IMG/VR virus record: IMGVR_UViG_2531839433_000003
Length of the DNA stretch: 21,842 bases
DNA from: a virus
Taxonomy: Duplodnaviria; Heunggongvirae; Uroviricota; Caudoviricetes
Reading direction: 5' to 3' (one strand)
In this document: positions 1 to 21,842 of the stretch, piece by piece
How the letters are laid out: each line of letters starts with the position of its first letter
Position numbering within the stretch: the first letter of the stretch is position 1
Translations under genes and position numbers: made by a program
Notes under the pieces: generated by a model
Seen by the model: the letters and a program-made list of their open reading frames with translations, nothing else
What the model was told of the DNA's origin: nothing
Database searches by the model: none

Positions 1-1053
1 TTACGGGGTAATGCCAACCGCTGCCGCCACTTTGTCGCCACTTGGCAATGTTGCCAGAGGATTGAAACGGAGCGCCGTTTCCAGATGATCCGGTGCCAGA
101 TGTGCGTAACGCATAGTCATTTTTATATCGTGGTGTCCGAGAATTTTTTGTAAGGCCAGGATGTTTCCACCCGACATCATGAAGTGCGCCGCAAACGTAT
201 GGCGCAGAACGTGTGTCAGTTGACCGCGAGGGAGCACGATAGACGTTTTTTCCATCACGGATAAAAATTGAAAATAGCAGTCTGTGAAGAAATTGAACCC
301 ATCAAGCGCCATGATCTCTTCGTAAAGCTCTTTACTGATAGGGATGCTTCTGTTTTTCTTCCCCTTCGTTCTTACAAAGGTAATTCGGTATTTGGTCACT
401 TGCGAGCGGGTAAGATTTATTGCTTCTCGCCAGCGTGCGTCTGTGCTTAGGCATATCTTGACTACCAGTGCCAGAATTGGGTCCTGACGTTTGCAATCAG
501 CCAGCAGTTCAACAATCTGCTCATGGGTAAGCCATGCCATTTCTTTTTCTGCGATGGTGAATTTTCGCATGTTCTCCAGTGGGTTCGGATACGACCATTC
601 GCCCAGGCGGGATAGTTCGCTAAAAACACTACTTAGATAGCTTTGCTCCAGGTTAATGGTGACCGGGCTTGCTCCTTTCTTCCATTTCTCGCTGAAGTAG
701 ATCTCTCCTGTCAGGCGTTTATCTCTATAGTGGGCAAACATTTTAGAGGTGAGATCGGTTGCAAGGGGATTGCCCAGAGCGTCAACCATCAACAGCAGTT
801 TGTCATAGACATGCTGCCCAGCTGTCAGAGATTTACCATGTAGTTTGAACCATAGCTCAACCACGTCTTTCAATGTCCGACGATCCACTGGTTCGCCCAG
901 CCAGGGCTTTGCTTCGGTTTCTTCCATCGTGTGACGCTCAAAAGCCAGAGCTTCGCCTTTAGTGGCGAATTGTTTACGCACACGACGCCCACTACGTCCG
1001 GCGGGGTAACATTCGCAAAGCCATTTCCCTGTGGTGAGTTTTCGTACTGCCAT
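1..1053 (-). CDS. int: Tyrosine integrase, P2/186 family; the last 13 codons are encoded by the att core plus host flank
   Basis: 350 aa ORF whose translation resembles P2 Int along its length, including the C-terminal catalytic region (LTHVLRHTFAAHF...GHHDIKMTMRYAHL). Sits at the prophage left end, transcribed toward the att repeat. Confidence 0.88.
   Translation of the reverse strand: MAVRKLTTGKWLCECYPAGRSGRRVRKQFATKGEALAFERHTMEETEAKPWLGEPVDRRTLKDVVELWFKLHGKSLTAGQHVYDKLLLMVDALGNPLATDLTSKMFAHYRDKRLTGEIYFSEKWKKGASPVTINLEQSYLSSVFSELSRLGEWSYPNPLENMRKFTIAEKEMAWLTHEQIVELLADCKRQDPILALVVKICLSTDARWREAINLTRSQVTKYRITFVRTKGKKNRSIPISKELYEEIMALDGFNFFTDCYFQFLSVMEKTSIVLPRGQLTHVLRHTFAAHFMMSGGNILALQKILGHHDIKMTMRYAHLAPDHLETALRFNPLATLPSGDKVAAAVGITP
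19..40. repeat. attL core: 22-bp direct repeat cgctgccgccactttgtcgcca, matching 18988..19009 with one mismatch
   Basis: Read directly: identical at 21 of 22 positions to 18988..19009. One copy lies inside the int 3' end, the other immediately after the ogr stop, which is where a P2-type att lies. Confidence 0.7.
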
Positions 1054-1058
1054 AAAGA

Positions 1059-1078
1059 AGCCCTCATATCAGAGGGCT
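1059..1078 (-). terminator. Stem-loop between the HEPN gene and int; possible attenuator or weak terminator
   Basis: 7-bp perfect inverted repeat agccctc / gagggct with a 6-nt loop. On the minus strand it is followed by a partly T-rich tract and overlaps the int ribosome-binding site. Confidence 0.3.
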
Positions 1079-1141
1079 AAATTTAACTGTGCTTATATAC
1101 AGTGGTCAATGTATGATTTCATTAAAACAGACAAGGGTGTG

Positions 1142-1777
1142 CTATAAATCTGCTCTTAAATTATTTTCAGGGTCATTAGCGATATTTCTTTGTGAATTAT
1201 TAACTAAATCAGAAAATGTATTATCTCGGTCGTTAGATTTAGTTAATCCAATATTCGTATTTGTCGCTTCTAATTCAAGTATTGATGACTCCATCTTCTG
1301 AATAATGGCTACACTATCTATAAAATAGTCGAAAATATATTGAAATGATACTGTGGGGCTTTTCCCATGAGCGAAATCATTTCTGGCTCTATTTAAAGAT
1401 TTCAACGAATCACGTAATTTATTTGAATGCGGATCGTTCTTGATTTTGTCCTTAAAGTTGTTACACCAGTTATTATCAAATGAACCAAGTGCCTTACAAA
1501 TATTATCGTAATTAGGGTTCATTGAACTATTTCTGAATTTTTCATCAATGAATCTTTGTATTTGTTCACTATGTTGATCATATTTATGATCGCTAATGAT
1601 TGTTTTGAAAGAATATTCAATGGTTCCGCAGGTTCTAATAATTGAATATCGTGTTAAATATTTAACAATAGTTGTAGTGGGGCCAGAAGATTCTATCATC
1701 TTCTCTATACTCTCAAGTTCCTTTAAACAATCTATAATGCTATTTTTAGCATTATTATTAACGATATTGAATGCCAT
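1142..1777 (-). CDS. HEPN-motif protein (R-x4-6-H), predicted RNase effector; resembles the MAE_28990/MAE_18760-type HEPN family
   Basis: Motif LNRARNDFAHGKS (RNxxxHG) in the C-terminal third of an AT-rich ORF. GGAG lies 7 nt upstream of the ATG at 1777; the ORF track's longer start at 1810 has no ribosome-binding site. Overlaps the DUF262 gene by 20 nt. Confidence 0.55.
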   Translation of the reverse strand: MAFNIVNNNAKNSIIDCLKELESIEKMIESSGPTTTIVKYLTRYSIIRTCGTIEYSFKTIISDHKYDQHSEQIQRFIDEKFRNSSMNPNYDNICKALGSFDNNWCNNFKDKIKNDPHSNKLRDSLKSLNRARNDFAHGKSPTVSFQYIFDYFIDSVAIIQKMESSILELEATNTNIGLTKSNDRDNTFSDLVNNSQRNIANDPENNLRADL

Positions 1778-2912
1778 AAAGAAACTCCAGTGCCATTGAA
1801 ATTCTTCCATGTATATTTTCTATCTGCATTGTACCAGATGTGATATGTGACCGAAATGTCTGATTTTGTAGTAACTCATTTCTTTTATGCTCTAGATCGT
1901 TAGTGTTTATATCTTCACCTGAATTTAATGCAATGGATGTTGCGACATATAATGCATCAAAAATGGTTGGATAAAAACGACGACGTATACGTGATGGATC
2001 TGATTGGATTATATTAAAGAATGCATCTGGTCCTATATTATCATGAATAAAATTAATGGTGTTTTCAAAATCGGTTTTAATGGTGTCGATCATGTCAGAG
2101 GTGTTATTTGCTTTATCACCCATATATTCATTAAGGAGTTTTTTTAGCGAAATATTTGCTGGTTCATGACTCTTTATTTTCTGCGTGTTAAGAGCCAAGC
2201 CTCTTAGAATGAATTCCATATCTCTCATTCGTGCATCTGGTTTATTAGAACCGAATAAAGTACGCCATTTGATATTATTGTTTAGTTCTATCAATAGAGT
2301 ATTTAATTTCCCTTGATATACGCAATTACGTATTTCTTGAGCCATTAGTGAACGTCCACCAGTATTTATACGCTCAAAAATTTGATATAGGCTAGTATCA
2401 TCGTTCGACGGAACGGTTTGCTCAAAGATTATAGCGTGTATAGTTGTTGAGCGAATTTTCTTTTTTTCTGAAACTGTAAGTTCATTAAAGGCCTTACCAC
2501 GCCATTTTGCATTAATTTTTCTACTATCGGAAAGTTTAAAGACTCTACTATCTTTTGACCATATACCTGTCACATAATCATAGACAGTCATGATTCTCTG
2601 AAAACCATCTATAATGAGTTTGTTTTCGTCAGACGTATTTGCTAAAAAAATACTCGGAACAGGAAGACCTAGCAATAATGAGTCTATAAATCTACTGGCT
2701 TCGACTTTATCCCAAACATAATTTCTTTGAAGTTCTGGTTTCTGAAGTTCGCCCTCATCATACATTGTAATAAGTTCTCTAAAAGATAAATCGGCCCCCC
2801 ATGAGTTTATATTGTATAAATCATCATTTGAGTAAGAATCGTTCTGTTCTTCTTCGATTATCTCTATTGTGTCCTCAAGAGAATTATTATTGATATAATT
2901 GCTGTCAGTCAT
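1758..2912 (-). CDS. DUF262 protein (ParB-like / GmrS N-terminal NTP-binding domain), no fused HNH/DUF1524 domain
   Basis: Motifs PELQRNYVW and IIDGFQR (the DGQQR-type motif) near the N-terminus. Start chosen at MTDSNY (ATG 2910..2912), which has GAGG 5 nt upstream and sits 1 nt after the CI-like stop codon. Confidence 0.72.
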   Translation of the reverse strand: MTDSNYINNNSLEDTIEIIEEEQNDSYSNDDLYNINSWGADLSFRELITMYDEGELQKPELQRNYVWDKVEASRFIDSLLLGLPVPSIFLANTSDENKLIIDGFQRIMTVYDYVTGIWSKDSRVFKLSDSRKINAKWRGKAFNELTVSEKKKIRSTTIHAIIFEQTVPSNDDTSLYQIFERINTGGRSLMAQEIRNCVYQGKLNTLLIELNNNIKWRTLFGSNKPDARMRDMEFILRGLALNTQKIKSHEPANISLKKLLNEYMGDKANNTSDMIDTIKTDFENTINFIHDNIGPDAFFNIIQSDPSRIRRRFYPTIFDALYVATSIALNSGEDINTNDLEHKRNELLQNQTFRSHITSGTMQIENIHGRISMALEFLYGIQYR

Positions 2913-2913
2913 T

Positions 2914-3864
2914 TTAACCTCTAACATTATTAATGGATAATACGATCTTTGCAATAAATTCGATTTCGTTTATTGAACATTCAAAAACTATGTTTTTATT
3001 TTTTACTTGAATTTTTTCATTAGGTAATTTAGTGATTGTTCGAATACTGATATCTCCATCAATACCAACGATCCACTCGCCATCTATAATATTATTGAAT
3101 CTTTTTTCACAAATGTAAAAGTTATTTACATTTTCAATCAAACAAGGAAATATCGTATTTTCAGGTAACAGATTTTTATCAAATATCGAGTTCCCGCTCT
3201 CAATTAATTTTGCATTATTTAGAGTAAACTTTGGTATATTTATACAGTTTAAACTGCTATTTTTTTCTATTTTATCTCCTTTCCCAAAGGCTAACCACGT
3301 GATGGATACTCCTGTTTCGATAGCACACTGAATTACCCAATCAGCAGGAAAAGTATCACGCATATATCGTGTGGCTAACGTGCTTTTTGAAATACCAAGG
3401 TGATCAGCTAAGGCTTGACGTGTCTTGTAACCGTAAGCTTCAACAATTCGTTCTATTACTGCTTTTCCTCCATGAGTGAAATTCATGTGGATTTCATTAT
3501 CGAACAGAGTGGGGGAAGAGTGAACTTTGTCGCAAAGTCCATCTTCGGTTTGTTTTTCAGCATGTTGTTCTAGTGAAGAAGATGACATTCTTTCTTTAAC
3601 ACCTGAACCAAATGCTAGCCATTCAATTGATGCGCCTGTCTCCATCGAGCAGATAACAACCCAATCTGCTGGAAATGTATCGCGGGCATATCTGTTAGCC
3701 ATCGTGCTTTGGGAAATACCTAGGTGATTACAGAATGCCTGGCGTGACTTGAAGCCATAAGCCATGAGGATCCGCTCAATTACTTTCTGACCACCGCGAT
3801 TCTGTATGACAGCGGCTTTCATATCGTCATTCATATGGCGAAATGTGAATTTTTGAGTTGACAT
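2914..3864 (-). CDS. CI-like repressor with two tandem Phage_CI_repr-type HTH domains and an AT-rich C-terminal domain
   Basis: Two internally repeated segments (around residues 14-88 and 120-195) share the pattern ERI..AYG.K.RQA...HLGIS.ST.A.RY.RDTFPADWV..C..ETG.S..WLAFG.G, which resembles the phage 186 CI N-terminal domain. Divergent from the Apl-like gene, in the cI position. Confidence 0.65.
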   Translation of the reverse strand: MSTQKFTFRHMNDDMKAAVIQNRGGQKVIERILMAYGFKSRQAFCNHLGISQSTMANRYARDTFPADWVVICSMETGASIEWLAFGSGVKERMSSSSLEQHAEKQTEDGLCDKVHSSPTLFDNEIHMNFTHGGKAVIERIVEAYGYKTRQALADHLGISKSTLATRYMRDTFPADWVIQCAIETGVSITWLAFGKGDKIEKNSSLNCINIPKFTLNNAKLIESGNSIFDKNLLPENTIFPCLIENVNNFYICEKRFNNIIDGEWIVGIDGDISIRTITKLPNEKIQVKNKNIVFECSINEIEFIAKIVLSINNVRG

Positions 3865-3886
3865 ATTCTTTATGCGAACCTATTCT
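3858..3886 (+). promoter_or_regulatory. Candidate rightward early promoter: TTGACA, 17-nt spacer, TATTCT
   Basis: Perfect -35 hexamer at 3858..3863 and a -10-like TATTCT at 3881..3886 upstream of the Apl-like gene; overlaps the CI-like start codon. No transcript data. Confidence 0.35.
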
Positions 3887-3888
3887 CC

Positions 3889-3918
3889 GTTTTGTGATGT
3901 TGTTATCACGATTAAAAC
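3889..3918. promoter_or_regulatory. Nested palindrome GTTTT-GTGAT-N6-ATCAC-gatt-AAAAC; candidate repressor/Apl operator
   Basis: Inverted repeats read directly in the cI/apl divergent intergenic region. Confidence 0.3.
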
Positions 3919-3952
3919 CAGCTCACCACAAGCTAAAAGGAGATGTTGCATC

Positions 3953-4174
3953 ATGACCCCTAACATTTCAATAACTCTGAATACACCACACGTCACAATC
4001 GAGCGTTATAGCGAACTTACTGGTCTTTCAATCGACACAATCAACGATATGCTGGCAGATGGTCGCATCCCTCGGCATCGTCTTCGTAAAGACAAAAAAA
4101 GAGAAAAGGTAATGATCAACCTTGCTGCTCTTACCGTTGATGCACTTACTGATTGCAATGTTGTATTCAACTAG
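3953..4174 (+). CDS. apl: Apl/Cox-like small HTH excisionase/regulator
   Basis: 73 aa, first rightward gene opposite the CI-like gene, GGAG upstream, HTH-like segment [24 protein letters not shown]. Position matches 186 apl / P2 cox. Confidence 0.55.
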
Positions 4175-4206
4175 TTCCATTTTGGGATATATCAGGGGTG
4201 TCGACT

Positions 4207-4716
4207 ATGTTTGATTACCAAGTTTCCAAACATCCACATTTTGATGAAGCCTGTCGTGCATTCGCGTTGCGCCACAACCTGGTGCAACTGGCAGAACGTG
4301 CAGGCATGAATGTGCAGATTCTGCGGAACAAGCTGAACCCAGCTCAACCTCATTTATTAACCGCACCAGACATCTGGCTGCTTACCGATCTGACTGAGGA
4401 TTCAACGCTGGTAGATGGTTTTCTGGCACAGATTCATTGTCTGCCATGTGTACCAATTAATGAGGTGGCAAAAGAGAAACTGCCACATTACGTCATGAGT
4501 GCAACCGCAGAGATCGGGCGTGTTGCGGCAGGTGCGGTATCTGGCGATGTAAAAACCAGTGCAGGTCGTCGTGATGCTATCAGCAGCATTAACTCTGTAA
4601 CACGACTGATGGCGCTGGCTGCTGTTTCATTGCAGGCCCGTTTACAGGCTAATCCTGCGATGGCGAGCGCAGTTGATACCGTGACTGGCCTCGGTGCTTC
4701 ATTCGGTTTGCTGTGA
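4207..4716 (+). CDS. cII: CII-like transcriptional activator (phage 186 CII type)
   Basis: 169 aa, the same length as 186 CII. N-terminus [20 protein letters not shown] and internal [28 protein letters not shown] match my recollection of 186 CII. Confidence 0.65.
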
Positions 4717-4723
4717 GGTGCTT

Positions 4724-4924
4724 ATGCTTACGAAAGAACCATCATTTGCATCGCTGCTGGTAAAGCAAAGCCCGGCAATGCACTACGGTCACGGCTGGAT
4801 CATGGGTGAGGATGGTAAACGCTGGCATCCATGCCGTTCACAAGATGAATTGCTGGCAGAACTATCTACGAAAAAACGGGGGAACAAATGGCTATTAATG
4901 GCGCTGCAGCAACTGTTCCATTAA
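4724..4924 (+). CDS. Hypothetical early-operon protein, 66 aa
   Basis: ORF with GAGGTG 5 nt upstream of the ATG, in the position of 186 fil. Confidence 0.4.
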   Translation: MLTKEPSFASLLVKQSPAMHYGHGWIMGEDGKRWHPCRSQDELLAELSTKKRGNKWLLMALQQLFH

Positions 4925-5229
4925 GCCCCGGTGAACGCCTGAATGGACTTAATCACATTGCGGAGTTAAGGGCGAAAGTTTTTGGCCTGAATATTGAGTC
5001 AGAGCTTGAGCGGTTTATTAAAGATATGCGTGATCCACGGGATATCAATAATGAACAAAATAAACGGGCACTGGCTGCCATATTCTTTATGGCAAAAATT
5101 CCAGCTGAACGTCATAGCATCAGCATTAATGAGCTGAACACTGACGAAAAGCGGGAGCTGATTAAAGCAATGAATCATTTTCGTGCAGTGGTGAGCTTAT
5201 TTCCCAGACGGCTAACCATGCCGAATTAA
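4888..5229 (+). CDS. Hypothetical early-operon protein, 113 aa
   Basis: ORF with GGGGGAA ribosome-binding site; overlaps the previous ORF by 37 nt. Confidence 0.4.
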   Translation: MAINGAAATVPLSPGERLNGLNHIAELRAKVFGLNIESELERFIKDMRDPRDINNEQNKRALAAIFFMAKIPAERHSISINELNTDEKRELIKAMNHFRAVVSLFPRRLTMPN

Positions 5230-5296
5230 CCAACTAATGAAATTAATGGCGTAAACCCGCCGGGCATCCCTTTATCTAAATTCAGGAGAATTGATT

Positions 5297-5530
5297 ATGC
5301 GTAATATTGAAACCCTCACGACTAAAACCGGACCGGATGATGCAGGGCTTAATATTTTACTGACAGAGGCTCGTCTGGAAGAACGCCGGGCAAGGGCTGA
5401 AGCAATGGCAGCTCGCCTTGATAACCTGGCGTGTCATATCACATCCCGCCAACTAAACCACGTCGAAGCGGCAGAACTGCTGCGTGTGACTGCTGAAGCA
5501 ATCCAGAACGAAGCGCAGGAGATCCACTGA
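5297..5530 (+). CDS. Hypothetical early-operon protein, 77 aa
   Basis: AGGAG 8 nt upstream of the ATG; stop overlaps the next start (TGATG). Confidence 0.4.
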   Translation: MRNIETLTTKTGPDDAGLNILLTEARLEERRARAEAMAARLDNLACHITSRQLNHVEAAELLRVTAEAIQNEAQEIH

Positions 5531-5757
5531 TGGCTGATGCAATGGATCTCGTACAGCAGCGAGTTGAAGAAGAACGCCAACGTCATATCCGTGCTGCCCG
5601 TGCCAAAACGCCGGGCGTGTCCCGCGTGCTTTGCGTTGAGTGTGAAGCGCCAATTCCGCCAGCACGCCGCTGTGCCATTCCGGGGGTGCAGCTTTGCATT
5701 ACCTGTCAGGAAATCGCAGAGCTGAAAGGCAAACATTACAACGGAGGTGCTGTATGA
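5530..5757 (+). CDS. TraR/DksA-family C4 zinc-finger protein
   Basis: CxxC-N17-CxxC (CVEC...CITC) in a 75 aa protein; ATGA overlap with the following dam gene. Confidence 0.7.
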   Translation: MADAMDLVQQRVEEERQRHIRAARAKTPGVSRVLCVECEAPIPPARRCAIPGVQLCITCQEIAELKGKHYNGGAV

Positions 5758-6611
5758 GCACCATCCTGAAATGGGCGGGAAATAAAACCGCCATTATGTC
5801 CGAACTGAAAAAACACCTTCCTGCTGGCCCGCGACTGGTTGAACCTTTCGCGGGTTCCTGTGCTGTGATGATGGAGACGGATTACCCCAGCTATCTGGTT
5901 GCGGATATTAATCCTGATTTAATCAACCTCTATAAAAAGGTTGCTGCTGATTGTGAATCGTTTATATCTCGCGCCAGAGTTTTATTTGAGATCGCAAACA
6001 GGGAGGTGGCTTATTACAACATAAGGCAGGAGTTTAATTACTCCACTGAAATTACTGATTTCATGAAAGCGGTATATTTCCTGTATCTCAATCGTCACGG
6101 TTACCGTGGTTTATGTCGCTATAACAAGAGCGGGCATTTCAACATTCCCTACGGTAATTATAAAAATCCGTATTTCCCTGAAAAAGAAATTCGCGCATTT
6201 GCAGAAAAGGCCCAGCGAGCAACGTTTATCTGCGCCAGCTTTGATGAAACGCTGGCGATGTTGAAGGCGGGGGATGTGGTGTATTGCGATCCGCCGTATG
6301 ACGGTAAGTTTTCCGGCTATCACACTGATGGTTTCACTGAAGATGACCAGTATCACCTGGCATCTGTTCTTGAACATCGGTCATCAGAAGGACATCCGGT
6401 CATTGTTTCTAACAGTGACACATCCCTGATCCGTTCGCTGTATCGCAATTTTACTCACCACTACATCAAGGCAAAACGCAGCATCGGTGTGGCAGCTGGC
6501 GAGGGTAAATCAGCAACAGAAATCATTGCTGTTTCCGGGCCGCGCTGCTGGGTGGGATTTGATTATTCGCGTGGCGTGGATAGTTCTGCCGTGTACGGAG
6601 TACGTGCATGA
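5754..6611 (+). CDS. dam: DNA adenine methyltransferase, Dam-like (GATC N6-adenine)
   Basis: N-terminal LKWAGNK SAM-binding motif and DPPY catalytic motif (DNA 6288..6299); collinear resemblance to E. coli Dam. Translationally coupled on both sides. Confidence 0.85.
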
Positions 6612-9022
6612 GCCATGCCGATATGAACAACTGCTGCGGCTTTAACGAGGCTGCCGCATCGTTCTCATGGAACAGCCCGAAAAAGGCCATTAACCCTTAT
6701 CTGGACCCGGCGGAAGTTGCGCCGGTTTCTGCGCTTTCAAACCTGATCACTCTGTACGCTGCCGATAACGAGCAGGAACAGCTGCGCCGCGAGGCACTGA
6801 GTGATCAGGTCTGGGAGCGTTATTTCTTTAATGAATCCCGTGATCCTGTCCAGCGCGAAATGGAGCAGGATAAGCTCATTAGTCGGGCAAAGCTGGCGCA
6901 TGAGCAGCAGCGTTTTAATCCAGATATGGTCATTCTGGCGGACGTCAATGCCCAGCCTTCCCATATCAGCAAGCCGCTGATGCAACGTATTGAATACTTC
7001 AGCAGCCTTGGCAGGCCAAAGGCTTATTCCCGCTATTTGCGTGAGACGATTAAGCCATGTCTGGAACGGCTGGAGCATGTACGCGACAGTCAGCTATCCA
7101 CTTCTTTTCGCTTTATGGCAAGCCATGAAGGGCTGGACGGCCTGCTGATTCTGCCTGAAATGAGTCAGGATCAGGTGAAACGCCTGTCCACCCTTGTTGC
7201 TGCGCATATGAGCATGTGCCTTGATGCAGCTTGTGGCGATTTGTATGCCACCGATGACGTTAAGCCTGAAGAAATCCGCAAGACATGGGAAAAGGTGACA
7301 GCAGAAACCCTGCGACTGGATGTCATACCGCCTGCGTTTGAGCAACTCCGCCGGAAAAGAAACCGCCGTAAACCCGTGCCTTATGAACTCATTCCGGGTT
7401 CGCTGGCGCGTATGTTGTGCGCCGACTGGTGGTACCGGAAATTATGGAAGATGCGTTGCGAATGGCGGGAAGAGCAGTTGCGTGCTGTTTGCCTGGTCAG
7501 CAAAAAAGCATCTCCCTATGTCAGCTATGAAGCCGTGATGCATAAACGTGAGCAGCGCCGTAAGTCGCTGGAGTTTTTCCGTTCTCATGAACTGGTGAAC
7601 GAAGACGGCGACACGCTGGACATGGAGGATGTGGTAAACGCCAGCAGCAGCAACCCTGCGCATCGCCGCAATGAGATGATGGCCTGTGTTAAAGGTCTGG
7701 AGCTTATCGCGGAAATGCGTGGTGACTGCGCCGTTTTCTACACCATCACCTGTCCGTCACGTTTCCATTCCACGCTAAATAACGGCAGGCCCAACCCGAC
7801 CTGGACAAATACGACGGTAAGACAAAGCAGTGATTATCTGGTCGGCATGTTTGCTGCATTTCGTAAGGCGATGCACAAAGCCGGATTGCGCTGGTATGGC
7901 GTGCGGGTGGCTGAGCCGCATCATGACGGTACAGTTCACTGGCACCTGTTGTGTTTTATGCGCAAAAAAGATCGCCGCGCCATTACTGCTTTGTTGCGTA
8001 AGTTTGCCATTCGTGAAGACCGCGAGGAGCTGGGTAATAACACGGGACCACGCTTTAAGTCTGAGCTGATAAACCCGCGCAAAGGTACGCCAACAAGCTA
8101 CATCGCGAAATACATCAGTAAGAACATTGACGGGCGTGGTCTGGCTGGCGAGATCAGCAAGGAAACGGGTAAATCCCTGCGTGATAACGCTGAATACGTT
8201 AATGCCTGGGCGTCTCTGCATCGTGTTCAGCAATTCCGCTTCTTTGGCATTCCGGGGCGTCAGGCTTACCGTGAACTGCGATTGCTGGCTGGTCAGGCGG
8301 CAAGGCAACAGGGGGACAAAAAAGCAGGTGCGCCGGTACTGGATAACCCGCGCCTTGATGCAATCCTGGCTGCTGCTGATGCTGGTTGTTTTGCCACCTA
8401 CATCATGAAGCAGGGCGGCGTACTGGTTCCCCGCAAATATCACCTCATCAGAACTGCTTATGAAATCAACGAAGAACCGACCGCATATGGCGATCACGGT
8501 ATTCGTATTTATGGCATCTGGTCACCCATTGCAGAGGGCAAGATCTGCACTCATGCGGTGAAGTGGAAAATGGTTCGTAAGGCCGTTGACGTTCAGGAGG
8601 CGGCAGCCGACCAGGGCGCTTGCGCCCCTTGGACTCGTGGCAATAACTGTCCCCTTGCTGAAAATTTGAGCCAACAAGGGAACGACAAATCAGCTGATGG
8701 GGATACCAGAACGGACATTACCCGCATGGATGACAAGGAGTTGCACGATTACCTGCACAGTATGAGCAAAAAAGAGCGCCGGGAACTGGCTGCAAGGTTA
8801 CGCCAGGTGAAACCGAAACGGCGTAAAGACTACAAACAGCGAATTACAAACCATCAGCGACAGCAGCTCGTCTATGAACTGAAGTCCAGAGGATTTGATG
8901 GCAGCGAGAAAGAAGTCGATTTACTCCTTCGCGGCGGCAGTATTCCGTCAGGAGCAGGCCTGCGTATCTTCTATCGGAACCAGCGTTTGCAGGAAGATGA
9001 TAAGTGGCGGGAGCTGTATTAA
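6608..9022 (+). CDS. Rolling-circle replication initiator, P2 gpA / 186 RepA family
   Basis: 804 aa with the metal-binding HWHLL motif (7936..7950) and active-site tyrosine motif YIAKYISK (8099..8122). Start overlaps the dam stop. Confidence 0.85.
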
Positions 9023-9116
9023 TTACGCGGGTTAACAATTCGTGCTCTTAATAATACCAGGTATATCAGGCTGATGAACGTAAAAAAACGTTTTACATCA
9101 GTAAGATTATTATATA

Positions 9117-9132
9117 CTGTAAATATAAACAG
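9117..9132. promoter_or_regulatory. LexA box, CTGT-N8-ACAG (ctgtaaatataaacag)
   Basis: Matches the SOS-box core; lies about 45 nt upstream of the 9175 ORF, inside an AT-rich promoter-like region. Confidence 0.5.
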
Positions 9133-9174
9133 TGATTATATATACAGTATTGTTTTGGTGTCATAGGAGGAAAG

Positions 9175-9363
9175 ATGCAGGACTATTTTTTGGAGTCTTT
9201 GAAGCTCCAGCGCATTGATTTTTTTCTTAAGCTTGTAGCGGCTAGTGAGTGTAGTGATGAAGAGAAGGGGCTGGCTCTGCAGTGGGTTTCTGAGTTGACT
9301 GATGAACTCATGGCAAAAATCAGAACTCACGAATACAACCGCTCAATGGACGTCATCAGTTGA
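9175..9363 (+). CDS. Small protein, 62 aa, first gene of a putative SOS-controlled Tum-like module
   Basis: Strong AGGAGG ribosome-binding site 7 nt upstream of the ATG, downstream of the LexA box. Confidence 0.5.
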   Translation: MQDYFLESLKLQRIDFFLKLVAASECSDEEKGLALQWVSELTDELMAKIRTHEYNRSMDVIS

Positions 9364-9373
9364 GGTGACTTTT

Positions 9374-9607
9374 ATGCGCATTGAAATAATGATCGATAAA
9401 GAGCAGAAGATTAGCCAGTCTACCCTGGACGCCCTTGAATCAGAGCTTTACCGCAATCTGCGCCCCCTGTATCCCAAAACGGTAATTCGCATCCGCAAAG
9501 GTAGCTCTAACGGTGTGGAACTGACCGGACTGCAACTGGACGAAGAAAGAAAACAAGTGATGAAAATTATGCAGAAGGTGTGGGAAGACGACAGCTGGCT
9601 GCATTAA
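9374..9607 (+). CDS. DinI-family protein (186 Tum-like C-terminal domain)
   Basis: 77 aa beginning MRIEIMIDKEQ and ending KVWEDDSWLH, which parallels E. coli DinI (MRIEVTIAK...ETWESADDWF). GAGGTGA ribosome-binding site. Confidence 0.65.
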   Translation: MRIEIMIDKEQKISQSTLDALESELYRNLRPLYPKTVIRIRKGSSNGVELTGLQLDEERKQVMKIMQKVWEDDSWLH

Positions 9608-9766
9608 GAAAAGTTGCTGGCGTCTGAACTTGGTTCTGGCGTCAGCAAGGTTGAACAACGAGTACAGTGAGGCGTTAGGTGTGGCGTTTATTTGATGAGT
9701 GAACGCCCGTTCTGCGACAGGTTCGGAGATTAAGGTTGAAACTACGGGCAAAATACCATCTTTTTC

Positions 9767-10192
9767 CTACTTAATTGAGTCCAGTAACAAGTTACAGTTA
9801 CTCTCATTGTAGAGAGAACGAGCAATTAGTGTTACCTGCTTTCCATTTATTCCCGGCTTATCCCATAACACAGCTTCTTGCGACGCCACAAATTCAGCAT
9901 AATCAATTATGCGTTGTTCGTGATCTGGTTCCTCATAGCCAAAGTATGAGAGCGCATCGTTGTAAGCGTGGTAAGCTGCTTTCTGTAATATCTTGATATC
10001 GGCTGTAGGTACTTGCCCCGTGTAGCTAGGATCTAATTGTGTGCTACTGCCATAGAATGCACATGAAAGGTAAGATATTGATTTCTGTTGAGCTTTAGTT
10101 CCTTTCTCATAGTTTTTAGCTGTTACCGCCTGAACTGGGACGCTAACAAAGCTTGCAACCAGAATTAAAATTAATACGTAAAAGCTTTTCAT
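9767..10192 (-). CDS. Secreted/periplasmic protein of unknown function, 141 aa, Sec-type signal peptide
   Basis: N-terminus MKSFYVLILILVASFVSVPVQA followed by a polar mature region; GAGG 5 nt upstream. AT-rich, leftward, at the position and orientation P2 uses for old. Confidence 0.6.
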   Translation of the reverse strand: MKSFYVLILILVASFVSVPVQAVTAKNYEKGTKAQQKSISYLSCAFYGSSTQLDPSYTGQVPTADIKILQKAAYHAYNDALSYFGYEEPDHEQRIIDYAEFVASQEAVLWDKPGINGKQVTLIARSLYNESNCNLLLDSIK

Positions 10193-10465
10193 TTTGACCT
10201 CAGCCGAAACGTTAGAGAGACTATCGAAATTTGTAAAACCCGTGGCGATTCAGTTTGAGATCCTCCCCCTTACATGATTTTTAATCAAATATATGCTTTT
10301 GTAAGCATACCTGTTAACCGAATTATTTATTTTTAGAGATTTTCCGACATACTGATTATACCCGCTGAGGAGTTCACCTTGCGTAAAGTCCGATTCGCTT
10401 TACTCGTCTGTGCATGTCTATGCTGCATGAGATTGCATGATCGTTTGAGGATCGTTTTTGCTAAG

Positions 10466-10489
10466 GCCCGCCAGAACTGGCGGGCTTTT
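10466..10489 (+). terminator. Rho-independent terminator on the plus strand
   Basis: GC-rich hairpin gcccgcc(agaact)ggcgggc followed by TTTT. Confidence 0.5.
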
Positions 10490-10534
10490 GCGTAGATCAT
10501 GCACCTGCATGAAAACCACTACATAAAGCGGGCA

Positions 10535-10553
10535 GGCGTGGCGGGGATACGAG
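10535..10553. other. Probable cos site (P2/186-type cohesive-end sequence)
   Basis: ggcgtggcgggga matches the first 13 nt of the P2/186 cohesive end as I recall it (GGCG[A/T]GGCGGGGAAAGCA). It is embedded in a GC-rich structured island between the replication side and the portal side, where cos lies in P2. Confidence 0.45.
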
Positions 10554-10780
10554 CGCGCGCCGCGGGTTGAAATAGTAAAATTCACTTAGCCTCAGGCCCG
10601 CTGATGGTTTTCTTCTGAAAGGGAGGGCGCGTTTTTGTGCAATCTTGTTTGAAGGGATTTAAATAAATGTTGAATGTGTTCCGGAGTTGGCTGTAGATTT
10701 AGTGTTCTGTCACAAGTTGCAGTGATAGGTAGCAAACCTTTAAAAGGTTCTGCTATTGTTTCATTAAAGATTTATAGTCT

Positions 10781-11380
10781 TTGTCCGAAAATGACATTAA
10801 AGTAGTCGCCTTTAATGTCGTAAGCATGAAGGACAGAGAATTGAACTTAGAGCAGATTGCCAGTCAAAGTATAAGTAACCTTCAGTTTCTCCTCGATACT
10901 TTGAAGATGCCGTTGGCTGTTGGTCCAATCAGTGATGAAGACTATGTGATCCTGACCACAGGATATGCTCAGCTAGAATGGGATTATGGTTTTTCTCGGT
11001 TTGGCAATCGAAGTGATAAGTTTGAATTTTGTTTGAAGCTCCTTGCGGGGCCACTTAGGCATATCCCTTCTGGCGCAGCTATGTGCACCTTTGACGAGGA
11101 CGCTGGAGTCATAGAGATCCATTTTGTGGAATCTTTTGTGAAAGATGATGACGTAGAGCACCCTCTTTACGGCAACATGTTCATGGTTACATTGTGGGCG
11201 GTATATCTTTTTGGTAGCGCGGTTGGGTGTCAAGAGATTCGGATCCCTGAAGCCCTGAATCAAAAAGTTGCTGACCACTATAAAAAATTTGGTTTTAAAG
11301 GTGATATAAGCTTGCTTTCGGCACCTTTTGCTACAATAACTGATGTAGTAAGACGCTACATTACTTCTAAGAAACAGTAG
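10781..11380 (+). CDS. Hypothetical protein, 199 aa from the TTG at 10781 (184 aa if the ATG at 10826 is used)
   Basis: Long ORF in the AT-rich region between cos and the portal gene; start codon uncertain and no clear ribosome-binding site. No family recognised. Confidence 0.45.
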   Translation: MSENDIKVVAFNVVSMKDRELNLEQIASQSISNLQFLLDTLKMPLAVGPISDEDYVILTTGYAQLEWDYGFSRFGNRSDKFEFCLKLLAGPLRHIPSGAAMCTFDEDAGVIEIHFVESFVKDDDVEHPLYGNMFMVTLWAVYLFGSAVGCQEIRIPEALNQKVADHYKKFGFKGDISLLSAPFATITDVVRRYITSKKQ

Positions 11381-11459
11381 ATAAATTTTTGCGCAGTGCT
11401 ACAATGCTGCGCCAAACATCCACCACCGGATGATGAGGCTTGACCTCTAAGAGGAAATC

Positions 11460-11639
11460 ATGACTATGACGCATAGTGACAAGAAAGCTCAGAAGCATTA
11501 CTCAGTATCTGATGTTTTCAGCCGTATGGGCGTCGCGATGGAAGAACTACTTCAAGCGGCCCCACATATGATGCAGGACTGCAAATTTGAAGGAAATGAG
11601 CTGCATGGTAAGCTCAAAGAAAAGCAGAAAGCTGCTTAA
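11460..11639 (+). CDS. Small hypothetical protein, 59 aa
   Basis: GAGG 5 nt upstream of the ATG; followed within 25 nt by a strong intrinsic terminator. Below the ORF-track length cut-off; translated by hand. Confidence 0.5.
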   Translation: MTMTHSDKKAQKHYSVSDVFSRMGVAMEELLQAAPHMMQDCKFEGNELHGKLKEKQKAA

Positions 11640-11661
11640 TTCCATGAAATGCGTTTTGCAT

Positions 11662-11688
11662 GAAGCCCGGTAATACCGGGCTTTTTTA
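11662..11688 (+). terminator. Rho-independent terminator
   Basis: Hairpin agcccgg(taata)ccgggct followed by TTTTTT; sits between the convergent small gene and the portal 3' fragment. Confidence 0.7.
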
Positions 11689-11694
11689 TGCTTG

Positions 11695-11815
11695 CTAGTC
11701 AGTATTAAGCTCATATGGATTGAATCGGACTACCTCTTCACCAAGCCATTCATTTAGCTCCAGCAATCGCTTTTGTAACGGTACTATTTCGTTTCTTGTG
11801 AAGACGCGACTGGCC
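11695..11815 (-). pseudogene. Portal gene (P2 gpQ type) 3' fragment, separated from the rest by the IS66-family insertion
   Basis: Minus-strand frame read by hand through the IS junction encodes ...RLLELNEWLGEEVVRFNPYELNTD then a stop at 11695..11697. Confidence 0.5.
11808..11815. repeat. Target-site duplication gactggcc, left copy
   Basis: Identical 8-mer directly abuts both IS ends (11808..11815 and 14515..14522). Confidence 0.8.
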
Positions 11816-11845
11816 GTAAGCGGCTCGTCAGAACCGTATTGATAT

Positions 11846-13417
11846 TTACTGAGAGCTCAGATCAACTTTCCAGGGCAACAGATCGCGTACCCGGTTTGCC
11901 GGCCAGTCCTGGATATGTTCAATGACGTAGCGCAGCCACTTTTCTGGCTCCACATTGTTCAGACGGCATGTGCCGATCAGCGAGTACAACACCGCCGCAT
12001 GTTCACCACCGCTGTCGGAACCCGCGAACATCCACTTTTTCCGGCCTACGGCCACTCCCCGTAAGGCGTTCTCTGCGATGTTGTTGTCGATTTCCACCCA
12101 GCCATTACTGCAGTACACGTTCAGTGCATCCCACTGTTTCAGCAGGTATGCGAACGCTTTTGCCGTATCTGAGTGACGCGACAGTGTTTTCATCTGTTGC
12201 TGTATCCAGTCATACAGTGACTGCATCAGTGGCGCGGCTCTGGTTTTTCTTGCCGCCAGACGCTGTTCTGCTGAACAGCCCCGGACCTCTGCCTCGATGG
12301 CATACAGTTCACCGATACGCTGCAGGGCTTCCGTGGTGATGTCGGTGGGCGCTCTTGCATGCACATCGTGGATTTTTCTCCGGGCATGAGCCATACACGC
12401 GGCTTCCGTTATTCTGCCGGATTCGTATAACGCCCGGTAACCACCGTAAGCATCGGCCTGAAGCACACCGCTGTAACCGGCCAGGTGATTTTGTGGATGG
12501 ATACCTTTCCGGTCCGGACTGTACGCGAACCAGACCGCCGGGGGCATCTGTGAACCGGCGTTACGGTCATCACGGACGTAGACCCACAGCCGGGCTGTCC
12601 GGGTTTTACCGCTGCCCGGCTCCTGGACCGGGACGGGGATATCATCAGCATGGACTTTACCGGGCATCAGCACATACTGGCGCAGGACGTCATACAGCGG
12701 CTCCAGTAGTTCAGCAACGGCACCTGTCCAGCGCCCCAGTGTGGCACGGCTCAGCTCCACACCCTGACGGCGGTATATCTCTGACTGGCGGTATAACGGC
12801 AGATGGTCTGCATATTTTCCGGTGACGACATGGGCCAGGAGCCCCGCTCCGGCATAACTGCGTGCAATGGGTTTTGAAGGTACTGGTGCCTGCACGATAT
12901 GGTCGCACCGACAACAGGCCAGTTTCGGACGTTGTGTTTCGATAACCTTAAAGGCGCTGCTGATAAGCTCCAGTTGCTCTGACACATCACATCCCAGAGA
13001 ACTGAGTTCACCACCACAGGCAGGACAGCATTCCTCTTCCGGCCGGATAACCCGGGTTTCACGGGGAAGTGAGGCCGGTAACGGTTTACGGGCTGAAGAC
13101 TGGCGCAGGGCGGATGGCAGTACCGGGTCATATTGCTCACCCAGCGTTTCCGCCATTTCTTCCTGAAGTGCGCTGATTCGCTCCTGTGCTTCCTGTATCT
13201 GCCGTTCGGTTTTTGCACGAAGTTTTTCTGAGCTTTTACCGAACTGCATACGTTGCAGTTTCGCAACCAGCGCCTTCAGCCGGTTGATTTCGGAAGCATA
13301 AGCCGCCACCCGCTGTGAGAGCAGGCGGTTGTATTCAGCCATCTGGCGTATGGTGTCCTGTTGCGTCTGCAACAGTGCCCGCAGGCGGGCGTTCTCATGA
13401 GCAAGTGAGGTGTCCAT
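11846..13417 (-). CDS. tnpC: IS66-family transposase (TnpC)
   Basis: 523 aa with an N-terminal coiled-coil/leucine-zipper region and a Cys-rich segment, as in IS66-family TnpC. Confidence 0.85.
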
Positions 13418-13436
13418 ATCCTCACTTTACAACGGG

Positions 13437-13784
13437 TTATATGCGGATTCCAGCGCGTTCCGTTCGTTTCGGGTGCTTCCAGTTGATACCTTCAAGAAGC
13501 ATGGATAACTGAGCCGGAGTAAGGTGCACCTTGCCGTCACGGGTGACTGGCCAGACGAAGCGGCCCCGCTCCAGGCGTTTGGTGAAGAGGCACAGTCCGT
13601 CACTGTCAGCCCACAACACTTTTATCTGGTCACCCCGGCGTCCGCGGAAGATGAACAGGTGTCCGGAGAACGGGTCATCCTTCAGGACGTTCTGAACTTT
13701 TGATGCCAGGCCGTTAAAGCCATTTCGCATATCGGTGATACCTGCAACCAGCCAGATACGCGAACCTGCAGGGAGAGATATCAT
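13437..13784 (-). CDS. tnpB: IS66-family accessory protein TnpB (Orf2)
   Basis: 115 aa, MISLPAGSRIWLVAGITDMR..., as in IS66 Orf2; ATGA overlap with the upstream ORF. Confidence 0.8.
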   Translation of the reverse strand: MISLPAGSRIWLVAGITDMRNGFNGLASKVQNVLKDDPFSGHLFIFRGRRGDQIKVLWADSDGLCLFTKRLERGRFVWPVTRDGKVHLTPAQLSMLLEGINWKHPKRTERAGIRI

Positions 13785-14461
13785 CAGTGGCTGCTCCCTT
13801 TTATTTCGCGGATAAGTGTCTGTAATAACGCCGGCGTCAGTTTACCTTTAAGCCTGAGAGTTCCGGCCGGCAGAACCAGCTCACAACACAGACTGTCGGA
13901 CGGTGTATTTATCTGCTCTGGTTCCTGTGCGGGGGCCGGGATTTTATTATCCGGCTCCGGCGTTAACGTCACGGGAAGCAGTGCCGGCATATTTTTTCCG
14001 GAAGGCAGCAGGCCACCTTTCCGGTATTGATGGCGCCAGTTGAAGAGCAGGTTATCGTTGATTCCGTTTTCCCGGGCGATCTGCGCCACACAGGCTCCGG
14101 GCTGCAGTGACTGCTCCACTAAGGCGATTTTAAACTCATAAGGGAAGTTGGGCCGCCGGGGACGTTTTTTTACCACGGGGGCTTCGGATATAACGGTGCT
14201 TTCAGGACGTACGACTGGTACCGTGGAAAATTGTCCGTAAAGGCAGGCATCAAGTTCCTGCTCCGACATGCCTGCGGGCAAAGGCCACGAAAGGCCAGCT
14301 CTCCGAAAGCGCACGAACATACTACAAACTGTTGATTTTGGTACACCCAGGCGACGCCCGGCCACAACCCGGGGTAAATGTTCTTCAAAGTGAAGACGTA
14401 AAGCTTCAGTGATCCAGGTCCGGTGTTTCATACGATAGTGTCCATTAAAAATGATGGACAT
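13784..14461 (-). CDS. tnpA: IS66-family accessory protein TnpA (Orf1); start uncertain
   Basis: First ORF inside the IS, leftward, coupled to tnpB. The true start may be the internal Met (MKHRTW...). Confidence 0.6.
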   Translation of the reverse strand: MSIIFNGHYRMKHRTWITEALRLHFEEHLPRVVAGRRLGVPKSTVCSMFVRFRRAGLSWPLPAGMSEQELDACLYGQFSTVPVVRPESTVISEAPVVKKRPRRPNFPYEFKIALVEQSLQPGACVAQIARENGINDNLLFNWRHQYRKGGLLPSGKNMPALLPVTLTPEPDNKIPAPAQEPEQINTPSDSLCCELVLPAGTLRLKGKLTPALLQTLIREIKGSSH

Positions 14462-14514
14462 TATTTTTGTAGAGCCGGAGGAAACAGACCAGACGGTTTA
14501 AATGAGCCGGTTAC

Positions 14515-14522
14515 GACTGGCC
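14515..14522. repeat. Target-site duplication gactggcc, right copy
   Basis: Identical to 11808..11815. Confidence 0.8.
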
Positions 14523-15439
14523 TTTTCCACATCCCCAAAACCGCCGGTATTGTTGGGAATGATACCCATCATTTGCGGCGGCACACGATGCGCCGCCATC
14601 ATGTCGTCCCGGCTCACGTTCTTGATATTCAGGAACTCATCCTTCGCCGCCACTTCTGACAACGGGATAATCTGAAGCCCATCCTTTTTGCCGTTAGGCG
14701 AGTACATAAACAGGTTACGGAAGTTACCAGGACCTTTGGCACTTTTCATTGCGTTGCGGAGGTTGTTCACATCCTCCTGGTTCTGCGCGGCGTCGGTCAT
14801 GTACATGATGAAGCCCGCATGGCTGCCGTTGATGTAATACTTCCGGCGGAACAGCGTGGCGGACTCGTTGAGCAGGGCTGACGGAATGGCAGAAAGATAA
14901 CCGGGCAGGCCGTAGATCTCCTGGTTGATGTCCGGCTCCATCAGATGAAAAATGCTGCCTTTCGTGAACTGATACGGCTGGGTTGTCATACCGTATTGCA
15001 CAAACCAGTAGGTATCCAGGTCTAACCCGCGTCGGGTGTATTTTGCCAGAGCAGGCTCAAGGGCTATAACTTCACCGAAGCGGTTCGTGCGTTTCTCCAG
15101 GTAGGCGTTACCAAAAACCAGATAGTCCTGTACAAAACGCGAAAAAGCCTGCTGGCTGAGCAGCGGGTGAGGGATGTAGGTGCTGGTCAGAATGTTGCAC
15201 TTTACTGCAATCGGGGAACTATGATGAACGGCAGCGCGGAAGGTGCGCGCCAGTCCGTCAAAGCTGACGGGCGGCTCATACCAGCGGTCCATCTGTACGC
15301 ATTCCACATAATCCAGCAGCTCTCGGCGGTCCAGAACAGGAACGGGATCGCCGAAGCTGAATGCTTCGGCTGTAGTTTGACTTTTAAGCTGGATCTGTTT
15401 CGTCGCCGCAGCGCGGTTCTTCTTACTCTTTCCCATCAA
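14515..15439 (-). pseudogene. Portal gene (P2 gpQ type) 5' portion, interrupted near its 3' end by the IS
   Basis: ORF 14498..15439 translates to a P2 Q-like portal; its last few codons read into IS sequence. Start overlaps the terminase stop (ATGA). Confidence 0.75.
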
Positions 15440-17202
15440 AAAATCTCCACAATATTGCTGGTATTGGCGGATTCGCCCTGCAGCGGTTCGTTAAACAGTG
15501 CGTGCATCGTTGCCCAGGCCAGATCGGCGTGGCTGGCTTCTTCGCTGCGGCTGGCTTCATAGGTCGGGCGGTTGCCACTGGCGGTGGTGGCGCGACGGAT
15601 TGCCATAAAGGACTGCGCTATGTCGGTGTGTCCGGCGTCAAACTCCAGACGGCGGTGGCTGATAATGTCGTAGGCCTTGAGTACCAGGGCGTTTTTAACG
15701 TTGGGGTTGTAGACAAACTCCCGGACGGCAGGAAAAAACGCTTTCACGTTCTCGTAAACCCCGTGACCAACGCCGGTTGAGTCGATACCGATATAGGTCA
15801 CGTTGTACTGTTCGGTCAGTTTTTTGATGGCGTCCGCCTGGGCGCGGAAGTCCATTCCGCGCCACTGGTGACGCTCAAGAATGCGGAACTTACCGCCCGG
15901 CACGGCTGGCGGCGCCACCACCACGCATCCGGCGCTGTCGCCGTTCTGCGTACCTTTCGCCGGATCATATCCGATCCACACTTCGCGCCAGCCAAACGGG
16001 CGCAGGGCCAGTGCATGAAAGTCGGTCCAGACTTCCCAACTGTCCACCATGCACGCCTGCAGCTCGCTGAGTGGGAACACAGACGCGAGATCGTCCACGA
16101 ACTCACACATCAGCAGGTTCTGGTATTCGTCCGGGCTGTACTCCATGCGCAACTGATCGAGGTCGAACAGGTTACAGCCGCCGCGCACCGCATCTTCCAC
16201 AGTGACTATCTGGCGGTACTGCCCGTCTGCGCACAGCAGGCCGGGGGCCAGATTGCTGTGGGACAGGTCGATGTCCACCTTATCGGCTTTGTTGCGCCCT
16301 CGGTTGAATAGCGCACCGGACCAGAACGGATAAGCACTGTGTGTCAGGCTGGATGGCGTGGAAAAATAGGTTTGTCGCCATTTTTTGTGAATAGCCATAC
16401 CGGAAGCCACTTTGCGCAGCTCCTGGAATTTCGGTATCCAGAAATATTCATCCAGATACAGGTTGCCGTGGTAACTCTGGGCCGTGCGGGCATTGGTGCC
16501 GAGGAAGTACAGCGTGGCCCCGTTAGGAAGCACCATCGGATCGCCTTTCAGCTCCACCTCCACTTCTTTGGCGAAGTCGATGATGTACTGCTTAAAGACG
16601 TGGGCCTGAGCCTTGCTGGCGGAAAGGAAAATCTGGTTACGCCCGGTTAGCAGGGCGTCAATCAGGGCTTCACGGGCAAAATAGAAGGTCGCGCCGATCT
16701 GGCGTGACTTCAGCAGGTTGCGGATGCGGTTGGTTTTTCCGGCTTCCCACCAGTGGCGCTGGTAGTTGAACATGGAGGAATGGAAGATTTCTTCCAGCTT
16801 CTCAATCTGTTCATCGGTGAAAACGTTCTTTTCCGGCTGACGGCGCGGGCCTTTGTTGCGGTTGGCGACGTTAGGGTTTAAGTCGGCTTCGTTGCCGCCA
16901 TTGTTAAACTTGCCGATCCGCGCATGGCGCTCCGACTGGCGCGCCAGCAGGTCAATCTCTTTGAAATCTTTCCCTTCTTTGTGCTCCTTCATAATGAGCT
17001 GGCAGTAGCGTGCGGCGGTGGTGAGCTGCATCTGATCCAGCGGCCCATAGTCACCCCACTTGTCGCGTTTTTTCCAGCTGTGAACGGTTGCAACTTTCTC
17101 GCCCAGCATTTCAGCAATGCGGGCTACGCGGTATCCCTGAAAGTACAGCAGCATGGCCTGCCGACGGGGATCGAGATCTGCGGGTGTCAGTGTGGTGTTC
17201 AT
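15436..17202 (-). CDS. Terminase large (ATPase) subunit, P2 gpP type
   Basis: 588 aa, close to the 590 aa of P2 gpP; resembles it along its length; coupled to the portal gene. Confidence 0.85.
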   Translation of the reverse strand: MNTTLTPADLDPRRQAMLLYFQGYRVARIAEMLGEKVATVHSWKKRDKWGDYGPLDQMQLTTAARYCQLIMKEHKEGKDFKEIDLLARQSERHARIGKFNNGGNEADLNPNVANRNKGPRRQPEKNVFTDEQIEKLEEIFHSSMFNYQRHWWEAGKTNRIRNLLKSRQIGATFYFAREALIDALLTGRNQIFLSASKAQAHVFKQYIIDFAKEVEVELKGDPMVLPNGATLYFLGTNARTAQSYHGNLYLDEYFWIPKFQELRKVASGMAIHKKWRQTYFSTPSSLTHSAYPFWSGALFNRGRNKADKVDIDLSHSNLAPGLLCADGQYRQIVTVEDAVRGGCNLFDLDQLRMEYSPDEYQNLLMCEFVDDLASVFPLSELQACMVDSWEVWTDFHALALRPFGWREVWIGYDPAKGTQNGDSAGCVVVAPPAVPGGKFRILERHQWRGMDFRAQADAIKKLTEQYNVTYIGIDSTGVGHGVYENVKAFFPAVREFVYNPNVKNALVLKAYDIISHRRLEFDAGHTDIAQSFMAIRRATTASGNRPTYEASRSEEASHADLAWATMHALFNEPLQGESANTSNIVEIF

Positions 17203-17248
17203 GGCACAAACCTACAGCCTTGAATGAAGGCTTTCCCCGCCTGCGGTT

Positions 17249-17266
17249 TGTGTGGTTGTCGGTACA
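17249..17266. promoter_or_regulatory. TGT-N12-ACA dyad, candidate Ogr-type late-activator site
   Basis: tgtgtggttgtcggtaca lies in the divergent terminase/scaffold intergenic region, about 55 nt upstream of a plausible transcription start for the scaffold gene. Confidence 0.4.
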
Positions 17267-17344
17267 AATACCGCGCATTGTTTCACTGCCCCCATCACCG
17301 CAACCATAAGGCTCCAGTAAGTTTTTTCTAACGGAGCACGGCTC

Positions 17345-18178
17345 ATGACAGTGAAAGCAAAGCGTTTTCGCATCGGGGTGGAAGGTGCCACCACCGACGG
17401 ACGCGAAATCCAGCGTGAATGGCTGGAACAGATGGCAGCCAGCTACAACCCGGCGGTGTATACCGCGCTGATTAACCTTGAGCACATCAAGTCTTATCTG
17501 CCGGACAGCACCTTTAACCGCTACGGCAAGGTGACGGCGCTGTTTGCTGAAGAAATCACGGAAGGTCCGCTGGCAGGCAAGATGGCGCTGTATGCCGACG
17601 TTGAGCCAACGGAGTCCCTGGTGGAACTGGTGAAAAAAGGCCAGAAATTATTCACCTCTATGGAAGTCAGCCCGAAGTTCGCTGATACGGGCAAAGCCTA
17701 TCTGGTCGGCCTGGCTGCCACTGATGACCCTGCCAGTCTGGGTACGGAAATGCTGACATTCAGCGCCAGTGCAGCCCATAACCCGCTGGCAAACCGCAAG
17801 CAGAATCCTGCCAATCTCTTTACCGCTGCAGAGGAAACGGTGATCGAACTGGAAGAAATCCAGGACGACAAACCGTCCCTGTTTGCCCGCGTCACGGCGC
17901 TGTTTACCAAAAAAGAGCAATCCGATGACGCCCGGTTCTCTGATGTGCATAAGGCCGTGGAGCTGGTCGCCACTGAGCAGCAGAACCTGAGCGCACGCAC
18001 CGAAAAATCCCTGTCTGAGCAGGAAGAACGCCTGTCTGAGCTGGAGACTGCCCTGCAGGCACAGCAAACCGCCTTTAACGAACTGGTGGACAAGCTGAGT
18101 CATGAAGACAGTCGCCAGGACTACCGCCAGCGTGCAACAGGCGGTAACGCCCCCGCTGACACTCTGACCAATTGCTGA
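17345..18178 (+). CDS. Capsid scaffolding protein, P2 gpO type
   Basis: 277 aa (P2 gpO is 284 aa), divergent from the terminase gene, with an acidic coiled-coil C-terminal half. Confidence 0.8.
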   Translation: MTVKAKRFRIGVEGATTDGREIQREWLEQMAASYNPAVYTALINLEHIKSYLPDSTFNRYGKVTALFAEEITEGPLAGKMALYADVEPTESLVELVKKGQKLFTSMEVSPKFADTGKAYLVGLAATDDPASLGTEMLTFSASAAHNPLANRKQNPANLFTAAEETVIELEEIQDDKPSLFARVTALFTKKEQSDDARFSDVHKAVELVATEQQNLSARTEKSLSEQEERLSELETALQAQQTAFNELVDKLSHEDSRQDYRQRATGGNAPADTLTNC

Positions 18179-18194
18179 TGGAGCACAAAACCCG

Positions 18195-18572
18195 ATGAAG
18201 AAGAATACCCGCTTTGCTTTTAACGCTTACCTGCAGCAGCTGGCGCGTCTGAACGGTGTGGCAGTTGAAGAACTGTCCAGCAAGTTCACCGTGGAGCCGT
18301 CTGTGCAGCAGACGCTGGAAGACCAGATCCAGCAGTCCGCCGCTTTCCTGACGCTGATTAACGTCACGCCAGTGACTGAGCAGTCCGGTCAGCTGCTGGG
18401 GCTGGGAGTTGGCAGCACCATTGCCGGAACCACTGACACCACCGCGAAAGAGCGTGAACCTGTCGATCCGACGCTGATGGTCGATGTGGAATATAAATGC
18501 GAGCAGACCAACTTTGACACGGTGCTGACCTACGCGAAGCTGGACCTGTGGACGGGGTGGGCTCTTAGATGA
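18195..18572 (+). pseudogene. Major capsid protein (P2 gpN type), N-terminal about 125 aa only
   Basis: Begins MKKNTRFAFNAYLQQLARLNG...KFTVEPSVQQTL like P2 gpN, but terminates after 125 aa where about 357 are expected. Confidence 0.7.
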
Positions 18573-18573
18573 T

Positions 18574-18678
18574 GCGGAATGGACCATTACGACTCTGACG
18601 CATACCGTCAGCCCCGATAACGGTTTTACAACCAGTCTGGAGCTTGAAGTGAGGATTGATGATTTCGAAATGGAATGA
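18574..18678 (+). pseudogene. Possible C-terminal remnant of tail gene D fused out of frame to the capsid fragment
   Basis: The +1 frame reads ...TITTLTHTVSPDNGFTTSLELEVRIDDFEME then stop, about 90 nt upstream of ogr, where D lies in P2. Assignment is by position and frame only. Confidence 0.3.
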
Positions 18679-18768
18679 TTCTTCGCAATGGAGAACTTTT
18701 AAGTTTGCAAAATGGAATAATGCGGTATCATTATTGTGAATTTAGCAAAAATGGGGAGAACTCGAAAA

Positions 18769-18987
18769 ATGATGATTTGCCCACTGTGTGGAAGTGCCGC
18801 CCATACTCGCAGCAGTTTTCAGGTATCTTCATTGACCAAAGAACGTTACAACCAGTGCCAGAACATTAACTGCAGCCATACTTTTGTTACCCATGAAACT
18901 TTTGTTCGTTCGATTGCAACGCCAAAAGAGTCAAATCCGGTTCAGCCGCATCCAATGAAATCAGGACAGGTGGCGCTCTCTCTTTGA
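18769..18987 (+). CDS. ogr: Ogr-type zinc-finger late transcription activator
   Basis: 72 aa, MMICPLCGSAAHTRSS...KERYNQCQNINCSHTF, parallel to P2 Ogr (CPLC...KERYHQCQNVNCSATF); last prophage gene before attR. Confidence 0.85.
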   Translation: MMICPLCGSAAHTRSSFQVSSLTKERYNQCQNINCSHTFVTHETFVRSIATPKESNPVQPHPMKSGQVALSL

Positions 18988-19009
18988 CGCTGCCGCCATT
19001 TTGTCGCCA
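18988..19009. repeat. attR core: 22-bp direct repeat cgctgccgccattttgtcgcca
   Basis: See attL; begins at the base after the ogr stop codon. Confidence 0.7.
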
Positions 19010-19074
19010 TCGTTAAAAAACAGTGTTTCTAACATCATGATTTTAAACAGCTTAAATTTCAGGCAACAAAAAAC

Positions 19075-19111
19075 CCATCAACCTTGAACCGAAATGGCGG
19101 GGTTGATGGGC
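19075..19111 (-). terminator. Probable ybjL rho-independent terminator
   Basis: 10-bp stem cccatcaacc / ggttgatggg; on the minus strand it is followed by six T. Confidence 0.45.
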
Positions 19112-19222
19112 TCCACAAAATGGGGACATCAAAGAAAAGCAGTGGCACTAATTAAGACTGATGCCCTGCGGAAAAGTTCTGCGGTTGTGCAAAAAAATTT
19201 CATTTTCAGGGCAACTTCAGTT

Positions 19223-20908
19223 TTATCCTAATCCTGGCCATACCATGACGATGATTGTCCCTGCCAGCGTCAGCAGGACGTTGGCGATTGCATAGGTGCC
19301 CGCATAGCCCAGCGCCGGGATGTTACTGCGAGCTGTATCACTGATGATCTCCATTGCCGGCGCGCAGGTACGTGCGCCCATCATTGCGCCGAACAACAGC
19401 GCGCGGTTCATTCGCAATACATAAGCACCGAACAAGAAACAGATAACCACGGGCACCAGACTGACAATCAATCCGGCAATCAACATCTGACCGCCAATCG
19501 CGCCCAGGCCGTTATTAATACCGCTACCGGCGCTCAGACCAACGCCTGCCATAAACACCATCAAGCCGAACTCTTTCACCATGCTTAATGCACCCTGCGG
19601 AATGTAACCGAAGGTCGGGTGGTTAGCACGCATAAAGCCCAGCATAATTCCGGCGAATAACAACCCGGCAGCGTTCCCCATGCCGAAACTGAATGTGCTG
19701 AACTGGAAGGTGATCATCCCGATCATCAGCCCAATAACAAAGAAGGCGCAGAATGCCAGCAGGTCAGTGACCTGGCTGTGAATCGAGATAAAGCCGATGC
19801 GATCGGCGATGGTTTTTACGCGGCGGGCATCGCCGCTGACTTGTAAAACGTCACCTTTGTTAAGCACGACGTTGTCATCTATCGGCATCTCAATCTGGCT
19901 ACGAATGACGCGGTTAAGGAAGCAACCGTGATCGGTCAACTTCAGTTGTGCGAGACGTTTACCTACAGCGTTATGGTTTTTAACGACCACTTCTTCAGTG
20001 ACGATACGCATGTCGAGAAGGTCACGATCGAAAACTTCTTTACCGTTACGGAAGCTGGGATCGAGTCGGGCATGGGCGTCGGGATAGCCTACCAACGCTA
20101 TTTCATCGCCCATTTGTAGCACGGCATCACCGTCTGGATTTGCCAGAATCCCGTTACGTCGAATACGTTCAATGTAGCAGCCGGTTTGTCGATAAATACC
20201 CAGTTCACGCAGATTTTTGCCGTCGGTCCAGGCCACCAGTTCCGGGCCGACGCGATAGGCGCGGATCACCGGTAAATAAACCTTACGGTTGGCATCAGTG
20301 TCCAGGCCACGTTCGCGGGCGATTTGCTGGGCGCTGGTCTGTAAGTCCTGATGCTGCAATTTCGGCAAGTAACGCGCACCAACAATCAAACTCACCAGAC
20401 CGATTAAATAGGTTAAGGCATACCCGAGGCTCAGATTATCCAGTGCCAGTGAGAGCTGCCTGCTTTCCATGCCGGAATGACGCAGTGTATCGCCAGCACC
20501 GACCAGAACCGGTGTCGACGTCATAGAGCCTGCTAACATACCGGCCGTCAGGCCAATATCCCAGCCAAACAGCTTACCTAACCCTAAGGCGATCACCAGC
20601 GCACTGCCAACCATCACCAGTGCTAACATTAGGTAATTTTTCCCATCGCGAAAAAAAATGGAAAAAAAGTTCGGTCCGGCTTCGACCCCGACGCAGAAAA
20701 TAAACAGCATAAAGCCAAGATTAAGCGCATCGGTGTTAATGCTGAAATGTTGTTGGCCTAATAACAGCGATACGACTAAAACGCCAATGGAATTACCCAG
20801 TTGGATCGAACCAAGTCGTAACTTTCCGAGACATAGCCCAAGCGCGAGGACCACAAATAATAACAGAATGTAATTCCCATTTAACAATTCGGCGACGTTT
20901 ATATTCAC
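19223..20908 (-). CDS. ybjL: Putative transporter YbjL (AAE family membrane protein with two internal soluble domains)
   Basis: 561 aa polytopic membrane protein recognised as E. coli YbjL; adjacent to ybjM and grxA as in E. coli. Confidence 0.88.
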
Positions 20909-21177
20909 GGAGGCTAACTTCTTGTTTACTAGTAAGCTGTTGAAAGAAATGGTAATTTACGATAATGTTTTTTACCAGAATTCAGGGCGCAGATTCATTC
21001 AGCGCACCTAAACGATAGTAAAGTAACAATATATTTTACTAGTGTAATCACATTAGGTATCAACGGCTATATGAATTGCGTTGGCCTATATTAGCATGGA
21101 ATGCGAAGCGGCTTTATCTTACTGAACGCCACACTGGCGAAAAATGTGTTCGATAGACGCAGTGTCAGGAGGAACGA

Positions 21178-21555
21178 GTGAAACATAAACAACGTTGGGC
21201 GGGGGCAATCTGCTGTTTTGTCCTCTTCATTGTGGTGTGCCTTTTTCTGGCGACGCACATGAAAGGCGCTTTTCGGGCTGCCGGGCATCCTGAAATCGGC
21301 TTGCTATTTTTCATTCTTCCTGGAGCAGTCGCCAGCTTCTTTTCACAGCGTAGAGAAGTCCTGAAACCTCTGTTTGGCGCAATGCTGGCGGCACCCTGTT
21401 CGATGCTCATTATGCGGCTGTTTTTTTCACCGACGCGCTCATTCTGGCAAGAGCTGGCATGGTTATTAAGTGCGGTGTTCTGGTGTGCGCTGGGGGCACT
21501 GTGTTTCTTATTTATCAGTAGTTTGTTTAAACCACAGCACAGAAAAAATCAGTAA
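21178..21555 (+). CDS. ybjM: Inner membrane protein YbjM
   Basis: 125 aa hydrophobic protein between ybjL and grxA, matching the E. coli gene order. Confidence 0.8.
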   Translation: MKHKQRWAGAICCFVLFIVVCLFLATHMKGAFRAAGHPEIGLLFFILPGAVASFFSQRREVLKPLFGAMLAAPCSMLIMRLFFSPTRSFWQELAWLLSAVFWCALGALCFLFISSLFKPQHRKNQ

Positions 21556-21575
21556 AGCCCTCAACGCGAGGGCTT
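21555..21575. terminator. Hairpin between convergent ybjM and grxA; candidate bidirectional terminator
   Basis: Inverted repeat agccctc(aacgc)gagggct; T-rich on the minus-strand side. Confidence 0.4.
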
Positions 21576-21584
21576 GTCAGACGA

Positions 21585-21842
21585 TCAGGCGTCCAGATTT
21601 TCTTTCACCCATGCAGCAAAATCGGTATAGCCGCCGATATGTTGCTGATCGACAAAAATCTGCGGCACGGTTTCTACGGGTTTACCTGCCTTTTGTTGTA
21701 GATCTTCTTTAGTGATCCCTTCCGCACGAATATCTACATAGTGATACTGAAAATCATCGTGTTCATTGCTCAATTTCTCAGCCAGATCTTTTGCACGCAC
21801 ACAGTAAGGGCAACCCGGACGACCAAAAATAACGGTTTGCAT
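21585..21842 (-). CDS. grxA: Glutaredoxin 1
   Basis: 85 aa, MQTVIFGRPGCPYCVRAKDLAEKL, with the CPYC active site; the window ends exactly at its start codon. Confidence 0.9.
   Translation of the reverse strand: MQTVIFGRPGCPYCVRAKDLAEKLSNEHDDFQYHYVDIRAEGITKEDLQQKAGKPVETVPQIFVDQQHIGGYTDFAAWVKENLDA

Follow-up and report, generated by a model that had tools for sequence, protein, structure and literature searches.

The 22-bp direct repeats near the ends of a defective 186/P2-family prophage as probable arm-type integrase sites

The window analysed here, a stretch of 21,842 nucleotides of viral DNA, carries two copies of a 22-bp direct repeat that are, at a probability of about 0.88, the P-arm and P'-arm integrase sites of a defective 186/P2-family prophage residing at the PhiECO1 integration site. 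The copies, CGCTGCCGCCACTTTGTCGCCA at 19..40 and CGCTGCCGCCATTTTGTCGCCA at 18988..19009, both lie on the plus strand and differ at a single base, in agreement with the positions and sequence reported in the preliminary description of this DNA. The left copy falls within int (ORF 1..1053, minus strand), inside its final 14 codons, and the right copy begins directly after the ogr stop codon (18985..18987). Exactly two matches to the 22-mer were found when the whole window was scanned at up to three mismatches, and none of 100 dinucleotide-preserving shuffles of the window yielded a match. The preliminary description had also recognized a P2-family prophage of about 19 kb, running from int on the left to ogr on the right and far below the length of an intact relative; gene content and relatives bear this out, and the prophage can be assigned to the 186 subtype. 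What does not stand is the use of the repeats as attL and attR: they were correctly seen, but wrongly interpreted.

The attachment core was found to be the 14-bp sequence AACAAAAAACCCAT, which is identical in attL, attR, attP and the attB of empty-site E. coli genomes, and which sits at the breakpoints of host and phage homology. The attR core occupies 19065..19078 (plus strand) and forms the true right end of the prophage, as given by the sequence shared among attL, attR and attB and by the PhiECO1 coordinates. Its twin, the attL core, is located at 3913..3926 of the longer locus (L001), 74-87 bp to the left of window base 1, and is outside the window because the window begins at the int stop codon. 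Measured from core to core, the prophage is 19,152 bp long. The empty genomes read ...GATAACAAAAAACCCATCAACC... at attB, while attL reads ...GATAACAAAAAACCCATTTATG... and attR reads ...GGCAACAAAAAACCCATCAACC.... The rcdA-ybjL site is uninterrupted in 4227 of 5426 complete E. coli genomes, and in the roughly 1,200 occupied genomes that remain the break lies at query positions 229-242, the start of the core. Furthermore, the published ends of PhiECO1 in E. coli HS, 916812-948276 (Nilsson and Haggard-Ljungquist, 2011; PMC3448106), coincide exactly with both copies of AACAAAAAACCCAT.

On the right side, homology to the empty site resumes at 19065, or at 19053 by alignment extension, which is 44-56 bp past the repeat and not at 19010. 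The possibility that these two starts reflect two types of site was rejected, as both empty-site loci have an identical attB; the start at 19053 arises because the P arm imperfectly resembles the left side of attB (22/26 bases), and the aligner runs through this similarity. The core itself consists of the last stem bases and the U-tract of the ybjL intrinsic terminator (19066..19111, minus strand), for which folding gave a -21 kcal/mol hairpin with UUUUUUGUU behind it, and this terminator is therefore intact at attR. A terminator scan of 18650..19300 found none, because the ybjL hairpin loop exceeds the 8-nt limit of the tool.

When the attR arm, the core and the attL arm were joined into a predicted attP, the resulting sequence aligned without gaps to Klebsiella phage KP12 (632/644). 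In KP12, ogr, attP and int form one contiguous stretch, and both 22-bp copies are present on a single attP, 172 bp apart and flanking AACAAAAAACCCAT. Each copy is composed of two tandem 11-mers. The predicted P' arm pair of 186-type Int arm-type sites (19..40, plus strand) comprises TGCCGCCACTT at 22..32 and TGTCGCCACTT at 33..43 in the 3' end of int, 93 bp from the end of the attL core. The predicted P arm pair (18988..19009, plus strand), TGCCGCCATTT and TGTCGCCATCG, follows the ogr stop and begins 77 bp before the attR core. The two pairs thus occupy both arms of attP, at -77 and +93 from the core, and are absent from attB. Against the arm-type site YAYCGCCAYTY predicted for phage 186, the four 11-mers match at 10, 10, 10 and 8 of 11 positions, with TGTCGCCATCG, the second 11-mer of the right copy, off the consensus at its final two positions. 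In addition, TGCCGCCACTT equals the published arm-site consensus of 186-type integrases, tgccGCCActt (PMC3448106). A third P-arm site, in inverted orientation, may be represented by GAGCGCCACCT (18968..18978, minus strand; 8/11 to YAYCGCCAYTY), a weak candidate in the last ogr codons; 186 likewise carries an inverted site upstream of its own P-arm pair.

The integrase belongs to the type expected to recognize such sites. The int gene (1..1053, minus strand) encodes a tyrosine integrase of 350 aa with an N-terminus of the 186 arm-recognition type, whose first 45 residues align with the Int proteins of 186 and PSP3. Residues W11, E14 and Y16 are common to these phages, whereas P2 Int has Y, D and R at the discriminator positions, which were flagged in earlier work (PMC3448106). 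At the opposite end of the protein, the arm-site region codes for the final 14 aa (SGDKVAAAVGITP). Since the left copy is coding, part of its conservation could derive from the protein; the non-coding nature of the right copy, together with the sites outside int in 186 and in E. coli HS, argues against such an origin.

The arm motif is also retained among relatives. PSP3, with an Int of 55% identity, has an identical 19-mer in the 3' end of its int gene, and the motif was likewise seen in 186, SEN8 and ESSI2_ev129, which, like PSP3, have other cores or targets. In the E. coli HS prophage, 350 bp of inserted DNA lie between int and the arm pair and take the place of the C-terminal tail of Int, and the arm pair stays beside the core. 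A survey of 31 distinct viral-contig loci with Int proteins 55-99% identical compared the zone around the int stop with 77 kb of background. Herein, the density of CGCCAY was 4.0 per kb around the int stop versus 0.64 per kb in the background, a six-fold difference, and 14 tandem CGCCAY pairs spaced 10-12 bp apart were found in the scanned zones versus none in the background. The scanned zone held no motif in 9 of the 31 loci, mostly those with shorter, HS-type Ints, where an insertion probably shifts the sites beyond that zone.

Taken together, these features suggest a mechanism in which the N-terminal arm-binding domain of the 186-type Int would bind both 22-bp copies, a physical interaction that we infer from sequence. 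In the circular phage, both copies lie on one attP, 77 bp before and 93 bp after AACAAAAAACCCAT, and strand exchange takes place in the core, formed by the stem end and U-tract of the ybjL terminator in the rcdA-ybjL interval. Integration then leaves the two arm pairs slightly inward of attL and attR, respectively, an arrangement that mimics terminal direct repeats because the exchange occurs in the core.

The preliminary description had instead proposed that the repeats are the attL and attR cores, that the element is the 18.97 kb between them, and that excision recombines the two copies. The repeat is indeed real, unique and located near both prophage ends, beside int and ogr; nevertheless, this interpretation retains practically no credibility. 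As a crossover core, the 22-mer failed on three counts, namely a copy in attB, a homology boundary inside the repeat, and a single copy in attP. The comparison with genomes lacking the insertion, which that description had itself suggested, placed the junction away from the repeat: no match to the 22-mer, searched with the 19-mer core of the repeat, was found in the empty-site loci (L002 and L003), and host homology starts only at 19065. The attP holds two copies rather than one, and the intact prophage at the same site has its published ends at the 14-bp core. Bases 1..18, previously read as flanking DNA, are the last six codons of int; phage DNA on the left extends 92 bp past the repeat (18 bp in the window and 74 bp outside), and on the right it covers 19010..19064, all of which is contiguous in the KP12 attP. 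The argument that the int 3' end and the position after ogr are where attL and attR of a P2-type element are expected is equally mistaken, as annotated P2 has its P and P' arm Int sites there, and not the crossover core.

It is also very unlikely that the repeats bind another architectural or regulatory protein of attP, such as Apl/Cox, IHF or CI, instead of Int. The attP regions of P2 and 186 do contain Cox or Apl sites and IHF sites, but in the records of both phages these are separate and lie between the core and the arm sites, while it is the CGCCAY repeats that carry the Int arm-site annotation. Moreover, the motif follows the N-terminal type of Int, as indicated by published work (PMC3448106) and by the residue comparison. 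A different direct repeat, AAAACAATAAGTT, present in two copies between the core and the P' arm pair, is a better candidate than the 22-mers for Apl or IHF. Finally, the repeat might be functionless, either the remnant of a duplication or a side effect of coding constraint at the Int C-terminus. The left copy does encode GDKVAAAV in the Int tail, and the tail of PSP3 Int is similar (GDKVAAEV). However, the non-coding right copy still keeps 21 of 22 bases, the sites of 186 and the HS prophage lie outside int, the motif is strongly enriched with regular spacing across relatives, and it matches an independently published consensus, which makes this explanation highly improbable.

Comparison with well-described relatives places the element within known diversity. 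In the 186 attP (NC_001317), Int arm-type sites of the form YAYCGCCAYTY are predicted, with three on the left side of attP and two on its right, together with IHF and Apl sites and a lysogenic-operon terminator beside the core. A scan of 186 recovered the same CGCCAY core motif and direct tandem pairs 11 bp apart on both arms. The 186 Int is 54% identical to that of the element, and the switch genes cI, apl, cII and fil are the same. The two differ in core and target, 186 using the 3' end of a tRNA-Ile gene (ileY) and the element the ybjL terminator between rcdA and ybjL, and also in the P' sites, which lie outside int in 186 with orf69 in between, whereas those of the element overlap the int 3' end.

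P2 resembles the element in layout. Its attP (NC_001895) is annotated with Int P arm, IHF, core, Cox and Int P' arm features, and the order of ogr, terminator or stop, P arm, core and P' arm inside the int 3' end is shared, as is the composition of each arm as a direct-repeat pair 11 bp apart. The P2 arms lie at -63/+87 from the core, compared with -77/+93 in the element; the P2 arm motif, TGTGGACA, is different, and P2 relies on a C/Cox switch, unlike the CI/Apl/CII genes found here. The closest likeness is to PhiECO1 of E. coli HS, PhiECO2 and PhiECO3 (Nilsson and Haggard-Ljungquist, 2011; PMC3448106) and to Escherichia phage 500465-1. These share the integration site and core with the element, are 94-99% identical to it over int, the early operon, Q-P-O-N and D-ogr, and carry identical arm-site pairs. 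In contrast to the element, which is deleted from N to D and has an IS66-family insertion in the portal gene, they are intact (about 31.5 kb in HS), and the cargo beside int and around cos differs.

The gene content between attL and attR follows the order int-cI-apl-cII...A-cos-Q-P-O-N...D-ogr, which is that of the P2/186 family (Peduoviridae), and is collinear with the E. coli HS prophage. Between int and cI lies a low-GC cargo of two genes (1142..2954, minus strand), encoding a HEPN (RiboL-PSP) protein and a GmrSD_N/DUF262 protein, which match the PADLOC models PD-T4-2_B and PD-T4-2_A/NsnA. The cI immunity repressor (2914..3864, minus strand; 316 aa) has an internally duplicated N-terminal HTH domain and is followed by an apl/cox-type excisionase and repressor gene (3953..4174, plus strand). 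The early operon (4207..9607, plus strand) encodes cII, fil, DUF5347, DUF2732, a TraR/DksA zinc finger, a Dam methylase, the replication endonuclease gpA and a DinI-like protein. A search for the 186 and P2 cos 19-mers at up to three mismatches found no match. Comparison by blastn-short with the corresponding region of 186 located a cos-like site (10535..10553, plus strand), GGCGTGGCGGGGA; it agrees with the 19-base cos of 186 over the first 13 bases only and is embedded in 51 bp of 86% identity to that region. The large (ATPase) terminase subunit, a homologue of P2 gpP (15436..17202, minus strand), the gpO capsid scaffold (17345..18178, plus strand) and the ogr/B-type zinc-finger activator of late genes (18769..18987, plus strand) are also present.

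The prophage is short because about 16.1 kb, from the capsid gene to D, has been deleted; the loss runs from inside gene N to inside gene D and corresponds to 16,089 bp of HS-equivalent DNA. At the left edge only the 5' third of the major capsid gene (gpN) remains (18195..18551, plus strand), and at the right edge a 3' remnant of the late control gene D (18566..18678, plus strand). The junction is filled by 14 bp, ACGGGGTGGGCTCT (18552..18565, plus strand); 12 of these can be matched to lysis-region sequence in the intact HS prophage, which suggests two successive deletions. In addition, the portal gene, a homologue of P2 Q (minus strand), is divided into a 5' part at 14513..15436 and a 3' remnant at 11695..11814 by an ISCro1-like IS66-family element of 2699 bp (11816..14514, minus strand) that encodes tnpA, tnpB and a DDE transposase and has an 8-bp target duplication on either side (GACTGGCC; 11808..11815 and 14515..14522). 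The head, tail and lysis modules are accordingly incomplete: with the capsid gene cut at 18551, M to U all absent and the portal gene split, the prophage is defective. The retention of attL and attR, int, apl, cI, the replication genes, the cos-like site, the large terminase, ogr and the PD-T4-2-like defence pair could be read as a helper-dependent satellite in the making, excisable and packageable when mobilized by a co-infecting P2/186-type phage, although we regard this as highly unlikely.

Altogether, these observations represent ordinary, already described biology, and as the site of integration, the consensus of the arm sites and the family of the prophage have all been published, the finding adds little in this respect. 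Its relevance lies in annotation. In P2/186-type prophages, the paired arm sites in the int 3' end and just after ogr constitute near-terminal direct repeats that can be mistaken for att sites. Such confusion is likeliest where a contig has been trimmed at the int stop codon by a prophage caller, as is the case for the window and most related IMG/VR contigs, in which the true att core is therefore left outside the sequence.

Family searches, together with RefSeq gene annotation for E. coli strain 504239 (NZ_CP025859.1), whose chromosome is identical here, identify the region as a 186-subtype P2-family prophage. Its genes run from int through a low-GC two-gene cargo to cI, apl, cII and fil, followed by small early genes, dam, replication gene A, a dinI-like gene and then cargo. 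Further right, an IS66-family element interrupts the portal gene; then come the genes for the large terminase subunit and the gpO scaffold, the capsid gene reduced to its first third, gene D reduced to its last 113 bp, and ogr. Next on the right is host DNA with ybjL, ybjM and grxA, and rcdA (ybjK) lies to the left, beyond the window. This gene order and a core-to-core length of 19,152 bp bear out the preliminary description in its view of a P2-type prophage shortened to about 19 kb.

The same description took a 22-bp repeat for attL and attR. The repeat was found on the plus strand, as CGCTGCCGCCACTTTGTCGCCA (19..40) and CGCTGCCGCCATTTTGTCGCCA (18988..19009), with no further copy in the window at up to three mismatches and no match in 100 shuffles. 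As had been noted, the left copy lies within the 3' end of int and the right copy directly follows the ogr stop codon. The int gene (1..1053, minus strand) encodes a tyrosine integrase of 350 aa and has the left copy in its final 14 codons; ogr is a zinc-finger gene of the ogr/delta type. The suggested comparison with the empty site gave a different core. In insertion-free genomes, attB in the rcdA-ybjL interval reads ...TTTTAGATAACAAAAAACCCATCAACCTTGAACC..., and the left and right junctions of the occupied genome read ...TTTTAGATAACAAAAAACCCATTTATGTAAACGGG... and ...AATTTCAGGCAACAAAAAACCCATCAACCTTGAACC..., so that the common sequence is the 14-mer AACAAAAAACCCAT, not the 22-bp repeat. The attR core, at 19065..19078, is the sole copy of the 14-mer in the window. 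Because the window starts at the int stop codon, it lacks the attL core, which lies 74-87 bp left of base 1, at 3913..3926 of the flanked locus L001 (window coordinate + 4000). This start matches the clipping of related IMG/VR contigs, most of which (L015..L043 and others) stop at the int stop codon, exactly three bases past the int match; in this phage group, programs that call prophage boundaries seem to cut off the P' arm and att core systematically.

Three independent checks agree on the 14-mer as the prophage end. A 501-bp attB-spanning probe is unbroken in 4227 of 5426 complete E. coli genomes and breaks in the remainder at probe positions 229-242, the core start. In addition, the published ends of intact PhiECO1 of E. 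coli HS, 916812 and 948276 (Nilsson and Haggard-Ljungquist 2011, PMC3448106), coincide exactly with both copies of the 14-mer there. Furthermore, the predicted attP (attR arm, core and attL arm) matches the contiguous ogr-attP-int of Klebsiella phage KP12 (OM835953.1) at 632/644 positions, ungapped. This KP12 attP holds both 22-bp copies, with the core between them, and they are therefore not crossover sites; the attL/attR reading fails, arm sites having been mistaken for cores.

The 22-bp copies are very probably Int arm-type sites, to which Int would bind. The left copy consists of the tandem 11-mers TGCCGCCACTT and TGTCGCCACTT and the right copy of TGCCGCCATTT and TGTCGCCATCG; window 22..32 is identical to the 186-type consensus tgccGCCActt (PMC3448106). 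Relative to the core, the P arm pair (right copy) stands at -77 and the P' arm pair (left copy) at +93, compared with -63/+87 in the P2 record, where the P arm directly follows the ogr terminator and the P' arm lies within the int 3' end. For phage 186, RefSeq predicts YAYCGCCAYTY arm-type sites, three left and two right of attP, and a sequence scan found pairs with an 11-bp spacing on either arm, together with an additional inverted site upstream of the pair on the P arm. That inverted site has a weak counterpart here at 18968..18978. The Int N-terminus carries W11/E14/Y16, as in 186 and PSP3, whereas P2 has Y/D/R at these positions, which have been proposed to discriminate two arm-site types (PMC3448106). 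PSP3, with an Int 55% identical, has the same 19-mer within its int 3' end, and SEN8 and ESSI2_ev129 have comparable pairs. Across 31 distinct viral-contig loci (Int 55-99% identical), the arm motif is 6-fold enriched around the int stop, with 14 tandem pairs nearby versus 0 in 77 kb of background. In HS, a 350-bp insertion parts the P' arm pair from int and swaps the Int C-terminal tail (TSIASF in place of SGDKVAAAVGITP), yet the pair stays by the core; the site therefore belongs to attP, not to the int coding sequence. This insertion (1145..1493 of the HS locus L005), which carries an ORF of 89 aa, is analogous to orf69 of 186.

The stretch from the attL core to the P' arm pair contains AAAACAATAAGTT twice in direct orientation, at a spacing of 19 bp (L001 3946..3977; window -54..-23, outside it), and, next to these copies, the inverted CCACCA-type pair GGTTGGTGGTCAGTGGTGG. 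Sitting where 186 has Apl and IHF sites, these repeats are candidates for Apl/IHF sites or for additional Int sites. Read on the minus strand, the core makes up the U-tract and last stem bases of the intrinsic terminator of ybjL (-21 kcal/mol), which is kept at attR; at attL and in attP, this U-tract is preceded by a phage hairpin that would terminate the int transcript. The P arm beside the core (19039..19078) resembles host DNA left of attB (2975..3014 of the empty-site locus L002; TAAATTTCAGGCAAC versus TAAGTTTTAGATAAC) at 22/26 bases, core included, so the att similarity region exceeds the 14-bp identity, though imperfectly.

Between int and cI, where HS has just a small ORF, lies the low-GC (~31%) cargo (1142..2954, minus strand), with one gene for a HEPN RiboL-PSP protein and one for a GmrSD_N/DUF262 protein. 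Their matches to the PADLOC models PD-T4-2_B (1.6e-8) and PD-T4-2_A/NsnA (2e-55 and 1e-65) make this a candidate anti-phage system. The CI repressor (2914..3864, minus strand) has 316 aa versus 189 in HS; its N-terminal HTH domain is duplicated in tandem within the protein (residues 24-96 versus 132-204, 66% identical), which accounts for the extra length. The 88-bp spacer between cI and apl is consistent with 3864 being a genuine start. A conserved ~150-bp island (10412..10560) containing the cos-like site lies between two variable cargo stretches in 9608..11700, the counterpart of the variable cargo region beside cos in P2-like phages. For the ORFs there, the only matches are to PHROG families without a known function (phrog_7437, 4350, 2741).

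Homology to the HS prophage reaches 18551 in the capsid gene and restarts at 18566 in gene D, with 16,089 bp lost: the small terminase subunit, head completion, lysis and all tail genes. The 14-bp filler at this junction (18552..18565), with TGG microhomology at its left joint, matches the HS lysis region (L005 19006) at 12 of 14 bases (chance probability ~0.01), which hints at two sequential deletions rather than one. The portal gene is split by a 2,699-bp ISCro1-like IS66 element (11816..14514) bordered by an 8-bp target duplication, GACTGGCC. Still intact are int, apl, cI, both att sites and the cos-like site at 10535.

Altogether, the repeat was a correct observation with a mistaken assignment, and the prophage family, integration site, arm-site consensus and attP layout are already in the literature or RefSeq annotations. 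The sole reading with any novelty, in which the remnant can be mobilised with the aid of a helper, has gene content as its one argument and is very improbable. Since the same N-D deletion junction occurs in only 6 of 5426 complete genomes, the element looks like a lineage-specific decay product.

Follow-up and report, generated by a model that had tools for sequence, protein, structure and literature searches.

A PD-T4-2-like DUF262–HEPN gene pair in a variable cargo slot between the repressor and integrase genes of 186/P2-like prophages

Introduction

PD-T4-2 is an anti-phage system from Escherichia coli ECOR65 (Vassallo et al., 2022). Its prototype, a DUF262 gene with a HEPN gene (PF18735), protects ECOR65 against T4 in the native context (PMC9519451; PMC10952713). 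An N-terminal ParB-like DUF262 domain with a DGxQR nucleotide-binding motif is also found in GmrSD, BrxU and SspE, in which the effector is a DUF1524 His-Me nuclease. Sites at which temperate phages carry such systems have likewise been described. K139-like Vibrio phages have a hotspot between cI and int (PMC9122126), and the integrase–primase interval accounts for 8% of P2 defence systems (PMC13586616, NAR 2026). The P2-like defence hotspots (Rousset et al., 2022; Vassallo et al., 2022; PMC13586616) share with the locus described here conserved flanks around a short, defence-rich interval that varies between near-identical phages, AT-rich cargo, and exchange without transposon hallmarks. Such hotspots have already been published for P2-like phages, and the present case is a clear but ordinary one.

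Here we analysed a stretch of 21,842 nt (the window) from IMG/VR record IMGVR_UViG_2531839433_000003, whose prophage is defective. The locus shares with the lysogenic operon of coliphage 186 (pL/pE-cI-int) its gene order, strand and CI family (PF07022 + PF16452), as well as an apl/cII/fil early operon on the opposite strand. It differs in that int is preceded by a conserved leader of its own, which includes a promoter-like element, that the CI helix-turn-helix (HTH) is duplicated, and that 1.86 kb of cargo separates cI from int. An earlier note on this DNA had stated that 186 and P2 carry no genes at the int–repressor junction, which is correct: in 186, cI overlaps int by a single nucleotide, and the 115-bp gap between C and int of P2 is geneless. 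The slot is neither of the classic P2 hotspots, A-Q "old/tin" and Z/fun. It is filled in every sampled member of one integrase clade and mostly absent from the 186-type clade, and one of the recombination arms falls within the repressor gene, whose C-terminal domain (CTD) is exchanged with the cargo. We consider it probable that the two genes together make up a PD-T4-2-type anti-phage defence system that currently occupies a cI–int cassette-exchange hotspot in one 186/P2-like (Peduoviridae) clade and is expressed in the lysogen, with the DUF262 protein acting as a sensor or switch that licenses a HEPN RNase.

Results

An AT-rich block lies between int and cI and extends into the repressor gene

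Features were annotated from a program-made list of open reading frames (ORFs) and the RefSeq entry for the identical locus of E. coli 504239 (Table 1). The host gene rcdA adjoins the prophage. On its left the slot is bounded by the conserved integrase gene (PF24624, 3e-32; PF00589, 2.8e-20). The DUF262 gene begins with an ATG 1 nt past the cI stop codon, its Shine–Dalgarno (SD) sequence AGAGG lying within the final cI codons, and its end is overlapped by the start of the HEPN gene by 20 nt. Short plus-strand ORFs inside the block (1089–1301, 1596–1799 and others) were without annotation or homology support. An Rfam scan revealed no noncoding RNA in the slot, its sole match being the host RybB, outside the prophage.

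Table 1. Features at the int–cI junction of the window
Feature	Position	Strand	Evidence and remarks
int	1–1053	minus	Tyrosine integrase, Int_N + Phage_integrase; ORF list and RefSeq
int leader	1054–1135	minus	Kept whatever the cargo; MAFFT alignment of 17 junctions; presumed function
HEPN gene	1142–1777	minus	ORF list and RefSeq; Pfam PF18735
DUF262 gene	1758–2912	minus	ORF list and RefSeq; Pfam PF03235
cI	2914–3864	minus	ORF list and RefSeq
cI C-terminal domain (Phage_CI_C)	2914–3277	minus	PF16452, 1e-23; inside the exchanged AT-rich block
cI N-terminal part, two tandem Phage_CI_repr HTH	3278–3864	minus	PF07022, 8.5e-59, two stretches
pR-like promoter TTGACA-17-TATTCT	3858–3886	plus	Consensus match only; located where 186 has pR and pointing away from cI

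The GC content of positions 1054–2913 is 0.324 (HEPN gene 0.299, DUF262 gene 0.335), compared with 0.489 for int and 0.504 for the window outside the AT-rich block; GC3 is 0.255–0.26 in the cargo pair and 0.51 in int. Downstream of the block, no other stretch of 2163 bp has a GC content below 0.427. The earlier note had described an AT-rich two-gene tract between int and cI, and this description holds (GC 0.30–0.34 against 0.50 elsewhere in the window). The limits given for it do not: alignment places the block that differs from close relatives at 1115–3277, so that it runs into the cI CTD, and the last third of cI is its most AT-rich part (GC 0.253).

The pair resembles PD-T4-2 in architecture

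The DUF262 protein (384 aa) comprises a ParB/Srx-like N-terminal domain and an alpha-helical C-terminal domain. Its sole Pfam match is PF03235 (GmrSD_N, 2.7e-26), and the motif D102-G-x-Q105-R106 (DGxQR) is invariant in the alignment. In RefSeq the protein is called "GmrSD restriction endonuclease domain-containing protein", which describes the N-terminal domain only. PADLOC matched the protein to NsnA (1.4e-65, 220 bits, covering 21–380 of 385) and to PD-T4-2_A (2.1e-55, 186 bits, covering 14–360 of 363), and a PDB sequence search returned only the N-terminus of BrxU (7p9k, 4.4e-5). An AF2 model was discarded for a pLDDT below 50 over residues 1–120 and 155–199; Foldseek found no match to it in the PDB at E ≤0.001. 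The HEPN protein (211 aa) matches PF18735 (HEPN_RiboL-PSP, 2.6e-19) in Pfam and PD-T4-2_B in PADLOC (1.6e-8, 33 bits). Its Rx4H motif is R132-N-x-F-A-H137, with R132 and H137 invariant in 31 homologues, and it ends in a C-terminal tail of ~40 aa that is variable and of low confidence. A PDB sequence search gave nothing meaningful as a solved homologue of this family. Neither protein has a Pfam match to the DUF1524 nuclease domain.

By its architecture, as read from the sequence, the pair is PD-T4-2-like. Both have a DUF262 gene without DUF1524 upstream of an adjacent RiboL-PSP HEPN gene on the same strand, and both lie in an E. coli mobile element, as do many systems of the screen that yielded PD-T4-2. 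The two are nevertheless distant by PADLOC score, a comparison with the profiles only (186 bits for component A, below the 220 bits of NsnA, and 33 bits for component B), and the proteins here exceed the profiles in length (384 aa against 363, and 211 aa against 168). The best PADLOC match of the DUF262 protein, nearly over its full length, is to the NsnA of Menshen (NsnABC), but no NsnB ATPase or NsnC effector is adjacent: upstream lies cI, downstream lie the HEPN gene and after it int, and the slot contains no ATPase gene. The DGxQR-bearing domain is shared with GmrSD, BrxU and SspE, whereas in place of their DUF1524 nuclease there is here a separate putative HEPN effector. By analogy with these systems, the DUF262 protein is presumed to be an NTP-dependent sensor or regulator and the HEPN protein an RNase effector. 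With a separate HEPN RNase as the putative effector, the expected target would be RNA rather than DNA.

The solved folds nearest to the HEPN model are the HepT toxins of HEPN-MNT toxin–antitoxin systems. This likeness, together with the tight bicistronic layout and the presence of the intact pair inside a decayed prophage in six genomes, would suit an addiction module in which the HEPN toxin is neutralised by the DUF262 protein and which stabilises the prophage instead of acting against phages. However, the partner of the HEPN protein is a 384-aa DUF262 NTPase-like protein in which Pfam detects no MNT nucleotidyltransferase domain, the same architecture natively defends against T4 (PMC9519451), and the other tenants of the slot are defence systems, not classical toxin–antitoxin pairs. 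We therefore regard a toxin–antitoxin module as an unlikely explanation, while noting that defence and addiction are compatible roles, not mutually exclusive ones.

The pair is widespread, and its AT-richness does not date its arrival

The DUF262 and HEPN families are found together on the same contigs, and in 10 of the 10 contexts fetched the DUF262 gene is followed by the HEPN gene with an overlap of 17–20 nt. The subfamily is very widespread (63–83% identity across phyla). In five genera (Escherichia, Yersinia, Serratia, Brenneria and Rahnella), 186-like prophages have the same pair in the same cI–int slot, with amino acid identities of 71–83% for DUF262 and 48–70% for HEPN. At the DNA level the pair is about as diverged between these prophages (70–74% identity) as int and the early genes are (66–75%). 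Within E. coli the pair is present in 10 of 5426 complete genomes, where it is 99.7–100% conserved; no DNA-level relatives were found in E. coli genomes beyond these 10 copies. The prophage is defective in strains 504239 and TW11681 and intact in KMi012.

The earlier note had taken the AT-richness as a signature of horizontally acquired cargo. A recent arrival from a low-GC donor would account for the contrast in composition (GC ~0.31 against 0.50, GC3 0.26 against 0.51) and would agree with the free-standing pair in Pectobacterium and the copy beside a Y1 transposase in Aeromonas. Against it, the pair is as diverged as its flanks in the same slot of the five genera, its GC content is 0.32–0.36 in every context, including loci with a GC content of 0.52–0.60, and every other slot cargo is equally AT-rich. 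Because the pair is AT-rich in every host, its AT-richness does not date its arrival. We consider recent acquisition very unlikely. Of the earlier claim, the swappable slot stands, but the AT-richness is intrinsic to the pair, maintained in every host, and is no evidence of recent acquisition. The pair is an old, recurrent tenant of the slot and not a unique insertion.

The slot holds different cargo in close relatives

In seven relatives, which share the att site or are Klebsiella phages, the flanks are 90–96% identical and the interior is unalignable. The left flank, int, has 94–96% DNA identity to that of relatives with other cargo, and the right flank, the N-terminal part of cI, is ~90% identical to that of double-HTH relatives. 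The homology breakpoints lie at ~1114–1135 on the left and at 3278 on the right. At the same rcdA site, in prophages with 92–96% identical flanks, other cargo comprises Old, PD-Lambda-1, a DUF4747 pair and unknowns; across the 5426 complete E. coli genomes the counts are 14 for Old, 11 for the DUF4747 pair and 7 for a 324-aa gene, and PD-Lambda-1 was counted 164 times. No transposon-type direct or inverted repeats bound the cargo, only short AT-rich chance matches being present.

A survey of one genome per species, covering loci with a recognisable cI and typed by integrase clade, extended this comparison. All 25 loci of the integrase clade studied here hold AT-rich cargo, of 395–2964 bp and at least 12 types, whereas cI abuts int in ~39 of 47 loci of the 186-type clade. 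PADLOC identified Old (9e-235), PD-Lambda-1 (4e-120), PDC-M11A/B, PDC-S20, PDC-M18A/B and HEC-01A/B (two variants) among the alternative cargo, and another occupant is an AriA/Old-like ATPase; several cargoes had no match to a defence profile in PADLOC. By these sequence matches, the slot content is enriched in known or candidate defence systems. The suggestion of the earlier note that this phage lineage has a variable accessory slot here is strongly supported: relatives with near-identical flanks hold other cargo, the same two genes are not uniformly present at this position, and the GC deviation is confirmed by calculation.

The repressor CTD is exchanged with the cargo

The CTD of this cI is only 35–43% identical to the CTDs of close relatives with other cargo, and its identity to those of the Yersinia, Serratia, Brenneria and Rahnella loci with the pair (32–40%) is no higher than beside other cargo. 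A fixed module of CTD plus pair was rejected, CTD kinship being seen only in an E. coli sibling lineage (60%). It is highly improbable that the block is simply a divergent immunity region, in which the CTD was replaced for immunity or oligomerisation specificity and the two genes are passengers without a selected function: the breakpoint at 3278 inside cI, the AT-richness of the CTD and the lack of any CTD pair with ≥70% identity between different-cargo loci (maximum 68.6%, median 34.7%; 30 loci) would fit, but both genes are intact and near-invariant in the 10 E. coli genomes, their catalytic motifs are invariant, the cargo families are recognised defence genes, and loci with the same cargo type have very different CTDs (31–63% for the DUF262–HEPN pair), so that CTD and cargo also vary independently.

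In a further proposal, every cargo swap would have its breakpoint in the repressor linker or beyond and would therefore also swap the CI oligomerisation domain, a coupling that could matter to function. Cargo may be tolerated here in this clade since int would have gained its own promoter/operator in the leader and so been uncoupled from the cI transcript. We think this proposal rather unlikely. If it were true, distinct CTDs might block mixed oligomers between the repressors of co-resident sibling prophages, or the CTD might instead set the expression strength of the downstream cargo.

Transcription of the pair and the int leader

The lysogenic operon of 186, with pL and pE, reads through cI into int. 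A consensus scan found no lysogenic promoter for cI and the cargo, and promoter-like matches in the AT-rich block numbered 13 against 15.6 expected from shuffles. No terminator-like site was detected by scanning between cI and the DUF262 gene, and the cargo begins 1–43 nt past the cI stop codon in every variant examined. The sequence is consistent with co-transcription of the pair with cI from the lysogenic promoter, by which the pair would be made in the lysogen.

The int leader contains an inverted repeat, TGTcTG (1133–1128) and CATACA (1115–1110), followed by a −35-like TTGACC (1109–1104), a −10-like TTAAAT (1086–1081) and a hairpin (1078–1059) within which an SD-like GAGGG lies 7 nt upstream of the int ATG. 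The full inverted-repeat motif is not repeated in the window, including the cI/apl operator region, and its half-sites turn up about as often as chance predicts (7 against 6.2 expected); no link to that operator region was established.

Discussion

In our preferred reading, the lysogenic promoter would drive cI and the pair, so that both proteins are present in the lysogen. The DUF262 protein, a ParB-like NTPase, would play the part of a sensor or switch, on the model of GmrSD, BrxU and SspE, and may detect phage DNA or a replication intermediate; it would then license the HEPN RNase, whose cleavage of RNA would abort the infection by the superinfecting phage. These sensor and effector roles rest on analogy because the mechanism of PD-T4-2 is itself unpublished. 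The cargo would be replaced by homologous recombination between related phages, in which int and its leader form one conserved arm and the cI HTH region or the early operon forms the other. The position of this second arm would explain why a divergent cI CTD travels with the cargo.

With its well-defined limits, the locus is one more entry among the known prophage defence hotspots and overturns no current view. Its exact junctions, which leave the repressor CTD inside the swapped block, are relevant to the way in which hotspots exchange their cargo. The DUF262–HEPN subfamily, though widespread and conserved, has no solved structure and no known mechanism. The slot occupants without a recognisable function, namely the DUF4747 pair and the single genes of 324, 309, 395, 432 and 493 aa, are cheap candidates for new defence systems. 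As the prophage in the window is defective, the pair may now serve the host and not the phage. One whole integrase clade of 186-like phages, across the Enterobacterales, has a cargo bay directly behind the repressor gene, a position that should guarantee expression of the cargo in every lysogen.

Results

By blastn, we compared positions 1-4800 of the window with seven relatives, comprising five Escherichia coli prophages at the rcdA site, Escherichia phage vB_EcoM-813R9 and Klebsiella phage 4LV2017. The left arm (1-1114) was 94-96% identical to the relatives. The right arm (3278-4800) was 90-92% identical in five of them; it began at 3314 with 88% identity in locus L008, and in vB_EcoM-813R9, whose CI has a single DNA-binding (HTH) domain, 94% identity returned only from 3852. 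No blastn alignment to any of the seven was obtained between the arms. Because position 3278 corresponds to approximately residue 195 of CI, in the linker that joins the second HTH domain to the C-terminal domain (CTD), the differing block is 1115-3277 and comprises the CTD together with the two cargo genes. In the relatives and the surveyed loci, the left breakpoint was always at 1114-1135, while the right one was at 3278 if the relative had a double-HTH CI and at about 3852-3905 if the entire cI differed. No transposon-type repeats bounding the block were found. Alignment to the related prophages revealed that the interval holds different cargo and not uniformly the DUF262-HEPN pair (Table), so that unrelated genes lie between arms of 88-96% identity in rcdA-site and phage relatives. 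This supports the proposal of an earlier note that the int-cI interval is a variable accessory slot. The cargo may be exchanged by homologous recombination between related phages, with int and its leader serving as one arm and either the early operon or the HTH-coding part of cI as the other.

Coordinates and properties of features in the window and of slot occupants in related loci (L-numbers)
Feature	Position	Strand	Pfam, PADLOC or Rfam	GC; GC3	Complete E. coli genomes (of 5426)
int	1-1053	minus		0.489; 0.51	
int leader	1054-1135				
HEPN gene, 211 aa	1142-1777	minus	PF18735 HEPN_RiboL-PSP, 2.6e-19	0.299; 0.255	10 (pair)
HEPN tail, residues ~170-211	1142-1270				
DUF262 gene, 384 aa	1758-2912	minus	PF03235 GmrSD_N, 2.7e-26	0.335; 0.260	10 (pair)
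cI, 316 aa	2914-3864	minus	two PF07022 HTH, PF16452		
CI CTD	2914-3277	minus	Phage_CI_C	0.253	
CI HTH domains, residues 1-195	3278-3864	minus			
apl/cox-like gene, then cII, fil, early operon	beyond cI	plus			
Small hypothetical ORFs	9175-9363	plus	no match		
	9767-10192	minus	no match		
	10826-11380	plus	no match		
	11460-11639	plus	no match		
ISCro1 (tnpA, tnpB, transposase)	11846-14461				
gpD remnant	18565-18678				
rybB	19065-19143	minus	RF00110, 105 bits		
Old nuclease, 589 aa			PADLOC 9e-235		14
DUF4041/T5orf172 protein, 558 aa (PD-Lambda-1)			PADLOC 4e-120		164
DUF4747-named protein, 349 aa, and 201-aa partner	L005 1443-3099		no Pfam or convincing PADLOC match		11
324-aa gene	L004 1435-2409		no match		7
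309-aa gene	L024 5981-6910				
395-aa gene	L077 5739-6926				
493-aa gene	L032 5448-6929				
432-aa gene	L023 5615-6913				

The E. coli prophage is P2/186-like (Peduoviridae), and host rcdA adjoins it. Over 1-4800, strains 504239, 67-1 and WS1933D were 100% identical to the window, and enterotoxigenic strain TW11681 nearly so. The prophage is defective from 11695 to 18678: the IS66-family element ISCro1 splits the portal gene, and the major capsid gene, truncated at 18551, is fused by a deletion to a remnant of the late-control gene gpD, as a result of which head, tail and lysis genes are missing. Exactly this remnant is common to 6 complete genomes. E. coli KMi012 (L104, 20001-44800) harbours a sibling prophage that appears intact and whose DUF262 and HEPN proteins are identical; the A-Q hotspot of this sibling carries different cargo, a DUF3696 protein and a 341-aa hypothetical protein. 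AT-richness (GC 0.38-0.46) also marks the window's version of the classic P2 hotspot, which is bounded by the replication endonuclease and portal genes (9023-11694); besides a DinI-like gene, it contains four small hypothetical ORFs with neither Pfam nor PADLOC match. At the right end, the host sRNA gene rybB lies directly beyond ogr, and host ybjL begins at 19223; insertion between rcdA and rybB suggests an att site at or adjoining rybB. At the left end, extra DNA parts int from matches to window 1-44 (the int 3′ end and att region) in loci L007, L021, L028-L030 and L077, an example being a 270-bp ORF at 347-616 of L007. These displaced matches fit the minor integrase-to-att hotspot (PMC13586616).

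Among 80 loci retrieved by integrase alignment, one genome per species, all 25 with a recognisable cI in the window's clade (Int at least 69% identical) had an interval of 395-2964 bp separating the cI stop from the int start, with a GC of 0.30-0.41. In the 186-type clade (Int 52-57% identical), cI abuts or overlaps int in about 39 of 47 loci, and 115-5342 bp separate them in eight. Cargo proteins from these slots form more than 25 clusters and represent at least 12 kinds of cargo, among them PD-Lambda-1, PDC-M11A/B, PDC-S20 (PifA-like), PDC-M18A/B, HEC-01 in two variants, an ATPase-Toprim protein resembling AriA/Old, and several proteins without a match.

The GC of 1054-2913 is 0.324, against 0.504 for the window without the block, and all other block-sized (2163-bp) stretches downstream of the block have at least 0.427. 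The cI and int genes of phage 186 share one base, and in P2 the 115-bp gap between C and int contains no gene. The AT-rich tract and the premise that P2 and 186 have the repressor directly beside int were thus correct. However, the tract does not end at 2913, since low GC extends into cI as far as 3277 and is lowest of all regions measured in those last 364 bases.

The window CI carries tandem HTH domains (residues ~25-86 and 133-194), with about 68% identity between the two (72% at the DNA level). A single HTH is present in 186 CI and in most relatives; the single-HTH relatives align only to the second HTH and the CTD. The double form is common to the E. coli rcdA-site prophages, phage 4LV2017 and a locus of one other species (L034). 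CIs beside differing cargo share about 90% identity over the two HTH domains and 35-43% over the CTD, which is hypervariable and lies inside the exchanged block. In 30 loci compared pairwise, CTD identity between loci with different cargo never reached 70% (maximum 68.6%, median 34.7%), even with Int up to 100% and HTH up to 94% identical; one cargo may also adjoin very different CTDs. The CTD of 186 CI mediates oligomerisation.

The int leader is kept in every cargo variant. It contains a promoter-like element (TTGACC-17-TTAAAT), an inverted repeat of the form TGTATG-N12-14-CATACA, from which the window departs by a single mismatch, and a hairpin (1078-1059) that sequesters an SD-like GAGGG immediately ahead of the int ATG. 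The repeat's left arm is retained with matching changes, even beyond alignable flanking DNA. The leader may be an int-specific promoter and operator.

Discussion

The family of the DUF262 protein is very large and strongly conserved (2788 matches at E ≤1e-10; 63-83% identity across Proteobacteria, Bacteroidota and others). The motifs D102-G-x-Q105-R106 of DUF262 and R132-N-x-F-A-H137 of HEPN are invariant. HEPN partners occur on the same contigs as DUF262 homologues, and in all 10 contexts fetched the partner followed DUF262 with a 17-20 nt overlap. Phage-borne HEPN proteins have a variable, low-complexity, acidic or Ala-rich C-terminal tail of 15-60 residues, predicted in the window with low confidence (pLDDT about 50) and absent from most of the ~168-aa homologues elsewhere. 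PADLOC scored PD-T4-2_A at 2.1e-55 and PD-T4-2_B at 1.6e-8, and gave a stronger match to NsnA of Menshen (1.4e-65). The pair resembles Menshen in its NsnA-like protein but differs from it in that neither NsnB nor NsnC was found there. It shares with PD-T4-2 a DUF262 gene followed by a RiboL-PSP HEPN gene, and no DUF1524 was found. By its predicted architecture, the pair is a PD-T4-2-type system. In its native context, PD-T4-2 (DUF262 and HEPN PF18735) protects ECOR65 against T4 (PMC9519451, PMC10952713).

The DUF262 ATG lies one base past the cI stop, with an AGAGG Shine-Dalgarno sequence within the last cI codons; the cargo genes overlap, and no terminator-like site was found between cI and the pair. 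All alternative cargoes likewise share the strand of cI and begin 1-43 nt past its end. By analogy with the 186 lysogenic operon, the pair would be transcribed with cI in the lysogen. In GmrSD, BrxU and SspE, the DUF262 domain binds NTPs, hydrolyses them and controls an effector, and HEPN domains with the Rx4H motif are RNases. Judging from these families, the DUF262 protein is a putative sensor, which would respond to a cue of infection, and the HEPN protein a putative RNase, whose cleavage of RNA would abort infection.

The order cI-DUF262-HEPN-int recurs in a second, diverged E. coli rcdA-site lineage (DUF262 83% identical) and in prophages of Yersinia enterocolitica, Serratia marcescens, Brenneria izadpanahii and Rahnella aceris (71-77%), the Brenneria pair adjoining a 186-type Int (51% identity). 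The pair has diverged from the window at the DNA level (70-74%) about as much as int and the early genes (66-75%). It is free-standing in Pectobacterium and next to a Y1 transposase in Aeromonas. On these comparisons, the pair is not a one-off insertion in this slot. Its GC is 0.32-0.36 in every context, including loci at 0.52-0.60, indicating that low GC is maintained in the pair, as it is in all slot cargo, and that AT-richness does not show recent arrival. The earlier note, which took AT-richness as a sign of horizontally acquired cargo, is confirmed in its observation of AT-rich DNA between int and cI, supported in its reading of the interval as a variable slot, and corrected on the block boundaries, the age of the pair in the slot and the meaning of its composition.

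Two classic defence hotspots, A-Q and Z/fun, are well described in P2-like phages (PMC9122126, PMC9519451). Rousset et al. reported a cI-int hotspot in K139-like Vibrio phages (PMC9122126), and in a 2026 survey 8% of P2 defence systems mapped to the integrase-primase interval (PMC13586616). A slot filled throughout one sampled integrase clade, a breakpoint inside cI and conservation of the int leader were not found in PMC9122126, PMC9519451 or PMC13586616. Several occupants, the DUF4747-named protein with its partner and the 324-, 309-, 395-, 493- and 432-aa genes, have neither a Pfam nor a convincing PADLOC match; given the defence systems among their co-tenants, these are candidate new defence genes. 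Judged by sequence, the slot in the window is a clean instance of the known P2-like hotspot phenomenon, with a putative PD-T4-2-like occupant.

Follow-up and report, generated by a model that had tools for sequence, protein, structure and literature searches.

A DUF262-HEPN gene pair behind cI in a defective 186-like prophage: a probable anti-phage system of the PD-T4-2 type

In the stretch of viral DNA analysed here (IMG/VR record IMGVR_UViG_2531839433_000003, 21,842 nucleotides, hereafter the window), a gene for a DUF262 protein and a gene for a HEPN protein directly follow the repressor gene cI, and we consider it probable that they form a two-gene anti-phage system of the PD-T4-2 type, a cargo that occupies the space from cI to int in a defective 186-like prophage (Peduoviridae). 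Some role of the pair in defence is very likely. The pair is a fresh example of a type of system that was discovered, and shown to act against T4, in 2022, rather than a fresh kind, and it leaves current concepts unchanged. What the window supplies is probably a divergent and widespread sister clade of a validated system, and its large HEPN family, together with a conserved DUF262 partner, offers comparative material on the sensor-effector interface and on the trigger.

The gene unit, its proteins and their distribution

Open reading frames and direct reading of the sequence place the three genes head to tail on the minus strand, in the order cI (2914..3864), DUF262 gene (1758..2912) and HEPN gene (1142..1777). 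The first of these, which opens the unit, encodes a 186-type CI repressor of 316 aa, annotated in RefSeq as 'phage repressor protein CI', with a tandemly duplicated HTH domain (internal repeat, residues 23-96 against 131-204) and a CI C-terminal domain; in Pfam it matches Phage_CI_repr in two stretches (E=8.5e-59) and Phage_CI_C (E=1e-23). Its stop codon TAA (2916..2914) is separated by a single base (2913) from the ATG of the DUF262 gene (2912..2910), the GAGG Shine-Dalgarno sequence of which (2918..2921, minus strand) lies within the final cI codons (R-G-stop). The DUF262 stop codon occupies 1760..1758 and the HEPN ATG 1777..1775, giving an overlap of 20 nt (ATGGCATTCAATATCGTTAA, 1758..1777, minus strand), and a GGAG is found 7 nt 5' of the latter ATG, at 1788..1785. 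An earlier note on this DNA had described just such a leftward unit, with its 1-nt gap, a GAGG at the end of cI and the 20-nt overlap, and the sequence agrees; the tight coupling to cI that it proposed is likewise borne out by these junctions and by a sequence scan, which found no terminator-like site from cI to the HEPN stop.

The same arrangement is seen in homologous loci, where cI and the DUF262 gene lie 8-13 nt apart, with GAGG, GGAG or AGGG. The pair stands 1-13 nt behind cI in the Enterobacterales copies, with a Shine-Dalgarno sequence present and a terminator absent between them. The overlap of the two genes is an identical 20 nt in L002, L005, L008, L010, L011 and L021, 23 nt in L023 and 11 nt in L022. 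That said, the 3' end of cI, which is AT-rich, may hold an internal promoter, and this is a point against the explanation we prefer. A promoter scan gave fewer matches in the real sequence than in shuffled sequence (12 vs 14.9), and we therefore regard it as neutral on this matter.

The DUF262 gene encodes a putative sensor of 384 aa (GmrSD_N, a ParB-like NTPase), consisting of an N-terminal DUF262 domain and a helical C-terminal domain. Its sole Pfam domain is GmrSD_N, PF03235 (E=2.5e-26, 93.5 bits against a gathering threshold of 33.2), which upholds the earlier assignment, as does the presence of the QRNYVW motif (residues 62-67, 2712..2729) and of DGFQR (residues 102-106, 2595..2609), both on the minus strand. 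The latter is the DGxQR motif, which in ParB/DUF262 domains serves NTP binding or hydrolysis (PMC10952713, PMC12065111). Among 30-35 homologues, Q62, R63 and W67, as well as D102, G103, Q105 and R106, are invariant. A DUF1524 (PF07510), HNH or other nuclease domain was not found by Pfam in this protein, in keeping with the earlier statement that it carries no fused nuclease. What is more, the protein is unusually conserved, at 65-70% identity from Enterobacterales to Bacteroidota. Its top structural match is BrxU, which is also the only match in sequence and profile searches of the PDB (4.8e-5), where there is no close solved relative. Note that in its AlphaFold model much of residues 1-200 has a pLDDT under 50, so that only the C-terminal domain is usable; the weak N-terminal domain is probably due to an overly uniform alignment.

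The HEPN gene encodes a protein of 211 aa, a putative RNase effector of the RiboL-PSP type, with a HEPN core of about 168 aa and a disordered tail of about 40 aa rich in N, D and T. The HEPN assignment of the earlier note stands, namely through HEPN_RiboL-PSP, PF18735 (E=2.2e-19, 70.6 bits against a gathering threshold of 28.4), while the MAE_28990 family that it had named for the check is marginal in Pfam (E=0.063). The catalytic Rx4H motif is intact as RNDFAHG (residues 132-138, 1364..1384, minus strand). Here the note had the residues right and the numbering wrong: R141, R143 and H148 fit an alternative reading frame of 222 aa that opens at ATG 1810, and they are R130, R132 and H137 in the 211-aa protein. 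We prefer the start at 1777, since nearly all homologues open with M-x-F-N-I. In 95 representatives of the HEPN family, R132 is invariant and H137 and G138 are at least 90% conserved, and in close homologues R132, N133, H137 and G138 are all invariant. The nearest structures are HepT toxins of HEPN-MNT toxin-antitoxin systems, at an identity of only 9-15%. NCBIfam gave no match for the CI, DUF262 or HEPN protein, PHROGs gave none for the HEPN protein, and no homologue of the latter was found in deposited phage genomes.

By their sequences, the DUF262 and HEPN genes are real genes and not chance reading frames, because their homologues number in the thousands (2788 for the DUF262 protein at E<1e-10; 1132 cluster representatives for the HEPN protein at E<=1e-3, with 50% clustering). 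The survey of homologue neighbourhoods that the earlier note had asked for found the two genes together throughout: in all loci retrieved (L002-L013, L015-L017, L021-L023), the gene immediately before the HEPN gene is a DUF262 gene. The order cI-DUF262-HEPN-int is met again in 186-like prophages of E. coli, Yersinia and Serratia and in IMG/VR contigs, and in one case (L012) the prophage remnant is pared down to just these four genes. Copies free of phage genes occur in Methylotenera, Nitrotoga and Ancylomarina and on small plasmids, including plasmids of 3.9 kb on which the pair adjoins a gene for a VbhA antitoxin. Outside prophages, the surroundings are housekeeping genes, not defence islands (L021-L023); this, like the lack of the HEPN gene from deposited phage genomes, counts against the explanation we prefer.

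Relation to PD-T4-2 and other known systems

The earlier note could name no validated system that the pair resembles, and this is where we depart from it. PD-T4-2 of E. coli ECOR65 (contig QOYX01000002, 338334-339873) is listed by Vassallo et al. (2022, Nat Microbiol, PMC9519451) as 'DUF262, HEPN', with HHpred matches to PF03235 for its protein A and to PF18735/PF18737 for its protein B. In the same report the system is validated against T4, its deletion from ECOR65 restores plaquing by T4, and systems selected on T4 are said generally to guard against other T-even phages as well. Like the pair in the window, PD-T4-2 consists of two adjacent genes on the same strand, A upstream of B, of which A is a DUF262/GmrSD_N gene without a DUF1524 nuclease and B encodes a small HEPN protein of the RiboL-PSP/MAE_28990 type, with the Rx4H motif near residue 120-137. 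The sizes are similar too: the PADLOC models of PD-T4-2 span 363 and 168 positions, as compared with 384 aa here and a HEPN core of 168 aa.

In PADLOC, PD-T4-2_B is the sole family that the HEPN protein matches (1.4e-8 and 33 bits, over positions 9-145 of the 168 in the model). The same model is matched at <=1e-5 by 38 of the 95 family representatives, which match no other defence family, and the best of them reaches 3e-10; neither the protein searches nor the 95 representatives yielded a homologue that scores strongly. The DUF262 protein matches PD-T4-2_A along its full length (1.8e-55; residues 22-377 on positions 18-360 of the 363 in the model), but scores higher still with NsnA of Menshen (1.2e-65, residues 15-379), while its matches to HEC-05/06 and SspE are confined to the N-terminal DUF262 part. 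The pair here differs from PD-T4-2, then, in its divergent sequence, in the extra disordered C-terminal tail of its HEPN protein and in its setting: a prophage cI ends 1 nt before it, while PD-T4-2, when cloned, was an operon standing alone behind an upstream region of its own. The weak PD-T4-2_B scores suggest that the two are related but separate clades, and the preference of the DUF262 protein for NsnA that the trigger or target may differ; judged by its scores with the PADLOC models, through which the comparison was made, the pair would belong to a divergent clade that is sister to PD-T4-2.

How far does this divergence go? There is a small chance that the clade is not functionally equivalent to PD-T4-2, responding to a different, near-universal cue of infection, with the dose of defence tied to cI. 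This reading draws on the sensor being NsnA-like and highly conserved, and on the HEPN protein being only marginally related to PD-T4-2_B. If it is true, coupling to cI would set the dose of defence in 186-like prophages by the level of repressor, and defence would be on in the lysogen and fade upon induction, sparing the prophage's own lytic growth.

The pair was also compared with other known systems. In the case of Menshen (NsnABC; Millman 2022), the NsnA model covers the DUF262 protein over its full length, which implies a shared two-domain sensor made of ParB-DUF262 and a helical 'ParBDB' domain, and the Menshen effectors are likewise predicted RNases (PMC12065111). That said, no NsnB (ABC ATPase + DUF3696) or NsnC (inPIN + effector) gene or match was found, the partner here being a HEPN protein instead. 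Dazbog was set aside as well, as no DzbA or DzbB model is among the PADLOC matches of either protein, and so was HEPN-MNT (HepT/MntA), since no nucleotidyltransferase gene is adjacent: the gene upstream of the HEPN gene is the DUF262 gene and the one downstream is int. The lambda rexAB genes also lie directly downstream of the repressor gene, and are exclusion genes expressed in the lysogen, but the pair has no homology to RexA or RexB.

Proposed mechanism and competing readings

If the pair is a defence system of the PD-T4-2 type, it would share with cI a transcript from the lysogenic promoter, with coupled translation, and would therefore be produced constitutively in the lysogen. The DUF262 protein would keep the HEPN protein inactive and sense the DNA of an incoming heterologous phage, possibly modified DNA, by analogy with GmrSD, BrxU and SspE and with the T-even specificity of PD-T4-2. 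A switch of the DUF262-HEPN complex would follow, driven by NTP binding or hydrolysis at DGFQR, and a HEPN dimer would cleave RNA (tRNA, mRNA or rRNA), halting translation and aborting the infection. We infer this path from sensor to RNase, as is the case for PD-T4-2 itself, of which no mechanistic study was found in the literature searched.

The structural likeness of the HEPN protein to HepT toxins raises the question of whether the pair could be a toxin-antitoxin or addiction module, in which a HEPN toxin is neutralised by the DUF262 protein and whose chief role is to keep the prophage remnant stably in place, not to ward off other phages. The 20-nt overlap resembles that of many toxin-antitoxin pairs, a decayed prophage has kept the module whole, as has the pared-down remnant L012, and the small plasmid copies have the VbhA antitoxin gene as their neighbour. 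We nevertheless think this unlikely. Namely, the MNT nucleotidyltransferase is missing, a 384-aa NTPase with a DNA-binding-type domain would be an unusually elaborate antitoxin, and the homologous architecture in PD-T4-2 is, in the account of Vassallo et al., protective against phage and deletable in its native strain. Moreover, a toxin-antitoxin function and defence by abortive infection are compatible with each other.

A second question is whether phage DNA, rather than RNA, is attacked. The DUF262 domains of GmrSD, BrxU and SspE sense modified DNA (PMC10952713, PMC12065111), and these type IV restriction enzymes share with the protein here an N-terminal DUF262 domain with QR...W and DGxQR; with BrxU as the best structural match, and with PD-T4-2 selected on T4, a phage for which the selected systems are reported generally to cover T-evens, one can imagine a type IV-like DUF262 protein that acts on modified phage DNA with a host nuclease or one not recognised, and a HEPN protein reduced to a non-catalytic adaptor or regulator. 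We regard this as distinctly improbable. GmrSD, BrxU and SspE themselves were rejected as a class for the pair: a DUF1524 His-Me finger nuclease is neither fused nor paired here, the protein ending in the helical domain, and no other nuclease domain was detected. Catalysis by the HEPN protein is argued by the retention of R and H across 95 diverse representatives, and since a separate RNase is presumed to be the effector, what it attacks is probably RNA and not phage DNA.

The host prophage and the cI-int slot

The window's prophage is a defective E. coli 186-like prophage (Peduoviridae), which has IS66 inserted in its portal gene and has lost the stretch that runs from the capsid gene to gene D. 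Despite this decay, the cassette, whose only neighbours in the window are cI and int, has stayed whole in 10 E. coli genomes, with at least 99.7% identity; such an intact cassette in a decayed prophage of ETEC strains fits selection for a benefit to the host. Its GC content is 29-35%, as compared with 45-55% for the prophage backbone. Prophages that share this backbone and the attB site (rcdA) have three different cargoes between cI and int: DUF262 and HEPN genes in the window, PD-Lambda-1 (E=3e-120) in phage vB_EcoM-813R9 (L018) and an uncharacterised phrog_2628 protein of 324 aa in EC6563 (L014).

In enterobacterial 186-like prophages, the slot between cI and int is thus a defence hotspot. 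The position is not novel, as a cI-int hotspot was already described in K139-like P2-related Vibrio prophages (Rousset et al. 2022, PMC9122126). Both have variable cargo between cI and int of P2-related prophages, and they differ in that hosts here are 186-like prophages of Enterobacterales and the cargo is other. The slot described here widens the reported hotspot and hints at further candidates.

Could the pair instead be part of the circuit by which the phage itself settles between lysis and lysogeny, for instance as a processing factor for the cI-int transcript or a regulator of Int expression, and have nothing to do with defence? Its place within the lysogenic operon, from cI to int, is compatible with this, as is the fact that the C-terminal domain of the window's CI is closest (50% identity) to that of another carrier, L002. 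The corresponding domains of the remaining carriers are only 29-40% identical to the window's, so that the notion of this domain travelling with the cassette, which we considered, is weak. The unrelated cargoes of the sibling prophages and the phage-gene-free copies of the pair in Methylotenera, Nitrotoga, Ancylomarina and small plasmids make a housekeeping role very improbable. Finally, that a dead prophage just happens to have kept the two genes whole, with neither expression nor function, is scarcely credible: the prophage is defective, but both reading frames are full-length with every catalytic motif present, the ten genomes agree almost to the letter, and cI, the presumed driver of expression, is intact as well.

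At its downstream edge the slot is bounded by a conserved region upstream of int (1059..1112, minus strand), which belongs to int and not to the cassette and is kept regardless of cargo. It contains a -35 element TTGACC, TAAATT, a hairpin at 1059-1078 that holds the int Shine-Dalgarno sequence and, at 1087-1102, a CTGT-N8-ACAG palindrome that is a candidate LexA-like box.

The two genes and their junctions

On the minus strand, the cI gene (2914-3864; 316 aa) is followed by a 384-aa ORF (1758-2912), a 211-aa ORF (1142-1777) and int (1-1053), and beyond cI lie apl/cox-like and cII genes in divergent orientation. The domain assignments made from sequence inspection in the earlier note are upheld by Pfam, in which the 384-aa protein matches GmrSD_N/DUF262 (PF03235, E=2.5e-26) and the 211-aa protein matches HEPN_RiboL-PSP (PF18735, E=2.2e-19), both far over the gathering threshold, while the MAE_28990 family, also named there for the HEPN protein, gave just a marginal match. 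The same search found no DUF1524 or HNH domain in the DUF262 protein, in agreement with the proposal that a fused nuclease is absent. What is more, the anticipated motifs are all present, namely QRNYVW (aa 62-67) and DGFQR (102-106) in the DUF262 protein and RNDFAHG in the HEPN protein. The last, however, occupies residues 132-138, since the originally given R141, R143 and H148 count along an alternative 222-aa ORF; the start of the 211-aa form is preferred because homologues begin at the M-x-F-N-I position. The HEPN protein ends in an N/D/T-rich tail of roughly 40 aa with low predicted order (window 1142-1270, aa about 170-211). Tails of prophage-borne homologues vary in length and composition, reaching about 70 aa and often being acidic or Ala/Glu-rich, and chromosomal homologues of 162-172 aa have no tail.

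The tight spacing described previously is exactly what the sequence contains. Namely, one base separates the cI stop codon TAA (2916..2914) from the DUF262 ATG (2912..2910), whose Shine-Dalgarno GAGG (2921..2918) lies within the final cI codons, and the DUF262 gene (stop 1760..1758) overlaps the HEPN gene (ATG 1777..1775, with GGAG 7 nt 5' of it) by 20 nt. No terminator-like site was found on the coding strand from cI through the HEPN stop. The GC content of the cassette is 29-35%, as against 45-55% for the prophage backbone, which is consistent with horizontally acquired, AT-rich cargo.

Relationship to PD-T4-2 and distribution of the pair

The claim that no named, validated system matches this pair turned out to be wrong. 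In PADLOC-DB, the single family matched by the HEPN protein is PD-T4-2_B (E=1.4e-8), and the DUF262 protein matches, over the full length of both, NsnA of Menshen (1.2e-65) better than PD-T4-2_A (1.8e-55), with GmrSD-like models ranking after these and matching through the N-terminal domain only. PD-T4-2, listed as 'DUF262, HEPN', came from a functional selection and is a 1540-bp two-gene operon of ECOR65, in which HHpred identified gene A as PF03235 and gene B as PF18735/PF18737; it shields MG1655 from T4, and its deletion from ECOR65 allows T4 to plaque again (Vassallo et al. 2022, PMC9519451). In reviews it stands beside Menshen and Dazbog among the DUF262 systems that have no DUF1524 and no known mechanism. 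That said, the two-gene architecture is shared, whereas the HEPN proteins are only distantly related: PD-T4-2_B is matched at <=1e-5 by 38 of 95 HEPN-family representatives, with 3e-10 at best, and among close DUF262 homologues the NsnA score is always the higher one. Compared through these PADLOC models, the pair is therefore best read as a probable sister clade of PD-T4-2, alike in architecture and distant in relationship.

This clade is large. The HEPN family comprises 132 clusters at 90% in one database and 1132 representatives of 50% clusters (E<=1e-3) in a second, and DUF262 homologues number 2788 at E<1e-10. Across Enterobacterales, Betaproteobacteria, Bacteroidota and Micavibrio, mean DUF262 identity is 65-70%, far above that of HEPN at about 50%; the conservation of the DUF262 protein, with long invariant blocks, is unusual for a defence component. 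In every locus fetched the DUF262 gene lies immediately 5' of the HEPN gene, the 20-nt overlap recurring in comparison loci L002, L005, L008, L010, L011 and L021; L023 has 23 nt instead, and L022 has 11 nt. The order cI-DUF262-HEPN-int, with a cI-DUF262 gap of 8-13 nt that includes the Shine-Dalgarno, is found within 186-like prophages of E. coli-like metagenome contigs, Yersinia enterocolitica, Serratia proteamaculans and IMG/VR contigs. In Methylotenera, Nitrotoga and Ancylomarina the pair forms stand-alone islets amid housekeeping genes, and 3.9-kb E. coli plasmids (L013, e.g. NZ_AP027804.1) carry a related DUF262 (373 aa) and HEPN (191 aa, Lys/Arg-rich tail) next to a VbhA-family antitoxin gene. 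The clade provides a large, conserved set for comparison.

The cI-int slot and the proposed mode of action

The window corresponds to the left portion of a P2/186-like prophage integrated beside rcdA in E. coli; ETEC strain 504239 matches it with 100% identity and TW11681, among others, with 99.9-100%. This prophage is defective (window 11846-14461, 14498-15439 and about 18195-19200). Its portal gene is split by ISCro1, an IS66-family element (tnpA, tnpB, transposase), and its truncated major capsid gene is fused by deletion to a gene D fragment, so that head-completion, lysis and tail genes are lost. Ogr and then the host gene ybjL follow, leaving only ~19 kb of prophage between rcdA and ybjL. 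A further contig, L012, is stripped to little beyond cox-cI-DUF262-HEPN-int. Retention of the cassette in both fits a benefit to the host, short of proof.

Between cI and int, related prophages that share this backbone and attB carry other cargo. In phage vB_EcoM-813R9 it is a PD-Lambda-1 homologue (L018 3083-4759; PADLOC E=3e-120), and in E. coli EC6563 an uncharacterised 324-aa protein (L014 2142-3116; phrog_2628, E=1.4e-70) with no PADLOC and no significant Pfam match, which by its position is a candidate new defence gene. The cI-adjacent location is not novel as such, a cI-int defence hotspot being known from K139-like P2-related Vibrio prophages (Rousset et al. 2022, PMC9122126), of which the enterobacterial 186-like case is an extension. 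Phage P2_4B2 (L020 140-2015, LR595873) carries a more divergent DUF262 (381 aa; NsnA 4.9e-55) with a 239-aa HEPN (PF18737, E=7.6e-18; motif ARNDLAHG; no PADLOC match) in P2 hotspot 1, at a site between replication gene and genome end, so DUF262+HEPN pairs recur in two different Peduoviridae hotspots. Of the unmatched, uncharacterised defence module once proposed, the genes, junctions and defence reading stand; its unmatched status gives way to a divergent form of the PD-T4-2 architecture in a known type of hotspot.

Homology and context make a defence role well supported. What is established covers the identity of the domains, their intact catalytic motifs, the strict pairing and overlap of the two genes, and their coupling to cI. 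Beyond these, the lysogenic promoter would transcribe the pair together with cI, with translation by coupling; the DUF262 protein (a ParB-like NTPase with a DNA-binding-type helical domain) would detect infecting phage DNA, and its DGFQR motif would act as an NTP-dependent switch turning on the HEPN RNase, whose RNA cleavage would halt translation and abort the infection. We propose this scheme because of the roles of DUF262 in GmrSD, BrxU and SspE, the precedent of HEPN RNases in other defence systems such as DARNA/PD-T7-3, which cleaves tRNA, and the selection of PD-T4-2 against T4, the T4-selected systems being reported as generally protective against T2 and T6 too (PMC9519451).

A toxin-antitoxin or addiction role, which the persistence of the pair in remnants and plasmids favours and which is compatible with abortive infection, is unlikely, if the most serious competitor. 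Somewhat less probable is restriction at the DNA level with a non-catalytic HEPN, given that the HEPN R and H are conserved. Service to the phage's own regulation is quite improbable, as the slot cargo varies and phage-free copies occur, and an inactive remnant is very improbable, since the ORFs are intact and differ by no more than 0.3% (identity of 99.7% or higher) among 10 genomes.

SOS-like elements and the repressor

The int-proximal boundary of the slot is a conserved int-upstream region, present irrespective of cargo. It contains the element CATTGACCACTGTATATAAGCACAGTTAAATT (1080-1112, minus strand), with -35 TTGACC, a LexA-box consensus in the spacer (a perfect CTGT-N8-ACAG) and -10 TAAATT, followed by a hairpin (1059-1078, minus strand) whose 3' arm holds the int Shine-Dalgarno. 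The element is kept ahead of int, whatever the cargo, in E. coli, Yersinia and IMG/VR relatives, and may be an SOS-controlled int promoter; we know of none in the 186 literature. The window has 3 matches to CTGT-N8-ACAG, with 0.26 expected. A second LexA-box consensus, CTGTAAATATAAACAG (9117-9132), 3' of the replication gene and 5' of a small hypothetical and a DinI-like gene, sits where 186-like phages would be expected to have their SOS-controlled, tum-type antirepressor operon.

Finally, CI reaches its 316 aa through tandem duplication of the N-terminal HTH domain (aa 23-96 versus 131-204, about 60% identical), the CI proteins of relatives with the same cassette having 188-204 aa and a single HTH; the N-terminal part of the double-HTH form has counterparts in about 230 E. 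coli genomes, at roughly 85% DNA identity.

Follow-up and report, generated by a model that had tools for sequence, protein, structure and literature searches.

A CI-type repressor with two helix-turn-helix domains in a 186-like prophage and in related enterobacterial phages

In a 21,842-nt stretch of viral DNA (IMG/VR record IMGVR_UViG_2531839433_000003; we call this whole stretch the window), we identified a CI-type repressor that has two helix-turn-helix (HTH) domains, or heads, in each chain. The cI gene (2914..3864 on the minus strand) has the genomic position of cI in phage 186, and its product contains two copies of PF07022 followed by a CI C-terminal domain. Similar proteins form a widespread and strongly conserved subfamily that is fairly common in enterobacterial prophages. 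Most likely, in our view, the protein functions as the immunity repressor of a 186-like (Peduoviridae) prophage, and both heads bind DNA, at dispersed half-sites, from a 186-like oligomer.

For only a few repressors is it understood how they wrap and loop DNA in higher-order complexes, and the CI protein of phage 186 is among them. [quoted passage not shown] A natural and widespread version with double the tethered heads per wheel is a direct test of this model. It poses the questions of how many heads are on the DNA, of whether dispersed single half-sites can stand in for inverted repeats, and of whether pR, the flanking sites, and pB can be bound simultaneously.

Domain architecture and predicted structure

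The cI gene is a single uninterrupted open reading frame that encodes 316 amino acids: an N-terminal extension, HTH copy 1, a linker, HTH copy 2, and the CI C-terminal domain. (In ten identical E. coli genomes, the product is annotated as “phage repressor protein CI.”) Pfam identifies Phage_CI_repr (PF07022; cut-off of 22 bits) in two stretches, at amino acids 21-88 and 129-197 (E = 8.5e-59), and Phage_CI_C (PF16452; cut-off of 27 bits) at amino acids 210-308 (83.9 bits, E = 1e-23). The initial annotation had proposed two complete CI-type HTH domains per chain and then a distinct C-terminal domain, in a CI-type repressor, and this architecture is now established.

All parts of the gene are on the minus strand. 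The N-terminal extension (MSTQKFTFRH..., amino acids 1-20) is encoded at 3805..3864, and its coding DNA overlaps the -35 element of pR and upstream regulatory DNA. Copy 1 (amino acids 21-88; PF07022) is at 3601..3804 and has the recognition helix SQSTMANRYARD. It is joined by an acidic and polar linker of about 40 residues (amino acids 89-128; 3481..3600), which is predicted to be disordered, to copy 2 (amino acids 129-197; 3274..3480). The best PF07022 stretch in copy 2 is at amino acids 135-197, and its recognition helix, SKSTLATRYMRD, differs from that of copy 1 at few positions. The C-terminal domain, presumably for oligomerization (amino acids 210-316; 2917..3237; PF16452), is AT-rich, as had been noticed: its GC content is ~0.275, lower than in copy 2 (0.40) and copy 1 (0.48).

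The internal repeat is significant. When amino acids 1-105 are compared to amino acids 106-316 with BLASTP, 48 of the 73 residues of 24-96 and 132-204 are identical (66%), without gaps (E = 6e-36). A repeat had also been claimed at the DNA level. It is real, and the ranges originally given, 3300-3520 and 3620-3840, overlap the true copies but are off by ~20-45 nt. In register, the cores of the copies (3277-3471 and 3601-3795, offset by 324 nt) have an identity of 66.7%, versus 35% or less at other in-frame offsets; by codon position, the identity is 74/85/41%. The copies are detectable only in register at the DNA level, or at the protein level. An ungapped DNA repeat finder (seed of 7) reported only short chance repeats in the cI gene; it missed the duplicated heads because exact seeds are short.

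Structure prediction with AF2 gave two confident five-helix heads, a disordered linker, and a confident C-terminal domain. The pLDDT is ~80-91 for copy 1, ~87-94 for copy 2, and under 50 for amino acids 92-126 of the linker. The model of the monomer has no defined arrangement of its domains (pTM of 0.42). The predicted C-terminal domain matches that of 186 CI (PDB 2fkd, chain A) with a TM score of 0.92 and an rmsd of 1.5 Å over 110 residues, although the two domains are only ~30% identical in sequence. The similarity of this fold to the C-terminal domains of LexA is distant, and with Pfam we found no self-cleaving Peptidase_S24 domain (PF00717) in the window's CI, unlike in lambda CI and other LexA-type repressors.

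Thus, 186 CI and the window's CI have the PF07022 head, PF16452, and the C-terminal fold in common. As had been stated, 186 CI has one head per chain: its structure (PDB 2fjr) aligns only to amino acids 135-308, which is copy 2 plus the C-terminal domain. The window's CI has two heads joined by the disordered linker and, unlike 186 CI, an N-terminal extension of 20 residues that overlaps the pR DNA.

Could the gene also encode a single-head repressor? There is an in-frame ATG at codon 127 (3486-3484), exactly where copy 2 begins, and a promoter-like sequence (TTCACT-17-GATAAT) ends at 3496, ~10 nt upstream of it. A 190-residue CI made from this start, beside the form with 316 residues, might tune the switch. 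But the methionine is not conserved in homologs, so we rejected it as a feature of the family; no Shine-Dalgarno sequence precedes the ATG; and the region has 6 promoter-like matches, versus 5.1 in shuffled sequences. We consider a second product to be very improbable.

Both heads are under purifying selection

In an alignment of 42 homologs, both recognition helices are nearly invariant, and each copy has the pattern S-x-S-T-x-A-x-R-Y-x-R-D-x-F-P-x-D-W. Both heads are under strong purifying selection: dN/dS is ~0.01-0.07 for copy 1 and ~0.08-0.16 for copy 2, versus ~0.5-0.9 for the linker. No other part of the protein is as conserved as copy 1, and this conservation extends to every position of its recognition helix. 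Across the main group of homologs, it is 78-97% identical; the identity of the linker among homologs is 5-50%, and that of the C-terminal domain among two-headed homologs is only 23-40%. A conserved recognition helix could instead serve as a protein-binding surface.

The N-terminal extension has a different pattern. Its synonymous divergence is low (pS of 0-0.25, versus 0.6-0.9 in the adjacent copy 1) and its dN/dS is ~1 or above, which suggests that the constraint is on the DNA rather than on the protein. The DNA that encodes the extension includes a block, ATGGCGAAATGT, that is invariant in six loci.

These rates bear on the idea that recombination between the cI genes of two prophages left behind an extra head that has no function. 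The gene does look mosaic, as the GC content drops stepwise along it; the prophage in the window is degraded; and seven E. coli genomes match only the N-terminal 190 codons (~85% identity) and have a different C-terminal domain. But a dN/dS of ~0.01 for copy 1, with saturated synonymous sites, argues against it. Also, different genera and viable phages have retained the two-headed architecture, which arose independently several times, as discussed below. We consider this idea to be close to refuted.

Distribution and origin of two-headed CI proteins

We found the two-headed architecture in at least 45 protein clusters (90% identity; full-length and distinct) across Enterobacterales. Among the 120 best matches, 49 have two heads, and the window's protein is itself listed as a 50th. 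The architecture is also present in about 30 deposited phage genomes, that of PSP3 among them; the isolated phages with it are 4LV2017, the ST11/ST437 Klebsiella phages, and PSP3/SEN1/SW9/Midge. DNA of the copy 1 region was matched in 318 of 5,426 complete E. coli genomes (~6%). We propose to define the subfamily by features that are kept across homologs: a pair of PF07022 domains, a linker of 20-45 residues that is disordered, and then a presumably oligomerizing C-terminal domain. In our searches of the literature, we found no description of a two-headed CI of the 186 type. NCBIfam has no model for the protein, and PADLOC gave no match for it.

The two heads resemble different single-head repressors. 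Copy 2 plus the C-terminal domain looks like a complete single-head CI of 198 residues, including the N-terminal leader. Copy 2 is 78% identical to the N-terminal domains of these proteins (up to 94% in other family members), whereas copy 1 is only 58% identical to them. Judging by its recognition helix (SQSTMANRYARD) and the 20-residue N-terminal extension, copy 1 is a different type of N-terminal domain, which is also found in single-head repressors: it is 60-72% identical to a separate class of single-head CIs of ~203 residues, which have an SQST helix and are extended at the N-terminus by a similar length. (Single-head repressors from Xenorhabdus, which we had considered as matches to the N-terminal extension, proved to be SKST-type instead of copy-1-type.)

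The single-head CIs of 198 residues are from prophages of Klebsiella, Raoultella, and Citrobacter (L009, L010, L018, and L073). Copy 1 and most of the linker are missing from them; in their N-terminus, MSTSKYPNEIKINPNQGGK, the first five residues of the consensus for two-headed proteins are joined to the end of the linker. The apl genes and the pR hexamers of these loci are nearly identical to those of the window.

PSP3 CI (286 residues), from a Salmonella phage, and the CIs of SEN1, SW9, SI22, and Midge also have two PF07022 domains and PF16452, in a 186-like switch. This is a separate lineage: its two heads are only 44-47% identical to each other and 33-49% identical to the window's heads, and the partner gene in the position of apl differs from that of the window. 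The two-headed build therefore occurs in viable, long-known phages. P0242 represents another separate two-headed lineage, and it has an S24 domain. The PF07022 head was doubled independently at least three times, which argues for a selective advantage. (Two other proteins, P0194 and P0257, had 6-7 stretches in the search of representatives, but these are low-complexity repeat proteins and are false positives.)

The heads had been described as a tandem duplication. They are indeed similar to each other, but the duplication is not recent, because synonymous sites between copy 1 and copy 2 are saturated. We also considered whether the copy 1 sequences form a single clade from one ancient duplication, but neighbor joining gave bootstrap support of 0/200. 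The monophyly of copy 1 is broken by recombination with single-head genes and by a second group, which lacks the N-terminal extension (P0028, P0030, P0034, P0035, P0040, P0042, P0043, and P0046).

Genomic context

The layout of the switch is the same as in phage 186. cI faces apl-cII, with the apl-like gene, cII, fil, dam, and repA to its right and int to its left, and every related locus that we examined has this context. [quoted passage not shown] On the plus strand, the first gene of the lytic operon (3953..4174; 73 amino acids) is apl/cox-like by its position; its match to an excisionase family is weak and below the cut-off. It is followed by cII (4207..4716; PF06892, E = 1.3e-41).

Between cI and int, the minus strand encodes a PD-T4-2-like defense pair (1142..2912), whose start codon is 1 nt past the stop codon of cI. 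According to Pfam, these are a GmrSD_N/DUF262 protein (1758-2912) and a RiboL-PSP HEPN protein (1142-1777/1810). PADLOC's hits were to PD-T4-2_A (E = 1.8e-55), NsnA (1.2e-65), and PD-T4-2_B (1.6e-8). It had been suggested that CI could also be a regulator of these DUF262-HEPN genes. A special role of this kind is not supported: the genes are downstream in the same operon, and other two-headed cI genes precede unrelated cargo, so we view them simply as co-transcribed cargo. More broadly, two-headed repressors lie directly upstream of a hotspot for defense genes, and the two-headed cI loci probably drive the expression of those genes in lysogens.

A perfect LexA box (9117-9132) is upstream of an ORF of 62 amino acids and a DinI-like ORF, which form a Tum-like/DinI-like pair. 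These genes suggest a likely antirepressor route. Phage 186 likewise has a LexA-controlled Tum-like module rather than a self-cleaving S24 domain; in the window, the module is a candidate, based on its genes.

Given such a module, copy 1 might not bind DNA at all. It could have a regulatory role, such as luring or sensing a Tum-like antirepressor (a decoy would be well served by the long flexible tether) or capping copy 2 in an autoinhibitory manner, and repression would be left to copy 2 and the C-terminal domain. This part of the protein is by itself a full-size 186-type CI (190 residues from M127 to the end), and it is the part to which 2fjr aligns. But copy 1 is the most conserved region, recognition helix included; a copy-1-type head is the sole head of some single-head repressors; and operator-like half-sites co-occur with the copy 1 type (see below). 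A purely regulatory copy 1 seems unlikely to us.

The prophage in the window is defective, so there may be no viable phage left for its repressor to control.

Candidate operators

A consensus scan (10/12 matches) identified a candidate pR on the plus strand at 3858..3886, with TTGACA at 3858-3863 as the -35 element and TATTCT at 3881-3886 as the -10 element. The -35 element overlaps the ATG of cI on the opposite strand. Both hexamers are kept across different immunity types, and the position is that of pR in 186. The stretch at 3858-3918, which had been singled out as relevant for binding, does contain the candidate pR and the best operator candidates.

The best of these is a palindrome, TGTGAT-N6-ATCACG (3893..3910), which spans the predicted start of the pR transcript. 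Its arms are kept in six two-headed loci. GTGAT-N6-ATCAC has no other match in the window with up to one mismatch, so it cannot locate partners like FL or FR. In the single-head relatives with the same apl and promoter, TCCCCAAATGGGA is in place of the palindrome; these 198-residue-type loci have TCCCCAAATGGGA at +1 of pR and TCCCAATCAGGGA at +38.

There are also three conserved candidate half-sites on the minus strand, of the form [AT]TC[AG]CA, at 3844..3898. On the plus strand they read TGTGAA (3844-3849), TGCGAA (3873-3878), and TGTGAT (3893-3898), with spacings of 29 and 20 bp, and they bracket the -35 element, the spacer, and +1. Two-headed loci of group A have 2.67 half-sites per 110 bp, versus 0.24 for single-head loci of the K type and 0.12 expected. 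The half-sites vary within the motif between loci. Such a cluster arose in 13 of 300 shuffles of the window, or a chance of ~4% across the window. At -34 and +15, [AT]TCACA sites are restricted to loci that have a head of the copy 1 type.

Directly after the stop codon of the apl-like gene, in the position of FR in 186, is TTCCATTTTGGGA (4175..4187). Loci whose only head is of the copy 1 type (SQST; L080, L081, and L085) have this element too, so it may be part of a promoter (pE) rather than a CI site. Candidate sites also lie at 18666..18740, upstream of the ogr/B-like late activator (ATG at 18769), where we would expect the equivalent of the pB promoter: CGAAATGGAA (18666-75), TTCGCAA (18682-88), CAAAATGGAA (18708-17), and TTGTGAA (18734-40), with a -10-like TATCAT at 18726-31. 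Within the 21.8 kb, the 10-mer CAAAATGGAA has just two occurrences, one at the FR-equivalent site and one upstream of ogr, but this motif was defined post hoc.

In the window, there is no A-type operator of 186 (ATTCAC-N5-GTGAAT) with up to one mismatch; the best matches have two mismatches and are not enriched. TCCC-N5-GGGA is not enriched in the window either. In the switch region of PSP3, no repeated operators are obvious by eye or with a repeat finder. In contrast to 186, the candidates in the window are the dispersed half-sites and the one palindrome. That two heads per monomer change the geometry of the operators, as had been suggested, is plausible but weakly evidenced.

How the two heads might be used

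The analysis shows the two-headed architecture and its fold, the selection on the heads, the place of cI in the genome, and how widely the subfamily occurs; we infer that both heads bind DNA, how the protein oligomerizes, and where its operators lie. As in 186 CI, assembly into dimers and larger oligomers would most likely be the role of the C-terminal domain, and the oligomer would present double the heads of 186 CI. Both heads would contact DNA. Around pR, the half-sites within their reach would extend across two to three helical turns (upstream of -35, within the spacer, and at +1), and the heads would also reach half-sites around the promoter of the late activator. Repression of pR would keep the prophage silent, while one leftward transcript would express cI, the PD-T4-2-like defense cargo, and int.

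Two lambda-repressor-like HTH modules on one flexibly tethered chain are known from the POU domain and from engineered single-chain 434 or Cro repressors. Tethering a pair of HTH modules raises their local concentration and permits flexible spacing of half-sites. Wmk, from a Wolbachia prophage, also has two HTH domains. These are analogies only: the proteins are unrelated to CI in sequence, and none of them has an oligomerizing domain of the 186 type.

A bolder possibility, which we view as less likely, is that the heads have diverged in specificity, so that each subunit of the wheel might read a bipartite code: [AT]TCACA-type half-sites via copy 1, and CAAAATGGAA or TCCC-N5-GGGA via copy 2. 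If so, one repressor would link pR, the flanking sites, and the late-activator promoter. A related scenario, about as doubtful, is a division of labor in which each head keeps the specificity of a different parental immunity type. The SQST head (copy 1) would read the [AT]TCACA-type half-sites at the phage's own pR, and the SKST head (copy 2) would read sites like TCCC-N5-GGGA or CAAAATGGAA. The latter might be flanking and late-promoter sites of the phage itself, as a bipartite operator, or they might be at pR of heteroimmune single-head relatives, which would widen immunity to superinfection.

The affinities of copy 2 to the 198-residue CIs and of copy 1 to the ~203-residue SQST class are consistent with dual immunity. 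So is the comparison to the 198-residue-type phages, which share apl and the pR hexamers, yet have TCCCCAAATGGGA instead of GTGAT-N6-ATCAC. The restriction of [AT]TCACA at -34 and +15 to loci with copy-1-type heads, and of CAAAATGGAA to two sites in the window, point the same way. Also, the 186 record annotates distinct sets of CI operators at pR versus FL/FR/pB, with two operators at pB. But the recognition helices differ at few positions, the FR-type element is shared by the SQST-only loci, other SKST single-head phages lack TCCC-N5-GGGA sites, and the motifs were picked after inspection.

Because two-headed and single-head repressors occur on nearly the same apl/pR backbone, nature has in effect set up an experiment on the evolution of immunity specificity in P2/186-like phages. 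If the heads have diverged, a two-headed CI might silence heteroimmune relatives that have only a copy-2-type repressor. Such an expansion of the immunity range could explain why heads in the PF07022 family were doubled independently at least three times.

Annotation pipelines label two-headed CIs plain “CI,” and a comparative study from 2011 (PMC3448106) attributed the extra length of PSP3 CI to a “longer C-terminal domain” instead of a second head.

A CI repressor with two helix-turn-helix heads

The cI gene of this 186-like prophage (2914-3864, minus strand) is a single unbroken ORF of 316 amino acids. Pfam places the helix-turn-helix domain of 186 CI (PF07022) on two stretches of the protein (E = 8.5e-59) and the CI C-terminal domain (PF16452) at aa 210-308 (E = 1e-23). 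We will call the two heads copy 1 (aa 21-88) and copy 2 (aa 129-197), and the C-terminal domain the CTD. When we compared the first 105 residues to the remainder using BLASTP, aa 24-96 aligned to aa 132-204 without gaps (66% identity, E = 6e-36). The tandem pair of similar CI-type heads that the initial annotation described is thus confirmed. The repeat that it reported in the DNA is also real, but its ranges were slightly shifted: at an offset of 324 nt, the cores at 3601-3795 and 3277-3471 show 66.7% in-register identity, and other in-frame offsets between the head cores give 35% or less. Between the copies, only 41% of third codon positions agree and pS is 0.78; synonymous change has thus reached saturation, which makes the event an old one. 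GC content decreases stepwise along the gene, from ~0.48 in copy 1 to ~0.40 in copy 2 and ~0.275 in the CTD, which agrees with the proposal of a distinct, AT-rich C-terminal domain. The solved 186 CI (2fjr) aligns to aa 135-308 only, or copy 2 and the CTD; 186 CI has just one head, as had been stated. Since the ORF, Pfam, BLASTP, the in-register DNA, the GC content, and the 2fjr alignment all agree, the original observation was correct.

An AlphaFold2 model, with an alignment of 42 homologues as input, also contains two confident five-helix heads (pLDDT ~80-94), along with a disordered linker at aa 92-126 (pLDDT below 50) and a confident beta-rich CTD (pLDDT ~95). The whole-chain pTM of 0.42 means that the model does not fix how the domains are placed relative to one another. 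The modeled CTD superimposes on that of 186 CI (2fkd_A) with a TM score of 0.92 and an rmsd of 1.5 Å over 110 residues. It is very improbable that an internal start at M127 yields a second, single-head product: this methionine is not conserved among the homologues and has no Shine-Dalgarno sequence.

Distribution of two-headed repressors

Among the best 120 matches to the window's CI in a collection of 5.8 billion proteins, 49 have two heads. At 90% identity, 45 of the 49 are separate full-length clusters, and the source genera are Escherichia, Salmonella, Klebsiella, Citrobacter, Enterobacter, Kosakonia, and Edwardsiella. An exhaustive phmmer search of 1.84 billion proteins with aa 1-90 found only 178 representatives, and about 25 of the best 150 of these have two stretches. 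Full-length matches in one piece also occur in deposited phages, among them Klebsiella phage 4LV2017, the Kp48xx series, and phages derived from ST11/ST437 prophages. In complete genomes of E. coli, the exact cI gene is present in 10 of 5426, and DNA from the copy 1 region is matched in 318; a typical match that we checked was a two-headed gene in the same context.

A second two-headed lineage includes Salmonella phage PSP3, SEN1, SW9, and SI22 and Escherichia phage Midge. CI from PSP3 (286 aa; locus L089, 2465-3325) comprises two PF07022 domains and PF16452. In a comparative paper from 2011, the extra length of CI from PSP3 and phiECO3 was ascribed to a longer C-terminal domain (PMC3448106). 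We found no description of a two-headed 186-type CI in the literature that we searched, and this build is apparently undescribed. The two-headed cI of Dryocola sp. BD586 (L005, 3995-4690) ends inside the CTD, at 229-231 aa, and is probably a decaying copy.

To count doublings, we used an identity matrix of heads across PF07022 lineages. The two heads of a protein are 54-68% identical in the window's lineage, 51-67% in a Vibrio-like lineage (P0184, P0249, and P0227; at most 36% to other lineages), and 69-71% in a lineage with an S24 peptidase CTD (P0242 and P0247; at most 37% to others). In the latter two lineages, the heads of one protein are far closer to each other than to any other head; counting the window's lineage, the head was doubled independently at least three times. 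In P0242 and P0247, two PF07022-type heads are fused to a Peptidase_S24 (LexA-like) C-terminal domain, so the head was doubled on a different repressor chassis too. Three other proteins (P0226, P0236, and P0244) are arrays of Xre-like heads: they have three to five consecutive HTH modules that end in a shared ...ICREF.VS.EWL..G.G motif, and P0226 and P0236 are 484-521 aa long.

Selection on the two heads

From Nei-Gojobori comparisons of six two-headed genes, we estimate a dN/dS of ~0.01-0.07 for copy 1 (pN/pS of 0.01/0.65 between the window and 4LV2017), ~0.08-0.16 for copy 2, and ~0.5-0.9 for the linker. By these estimates, no other part of the protein is as constrained as copy 1. Across the 42 homologues, both heads retain S-x-S-T-x-A-x-R-Y-x-R-D-x-F-P-x-D-W over the recognition helix and the next turn. 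Given the low dN/dS and the retained recognition-helix pattern, copy 1 is not a decaying remnant. We consider it unlikely that copy 1 is a regulatory or decoy module that does not bind DNA. That the extra head is a neutral chimera is hardly credible, as selection, breadth, and recurrence all contradict it. The two-headed build is a real and well-supported feature that is widespread, strongly selected, and recurrently evolved.

The first 20 codons of cI (3805-3864) are different: pS is 0-0.25, versus 0.6-0.9 in adjacent sequence, and dN/dS is ~1 or above. Because of this combination, it seems that the DNA is conserved here rather than the peptide. A block within these codons, ATGGCGAAATGT, is invariant in the six loci.

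Possible origin of the two heads

Identity of homologues to the window's CI is 78-97% for copy 1 (in the main group), 61-86% for copy 2, 5-50% for the linker, and 23-40% for the CTD. Copy 1 domains are 70% identical to one another, versus 58% to copy 2 of any protein, including their own. Copy 2 averages 74% identity to the heads of single-head CIs, with a maximum of 94%. The end of the linker (consensus K-x-P-I-E-x-x-I-N-x-N-Q-G-G-K), copy 2, and the CTD together look like a complete single-head CI of 198 aa, as found in Klebsiella, Raoultella, and Citrobacter, with the N-terminus MSTSKYPNEIKINPNQGGK. Phages with the 198-aa CI have apl and the hexamers of the lytic promoter pR in common with the two-headed phages. 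In copy 1, the recognition helix is SQSTMANRYARD, and an N-terminal extension of 20 aa precedes the head; single-head repressors of ~203-209 aa from Pantoea, Mixta, Erwinia, Citrobacter, and Escherichia have the same type of helix and an extension of similar length. The simplest reading of these comparisons is that a copy-1-type head and linker were added in front of an entire copy-2-type cI, or that the reverse occurred through deletion, and that recombination was frequent thereafter.

In two-headed CIs, the heads are conserved and the oligomerization domain is hypervariable, the opposite of what is usual in lambdoid phages. A hypervariable CTD might limit mixed oligomers between the repressors of co-resident prophages, or it might help evade antirepressors.

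Candidate operators and the predicted role of the second head

At pR, CI from phage 186 occupies three operators spaced by two turns; it also binds single 17-bp sites (FL and FR) ~300 bp away, and it wraps and loops the DNA (PMC3675496). In the window, a candidate pR (TTGACA, 3858-3863, and TATTCT, 3881-3886, with 17 nt between them) has the same position as pR of 186, and loci that differ in head type retain both hexamers. Six two-headed loci share 89% identity in the switch region, and their proteins are just 52-61% identical overall. The only clear palindrome, TGTGAT-N6-ATCACG (3893-3910), spans the predicted transcription start.

Relative to the cI ATG, all six main-group loci have [AT]TC[AG]CA on the cI-sense strand at positions -34 and -14, and four, the window's among them, have it at +15 as well. 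The window's sites are 3893-98 (around +1), 3873-78 (in the spacer), and 3844-49 (upstream of the -35). The letters differ between loci yet remain within the motif. The density is 2.67 per 110 bp, versus 0.12 expected and 0.24 in single-head loci of the SKST type (the copy-2-type recognition helix), and when the window was block-shuffled 300 times, a similar same-strand cluster appeared in 13. In place of these sites, the 198-aa single-head relatives have TCCCCAAATGGGA at -44 and TCCCAATCAGGGA at +38.

Another motif, C[AG]AAATGG[AG]A, which was defined after seeing the sites, has three occurrences in the 21.8-kb window, versus 0.31 expected. One occurrence is right after the apl stop, which is the position of FR in 186; this element is also present in loci with only an SQST head (the copy-1-type recognition helix) and may thus be part of a promoter. 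The other two are upstream of ogr/B, where they alternate with [AT]TC[AG]CA[AT] sites; the equivalent promoter in 186, pB, has two CI operators. Because the motif is post hoc and the FR-position element occurs in SQST-only loci, this candidate operator map is only suggestive.

We think that the window's CI is probably a working 186-type immunity repressor, and we predict that both tethered heads bind DNA. Its oligomer would display twice as many heads as that of 186 CI and might engage half-sites scattered around pR and pB. A less probable reading, to which we give perhaps a minor share, is that the heads differ in specificity. This would imply a bipartite operator code, or immunity to relatives that have only a copy-2-type repressor.

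Prophage context and cargo

The prophage sits between rcdA and ybjL (19223-20908) of E. coli, and the window is its left part. The genes include int (1-1053), a RiboL-PSP HEPN protein and a GmrSD_N/DUF262 protein (1142-2912), an apl-like gene (3953-4174), cII (4207-4716), dam (about 5754-6611), and repA (6608-9022), with fil, DUF5347, DUF2732, and TraR/DksA-like genes between cII and dam. The prophage is a defective remnant (9000-19000): ISCro1, of the IS66 family (11846-14461), splits the portal gene; a deletion from capsid gene N to gene D has left a truncated major capsid gene fused to a fragment of gene D; and the tail and lysis genes are all lost. The ogr/B-like late activator (18769-18987) is retained.

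The DUF262 gene starts 1 nt past the cI stop. PADLOC matches the DUF262/GmrSD_N and RiboL-PSP HEPN pair to the two-gene defence system PD-T4-2 (A, E = 1.8e-55, and also NsnA, E = 1.2e-65; B, E = 1.6e-8). The interval between cI and int holds different cargo in each related prophage that we examined, so it behaves as a hotspot for defence genes or morons. The suggestion that CI specially controls the DUF262-HEPN genes found no specific support, as unrelated cargo (an AAA_15/AAA_21 ATPase with DUF4276, or various unknowns) follows other two-headed cI genes. We regard the pair as co-transcribed cargo of this interval.

An AT-rich block (GC ~0.28-0.35; 1100-3300) extends from the HEPN gene across the CTD of cI. 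Seven E. coli genomes match only the first 190 codons of cI (~85% identity); their CTD and cargo differ. Together, these observations suggest that the CTD of the repressor moves with the cargo when this is swapped, and that the breakpoint lies near the junction of copy 2 and the CTD (~3292-3314).

A perfect LexA box, CTGTAAATATAAACAG (9117-9132), lies upstream of a 62-aa ORF (9175-9363) and a DinI-like ORF (9374-9607). This looks like the tum (antirepressor) module of 186 in two ORFs. The window contains three perfect matches to CTGT-N8-ACAG, versus ~0.26 expected. A second one, CTGTGCTTATATACAG (1087-1102), lies between the HEPN stop and the start of int, and could be an SOS-controlled element before int, or chance.

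Follow-up and report, generated by a model that had tools for sequence, protein, structure and literature searches.

What does a DNA adenine methylase do in a prophage when its gene lies directly before that of the replication initiator, with stop and start codons overlapping at both ends, and when the same element encodes a DUF262 protein? For the locus studied here, contained in a window of 21,842 nucleotides (the whole stretch of DNA that was analysed), a preliminary description had proposed that the methylase is locked to the early replication operon, that it may act in anti-restriction or regulate phage promoters, and, as a speculation, that it is functionally linked to the DUF262 protein. 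The dam gene and its module are already known, being annotated in RefSeq and in isolated phages and occurring in about a quarter of the complete E. coli genomes (1243 of 5426). The outcome of our analysis is negative for the link to DUF262, and it favours a simple evolutionary interpretation. In a single phage family, members with dam have a normal GATC content, while GATC is depleted three- to four-fold in members that lack the gene (five- to eight-fold in P2 and 186).

The prophage and its DUF262-HEPN pair

The element in the window is a defective 186/P2-type (Peduoviridae) prophage of E. coli, with an IS within its portal gene and a deletion of the capsid-to-tail genes. Virions cannot be made from it, so that dam is without a current phage-level function in this particular element. 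The features discussed below are collected in Table 1. The gene order, DUF2732 gene, DksA/TraR-type zinc finger, slot gene and A, joined by overlaps, is that of the 186/P2-type early operon. The DUF2732 gene is also annotated by RefSeq in an identical locus and has homologues at the same place in 186 and P2, the TraR-like protein scores 63.2 bits against TIGR02419 (cut-off 59.7), and gpA is annotated as replication endonuclease in RefSeq. The CI repressor, which has an internal duplication of 66% identity, heads the lysogenic strand (cI-DUF262-HEPN-int), and the pR-like site occupies the position of the annotated pR of phage 186, a likeness by which it would function as a promoter.

Profile matches and gene coordinates agree with the earlier placing of a Dam-family methylase between a TraR-like zinc finger and the replication initiator; the range 5530-6611 given for this feature comprises two genes, TraR and dam. 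The real start of dam is the ATG at 5754, and the TTG at 5694 in a mechanical list of open reading frames lies upstream and is not the true start. Three antisense open reading frames (5434-5736, 6111-6377 and 6523-6690, all on the minus strand) had no matches in a Pfam search and are taken as spurious. The sole match to a known RNA family, RybB, lies outside the prophage.

Table 1. Positions of genes, candidate sites and predicted mRNA structures in the window
Feature	Position	Strand	Basis
HEPN (RiboL-PSP) protein, separate defence cargo	1142..1777	-	PF18735 at 2.6e-19
DUF262 / GmrSD_N protein, 384 aa, separate defence cargo	1758..2912	-	PF03235 at 2.7e-26
CI repressor, 186-type, 316 aa, duplicated HTH domain	2914..3864	-	PF07022 at 8.5e-59 in two stretches; PF16452
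pR-like early lytic promoter (TTGACA-17-TATTCT)	3858..3886	+	consensus scan, 10/12 matches; adjoins cI start
DUF2732 gene, first in the overlapping chain	5297..5530	+	PF10809 at 8.7e-29
TraR/DksA-type C4 zinc-finger protein, 75 aa	5530..5757	+	PF01258 at 2.3e-09
Predicted mRNA hairpin, dam SD GGAGG paired; dam AUG and most of TraR UGA in loop	5743..5766	+	RNA fold
dam, 285-aa orphan Dam-family (D12 class) N6-adenine DNA methyltransferase	5754..6611	+	PF02086, TIGR00571
Predicted mRNA hairpin, gpA AUG in 3' arm, SD partly in stem	6590..6610	+	RNA fold of 6550-6660, z = -2.32
gpA rolling-circle replication initiator, 804 aa	6608..9022	+	PF05840 at 4.9e-126
Predicted origin nick region within gene A (CGCCCCTTGGACTCGTGGCAATAACTGT)	8623..8650	+	aligned to annotated ori of P2, 186

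A DUF262 protein is indeed encoded in the same element, by a gene that overlaps that of a HEPN protein by 20 nt. Among PADLOC profiles, the former matches NsnA best (1.4e-65) and also PD-T4-2_A (2.1e-55), and the latter matches PD-T4-2_B (1.6e-08). The pair is not of the GmrSD type, as only PF03235 was matched in the DUF262 protein and the DUF1524 nuclease domain is absent from it. Nor is it a Menshen (NsnABC) system, as neither NsnB nor NsnC was found, no ATPase gene lies between cI and int, and the only partner is the HEPN protein. A DUF262 protein with an adjacent HEPN protein and without DUF1524 is the two-gene architecture of PD-T4-2 from ECOR65, which is listed as 'DUF262, HEPN' and has been validated against T4. 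The prophage pair differs in being a divergent version and in its location in a 186-type prophage, where it separates cI from int. Judged by its domains, it is a PD-T4-2-type defence cargo that is unrelated to dam.

A functional link, by which Dam would for example mark self DNA or modulate sensing by DUF262, might be argued from the presence of both in one prophage, from the DUF262 domains of modification-dependent systems (GmrSD, SspE), and from some Menshen operons that adjoin solitary methylases. We nevertheless regard such a link as very improbable, as the two differ strongly in abundance, with the pair in only 10 of the 5426 genomes that include 1243 with dam. In none of 80 close dam-positive viral loci was a DUF262 gene found within 3 kb upstream, and of 13 distant loci with a DUF262 homologue, 12 have the HEPN partner while just one has a D12 methylase within 10 kb. 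Also, the pair has a GC content of 32%, compared to about 50% for the backbone, and it sits on the lysogenic strand, on the arm of the lysis-lysogeny switch opposite to the repressed lytic operon that contains dam. Finally, PD-T4-2 protects K-12 from a 1.8-kb clone that contains no methylase, and the pair, as noted, does not have the DUF1524 of GmrSD.

Overlapping junctions and the translation of gene A

The overlaps of the type ATGA that had been noted at both ends of dam can be read directly in the sequence. The TraR stop codon (5755-5757) overlaps the dam ATG (5754-5756), and the dam stop codon (6609-6611) overlaps the gpA ATG (6608-6610), while one junction further upstream the TGA of the DUF2732 gene (5528-5530) shares a base with the TraR ATG (5530-5532, TGATG). 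Both dam junctions overlap in all of 80 close relatives from IMG/VR, one of which has TTGA at the dam start, and also in a Klebsiella phage with a Dam of 72% identity (ATGA, and GTGA at dam/A). The overlaps are conserved and not accidental. Each gene has its own Shine-Dalgarno sequence (AGGAG at 5516-5520 for TraR, GGAGG at 5743-5747 for dam and GGAG at 6596-6599 for gpA), so that coupling need not be obligatory.

Downstream of the pR-like site (3858-3886), no sigma-70-like promoter was predicted on the plus strand up to gene A. Candidates for an independent promoter or terminator around dam were rejected as matches at chance level, and a hairpin with T-tract inside TraR (5669-5692) did not exceed shuffle expectation. 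Two other predicted hairpins involve the starts of dam and A. The fold of 5695-5805, which includes the first, has a z-score of -2.69 and was equalled by 2 of 200 shuffles; its predicted counterpart in the Klebsiella relative is weaker. For 186, SEN4 and the Klebsiella relative, the predicted folds also have the A start paired, and in P2 it is found at a hairpin-loop edge (z from -0.7 to -2.5), a comparison that is qualitative and covers four divergent phages, the 80 IMG/VR relatives being 97-100% identical and too close for covariation. The z-scores are modest, and in some relatives the hairpins are weaker.

In phage 186 the slot before A is filled by other genes, and every junction of the chain overlaps by 4 nt. 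P2 has a similar chain with overlaps of 1, 1, 4 and 11 nt and another gene in the slot, orf83 being the one that adjoins A. The GenBank record of 186 states that 'translation to end of orf84 appears necessary for translation of A protein' and also lists a terminator within A, active when A is untranslated. As the coupling occurs in 186 and P2 with unrelated slot genes, it tells more about the translation of A than about dam being locked in. The chain of overlaps is a property of the operon backbone and not of dam. The proposal that dam is locked to the early replication operon is in keeping with the lack of a predicted internal promoter, with the hairpins and with the 186 record, but the coupling on which it was built is not particular to the methylase.

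The methylase and the GATC content of related phages

The protein belongs to the same D12/alpha-class fold family as E. coli Dam (EcoDam; PDB 2G1P, 4GOL and others), with 258 bits (1.4e-76) against PF02086 (cut-off 22) and 321 bits against TIGR00571 (cut-off 114.85). Residues 4-263 could be aligned with structure 2G1P (E = 2.7e-73), and T4 Dam was matched at 3.6e-17. Like EcoDam it is an orphan: its best PADLOC match is 'orphan methyltransferase' (2.9e-111), and its neighbours are the TraR-like protein and gpA rather than a restriction endonuclease, as would be found in a Type II restriction-modification system. With 288 bits it stays below the cut-off of 441 for the host-Dam equivalog NF008152, and by its sequence it is a member of a phage paralogue lineage and not the host gene. 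It also differs from EcoDam by an additional C-terminal tail of 22 aa and by its location in a repressed phage operon, coupled to the replication initiator, whereas EcoDam is encoded in a host operon. The host gene sits in the damX-dam operon.

The catalytic motif IV, DPPY, is found at residues 179-182 and aligns with D181-Y184 of EcoDam. All six of the base-contacting or intercalating EcoDam residues K9, Y119, L122, R124, P134 and Y138, whose roles are described in PMC4417163, are kept (as K6, Y117, L120, R122, P132 and Y136), and the equivalents of N126 and N132 are conserved as well. Motif I, which is FxGxG in the family, reads FAGSC (residues 32-36) with the second glycine replaced by cysteine, and two DNA-contact residues are changed (N120 to R118 and R137 to N135). 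The specificity is probably GATC. No enzymatic test of this Dam or a close relative was found in the literature, nor anything specific on this Dam lineage or on the GATC content of P2-like phages.

The departure in motif I and the two altered contacts, together with the unrelated genes, annotated as non-essential, that occupy the slot in 186 and P2, could suggest that the open reading frame encodes an inactive or non-GATC methylase and serves as a translated spacer that brings ribosomes to gene A. This is extremely unlikely, as dN/dS values of 0.10-0.33 over the whole protein indicate purifying selection, and as DPPY and the GATC-reading residues have been kept. FAGSC is shared with a Yersinia phage Dam that is only 54% identical, and the GATC-specific relief described next is confined to lineages with dam.

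GATC is strongly under-represented in the two dam-less reference phages, with observed/expected ratios of 0.20 in P2 and 0.13 in 186, and much less so in phage Cartapus (0.76) and in the prophage of the window (0.87), both of which carry dam. Among P2/186-type loci from IMG/VR, the median ratio is 0.29 without dam (n=153, range 0.10-0.71) and 0.97 with dam (n=99, range 0.52-1.31), a difference (Mann-Whitney p = 9e-41) that is correlative and concerns phylogenetically clustered loci, some of which may include host flanks, while those without dam could carry undetected methylases of other families. When only 186-type gpA loci are considered, the medians are 0.34 and 1.02. With dam itself masked, the contrast is seen for each of three divergent Dam lineages, and control palindromes of four bases do not differ between the two classes. 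It is also evident in a single orthologous gene, the terminase gene, with 11 GATC sites in the prophage and one each in P2 and 186. CCWGG is depleted whatever the class, with a slight rise in loci that have dcm, and gave no clear signal of a Dcm effect.

As correlative data, these values leave either direction of causality for the association. Since GATC is avoided in relatives without dam and not in those with it, it is most likely that the enzyme methylates GATC sites of phage DNA as this replicates, and by this reading of the sequences it would remove the cost of unmethylated sites. The contrast is in-vivo evidence for GATC specificity, albeit indirect and correlative. Counter-selection against GATC has been described for enterophages, as has the under-methylation of their rapidly replicating DNA (PMC5014478), and host Dam is reported in the literature to be rate-limiting for high-copy DNA.

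We favour, and consider likely, a process in which dam, located in the variable slot immediately before A in an early lytic operon under CI repression, serves to methylate GATC sites of replicating phage DNA, coupled to A by reinitiation and unrelated to the DUF262-HEPN pair. Ribosomes that end TraR would reinitiate at dam, and those that end dam would open the hairpin and reinitiate at A. Reinitiation along the chain would mean that the methylase and the replication initiator are made together and only after induction or infection, a timing proposed by analogy with 186. Phage Dam would keep rapidly replicating phage DNA methylated while host Dam is limiting, and so lift a cost that un- or hemimethylated GATC may incur through nicking by MutH, binding by SeqA or GATC-specific restriction in new hosts. 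With this cost lifted, members with dam could keep a normal GATC content, while those without it would have purged their sites. We infer the host factor behind the cost, and likewise the activity and specificity of the enzyme. All known hosts (E. coli, Klebsiella, Salmonella and Yersinia) carry Dam, so that a benefit of the phage enzyme has to be argued on kinetic grounds.

Anti-restriction is the function usually ascribed to phage Dam enzymes in the literature, and Dam might do nothing but pre-methylate progeny against systems of the MboI, DpnII or Sau3AI type, with mismatch repair and SeqA having no role. Restriction as the selective agent is equally compatible with the GATC contrast, and the Dcm-type methylase added in the same slot of some relatives suggests a general modification cassette. 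We find it rather unlikely that this is the whole function. In Dam-positive hosts, GATC-specific Type II systems would be lethal or absent, and phage DNA would largely be methylated anyway because these hosts carry Dam. The literature on GATC avoidance by enterophages points to MutH acting on under-methylated DNA (PMC5014478), and CCWGG is low irrespective of class, with the slight increase in dcm-positive loci mentioned above.

The other function that had been suggested, regulation of phage promoters, found no support, GATC being absent from the pR/pL switch; protection is favoured, if indirectly, by the comparison of phages with and without dam. Dam regulates cre and pac of P1, IS10 and gtr operons. 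In Salmonella, Dam is known to control prophage genes and the excision of SopE-phi, and the 5' part of gene A contains an inverted repeat with TGATCA in each arm (6732-6755 and 6796-6819). That Dam acts here as an epigenetic regulator of phage promoters, of the origin or of the lysis-lysogeny decision is quite improbable, however. The number of GATC sites is ordinary (80 observed, 85-94 expected), and they are neither enriched nor clustered. The pR/pL region (about 3800-4100) contains none, nor do the roughly 80 nt around the predicted ori nick, so that GATC was rejected as a regulatory signal. The prophage would already be methylated by host Dam, and a few regulatory sites would not account for a genome-wide GATC contrast. 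P2-like phages with and without dam offer a clean natural system for the question of whether MutH, SeqA or restriction selects against GATC in enterobacterial phages.

The slot before gene A in known phages

In the Peduoviridae, genes annotated as DNA adenine methylase likewise lie between A and the TraR-like gene or its counterpart in Escherichia phage Cartapus (CARTA_42), Klebsiella phages KP12, 4LV2017 and ST15-OXA48phi14.1, Salmonella phages SEN4 and SW3, and Yersinia phage vB_YenM_42.18. HP1 Dam has also been named in the literature among the Dam genes of this family. The 4-nt overlaps recur in Cartapus and the Klebsiella phages, whose Dam proteins are 72-99% identical to that of the prophage. 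SEN4 and SW3 have a divergent Dam (about 40% identity) together with a Dcm-type methylase, and there it is Dcm that overlaps A. A role of a Fels-2 Dam as retron trigger was considered and discarded, as Bobonis et al. name dam of E. coli, Salmonella and P1 and no P2-like phage Dam.

Phages 186 and P2 resemble the prophage in that the DUF2732 gene and a gene for a DksA-like zinc finger precede the slot genes and A, with a DUF5405 gene (orf81) between the first two in P2. In place of dam, the slot of 186 holds genes for a PAPS-reductase-domain protein, an RNase T-type exonuclease and DUF5405, and that of P2 holds DUF5405. One may speculate that the slot is an exchangeable cassette for DNA modification or processing whose translation gates that of the replication initiator, so that replication would not begin before the modifying enzyme has been made. 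We consider this doubtful and put it forward tentatively. If true, a lineage in which GATC has returned to normal density could no longer effectively replace dam, a genomic lock-in, and on derepression, SOS-inducible defective remnants such as this one could cause a brief over-methylation of the host chromosome and so disturb mismatch repair.

Outside this family, the Dam/Dmt enzymes of P1, T2/T4 and VT-2 are phage-borne GATC adenine methylases in Dam-positive hosts, as is the enzyme described here. P1 uses methylation for pac cleavage, and in the prophage there is no indication of a comparable methylation-dependent site. The enzymes of these phages differ from that of the prophage in sequence, with an identity of about 36% or less, and are encoded in different genomic contexts.

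GATC content and the role of dam

GATC is avoided in loci that lack dam and is not avoided in those that carry it. The dam-less phages P2 and 186 have whole-genome observed/expected ratios (O/E, second-order Markov expectation) of 0.20 and 0.13, against 0.76 in Escherichia phage Cartapus and 0.87 in the window's prophage. For the other 4-mer palindromes the ratio is mostly close to 1 in these four, with CTAG, GGCC and TATA lower in some. Among IMG/VR loci extending over 8 kb or more around gene A, analysed with the dam gene masked, the 153 classed as dam-less by the absence of Dam (methylases of other families may be present there) have a median GATC O/E of 0.29 (range 0.10–0.71), and the 99 that carry dam, three divergent Dam lineages among them, a median of 0.97 (range 0.52–1.31; Mann-Whitney p = 9e-41, for loci that are phylogenetically clustered and may in some cases include host flanks). 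Restricting the comparison to 186-type gpA loci gives medians of 0.34 (n = 76) without and 1.02 (n = 20) with dam. Control motifs (CATG, GTAC, TCGA, GGCC and others) show no difference in pooled value between the two classes. The terminase orthologue (63% amino-acid identity) contains 11 GATC sites in the window, against a single site in P2 and a single one in 186. All classes show CCWGG depletion (0.3–0.65; loci L107–L375, P2 and 186), with or without a Dcm-type gene.

The classical account of why enterophages select against GATC is that host Dam is limiting on high-copy DNA, and MutH acts on under-methylated DNA that has outpaced it. Because the contrast between the two classes fits this account, we favour a protective role: Dam, as a GATC methylase produced alongside the replication initiator, would keep replicating phage DNA methylated and so lift the cost of GATC sites, although causality between dam and GATC content could run either way. 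Anti-restriction had been one of two roles suggested in the preliminary description, and a protective role tied to GATC is upheld. The other was regulation of phage promoters, but the 80 GATC sites of the window (85–94 expected) are neither enriched nor clustered, and both the pR/pL switch and the surroundings of the predicted ori nick are free of them, which leaves a regulatory role unsupported. The contrast, occurring within a single phage family, offers a tidy natural test system.

Residues 4–263 of the enzyme align to E. coli Dam (E = 2.7e-73), DPPY is kept at residues 179–182, and equivalents of EcoDam K9, Y119, L122, R124, N126, N132, P134 and Y138 are conserved (residue roles from PMC4417163), whereas N120 and R137 are replaced by R118 and N135. 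Motif I reads FAGSC, as in a Yersinia phage Dam (54% identical). The protein scores above the Dam subfamily cut-off and below the host-Dam equivalog cut-off, its best PADLOC model is an orphan methyltransferase, and pairwise dN/dS among five dam alleles is 0.10–0.33. The deposited record of Yersinia phage vB_YenM_42.18 leaves an intact Dam ORF of 274 aa (~4300–5130 of locus L004) unannotated, showing in its place a gpA gene with an over-extended start and two short hypothetical ORFs.

The feature is already known, dam being a recognised backbone gene. Of 5426 complete E. coli genomes, 1243 have the 1410-bp module 5291–6700, annotated there as 'DNA adenine methylase'. It also turns up in 58 phage records, among which Klebsiella, Escherichia and Salmonella predominate, and over 600 IMG/VR stretches match the search patterns.

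The DUF262-HEPN pair and its prophage

The pair matches the PADLOC models PD-T4-2_A (2.1e-55), PD-T4-2_B (1.6e-08) and NsnA (1.4e-65), and lacks DUF1524, NsnB and NsnC. PD-T4-2, listed as 'DUF262, HEPN' from ECOR65, protects K-12 against T4 as a 1.8-kb clone. A functional link between dam and DUF262 had been proposed, and several observations leave it unsupported. The pair has 32% GC versus ~50% in the backbone, and just 10 of 5426 E. coli genomes have it; each of the three copies examined sits in this prophage at the same site. The 3 kb preceding dam contain no DUF262 gene in any of the 80 close dam-carrying viral loci. Thirteen distant loci with homologues (Bacteroidota, Lachnospiraceae, Methylococcaceae, an archaeon and others) retain the HEPN partner in 12 cases, the remaining match being partial and close to a contig end, and a D12 methylase lies within 10 kb in just one. 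Finally, the pair sits on the lysogenic strand between cI and int, packed close to cI, unlike dam, which belongs to the CI-repressed lytic operon.

The prophage is a defective 186/P2-type element, and a stretch identical to the window lies in the rcdA-ybjL interval of the E. coli TW11681 chromosome. The portal gene is interrupted by an IS66-family element (ISCro1-like tnpA, tnpB and transposase), and ~17 kb of structural genes have been lost where the truncated capsid gene N runs into what is left of tail gene D, so virion production by this copy is impossible. In the gpA-to-portal hotspot, occupied in P2 by tin and old, three ORFs without Pfam or PADLOC match could represent uncharacterised cargo.

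Features of the prophage in the window
Feature	Position	Strand	Remark
int	1-1053	-	
Direct repeat, 22 nt, 95% identical	19-40; 18988-19009		probable attL/attR; left copy within int 3' end
HEPN stop-int start spacer	1054-1141		88 nt
Hairpin	1078-1059		right before int ATG
Promoter-like site	1109-1080	-	weak
LexA-box-like palindrome CTGTGCTTATATACAG	1087-1102		overlaps promoter-like site
HEPN gene	1142-1777	-	
DUF262/GmrSD_N gene	1758-2912	-	
186-type CI	2914-3864	-	316 aa
pR-like site	3858-3886		
apl-like gene, cII, fil, DUF5347			in this order
DUF2732 gene	5297-5530		
TGATG overlap	5528-5532		
TraR-type zinc finger	5530-5757	+	
dam Shine-Dalgarno	5743-5747		
ATGA overlap	5754-5757		
dam	5754-6611	+	
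Hairpin	6590-6610		predicted RNA fold; A AUG in 3' arm
ATGA overlap	6608-6611		
gpA	6608-9022	+	
Inverted repeat, 24 nt	6732-6755; 6796-6819		TGATCA in each arm
ori nick	~8630		predicted
LexA box CTGTAAATATAAACAG	9117-9132		near-consensus
DinI/Tum-like gene	9374-9607		
Hotspot ORF	9767-10192	-	
Hotspot ORF	10826-11380	+	
Hotspot ORF	11460-11639	+	
IS66-family element	11846-14461		inside portal gene
Terminase, scaffold			
Truncated capsid gene-D remnant	~18195-18770		
ogr			
RybB sRNA gene	19065-19143	-	Rfam, 105 bits; ~55 nt beyond attR

In the CI repressor the 186-CI-type HTH domain is duplicated in tandem (aa 24–96 and 132–204, 66% identical), in contrast to the single-domain repressors of 186 and Cartapus (~190–210 aa); this long CI goes with the pair in each of the three E. 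coli copies examined. The elements between HEPN and int may reflect SOS-controlled int expression or a terminator brought by the cargo. The second LexA box precedes a small ORF and the DinI/Tum-like gene, a unit analogous to the SOS-controlled p95-tum antirepressor unit of 186, and by this analogy the defective prophage can probably still be derepressed by SOS.

Coupling within the early operon

The stop/start overlaps reported at both ends of dam are seen in the sequence, although the range given for them (5530–6611) spans two genes, TraR and dam; the TraR, Dam and gpA identities are curated profile matches. All 80 close IMG/VR relatives keep overlaps at both junctions (one with TTGA at the dam start), as do Cartapus and a Klebsiella phage (Dam 72% identical), the latter with GTGA between dam and A. 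The three starts from TraR to gpA each have their own Shine-Dalgarno. In RNA folds, that of dam is paired within a hairpin, with the dam AUG and the greater part of the TraR UGA in its loop (z = -2.69), and the A AUG is also in a hairpin (z = -2.32). Folds of three other phages, 186, SEN4 and the Klebsiella relative, pair the A start as well, and that of P2 puts it at a hairpin loop edge; z-scores in these four are modest. No plus-strand promoter is predicted between the pR-like site and A, and translation would proceed by reinitiation at the overlapping junctions.

Comparison with known phages supports the coupling of dam to its neighbours and indicates that it is a property of the operon, not specific to dam. 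According to the 186 record, translation of A appears to need translation to the end of orf84, and a terminator annotated within A is active when A is untranslated. The inverted repeat in the 5' part of A (fold of 6720–6830, z = -3.6) has a position similar to that of this translation-dependent terminator, tM1. The order in 186 is DUF2732, a DksA-like zinc finger, an exonuclease, DUF5405, orf84 (PAPS-reductase domain) and A, with a 4-nt overlap at every junction; in P2 it is orf80, orf81, orf82 (zinc finger), orf83 and A, and the overlaps range from 1 to 11 nt. Salmonella phages SEN4 and SW3 have a divergent Dam and a Dcm-type methylase, the latter overlapping A; in SW3, an ORF with a ParE-like toxin domain (4375–4602 of locus L006) lies between the two and overlaps both. 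Since 186, P2, SEN4 and SW3 hold different genes there, the slot before A is variable, and its last gene, whichever it is, is coupled to A.

Follow-up and report, generated by a model that had tools for sequence, protein, structure and literature searches.

The DNA segment examined here very probably contains the SOS operon of a 186-like prophage of the Fels-2/PSP3 type, in which the tum gene takes a split form, tumA-tumB. LexA binding, the interaction between TumA and the CI repressor, and induction are attributed to it on the strength of previous work on 186, PSP3 and Fels-2. Since both the split tum and the mechanism of Tum action are already in the literature, the finding amounts to the correct recognition of a known module, the SOS switch already described for P2-like phages of the Fels-2/PSP3 type, and its mechanism is not new. 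The present analysis adds the double LexA operator, the occurrence of TumA without a DinI gene in some phages, the association of an identical TumA with divergent CIs, and the presence of the module in 21% of complete E. coli genomes.

The window, i.e. the whole stretch of 21,842 nucleotides under analysis, corresponds to positions 4582383-4604224 of the chromosome of E. coli strain 504239 (NZ_CP025859.1), with 0 mismatches over 21,842 bases. It contains a 186-like (Peduoviridae) prophage remnant, located between rcdA and ybjL, whose main features are reported in Table 1. After cI, the gene order is apl/cox, cII, fil, DUF5347, DUF2732, a TraR/DksA-like gene, dam and replication gene A; the tum module begins 70 nt past gene A, and the same layout is found in 186, PSP3 and Fels-2. 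The Apl/Cox and CII genes accompany a CI of the 186 type, which is not LexA-like. On the 3' side of the module lie two cargo genes, a split portal gene, terminase, scaffold, a capsid/D fusion and ogr. An earlier note on this DNA had held that the element is unable to make particles, and the lesions agree with this: the IS66-family element ISCro1 interrupts the portal gene, and a deletion has removed the capsid-to-D region, a truncated capsid gene being fused to a truncated gene D. RefSeq lists the immunity, early and replication genes as intact, among them cI (under the name 'phage repressor protein CI'), apl, cII and A.

Table 1. Features of the prophage remnant and of its tum module (window coordinates)
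Feature	Position	Strand	Remarks
int	1-1053	-	
HEPN RiboL-PSP gene and GmrSD_N gene	1142-2954	-	
cI	2914..3864	-	186-type immunity repressor; two tandem Phage_CI_repr and Phage_CI_C; presumed TumA target
Replication gene A (gpA)	6608-9022		PF05840, E 4.9e-126
Promoter, p95 equivalent	9092..9120	+	-35 TTTACA 9092-9097, 17-nt spacer, -10 TACTGT 9115-9120
LexA box 1	9115..9134	.	Core 9117-9132; overlaps -10; 3 mismatches to TACTGTATATATATACAGTA
LexA box 2	9130..9149	.	Core GTG-N10-CAG 9132-9147; 4 mismatches to 20-mer consensus
Shine-Dalgarno of tumA	9165..9170	+	AGGAGG, 4 nt before ATG
tumA (ORF1)	9175..9363	+	Presumed antirepressor of 62 aa; homologous to Fels-2 STM2728, to PSP3 TumA and to the N-terminal part of 186 Tum
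Shine-Dalgarno of tumB	9362..9367	+	GAGGTG; overlaps tumA stop TGA 9361-9363
tumB (ORF2)	9374..9607	+	77-aa DinI-family protein
Strong hairpin after tumB	9614..9648	.	RNA fold; stem 11 + 4 pairs

The same note had pointed to a CTGT-N8-ACAG motif within an AT-rich promoter region, and both elements were recovered. GC content falls to 0.29 across 9050-9199, versus about 0.5 on either side. The motif, CTGTAAATATAAACAG, which forms the core of LexA box 1, follows a pattern matched three times in the window, versus 0.26 expected, and none of 100 shuffles gave three matches. Once extended to a 20-mer, TACTGTAAATATAAACAGTG, it is the only site of the window that departs from the LexA consensus TACTGTATATATATACAGTA at no more than 3 positions, where 0.00 are expected. 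The third match of the CTGT-N8-ACAG pattern, at 12263, lies inside the IS66 transposase gene, differs from the 20-mer consensus at 11 positions and was taken as due to chance.

Box 1 overlaps the -10 hexamer of a promoter whose two hexamers align with those annotated for 186 p95, TTCACA and TACTGT. The pattern TTTACA-N17-TACTGT has a single match in the window (0.00 expected), and TTTACA is found exactly 17 nt 5' of TACTGT in the window and in all 8 Fels-2-type relatives fetched, despite differing spacer sequences. Alignment of the upstream regions of seven phages (the window, Fels-2, PSP3, 186, ESSI2_ev015, vB_YenM_06.16-2 and ESSI-2) left TACTGT...ACAGT as the sole long invariant block, between flanks which barely align; in 186 this block is annotated as the LexA site, and the left half of the block as the -10 of p95. 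A scan for the sigma-70 consensus did not call the tum promoter on the plus strand, because its -10, TACTGT, matches the consensus at 3 out of 6 bases. An antisense sigma-70 site at 9164..9135, with 11 matches out of 12, is not conserved in SopEPhi, SEN8 or the Klebsiella relatives, and was not retained.

A second LexA-like box, GTGATTATATATACAG, absent from the earlier note, shares one base with box 1; its left half is GTG, not CTG. The two boxes make up a double operator, CTG-N10-CAGTG-N10-CAG at 9117-9147, formed by two 16-bp cores with one G in common, for which 0.01 occurrences are expected per window. The other match to this pattern, at 12724, is GC-rich, falls inside the IS66 transposase gene and looks like chance. 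The double-box pattern is present in 7 out of the 8 Fels-2-type relatives fetched, the exception being SEN8, which has CAGTAG at that position; in the upstream alignment, 186, PSP3 and the ESSI-2/Yersinia lineages have a single LexA box.

The same arrangement, again with boxes sharing one base, characterizes the colicin E1 (cea) promoter of plasmid ColE1 (GCTGTATATAAAACCAGTGGTTATATGTACAGTAT; L014, 5063-5093). Box 2 of ColE1 is letter for letter that of Fels-2 (GTGGTTATATGTACAGTAT), from which box 2 of the window differs at 2 positions. The predicted operator of the window drives a phage antirepressor, however, and not a colicin. Colicin operators are bound by two LexA dimers, with tight or late induction (PMC2994835). 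By analogy with ColE1, box 2 would be occupied by LexA as well, and the tum operator should repress very tightly and fire only when the SOS signal is strong or lasting; a tight, late-firing operator of this kind would suit the trigger of prophage induction. Elsewhere in the window, a conserved LexA-like box was observed at 1087-1102, in a promoter preceding int, on the minus strand at 1054-1141.

The assignment of ORF2, tumB, to the DinI family, which had also been proposed, is borne out by the match to PF06183, with an E value of 6.6e-23 and 81 bits versus a cut-off of 24 (residues 14-76 on profile positions 1-63 of 63). The 101-aa ORF listed at 9302-9607 is a mechanical upstream extension of tumB, and nothing more. 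TumB matches the E. coli DinI structure 1ghh end to end (residues 1-75, E 2.7e-6) and keeps the acidic C-terminal motif WEDDSW. It scores 42.7 bits versus the NCBIfam equivalog cut-off of 111 for chromosomal DinI and, being under this cut-off, is a phage paralogue rather than DinI itself. TumB is 41% identical to residues 71-145 of 186 Tum (E 3e-24), its first residue aligning with the internal GTG from which 186 makes a 77-aa 'truncated Tum'; identity is 78% with PSP3 TumB and 100% with the DinI-family gene of Fels-2.

The kinship of both ORFs with 186 Tum, suspected from the start, is seen at the BLASTP level for ORF2; for ORF1, tumA, BLASTP against 186 Tum gave no alignment, and the relationship emerged from profiles. 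Searches with ORF1 matched no family in Pfam and NCBIfam, and no sequence in PDB. Among PHROGs, ORF1 matches phrog_698 (E 3.6e-38), phrog_8554 (2.4e-8) and phrog_1993 (2.2e-3), and residues 7-44 of 186 Tum match the same three, at 2.4e-5, 1.4e-11 and 1e-22, respectively. When a profile of 11 Fels-2-type proteins was compared by hhalign with one built from the 186 Tum N-terminus, PSP3 TumA and a Yersinia 'tum protein', a probability of 94.7% was obtained (E 5.8e-8, residues 6-42 versus 6-42); the window TumA is just 14-18% identical to PSP3 TumA and to the 186 Tum N-terminus. Judged by these profile matches, ORF1 is a homologue of the N-terminal, non-DinI part of Tum, or TumA. Within its own type the protein shows 98.4% identity to Fels-2 STM2728, and many phages of Klebsiella and E. 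coli carry it unchanged, at 100% identity. AlphaFold models TumA as a two-helix hairpin (helices 2-23 and 28-61, pLDDT 90.5), for which Foldseek retrieved from PDB generic helical hairpins only, with a best E of 1.3. The ribosome-binding signal before this ORF, already described as strong, is an AGGAGG kept in all relatives compared. The homology of both ORFs to Tum, together with the location after gene A in an element provided with a 186-type CI, Apl/Cox and CII, supports the Tum-like SOS antirepressor logic that the note had attributed to the locus.

The two ORFs had been seen to lie in different frames, and either two genes or one frameshifted tum had been envisaged. The different frames are real (offset 1, with a 10-nt spacer); the first of the two options stands, while the second does not. 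tumA and tumB are two separate genes under strong purifying selection: among relatives, dN/dS is 0.01-0.12 for ORF1 and 0.02-0.10 for ORF2, with pairwise dS up to about 1 to 2.7. The distance from the ORF1 stop to the ORF2 start is 10-13 nt in 8 relatives, which places ORF2 in relative frame 0, 1 or 2 according to the phage, and a purine-rich Shine-Dalgarno sequence precedes the second ATG in every relative, despite the variable spacer. No DinI domain was found in the best 120 of 484 database homologues of ORF1, all 55-109 aa long. One continuous ORF of the 186 Tum type is absent from the window, where the stop at 9361-9363, the spacer and the frame change intervene.

That the two ORFs might, in principle, be halves of one 186-type tum, either disrupted by a recent frameshift (a pseudogene) or joined by programmed +1 frameshifting, is suggested by the different frames, by the degraded state of the rest of the element, and by the DinI frame being open back to 9302, where a +1 shift within about 9302-9360 would produce a protein of about 143 aa, versus the 146 aa of 186 Tum. 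We regard this as extremely improbable. The same layout of stop, spacer, Shine-Dalgarno and ATG is also found in Fels-2, SopEPhi, SEN8, Cartapus and Klebsiella and Yersinia phages, phage isolates included, and, as both spacer and relative frame differ between relatives, no fixed frameshift could be required. Moreover, the last 15-20 residues of ORF1, which lie 3' of any putative shift site, are conserved as protein, at the dN/dS reported above, and the best 120 ORF1 homologues lack a DinI fusion. The PSP3 record, too, annotates two genes, tumA, 'similar to 5' end 186 tum; UV induction of prophage', and tumB, 'similar to dinI and 3' end of 186 tum'.

As to the role of the two genes, Tum has been reported to resemble a fusion of an antirepressor and DinI, and to be split in two in Fels-2 and PSP3 (Lemire et al. 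2011, PMC3121763); in the part of that paper bearing on the split gene, which cites Bunny et al. 2002, the upstream gene is indicated as the antirepressor. DinI is the sole recognizable domain in the module, RefSeq and PHROGs name the DinI-like gene only, and a DinI part is also present in 186 Tum. TumB could accordingly be thought of as the derepression effector, or the module as merely modulating the host SOS response via RecA, with ORF1 as an unrelated leader or accessory protein. Both versions appear very unlikely, ORF1 being homologous to the non-DinI part of Tum. Furthermore, the antirepressor activity of PSP3 maps to the upstream gene, according to a personal communication cited second-hand in PMC3121763, and induction of Gifsy prophages is unaffected by non-polar dinI deletions (PMC3121763). 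In ESSI-2, ESSI2_ev015 and vB_YenM_06.16-2, a LexA box and a TumA-like ORF are present, and no DinI-like sequence was found within the 1.5-kb flanks fetched. The existence of three phage lineages with a TumA-like ORF and no DinI gene nearby points to TumA as the constant element of the module, and to TumB as an accessory one.

The phages which share a 100% identical TumA (Kp4860-7, ST11-OXA245phi3.1, 813R9, Cartapus, Kp4845-2 and Kp4865-2) feature CIs just 39-61% identical to that of the window. In the five CIs aligned by domain (all but Kp4845-2), identity to the window CI is 55-79% for the HTH and 27-38% for the C-terminal domain; the compared CIs carry one HTH domain in some phages and two in others. 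As the same TumA is found along with divergent CIs, a cognate TumA-CI pairing has to be assumed for this mosaic element. The lack of co-variation between TumA and CI is the sole part of the locus not obviously covered by the literature reviewed; these sequence comparisons suggest that either TumA is broadly specific, via the conserved HTH domain, or some mosaics hold mismatched pairs.

If the window itself had such a mismatched pair, the module would be SOS-inducible but orphaned, its TumA being mismatched to its own CI by mosaic recombination: DNA damage would not be followed by derepression, and any action of TumA would be in trans, on other prophages. Besides the presence of a 100% identical TumA next to CIs 39-61% identical to the window's, this is made conceivable by the distance of about 5 kb between tum and cI, which are free to recombine independently. 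We consider it quite unlikely, however, as the association of an identical TumA with varied CIs fits equally well a TumA of broad specificity, recognizing the conserved HTH domain, and the module is under purifying selection in every one of those phages, its retention suggesting that it functions with each CI.

The broad-specificity idea may be carried further, by supposing that the Fels-2-type TumA is an antirepressor acting on the HTH of many 186-type CIs, and the remnant a domesticated SOS-triggered switch; we put this forward tentatively, as a possible but doubtful reading. If it were true, the tumA of the remnant could induce in trans P2-like prophages of different immunity types, whether co-resident or incoming, the colicin-type double LexA operator could restrict firing to severe damage, and the LexA-like box before int would put excision under SOS control too.

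Comparison with known systems places the module close to well-described ones. Fels-2 of Salmonella LT2 (STM2728 / STM2726.1) shares with the window the position after gene A, the promoter, the double LexA operator and, at the identities given above, both proteins; it differs in that its downstream gene, STM2726, is replaced in the window by a convergent cargo gene. PSP3 has the same two-gene organization after gene A and a similar TumB, but its TumA, about 14% identical to the window's, is of another sequence type, its LexA box is single, and its genes lie in the same frame, with a stop plus one codon between them, versus the other frame and the 10-nt spacer of the window. Unlike both Fels-2 and PSP3, the window carrier is a defective remnant.

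Phage 186 features a LexA-repressed promoter with the -10 TACTGT within the LexA box, also located after gene A, an N-terminal antirepressor part and a C-terminal DinI-like part, and an extra 77-aa DinI-like product, made from an internal GTG which aligns exactly with the TumB start. In contrast to the window, its Tum is one 146-aa fusion protein, its LexA box is single, and the identity of the N-terminal part to the window protein is too low for BLASTP. For orf97, located downstream of tum in 186, neither the window nor the Fels-2 locus has a homologue. A similar logic is found in the Gifsy and Fels-1 prophages (GfoA, GftA and FsoA), where a LexA-repressed operon encodes a small antirepressor and a DinI homologue, and a non-cleavable repressor is inactivated by binding (PMC3121763); in these lambdoid phages, however, dinI comes first, and antirepressors and repressors are unrelated to those of the window.

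Downstream of tumB, the 75-nt segment holding the hairpin has an MFE of -23.2 kcal/mol. The hairpin is followed by GGTTGAAC on the plus strand and by CTTTTCTT on the minus strand; since a T-run is found on the minus strand only, it is mainly the terminator of the convergent gene at 9767-10192; the tum transcript would meet in it a weak stop at best.

For the split tum module as an SOS switch, the following course of events is proposed. In the uninduced state LexA, probably as two dimers, would sit on the overlapping boxes, which cover the -10 and the start region, and both genes would be silent. Upon DNA damage, RecA-stimulated self-cleavage of LexA would free the promoter, and tumA-tumB would be transcribed. 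TumA would then reversibly bind the 186-type CI, keeping it off its operators, and the early rightward operon (apl, cII, fil, dam and A) would be turned on. TumB, translated from its own ribosome-binding site, would probably modulate RecA filaments, and hence the SOS signal, while being dispensable for derepression. In 186, Tum is made from the LexA-regulated p95 promoter and sequesters CI reversibly, and repression returns once the SOS signal decays (PMC7708051). With its late genes destroyed, the remnant would have early-gene expression, possibly with excision and replication, as its only outcome, and no particles would be made.

Out of 5,426 complete E. coli genomes, 1,125 (21%) carry the module (window 9060-9610), mostly at 95-99% identity, and it is annotated there as 'hypothetical protein' plus 'DinI-like family protein'. 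The label attached to TumA in E. coli genomes is sometimes "levan regulatory protein", instead of "hypothetical protein". This marks an annotation gap: PSP3 and Fels-2 have made the role of TumA known, yet neither Pfam nor NCBIfam provides a model for it. In Salmonella, lexA null mutations are lethal, an effect put down to the Fels-2 prophage in the title of Bunny et al. 2002, and Fels-2 has the same module as the window. By analogy with these phages, the defective E. coli prophage most likely still answers DNA damage by expressing its early genes, a response which can affect the fitness of the host.

Phages whose TumA, the presumed antirepressor, is 100% identical to that of the window carry 186-type CI repressors only 39-61% identical to the window's. 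The latter (cI, 2914-3864, minus strand) is a protein of 316 aa, made of two tandem Phage_CI_repr HTH domains followed by a C-terminal domain; compared with it, the CIs of the same-TumA phages show 55-79% identity in the HTH domain but 27-38% in the C-terminal domain. Kp4860-7 and ST11-OXA245phi3.1 share the two-HTH arrangement, whereas 186, Cartapus and 813R9 feature a CI with a single HTH domain. At the level of these comparisons, the putative antirepressor does not vary in step with CI, its presumed target. TumA itself (9175-9363) matches no model in Pfam or NCBIfam; public records name it "hypothetical protein" or, in some instances, "levan regulatory protein", a label which looks like a propagated misnomer.

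As to tumB, the DinI-like partner of tumA, in Escherichia phage 500465-1 (4682-5013 of the fetched locus) the DinI-like gene loses frame past the fourth codon. The CDS annotated there uses an ATG farther downstream and differs at its C-terminus, owing either to a sequencing error or to a true tumB pseudogene.

A strong promoter-like match, directed at gene A, falls on the minus strand within the tum operator/leader. Its -35 is missing from SopEPhi, SEN8 and the Klebsiella relatives, and the match is, for this reason, probably a by-product of AT-rich palindromes.

The remnant also contains cargo genes (see table below). The HEPN RiboL-PSP and GmrSD_N/DUF262 pair, recognized by Pfam, looks like an anti-phage defence cassette in the known P2-like cargo position. 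Two further genes, neither of which is matched by Pfam, fill the variable region from the tum module to the portal gene, the latter being interrupted by the IS66-family element ISCro1. The truncated capsid gene abuts a fragment of gene D, indicating that tail and lysis genes have been deleted, while ogr is retained.

Features of the window, with coordinates and strand
Feature	Coordinates	Strand	Remarks
Hairpin	1057-1078		3' of the LexA-like box on the minus strand; 3' arm includes the int Shine-Dalgarno
LexA-like box, CTGTGCTTATATACAG	1087-1102		a further perfect CTGT-N8-ACAG besides the tum box; between HEPN gene and int
HEPN RiboL-PSP (222 aa) and GmrSD_N/DUF262 (398 aa) proteins	1142-2954	-	between cI and int
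Promoter-like match ATGACA-18-TATAAT	9135-9164	-	11/12
Cargo gene, phrog_7437	9767-10192	-	signal-peptide-like N-terminus
Cargo gene, phrog_4350	10781-11380	+	
ISCro1 (tnpA, tnpB, transposase)	11846-14461		within portal gene
Region of shortened capsid gene and gene D fragment	18195-18680		the two adjoin

The LexA-like box preceding the integrase gene, when read on the minus strand, takes up the 17 nt between TTGACC and TTAAAT of a promoter-like sequence (region 1054-1141), and the hairpin in the leader directly precedes the int ATG (1053). Phages 813R9 and 4LV2017 retain CTG-N10-CAG, TTGA and the hairpin, the latter with a different sequence. Taken together, the location of the box in the promoter spacer, the int-leader hairpin and their retention in these two phages suggest that the int promoter may be under SOS control.

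Follow-up and report, generated by a model that had tools for sequence, protein, structure and literature searches.

The interval between the replication gene gpA and the portal gene gpQ of phage P2 is known as defense hotspot #1 (Rousset et al. 2022, PMC9122126; Vassallo et al. 2022, PMC9519451). Cargo of this hotspot includes old and tin of P2 itself, the retrons and the DprA-PRTase, DUF4238, and three-hypothetical-protein systems of Rousset et al. (2022), and the PD systems of Vassallo et al. (2022); hotspots of this kind hold non-defense cargo too (PMC9122126). Our search of the literature for a GNAT-based defense system in P2 hotspots found none. A phage-encoded GNAT protein is known from another setting, the anti-CRISPR AcrVA5, which acetylates and inactivates Cas12a. 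Among bacterial systems, the nearest are the type II toxin-antitoxin (TA) pairs of the GNAT-DUF1778 group (TacAT, AtaRT, KacAT, and ItaRT), in which a GNAT-fold protein of ~170–180 aa is accompanied by a small partner, and for which the criterion is an adjacent gene for a DUF1778/RHH antitoxin, or for DUF4065 (PMC9177977).

We analyzed a 21,842-nucleotide stretch of DNA (IMG/VR record IMGVR_UViG_2531839433_000003; hereafter, the window) that carries two genes, here called ORF-A and ORF-B, between cos and the portal gene. Several human E. coli isolates (e.g., NZ_CP025859) have chromosomal sequence that is 100% identical to the window, which carries a degraded P2-like prophage sited between rcdA/ybjJ and ybjL. 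In this prophage an integrase gene is followed by genes for a HEPN protein and a GmrSD nuclease, CI and the early genes, and gpA (6608–9022). Downstream of gpA are a 62-aa ORF, DinI, a 141-aa protein with a signal peptide (minus strand), and cos, and past cos come ORF-A and ORF-B and then the portal, terminase, and scaffold genes. Last come a truncated capsid gene, part of gene D, and ogr. An earlier note on this DNA, made from its letters alone, had regarded the two genes as a cargo cassette next to a known P2 accessory site. The accessory locale held up, but not the word “next”: with gpA on one side, cos at 10535–10553, and the portal stop at 11695 on the other, the cassette lies within the published hotspot #1. 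As the site is already known, the new information, and the value of the finding, is in the content of the cassette. NZ_CP025859 appears in the supplementary table of hotspot loci (file 6), where WP_021523861 (ORF-B) and its neighbor are entered as “hypothetical + hypothetical” (PMC9122126); the pair has thus been catalogued, but without study.

The boundaries of the interval were well defined. The 19-nt cohesive end GGCGTGGCGGGGATACGAG at 10535–10553 aligns with the P2 cos junction (34 of 42 positions identical, upstream flank included), as the earlier note had placed it, and the identical 19-mer is found upstream of the gene pair in the related loci L002 and L008–L010. Homology among more than 70 sibling prophages ends 6–7 bp beyond the cohesive end, at 10559/10560. 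From cos to the portal stop there are 1141 bp in the window, versus 167 bp from cos to the Q stop in P2 (cos at 1–19, Q stop at 187), so that the earlier figure of ~1.1 kb for the window was right and that of ~100 bp for P2 too short. The GC content is 0.40–0.45 over 10600–11600, as against 0.52–0.56 in the phage core genes, in line with the AT-rich character first noted. The portal stop is indeed at 11695; the gene that it closes, though, is not intact, as only its last 120 bp (11695–11815, minus strand; a partial portal in RefSeq) adjoin the cassette. Up to 11815 this C-terminal fragment runs collinear with L002, in which the portal is intact; from there the gene is split by an annotated ISCro1 element of the IS66 family (tnpA, tnpB, and transposase; 11816–14513, minus strand) that is flanked by the 9-bp target duplication CGACTGGCC at 11807–11815 and 14514–14522. 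ISCro1 bounds the cassette and is not part of it.

The slot was surveyed in 80 IMG/VR loci whose portal shares ≥92% identity with that of the window; cos was located downstream of the portal in 74 of them, and the figures for the gap rest on those 74. The gap was empty and of P2-like length (~166 bp) in only two loci and measured 0.5–3.5 kb in the other 72. The interval was hypervariable, with 49 distinct contents of 0.17–3.5 kb, and P2 with its near-empty gap is the exception among close relatives, not the rule. Of 80 cargo ORFs, 78 read from cos toward the portal, as the two in the window do. Sibling cargo included a retron RT-Toprim (E 2e-217), AbiU, AIPR, PIN, TIR/ThsB, and DprA, and also GmrSD, a Cap4 nuclease, SieB, Schlafen, and a KAP NTPase. 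The ORF-A/ORF-B pair itself was present in a single one of the 80 sibling loci. The small terminase gene M of P2 was found elsewhere in the relatives. Content on the gpA side of cos varied independently; for example, in NZ_CP172871 an HNH endonuclease replaces the 141-aa gene and the pair is unchanged. The cassette variant present in the window is rare in E. coli (11 of 5426 complete genomes), and in all 11 carriers, among them six with a dead, IS-broken prophage, the cassette is 99.8–100% intact.

Both ORFs are on the plus strand and each was found as the earlier note had described it. ORF-A and ORF-B are in different reading frames. The start of ORF-A had been called ambiguous with good reason: the gene, which ends at 11380, encodes 199 aa when read from TTG 10781, 184 aa from ATG 10826 (the start chosen by PGAP, giving 10826–11380), and 179 aa from TTG 10841, which has AAGGA 7 nt upstream. 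The match to phrog_4350, a family of unknown function, begins at residue 21, where roughly one in two aligned homologues also has its start, MN(L/Y)EQ; the actual start is therefore probably ATG 10826 or TTG 10841. ATG 10826 and the AAGGA Shine-Dalgarno sequence of TTG 10841 both fall in a leader (10778–10839, plus strand) that, according to RNA folding, can form a long hairpin around them. The fold energy is −22.9 kcal/mol (z = −4.6), and none of 200 shuffled sequences folded as well. The inner 10-bp repeat of the hairpin is GACATTAAAG/CTTTAATGTC; conservation of the repeat is only partial, in Pectobacterium. This leader may limit the translation of ORF-A.

Between the two genes is a promoter-like element, TAGATA-16-TGcTACAAT (11378–11412, plus strand; 9/12 in a promoter scan), which overlaps the palindrome GCGCAG-N10-CTGCGC (11391–11412). 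The TACAAT enclosed by the palindrome resembles an extended −10 promoter, as it has a TAGATA at a distance of 16 nt and a TG upstream, and TGnTAnAAT is retained in the variants from E. coli and Pectobacterium. The palindrome had been singled out in the earlier note and appears as a hairpin in the RNA fold (z = −2.4). We rejected the idea that it is a conserved operator or RNA hairpin, because both half-sites are altered without compensation in the E. coli variant L008 (GCACAG...CTACGC), where the −10-like TGnTAnAAT is kept. ORF-B (11460–11639, plus strand; 59 aa) has a good ribosome-binding site, GAGGA, upstream, and the cassette closes with the strong intrinsic terminator that had been proposed (11662–11690, plus strand), formed by a 10-pair stem with six G-C pairs (11662–11684), a 3-nt loop, and a T run. 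An equivalent hairpin and T run follow ORF-B in 5/5 aligned variants.

By sequence, ORF-A has few relatives. It had no match in Pfam, NCBIfam, or PADLOC at E ≤ 10, and its family is small, with 29 clusters in 5.8 billion proteins (from Escherichia, Pectobacterium, Pantoea, Edwardsiella, Lonsdalea, and Serratia) and 77 representatives in 1.84 billion proteins. Of the 58 family members scanned, just one reached Acetyltransf_1 (E 0.006). Searches of ORF-A profiles against the PDB returned nothing, or sub-threshold GNAT matches only (E 0.1–4), and none of TacT, AtaT, KacT, and ItaT, all of which are held in the PDB, was returned even at E ≤ 10.

Structure prediction was more informative. A confident AlphaFold2 model of ORF-A built with 25 homologues (pLDDT 83.8, pTM 0.82) has the GNAT order of strands and helices, and a Foldseek search of the PDB with the model gave 203 matches at E ≤ 1e-3, with KacT the best, followed by NatD, AtaT, SpeG, and TacT3. 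The tRNA-acetylating toxins TacT3, KacT, and AtaT are thus level with NatD and SpeG in these searches. N-terminal and protein acetyltransferases in general match the fold as well as the toxins do, and aminoglycoside acetyltransferases are also among the matches. A viral fold library returned generic GNATs only. The predicted GNAT fold of ORF-A is clear, and fold scores do not single out one subfamily.

Residues expected of a GNAT enzyme could be recognized on the model. E102, on strand 4, is invariant. In the loop between strand 4 and helix 3, at the site of motif A, the invariant sequence is H112-P-L-x-G116-x-M118, compared to a consensus of Q/R-x-x-G-x-G/A; the pyrophosphate loop keeps its central Gly and differs at the first and last consensus positions, that is, motif A is atypical. 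At the site of motif B, Y152, G156, and F157 (Y-x-x-x-G-F) are invariant in the close family, and Y152 is one of only two residues conserved at ≥90% over 58 distant members. The YxxxGF aligns with the fYxkfGF motif (motif B) of Naa50, and the catalytic mutants AtaT Y144F and KacT Y145F in the PDB show the toxin Tyr to be at a sequence position comparable to that of Y152. These invariant residues occupy the positions required for GNAT chemistry, and the catalytic residues of ORF-A look intact. Members of the family are acidic (median pI 5.0), and a pI of ~5 argues weakly against tRNA binding. The possibility that ORF-A is a tRNA-acetylating toxin was downgraded for this reason, and because the structure score does not set such toxins apart from other GNATs.

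ORF-B matches phrog_2741 (E 1.6e-30), again a family of unknown function, and a profile search found 92 clusters in Enterobacterales. Pfam, NCBIfam, and PADLOC gave nothing useful for it, the sole entry being PcsB of NCBIfam at 17 bits against a cut-off of 450; ORF-B searched together with 48 relatives against Pfam gave noise and no meaningful match, and its profile matched designed proteins only in the PDB. The AlphaFold2 prediction for ORF-B, which is of low confidence (pLDDT 67), is a single helix at residues 16–39 with disordered tails. Invariant across the family are G24, A26, and G50; F-x-R-M-G-V-A-M-E-E-L-x-x-A-A-P forms a conserved core motif, and the Ala-Ala at the C terminus hardly varies. 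The idea that such an end could act as a degron comes from the recognition of ssrA by ClpX. The family is basic (median pI 9.9); the copy in the window is near neutral (pI 7.9).

A segment resembling ORF-B also occurs in lytic phages. Over 38 aa, ORF-B shares 60% identity with residues ~57–94 of gp59 of a lytic Klebsiella Jedunavirus, a 327-aa early protein (phrog_11133) encoded by the first gene of an HNH/exonuclease/SSB operon. Proteins similar to gp59 and having the B-like segment are present in Pectobacterium PEAT2 and Acinetobacter LAPP1. Our search of the phage collection found no match to ORF-A in the Klebsiella, PEAT2, or LAPP1 phages that have the segment.

In temperate phages and prophages the two genes occur as a pair. 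A homologue of ORF-B lies directly downstream of the ORF-A homologue in all 21 A-bearing loci tested, and the identities of the two proteins drop in step (75/73, 69/64, 49/49, and 39/34% for A and B, respectively). Both proteins keep their invariant residues down to 35–40% identity, and even distant relatives of ORF-A (25–37% identity) retain a partner of 50–60 aa. The strict pairing and co-divergence over the family argue for ORF-A and ORF-B being a physical or functional couple. The sites at which the pair was found, in P2-like as well as lambdoid prophages of Enterobacterales, are diverse. It fills the P2 cos–portal gap in E. coli and Pectobacterium and lies immediately 3' of the S24 repressor gene in Serratia symbiotica. 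In phage mEp460 it separates int from xis, and in Salmonella it is located at one end of a prophage. Cronobacter has it in the late operon, with the Q antiterminator on one side and the lysis genes on the other; Enterobacter prophages have it in a similar place before lysis, and phage Eeyore has it after Q. Distant members lie beside integrase or tail-fiber genes. The pair is a self-contained, horizontally mobile two-gene accessory module that in the window occupies the slot of hotspot #1. That it is a cargo cassette, as first supposed, is borne out by its absence from P2 and most relatives, its movement as a unit, and the lack of a match between either protein and any core phage family.

The pair shares several features with the established cargo of hotspot #1. 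It lies in the same gpA–gpQ interval adjacent to cos, and it has the same format, a short, low-GC cassette of one to three genes with its own signals that is swapped among near-identical prophages. It differs from old and tin of P2 in that these are on the gpA side of cos and the pair is on the portal side, and from the defense cargo of the hotspot in that it matches none of the 5027 PADLOC-DB v2 models (E ≤ 10); any anti-phage role for it is only putative. Its likeness to the rexAB-type, repressor-linked morons of lambda and to late-operon morons is positional only, the proteins being unrelated. We take the position after the S24 repressor in Serratia to be of the rexAB type and the pre-lysis position in Cronobacter and Enterobacter to be a classic moron site. 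With AcrVA5, which has a protein as its target, the pair has in common that a GNAT is borne by a phage; AcrVA5, however, is a single small protein without an obligate partner, whereas ORF-A has a constant small neighbor.

The comparison with the GNAT-DUF1778 systems is closer in layout than in sequence. In both cases a GNAT-fold protein of similar size is encoded with a small partner, GNAT-DUF1778 toxins are among the best structural matches of ORF-A, and the Tyr of its YxxxGF is at a similar sequence position. However, Pfam scans and PDB profile searches found no sequence relationship to these toxins, ORF-A is acidic and has an atypical motif A, and ORF-B is not a DUF1778/RHH protein, has no DNA-binding domain, and is encoded downstream rather than upstream of the enzyme. 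The absence of sequence relationship, the different partner, and the reversed gene order place the pair outside the GNAT-DUF1778 TA family. It may still work like a member of it.

Our working proposal, which we regard as the likeliest of the explanations considered but by no means assured, is that the pair is a toxin-antitoxin-like or abortive-infection (exclusion) module. The effector of such a module would be ORF-A, acting as an acetyltransferase that depends on acyl-CoA and uses E102 as the general base and Y152 as the general acid, and ORF-B would bind and restrain it, probably folding on binding. ORF-B would be made in excess from its own promoter while the structured leader holds translation of ORF-A low, and it would be short-lived, possibly through its C-terminal Ala-Ala acting as a degron. 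When a superinfecting phage shuts down host gene expression, ORF-B would decay and the freed ORF-A would acetylate an essential, probably basic, target, so that the infection aborts. The setting is consistent with this: the slot is a defense hotspot, filled in 72/74 loci, with defense systems among its 49 contents, and A precedes B in 21/21 loci at several accessory sites. So are the proteins, in that TacT3, KacT, and AtaT are among the top matches to the GNAT fold of ORF-A and its YxxxGF aligns to motif B, ORF-B is predicted to be one helix with disordered tails, and an acidic A family (median pI 5.0) faces a basic B family (9.9). The promoter-like element before B, the strongly folding leader of A, the family-wide -AA end, and the intact state of the cassette in 11/11 E. 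coli carriers, six with a dead prophage, also point this way. Against the proposal, neither protein matches PADLOC, no sequence test places ORF-A among the known GNAT toxins, its pyrophosphate loop reads HPLxGxM and not Q/RxxGxG/A, tRNA would be an unlikely ligand for an acidic protein, and the enzyme-first order and a partner without a DNA-binding domain are unlike GNAT-DUF1778. Moreover, the late-operon location in some lambdoid phages and the B-like segment within the 327-aa early protein of lytic phages would fit a role in the phage's own cycle equally well.

Such a role is the core of the main rival explanation, which we consider unlikely though deserving of weight: ORF-A and ORF-B would be an enzyme and its adaptor serving the phage in host takeover or counter-defense, with the helix of ORF-B docking onto a conserved protein of the host or of a defense system, which ORF-A then acetylates and inactivates, by analogy with AcrVA5. 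The late or pre-lysis positions in Cronobacter and Enterobacter and that after Q in Eeyore would suit this explanation, as would the 38-aa segment in gp59 and in the Pectobacterium and Acinetobacter phages without a matched ORF-A, and the finding that N-terminal and protein acetyltransferases match the fold as well as toxins. It is harder to reconcile with the P2-like copies, which have their own promoter-like elements and terminator and are oriented opposite to the late operon, the layout of cargo expressed in the lysogen, or with a slot whose contents are mostly defense systems and not anti-defense genes, or with a cassette that stays intact in dead prophages. Distinctly unlikely, in our view, is a form of lysogenic conversion in which ORF-A would benefit the host by acetylating a cationic substrate, such as a polyamine, an aminoglycoside, or a peptide-nucleotide antibiotic, ORF-B being a regulator or an unrelated neighbor. 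Enzymes with cationic substrates tend to be acidic, as ORF-A is (pI ~5), its structural matches include SpeG and aminoglycoside acetyltransferases, and hotspots also hold non-defense cargo. Against this explanation stand the strict pairing and co-divergence throughout the family, and the confinement of the family to prophage accessory sites.

The TA-like features that favor our working proposal, and the preservation of the cassette in degraded prophages, would apply as much to a pure addiction module that stabilizes the prophage or the slot by post-segregational killing and has no anti-phage role. We hold this to be improbable, as an integrated prophage has little need of stabilization and the pair moves among sites known for defense and moron cargo. 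Finally, the location of the genes, adjoining cos and the packaging genes, could suggest conserved core functions such as a packaging accessory or small terminase, or else non-functional ORFs, and the earlier note had itself named core-gene homologues as the outcome that would count against a cargo cassette. The homologues are not conserved core genes, however, and the slot survey refutes a core role: the genes are absent from P2 and present in 1/80 sibling loci, in a slot with 49 unrelated contents, and the small terminase gene M of P2 is elsewhere in the relatives. With invariant residues kept in both proteins to 35–40% identity, this last explanation, non-functional ORFs included, has next to no probability in our estimate.

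Under the preferred TA-like or abortive-infection explanation, a further step can be envisaged, which we rate as a long shot. The pair would be a new anti-phage abortive-infection system, in which a labile single-helix partner restrains an acidic sequence-orphan GNAT, and the B-like helix of gp59 and its counterparts in lytic Klebsiella, Pectobacterium, and Acinetobacter phages would be a captured antitoxin acting as a decoy to neutralize this defense.

These data describe a compact, sequence-orphan gene pair that moves among the classic accessory sites of two unrelated types of temperate phage in Enterobacterales. If it is not a defense system, the pair is one more uncharacterized moron among the hundreds catalogued in the hotspot. 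If it is a defense or TA module, the anti-phage repertoire would gain an acetyltransferase effector whose partner is of a new kind, and the pair would indicate that GNAT toxins have been recruited with antitoxins from outside the DUF1778 and DUF4065 families. In that case, the B-like segment of the lytic phages would also offer a ready test of phage counter-defense.

Comparison of the sibling prophage loci from IMG/VR (L025-L104) revealed that the portal-side homology of more than 70 of these prophages stops 6-7 bp past the 19-nt cohesive end (window 10553-10560), and the variable cargo therefore begins almost at the cut site. The cargo ORFs in these loci were oriented from cos toward the portal gene in nearly every instance (78/80). 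On the gpA side of cos, the window has a minus-strand gene (9767-10192) whose 141-aa product carries a signal peptide at its N terminus and belongs to phrog_7437, a family of unknown function. In another genome carrying the ORF-A/B pair, NZ_CP172871, this gene is replaced by one for an HNH endonuclease while the pair is unchanged, indicating that cargo is exchanged independently on each side of cos. The cos-portal interval can also hold stacked cassettes, as in one Pectobacterium prophage, where cos is separated from the ORF-A/B pair by two extra genes, one encoding an Arc/RHH protein and the other a protein with an ORF6N domain (L007 4235-5502). P2-like phages have a second defence site, less populated, in the interval that separates the integrase from the CI repressor. 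In the window this site holds minus-strand genes, one encoding a HEPN-domain protein and another a GmrSD-type restriction endonuclease (1142-2954).

The window prophage is a remnant. Its capsid gene, which follows the scaffold gene, is truncated, and most late genes are absent, with a gene D fragment and ogr the sole remainder before ybjL (17345-19200). The portal gene is interrupted by ISCro1, an IS66 family element with tnpA, tnpB and transposase genes (11816-14513), which is flanked on each side by a copy of the 9-bp duplication CGACTGGCC. The cassette is present in 11 E. coli genomes, and six of them share this insertion.

As RNA, the leader of ORF-A (window 10778-10839) is predicted to adopt a long nested hairpin, with a folding energy of -22.9 kcal/mol (z = -4.6), which would enclose both the ATG at 10826 and the Shine-Dalgarno sequence of the TTG at 10841. 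The hairpin is only partially conserved in Pectobacterium.

A search of the phage collection identified no match to ORF-A in the lytic phages KpV52, PEAT2 and LAPP1. All three were found to have an ORF-B-like segment, which in Klebsiella phage KpV52 is carried by gp59 (L004, 2833-3816). In this 327-aa early protein of lytic phages, the segment is 38 aa long and 60% identical to the ORF-B core. The segment could have been captured as a decoy, or it could be a shared host-binding helix.

Follow-up and report, generated by a model that had tools for sequence, protein, structure and literature searches.

Gene content of the prophage remnant

The window, by which is meant the whole stretch of 21,842 nucleotides analysed here, holds a P2-like prophage remnant in which the homologue of the P2 portal gene Q is split by an insertion sequence of the IS66 family (Table 1). 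It corresponds to positions 365678-387519 of the chromosome of ETEC TW11681, from which it differs at a single base (position 1285) in 21842, and the prophage is integrated between rcdA and ybjL. Read from left to right, the remnant comprises the integrase gene, two cargo genes, the CI repressor gene, the early genes as far as that for the replication endonuclease, cargo where P2 has tin/old, the interrupted Q gene (Q::ISCro1), P and O; to the right of O follow a cut capsid gene and, after 13 nt of filler, the 37 codons that end gene D, with ogr and ybjL beyond them. In TW11681, RefSeq annotates the remnants of the capsid gene and of gene D, like the two portal fragments, as pseudogenes, and the insertion sequence is annotated there too.

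Table 1. Coordinates of the insertion, the interrupted gene and neighbouring features (positions of the window)
Feature	Position	Strand	Support
Two overlapping cargo genes, between integrase and CI repressor genes	1142-2954	-	no gene there in P2 itself
3′ portal fragment	11695..11815	-	last 39 residues and stop, left duplicate included; RefSeq 'phage portal protein, missing N-terminus' (TW11681)
8-bp target-site duplication, left copy, GACTGGCC	11808..11815	.	single copy in the unoccupied site of 23-AB02114
ISCro1 (IS66 family), 2699 bp	11816..14514	-	100% identical full-length annotated copies; 97.7% against the pCROD1 copy
Terminal inverted repeat, tnpC-proximal, GTAAGCGGCTCGTCAGAACCGT	11816..11837	.	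17/22 against reverse complement of the other end; also in six other copies
tnpC, DDE transposase, 523 aa	11846..13417	-	PF03050 DDE_Tnp_IS66 1e-102; NF033517 476 bits
tnpB, IS66 accessory protein, 115 aa	13437..13784	-	PF05717 4.7e-40; NF033819 128.9 bits
tnpA, IS66 accessory protein with HTH, 225 aa	13784..14461	-	NF038385 295.8 bits; HTH_Tnp_1 8.6e-15
Terminal inverted repeat, tnpA-proximal, reverse complement GTAACCGGCTCATTTAAACCGT	14493..14514	.	comparison of the ends; other copies
8-bp target-site duplication, right copy, GACTGGCC	14515..14522	.	sequence
5′ portal fragment	14515..15436	-	ATG 15436-15434; RefSeq 'phage portal protein, missing C-terminus'
gpP homologue (terminase ATPase), stop overlapped by portal ORF	15436-17202	-	synteny with P2
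gpO homologue	17345-18178	+	synteny with P2
gpN (capsid) fragment	18195-18551	+	synteny with P2

The structural deletion described by the earlier note has its junction at 18551-18565, where the capsid gene, cut after about codon 119, is joined through the 13 nt to the remaining codons of gene D; the regulatory and accessory side, which that note considered intact, is indeed annotated as such from int to gpA. The deleted stretch would measure about 19 kb in P2 coordinates, judging from the P2 map. Because the prophage lacks everything between capsid codon ~119 and the last 37 codons of gene D, it cannot form particles, with or without the insertion. At the junction, ogr and the attR side have been kept, and no remnant of an insertion sequence is visible.

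A closely related P2-like prophage adjoins ssrA in E. coli WS4437A-1. Its portal gene is intact and its ISCro1 site empty, but an independent deletion has joined a truncated terminase gene to that for the tail tube. ETEC prophages have therefore lost the morphogenesis side more than once.

The interrupted portal gene

In silico deletion of 11816..14522, that is, of the element together with one copy of the duplicated target, yields a continuous ORF of 344 codons. The restored product shares 61% identity with P2 gpQ (210/344 residues, one 2-residue gap, E 3e-162) and matches both TIGR01540 portal_PBSX (368.1 bits, cut-off 166) and PF04860 (62.9 bits, cut-off 39.1). Closer to it than gpQ are the portals of Escherichia phage Cartapus (95.9%) and of Klebsiella P2-like phages (about 93%); P2 was not among the top 40 phage matches, and the P2 record was compared directly. 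The earlier note had proposed this excision as the check on its reading, to be given up if the frame proved discontinuous or did not align with portal proteins. Excision leaves no break in the frame, and its product can be aligned with gpQ over all 344 residues, from one end to the other; that reading therefore stands.

The insertion point lies after nucleotide 922 of the 1035 in the portal gene, after residue 308, so that 36 native residues (309-344) are cut off from the 5′ piece. Translation of this piece runs into the insertion sequence and stops at 14498-14500, giving a product of 312 aa in which the 308 native residues, ending ...EKASR, are followed by NRLI. The 3′ fragment reads ASRVFTRNEIVPLQKRLLELNEWLGEEVVRFNPYELNTD followed by the stop (11695-11814). 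The break had been placed about 38 codons from the end of the gene, in agreement with the 36 residues lost and the 39 encoded by the 3′ piece. Portal function has probably been lost, given the absence of the 36 C-terminal residues. A sequence search of solved structures with the restored portal returned no match, and the missing C-terminus could not be mapped in this way.

Like P2 gpQ, the restored portal has 344 aa and is encoded downstream of and overlapping gpP, divergently from gpO; the homologue in the window differs in being broken after residue 308 and in belonging to a remnant prophage. The gene is the last of the leftward P-Q operon and adjoins the divergent O-N operon, as in P2. A G+C-rich hairpin, AAGCCCGG-TAATA-CCGGGCTT, followed by a T run, occupies 11663-11688 between a convergent ORF of 59 aa (11460-11639) and the portal stop codon (11695-11697), a position that corresponds to that of the terminator tQ in P2.

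The search for empty sites also returned an E. coli genome in which a P2-type portal gene of another P2-like prophage is split by IS26. Although the insertion sequence, the site and the strain all differ from those of the ISCro1 case, hits of insertion sequences on the portal gene are therefore not unique.

Structure and family assignment of the inserted element

The IS66 family is reportedly characterized by the gene order tnpA-tnpB-tnpC, a DDE-type TnpC, terminal repeats that start with GTAA and an 8-bp target duplication. In the window, the three genes follow one another in this order on one strand; the tnpA stop and the tnpB start overlap in TGATG (13786-13782), and tnpB is separated from tnpC by 19 nt. 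All three proteins score above the curated cut-offs of their profiles, which are 180 bits for NF033517, 50 for NF033819 and 150 for NF038385. In TnpC, the PF03050 match covers 283 of 284 profile positions, and the zf-IS66, LZ_Tnp_IS66 and DDE_Tnp_IS66_C modules are matched as well. TnpA is a long protein and is recognized by NF038385 ('IS66-like element accessory protein TnpA'), so that it matches this subtype and not just the short ISRel24-type TnpA. The assignment to IS66 and the description of three leftward ORFs, both made in the earlier note, are thus borne out by tnpA, tnpB and tnpC on the minus strand.

The element is bounded on both sides by the 8-mer GACTGGCC, and 2699 bp lie between the two copies; its length, its imperfect terminal inverted repeats and the identical flanking 8-mers had all been seen correctly beforehand. 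Comparison of the end GTAAGCGGCTC... with the reverse complement of the other, GTAACCGGCTC..., gives matches at 10/11, 17/22 and 19/26 positions, and the repeats start with GTAA. By sequence, the direct repeat extends over 9 bp (C followed by GACTGGCC), as the last base of the element, a C at 14514, coincides with base 11807. Six other copies of the element, inserted between unrelated flanks, have the identical terminus (...GGTTAC / ...CCGGTTAC). Because they share it, the duplication proper is 8 bp long and the extra C is the element's own. Two identical 8-mers would abut the ends of an element by chance with a probability of 4^-8, or 1.5e-5.

The element shares with the prototypes IS66 and IS679 the tnpA-tnpB-tnpC order, the overlap of tnpA stop and tnpB start, the DDE TnpC, the GTAA termini and the 8-bp duplication, but is a different member of the family. 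Every feature by which the family is recognized at the sequence level is present, including the duplication, with two copies around the element and one in the empty site described below, and at that level the element is an IS66-family insertion sequence.

Identity with ISCro1 and copies in other genomes

ISCro1 has been described in E. coli plasmids as an element of 2699 bp that generates an 8-bp target duplication (PMC12115866), and it is the most expanded insertion sequence of Citrobacter rodentium, with 24 copies (PMC3072379). The copy on pCROD1 of C. rodentium ICC168, from which ISCro1 takes its name, is 97.7% identical in nucleotide sequence to the element of the window over the full 2699 bp. 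It has the same length and the same three genes, encoding proteins of equal lengths (225, 115 and 523 aa), with 221/225 identical residues in TnpA, 114/115 in TnpB and 514/523 (98.3%) in TnpC; the two differ by 59 substitutions and 2 gaps, and the tnpA-proximal terminus reads GTAACCGGCTC in the window whereas it reads GTAAGCGTCTC on pCROD1. In view of this near-identity and of the published length and duplication, and with RefSeq naming in agreement, the inserted element is identified as ISCro1.

The C. rodentium copy is located in the last 6 kb of pCROD1 (positions 2053-4751 of the stretch compared); ISCro1 was absent from the first 50 kb of pCROD1 and from the whole of pCROD2, and C. rodentium was not among the matches when species-representative genomes were scanned for an exact 38-mer. 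As the pCROD1 copy has no matching 8-bp flanks, the duplication is not displayed by every ISCro1 copy.

A megablast search with the element gave matches in 3018 of 5426 complete E. coli genomes, with at least 80% of the element covered in 1493. The best 15 records match the element at 100% identity from position 1 to 2699, lie on chromosomes as well as plasmids and carry the RefSeq names 'IS66-like element ISCro1 family transposase', tnpA and tnpB. Copies at unrelated sites, either 100% identical or 1-2 substitutions away, have their own 8-bp duplications (TTTGTAAG, ACACTTTG and GATACATC); examples are found on the chromosome of 504239 and on plasmids of S1-NGR-02-A, a member of the same lineage, and of strain 300709. 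Within one genome, several sites can be occupied by identical copies, an indirect sign that ISCro1 is probably able to transpose.

On plasmids p67_83 and pTW11681_81, ISCro1 lies between traD and a thermonuclease gene, and its two flanks do not match but are reciprocal between the plasmids, one having CGGTGGTC...GACCAACT and the other GACCAACT...CGGTGGTC. This arrangement points to recombination between two ISCro1 copies, probably an inversion. The draft assembly of Escherichia sp. MOD1-EC7003 was the source of 49 of 51 stretches with the exact 38-nt ISCro1 end, mostly at contig ends, which suggests a very large expansion of ISCro1 in that strain.

Mode of arrival in the portal gene

An 800-bp test sequence in which position 11815 was joined to 14523 is present in E. 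coli 23-AB02114 at full length and 100% identity. There, GACTGGCC occurs once, within an intact gene for a 344-aa 'phage portal protein'. Empty sites were found in five genomes altogether, namely 23-AB02114 and four others at 99.8-99.9%.

With the identity and precise boundaries of the element, the duplication, the unoccupied site, the portal ORF recovered by excision and the spread among genomes all directly observed, one copy of ISCro1 almost certainly entered the 3′ end of the portal gene by simple insertion, in a P2-like prophage of an ETEC lineage. In the mechanism envisaged, the DDE transposase TnpC, together with the accessory proteins TnpA and TnpB, would have carried ISCro1 into the 3′ end of the gene, and staggered cleavage of the target followed by repair would have duplicated the 8 bp GACTGGCC, as is usual in the IS66 family. 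Separation of the last 36 codons leaves the gene able to yield only the 312-aa product without its native C-terminus.

It could be argued that the flanking 8-mers match by chance, or that the element arrived through homologous recombination or a larger rearrangement: GACTGGCC occurs at two further plus-strand positions of the window (4683 and 13545), and recombination between copies has left some ISCro1 elements on plasmids with flanks that do not match. This is nevertheless extremely improbable, as a match of 8/8 at the exact ends has the low chance probability given above, the empty site contains the 8-mer once and is colinear and 100% identical in all other respects, and in silico excision restores the full-length portal ORF. 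The empty-site comparison effectively refutes this alternative.

Distribution and relative order of the two lesions

The complete junction between the insertion sequence and the portal gene is present in exactly 6 of the 5426 complete E. coli genomes, and these six genomes are also the ones that contain the complete capsid-to-D deletion junction: 504239, 67-1, TW11681, WS1933D, S1-NGR-02-A and LR883000. The recorded origins of the carrier isolates include India, Saudi Arabia and Switzerland. Insertion sequences are a classic source of misassembly, and ISCro1 ends coincide with many contig breaks in a draft genome; even so, the notion that a collapsed or misplaced repeat created the interruption deserves hardly any credence, since an identical junction recurs in six complete genomes with separate accessions, and both junctions and the duplication are internally consistent.

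As all six strains share both lesions, the insertion and the deletion predate their common ancestor. The earlier note had called the insertion recent, and this holds in one sense: the two duplicates show no mismatch, and other copies in the same genomes are 100% identical to this one. It does not hold in the other, as the insertion is shared by six genomes and is older than their ancestor. The term 'recent' accordingly describes an undiverged duplication and element copy, not a recent event in epidemiological terms.

Each of the six carriers has both lesions, which fits either order of the events. An evenly balanced possibility is that ISCro1 inserted after the capsid-to-D deletion, into an already dead prophage, as a neutral passenger instead of the disabling step. 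The presence of both junctions in exactly the same six genomes is as compatible with this order as with the reverse. ISCro1 is, moreover, highly active in this lineage, occupying 7-9 places per chromosome in addition to plasmid copies, all 100% identical, and hits on neutral DNA are therefore to be expected. Against this, no genome with the deletion and without the insertion was found among the 5426 complete genomes, and equally none with the insertion and without the deletion. The functional relevance of the insertion would be moot if the deletion came first, and the insertion is probably neutral.

Accessory genes and a possible retained role

The two overlapping cargo genes encode a 398-aa GmrSD_N protein (PADLOC NsnA 1.4e-65, PD-T4-2_A 2.1e-55) and a 222-aa HEPN_RiboL-PSP protein (PD-T4-2_B 1.6e-08), and they look like an anti-phage pair of the PD-T4-2 type. 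The base that distinguishes the window from TW11681 falls within the HEPN gene.

The adjacent CI repressor (2914-3864, minus strand) has 316 aa, with two Phage_CI_repr HTH matches and one Phage_CI_C domain, whereas CI has 210 aa in the prophages of 23-AB02114 and WS4437A-1, which are related to this one; a tandem duplication of the DNA-binding domain is suggested by this composition. At the tin/old position, the stretch 9679-10411 (minus strand), which lies between the DinI-like gene and the portal-proximal ORFs, cannot be aligned with the 23-AB02114 prophage, which is similar elsewhere but encodes an HNH endonuclease there. The 141-aa ORF within it (9767-10192, minus strand) matched neither Pfam nor PADLOC entries.

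A different role for the lesions can be imagined, in which selection maintains the remnant as an immobilised immunity and defence island in a globally spread ETEC lineage, with the ISCro1 insertion and the 19-kb deletion as the steps that locked it in place. This proposal, in which the island would consist of the integrase, the PD-T4-2-like GmrSD/HEPN pair, the CI repressor with duplicated HTH and the tin/old-position cargo, appears rather doubtful.

Significance

The locus represents a textbook insertion of a well-known and very abundant insertion sequence into a defective prophage, already annotated in public records. It introduces no new mechanism or element type and has little import beyond correct annotation. 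Nonetheless, an insertion that can be examined together with its empty site makes a clean worked example, and the junction could serve as a marker of one clade of ETEC, to which the human-challenge strain TW11681 belongs. It also adds one more case in which insertion sequences drive the erosion of prophage morphogenesis genes.

Follow-up and report, generated by a model that had tools for sequence, protein, structure and literature searches.

Results

A 186/P2-like prophage in the 3' end of rybB

The window, by which we mean the whole stretch of 21,842 nucleotides analysed here, is 100% identical to the E. coli chromosome in six complete genomes: 504239, 67-1, WS1933D, TW11681 (ETEC), S1-NGR-02-A and LR883000. 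According to the RefSeq annotation of TW11681, it starts with a phage integrase gene beside rcdA and runs to grxA. The gene order is int, a HEPN protein, a GmrSD-type protein, CI, cII, Fil, a TraR/DksA-like protein, Dam and gpA, then a handful of small ORFs, a portal gene interrupted by an IS66-family element, P and O, followed by a capsid pseudogene, a 'late control protein D' pseudogene, ogr, and the host genes ybjL, ybjM and grxA. A collinear gene set of P2 type is thereby present, with int, CI, cII, Dam and gpA, with Q and P on one strand facing O and N, and with D and ogr at attR. Key gene identities are backed by Pfam (Phage_GPA, Terminase_5/6N/6C, Phage_GPO, Phage_cap_P2, Ogr_Delta), and DNA identity to the Peduoviridae records 500465-1 and 4LV2017 amounts to 97-99.8%.

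The right prophage boundary is an attR core at 19060-19078, 14 bp of which (AACAAAAAACCCAT, 19065-19078) are common to attL. The attL core lies 92 nt left of the window, with 3 mismatches against the 19-nt attR match, and the att cores match the annotated attL and attR of 4LV2017. The host sRNA gene rybB (minus strand, 19065-19143; Rfam match of 105 bits, E 4e-21) shares its 3' end with the attR core, which places the prophage in the 3' end of rybB. Counting attL, the element measures about 19.2 kb. Of this, 2.7 kb belong to ISCro1 with its target duplication and about 16.5 kb are phage DNA, against about 35.4 kb in a near-intact relative at the rybB site. All P2-like features that can be tested were found, and the element is a 186/P2-like (Peduoviridae) prophage at rybB.

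Genes retained by the prophage

The early region is kept (1..9022, annotated by PGAP as int, the defence pair, CI, cII, Fil, TraR/DksA-like, Dam and gpA). The integrase gene occupies 1-1053 on the minus strand, as assigned by Pfam and by PGAP annotation of the identical TW11681 locus. It is followed on the same strand by a PD-T4-2-like defence pair (1142-2954; PADLOC PD-T4-2_A 2e-55, PD-T4-2_B 2e-8) with the Pfam domains GmrSD_N and RiboL-PSP HEPN, and by CI (2914-3864, minus strand). Dam (5754-6611) and the replication endonuclease gpA (6608-9022) were, like CI, identified by PGAP and Pfam. A cos-like site is retained at 10535.

Three late-region genes are intact. P, the large terminase subunit (15436..17202, minus strand), matches Pfam Terminase_5/6N/6C, and its product WP_001098431.1 is identical in L005, the near-intact prophage of E. 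coli fS25a at the same locus. O, the capsid scaffold/protease (17345..18178, plus strand), was annotated by PGAP and matches Phage_GPO over its full length (3.7e-113). The zinc-finger late-gene activator gene ogr (18769..18987, plus strand) likewise gives a full-length match, to Ogr_Delta (5e-22); the Ogr protein WP_000972391.1 is identical in L005, REL606 and others. A sequence-only reading had listed integrase, immunity, replication, Dam, terminase, scaffold and ogr as retained. That inventory stands for int, CI, cII, Dam, gpA, P, O and ogr, but the terminase survives only as its large subunit P, the small-subunit gene M being deleted.

In the spacer between D and ogr, a consensus scan picked out TTTGCA-16-TATCAT (18704..18731, plus strand) as a candidate sigma-70 promoter of ogr. 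Sites of sigma-70 type number at or below shuffle expectation, so the candidate is a weak one, and the site might at best be tentatively assigned to ogr transcription. The 9-mer TGTGAATTT just downstream of it (18735) also occurs in the CI-apl switch region at 3844.

ISCro1 in the portal gene

Q, which codes for the portal protein, is interrupted by ISCro1, an IS66-family element with tnpA, tnpB and a DDE transposase gene (11816..14514, minus strand; Pfam DDE_Tnp_IS66). The two Q fragments, at 11695-11815 and 14515-15439, are the pieces of a portal pseudogene in PGAP. The copy is 99.3% identical to the ISCro1 copy of L005. Its ends, GTAAGCG.../...CCGGTTAC, and the 8-bp target duplication GACTGGCC can be read directly. 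Since ISCro1 is flanked by an intact 8-bp duplication, it represents a simple, separate insertion, and its entry into the portal gene was independent of the deletion described below.

A truncated capsid gene joined to a tail-gene remnant

Downstream of O, the plus strand carries N', codons 1-119 of a P2-family major capsid gene (18195..18551), which PGAP marks as a pseudogene 'missing C-terminus'. The open reading frame itself extends over 18195-18572 and encodes 125 aa, its stop codon at 18570-18572 having been created by the junction. The first 119 aa are identical to the 352-aa N of Escherichia phage 500465-1 and of L005, and the junction contributes the remaining six residues, TGWALR. In Pfam, the frame covers positions 1-113 of the 327 in the Phage_cap_P2 profile. 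At the DNA level, intact N genes match it with 97-99.8% identity up to an abrupt end at 18551/18554. The gpN-like frame of about 125 aa seen in the sequence-only reading is thus borne out, and it is the first third of a full-length N, not a naturally short capsid paralogue.

The plus-strand remnant 'D (18566..18678), in a frame that differs from that of N', comprises the last 111 nt and the stop codon of the late control D tail gene, and is annotated by PGAP as a pseudogene 'missing N-terminus'. The remnant specifies the C-terminal 36 of the 366 residues of D (codons 331-366), ending LELEVRIDDFEME before the stop, and these residues are identical to those of L005; identity of the remnant is 94% to Klebsiella phage 4LV2017 and 90% to 500465-1. 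Window positions 18566-19300 are 99.9% identical to L005 38052-38786. The short frame that had been taken for the 3' end of D therefore does align to this tail gene. In a base-by-base comparison, N ends at 18551 (...CTGTGG) and D resumes at 18566 (TAGATGATGCGG...). ogr had been placed roughly 100 nt after the capsid frame; it actually begins 196 nt past the N' stop and 90 nt past the 'D stop. Both gene fragments are already marked as pseudogenes in the NCBI PGAP/RefSeq annotation, and the defect itself has thus already been flagged. These labels, the IS66-family insertion in the portal gene and the 14-nt junction island described below had escaped the sequence-only reading.

Extent of the lost block

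We placed the junction against three intact or near-intact relatives: 500465-1, 4LV2017 and the fS25a prophage L005. The alignment that the sequence-only reading had proposed sets the left break at N codon 119/120 and the right one within D, 111 nt short of its end. Relative to 4LV2017, the absent interval is 17068-32927 (15.9 kb), and relative to 500465-1 it is 11558-29029 (17.5 kb). Against L005, the missing segments are 17720-20836 and 20851-38051, about 17.6 kb once the ISCro1 copy of L005 is removed, of which 3.1 kb extend from N to lysA and 14.5 kb from lysA to D. The fS25a prophage is the closest relative, as judged by its identical terminase and Ogr proteins and the right arm.

Gone are the rest of N, M, L, X, the holin and lysozyme genes, a lysA-like gene, LysB/C, R and S, as well as V, W, J, I, H, the tail-fibre assembly genes, the invertase gene, FI, FII, E, E', T and U; of D, 330 codons are lost. 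The claim that all genes between N and D are missing was confirmed against all three relatives. Judging from these losses, which take in the small terminase, head completion and every lysis and tail gene, and from the split portal gene, the element would be unable to make capsids or tails or to lyse the cell. A 91-nt probe spanning the N/D junction gave no second match in the six genomes at megablast sensitivity, and a closely related helper is not evident there.

The deletion junction contains a 14-nt island from a lysis gene

N and D do not abut. Between them lie 14 nucleotides (ACGGGGTGGGCTCT, 18552..18565, plus strand) from a lysA-like lysis gene that is part of the lost block. In fS25a, this gene agrees with the island at 13 of 14 positions (L005 20837-20850), in the same orientation and collinear. 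Taken together with the flanking TGG and TTA, 18 of 19 positions match this site, and at the homologous lysA-like positions of 500465-1 and 4LV2017 the island is matched at 12 of 14. Shuffled 14-mers matched the plus strand of the interval as well in 17 of 3000 cases (0.6%, p about 0.006). At one base the island differs from every relative examined, and its assignment to lysA rests on the 13/14 identity and on its position. No other copy of the 14-mer exists within the window.

Microhomology, a check likewise proposed from the sequence alone, was found at both joints: TGG (18549-18551, common to N) at the left and TA (18566-18567, common to D) at the right. The junction accordingly reads N...TGG / lysA island / TA...D, with no IS end, att core or long repeat in it. 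Microhomology and templated insertion, the two signs by which such junctions are recognised, are both present. Deletions in the related prophages of REL606 and KL53 also show 1-2 nt of microhomology. A compound junction with 3-nt and 2-nt microhomologies points to illegitimate recombination, and the whole morphogenesis and lysis block would have been removed by such a homology-independent process. This may have happened in one go, by a complex repair or replication event in which the template was switched twice, or in two successive microhomology-mediated deletions that left the 14-nt island over; the sequence cannot tell the one-step and two-step origins apart.

How secure is this reading? 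We regard it as very probable that the element is a defective 186/P2-like prophage at rybB that lost its late block by illegitimate recombination. Nested deletions that have one end fixed are classically caused by IS elements, and an adjacent deletion mediated by ISCro1 or another IS would find some encouragement in the ISCro1 copy within the prophage and in IS1 copies near related remnants. Such a deletion, however, would leave the IS at the joint, and there is no IS sequence between 18551 and 18566; the 14 junction nucleotides match a lysis gene and not an IS terminus, and ISCro1 lies 4 kb off with both copies of its target duplication intact inside Q. We therefore consider IS-mediated deletion very unlikely. 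An error of assembly or scaffolding is more improbable still, to the point of being negligible. Six complete genomes, each sequenced independently, carry exactly the same 21.8 kb, so the junction is not an assembly artefact.

Could the element instead be an evolved capsid-less satellite, or one that carries a short capsid paralogue? Integrase, immunity, replication genes, a cos-like site, P, scaffold and ogr superficially resemble the outfit of a helper-dependent element. Yet N' and 'D are identical or nearly so in nucleotides to parts of full-length genes, end in mid-domain and are mutually out of frame, and the portal gene is split by an IS. The junction is confined to one clone, at 100% identity in the six genomes and in those six only, while a full prophage occupies the same locus in other lineages. 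P4-like satellites have the core genes psu, sid, delta, alpha (primase-helicase) and alpA (PMC8628076). None of these genes is annotated in the element, nor is a delta-fusion; replication is by a P2-type gpA and ogr is of the single-domain P2 type. A satellite origin seems to us every bit as improbable as an IS-mediated one, and the element is best described as the product of ordinary prophage decay, of a well-known kind.

A recurrent breakpoint in gene D

The right break of the deletion lies at 18565/18566 in the window, which equals L005 38051/38052, in the sequence TAGATGATG. Five distinct junctions at the same locus share this D end within +-1 nt. In the first class, that of the window and the six genomes, N' and the lysA island (...GGGCTCT) are joined to TAGATG. 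The second, found in O6:H16 M9682-C1, links the P-O spacer (...GTGTGGTT) to AGATG. In the third, present in 106 complete E. coli genomes such as WCHEC020031, a break inside P (...GCTTCGTT) is followed by AGATG, and in strain E3 a break inside cII (...GTGCGGTA) is followed by GATG. The fifth class, known from 3 IMG/VR contigs and 1 human-gut metagenome contig and from 0 complete genomes, joins L (...CAGCCGGGT) to AGATG. All five are compatible with D being kept from T18566 or A18567, with a microhomology of 1-2 nt.

Are these junctions descendants of one ancestral event? Left arms are 93-94% identical when the P'/D class is compared with the window and with M9682-C1, and when the cII'/D class is compared with the window, which amounts to different phage backgrounds. 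By two SNPs that lie 50 and 65 nt away from the joint, the classes fall into two haplotypes, each of which also occurs in intact prophages. The divergent left arms and the two haplotypes argue for independent events and not for one inherited junction. If breaks were uniform, about 0.1 coincidences with the window breakpoint would be expected and 4 were observed; the expectation is an estimate that assumes a few dozen deletion classes at most, with an intact D 3' end in 960 of 1317 genomes, and it comes from searches anchored on the D site, in which classes breaking elsewhere are under-counted. Among 5,426 complete genomes, about 1,300 have a 3' piece of D. Other D breakpoints do exist: REL606, H254, H264 and KL53 hold remnants of 300-740 nt, with 1-2 nt of microhomology.

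Searches for a cause at the D site

We looked for a DNA feature that might account for the shared end. Neither an IS end nor an inverted copy of the D boundary to its right was found at the site. There is no long palindrome or cruciform, only distant 9-nt inverted repeats and modest hairpins; on the intact plus strand, further small hairpins follow the break. As a pseudo-origin for gpA, the site has its best match in gene A at 13 of 15 positions, and 11% of shuffles equal it. As a pseudo-cos it fares no better, the cos-like site at 10535 bearing no convincing resemblance to it. A mosaic or module boundary was dismissed as well: among the intact D genes of close relatives identity is 92-100% on both sides, and in the two most divergent genomes it is lower but equally flat across the site. 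Nor does the right arm appear to derive from a plasmid-borne or other mobile element, as 9 of 9 plasmid hits include D upstream of the site. Outside E. coli, a scan of GTDB species-representative genomes returned no D breakpoint, all five of its hits having an intact D.

A 12-mer spanning the site (GCCGATAGATGA) recurs in inverted orientation in ybjL, 1.3 kb to the right. About 0.15 such matches are expected by chance, and we judged it a coincidence because deletion junctions like those observed would not follow from an inverted repeat. The partner site of the fifth class, in L, shows an imperfect likeness to the D site (CAGCCG...GATGCG) that the other partner sites lack.

Several further motifs were noted by inspection and were not counted as evidence. 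GATGATGC agrees with the IS1 terminus at 8 of 10 positions, SfaNI-type GCATC and StyLTI-type CAGAG sites would cut near the break, and a type I-E ATG PAM lies 32 nt to its left. Cin/Hin-type crossover, Chi and Ter-like sequences are absent from the D site or at chance level. We set all these motifs aside since each is absent or expected by chance, given the number of motifs tried. The literature gave nothing usable on a described hot spot or on a nick sequence of the P2 A protein.

Discussion

The prophage at rybB is a textbook case of the disarming of a temperate phage: killing and structural genes are gone, and immunity, integrase, defence cargo and regulator are kept. Since integrase, CI immunity, replication genes, Dam, P, scaffold, Ogr and the defence pair are still encoded, the element probably persists as a harmless, possibly useful, vertically inherited remnant. 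It fits the general picture of disarmed prophages kept by their hosts (PMC6379469). With its templated island, the compound junction would provide a clean natural example of the traces that microhomology-mediated template switching leaves in E. coli. Retention of disarmed prophages by hosts was reportedly also treated by Bobay et al. in 2014.

Only the shared D breakpoint might surprise a specialist. Why would deletions in different phage backgrounds end at the same nucleotides of D? Could the illegitimate recombination proposed above have been channelled by a site-specific fragile point of rybB prophages, such as a fork-arrest or nick site? We give this refinement of the favoured explanation an even chance. 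In its favour are the agreement of five junction classes at one D end, far in excess of the estimated coincidence, with left arms that differ by 6-7% in the class pairs compared and with two SNP haplotypes. In intact D, moreover, the break falls 1-2 nt 3' of a cluster of hairpins on the plus strand (-18.2 kcal/mol, z -3.8), and a fixed end combined with variable ends would resemble the pattern of deletion hot spots at replication arrest sites such as terB. These hairpins, however, are modest, the searches for an IS end, a palindrome, an origin, a cos site, a mosaic boundary or a plasmid-borne element at the D site were negative, and the same D gene breaks elsewhere in REL606, H254, H264 and KL53.

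If the D site is fragile, a break there would be rejoined wherever degradation of the left side, or template switching, happens to stop, giving nested deletions with one fixed end. Given the K-12 map position of the rybB-ybjL interval, the host replication fork presumably crosses the prophage from int towards ogr. A fork arrested at D might thus be broken, the broken arm degraded and the ends illegitimately rejoined, so that, as at terB, the right end would stay constant and the left end would vary. That the D site is a genuine hot spot, repeatedly and independently turning intact P2-like prophages at rybB into remnants in which the last 111 nt of D, ogr and attR are always preserved, is a proposal to which we give slightly less than even odds. 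Were it true, prophage decay at rybB would be channelled by a defined DNA feature and be partly deterministic, the recurrence of such 'D-ogr-attR stumps in E. coli genomes could be explained, and the locus would offer a tractable natural system for the study of illegitimate recombination or fork arrest.

How does the window prophage compare with known systems? Deletion hot spots at the replication arrest site terB were reportedly described by Bierne, Ehrlich and Michel in 1991. In their mechanism, these hot spots and microhomology-mediated template switching would share with the window prophage microhomologies of 1-3 nt, a short templated insertion copied from the lost interval and one recurrent endpoint with variable partners; unlike terB, however, the D site yielded neither a Ter-like sequence nor another barrier. 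The remnants of the P'/'D type (106 genomes), of M9682-C1, of E3 and of the L-joined contigs (L015 type) have the locus, the D breakpoint, ogr and microhomologies of 1-2 nt in common with the window. They differ in their left breaks, which lie in P, the P-O spacer, cII and L, respectively, and they are without a templated island.

The nearest precedents come from E. coli K-12 and E. coli B. In E. coli K-12, the remnant of a cryptic prophage, PR-X (the yegZ pseudogene and ogrK, by cyaR), likewise comprises a 3' piece of D together with attR and an intact ogr; an sRNA gene is overlapped at its 3' end, as rybB is by the window prophage. PR-X, however, is only 629 bp long, its whole left part including int and attL is gone, and it lies at another locus, belongs to the true P2 lineage and keeps a D remnant of about 219 nt. 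The prophage of E. coli B (REL606/BL21) has two separate deletions, from O to lysozyme and from the invertase gene to D, retains most baseplate and tail-fibre genes, and has a D remnant of 402 nt with its breakpoint at L005 37762. Unlike PR-X, it occupies the same rybB-ybjL locus as the window prophage, comes from the same phage lineage and encodes an identical Ogr; it, too, has suffered internal illegitimate deletions, with 1 nt of microhomology, one of which ends inside D and spares ogr.

A recurrent breakpoint in the tail gene D

Five distinct deletion junctions have the same endpoint in the D gene to within ±1 nt. The endpoint lies at 18565/18566 in the window and at 12002, 6002 and 6008 in the compared sequences L004, L011 and L013, respectively; it is also present in L015, L016 and L018. 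The left ends of the five junctions fall in the N/lysA island, the P-O spacer, P, cII and L. Their phage backgrounds are divergent, and all five are at the rybB locus. The form in which a remnant of P is joined to the 3' end of D is present in 106 complete genomes. We sought a cause for the shared D endpoint and found none. The 12-mer GCCGATAGATGA spans the recurrent breakpoint (38047-38058 in L005, which carries the near-intact fS25a prophage), and an inverted copy lies 1.3 kb to the right in the host gene ybjL (L005 39361-39372); with a chance expectation of ~0.15, this copy is probably a coincidence.

The E. coli B prophage of REL606 (L020, 894894-913605), which occupies the rybB locus as in the window, has undergone two separate internal deletions, one from O to the lysozyme gene and the other from the invertase gene to D, each with 1-nt microhomology.

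ISCro1 insertions and the portal gene

The portal gene Q of the window is interrupted by ISCro1, an IS66-family element (11816-14514; target duplication GACTGGCC). A second copy, 99.3% identical, is inserted in a tail-fibre gene of the related fS25a prophage (L005 27468-30166; duplication CCTTAAGA). These insertions are separate, and the prophage lineage has therefore been struck by ISCro1 at least twice. The 3' end of Q to the left of the element (11695-11815) has no DNA-level match in the portal genes of L004, L005 and L011, whereas the remainder is ~93% identical, which suggests a mosaic joint inside Q.

Variable regions

Two cargo genes between int and CI (1142-2954, minus strand) encode a RiboL-PSP HEPN protein and a GmrSD_N/DUF262 protein. 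In PADLOC, the former matches PD-T4-2_B and the latter matches PD-T4-2_A and also NsnA. The same position is occupied by a KAP NTPase in fS25a and by a hypothetical protein in the Klebsiella phage 4LV2017. Between the gene for gpA, the replication endonuclease, and the portal gene lies a variable region, which in relatives holds retrons, an HsdR-like protein or P-loop NTPases. In the window, three ORFs there (9767-10192 on the minus strand, 10826-11380 and 11460-11639) have no Pfam or PADLOC match. A cos-like sequence, GGCGTGGCGGGGATACGA, is found at 10535, within the 9767-11700 region.

Repressor and attachment site

The CI repressor (2914-3864, minus strand) has 316 aa, as opposed to 189 aa in the fS25a and E3 prophages. 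With two Phage_CI_repr HTH stretches and a CI C-terminal domain, it is a repressor variant with a duplicated HTH. The 9-mer TGTGAATTT occurs both in the CI-apl switch region (3844-3852) and shortly after the candidate ogr promoter (18735-18743). In phage 186, a CI operator has been described at pB; by analogy, the 9-mer may mark such an operator at the ogr promoter.

At 19060-19143, the sRNA gene rybB (Rfam 105 bits) shares its 3' end with the attR core of the prophage. Similarly, the K-12 P2 stump PR-X overlaps the 3' end of cyaR (L012, 7115-7201 versus 7184-7812). The 3' ends of sRNA genes therefore serve P2-family phages in much the way that tRNA genes serve other phages.
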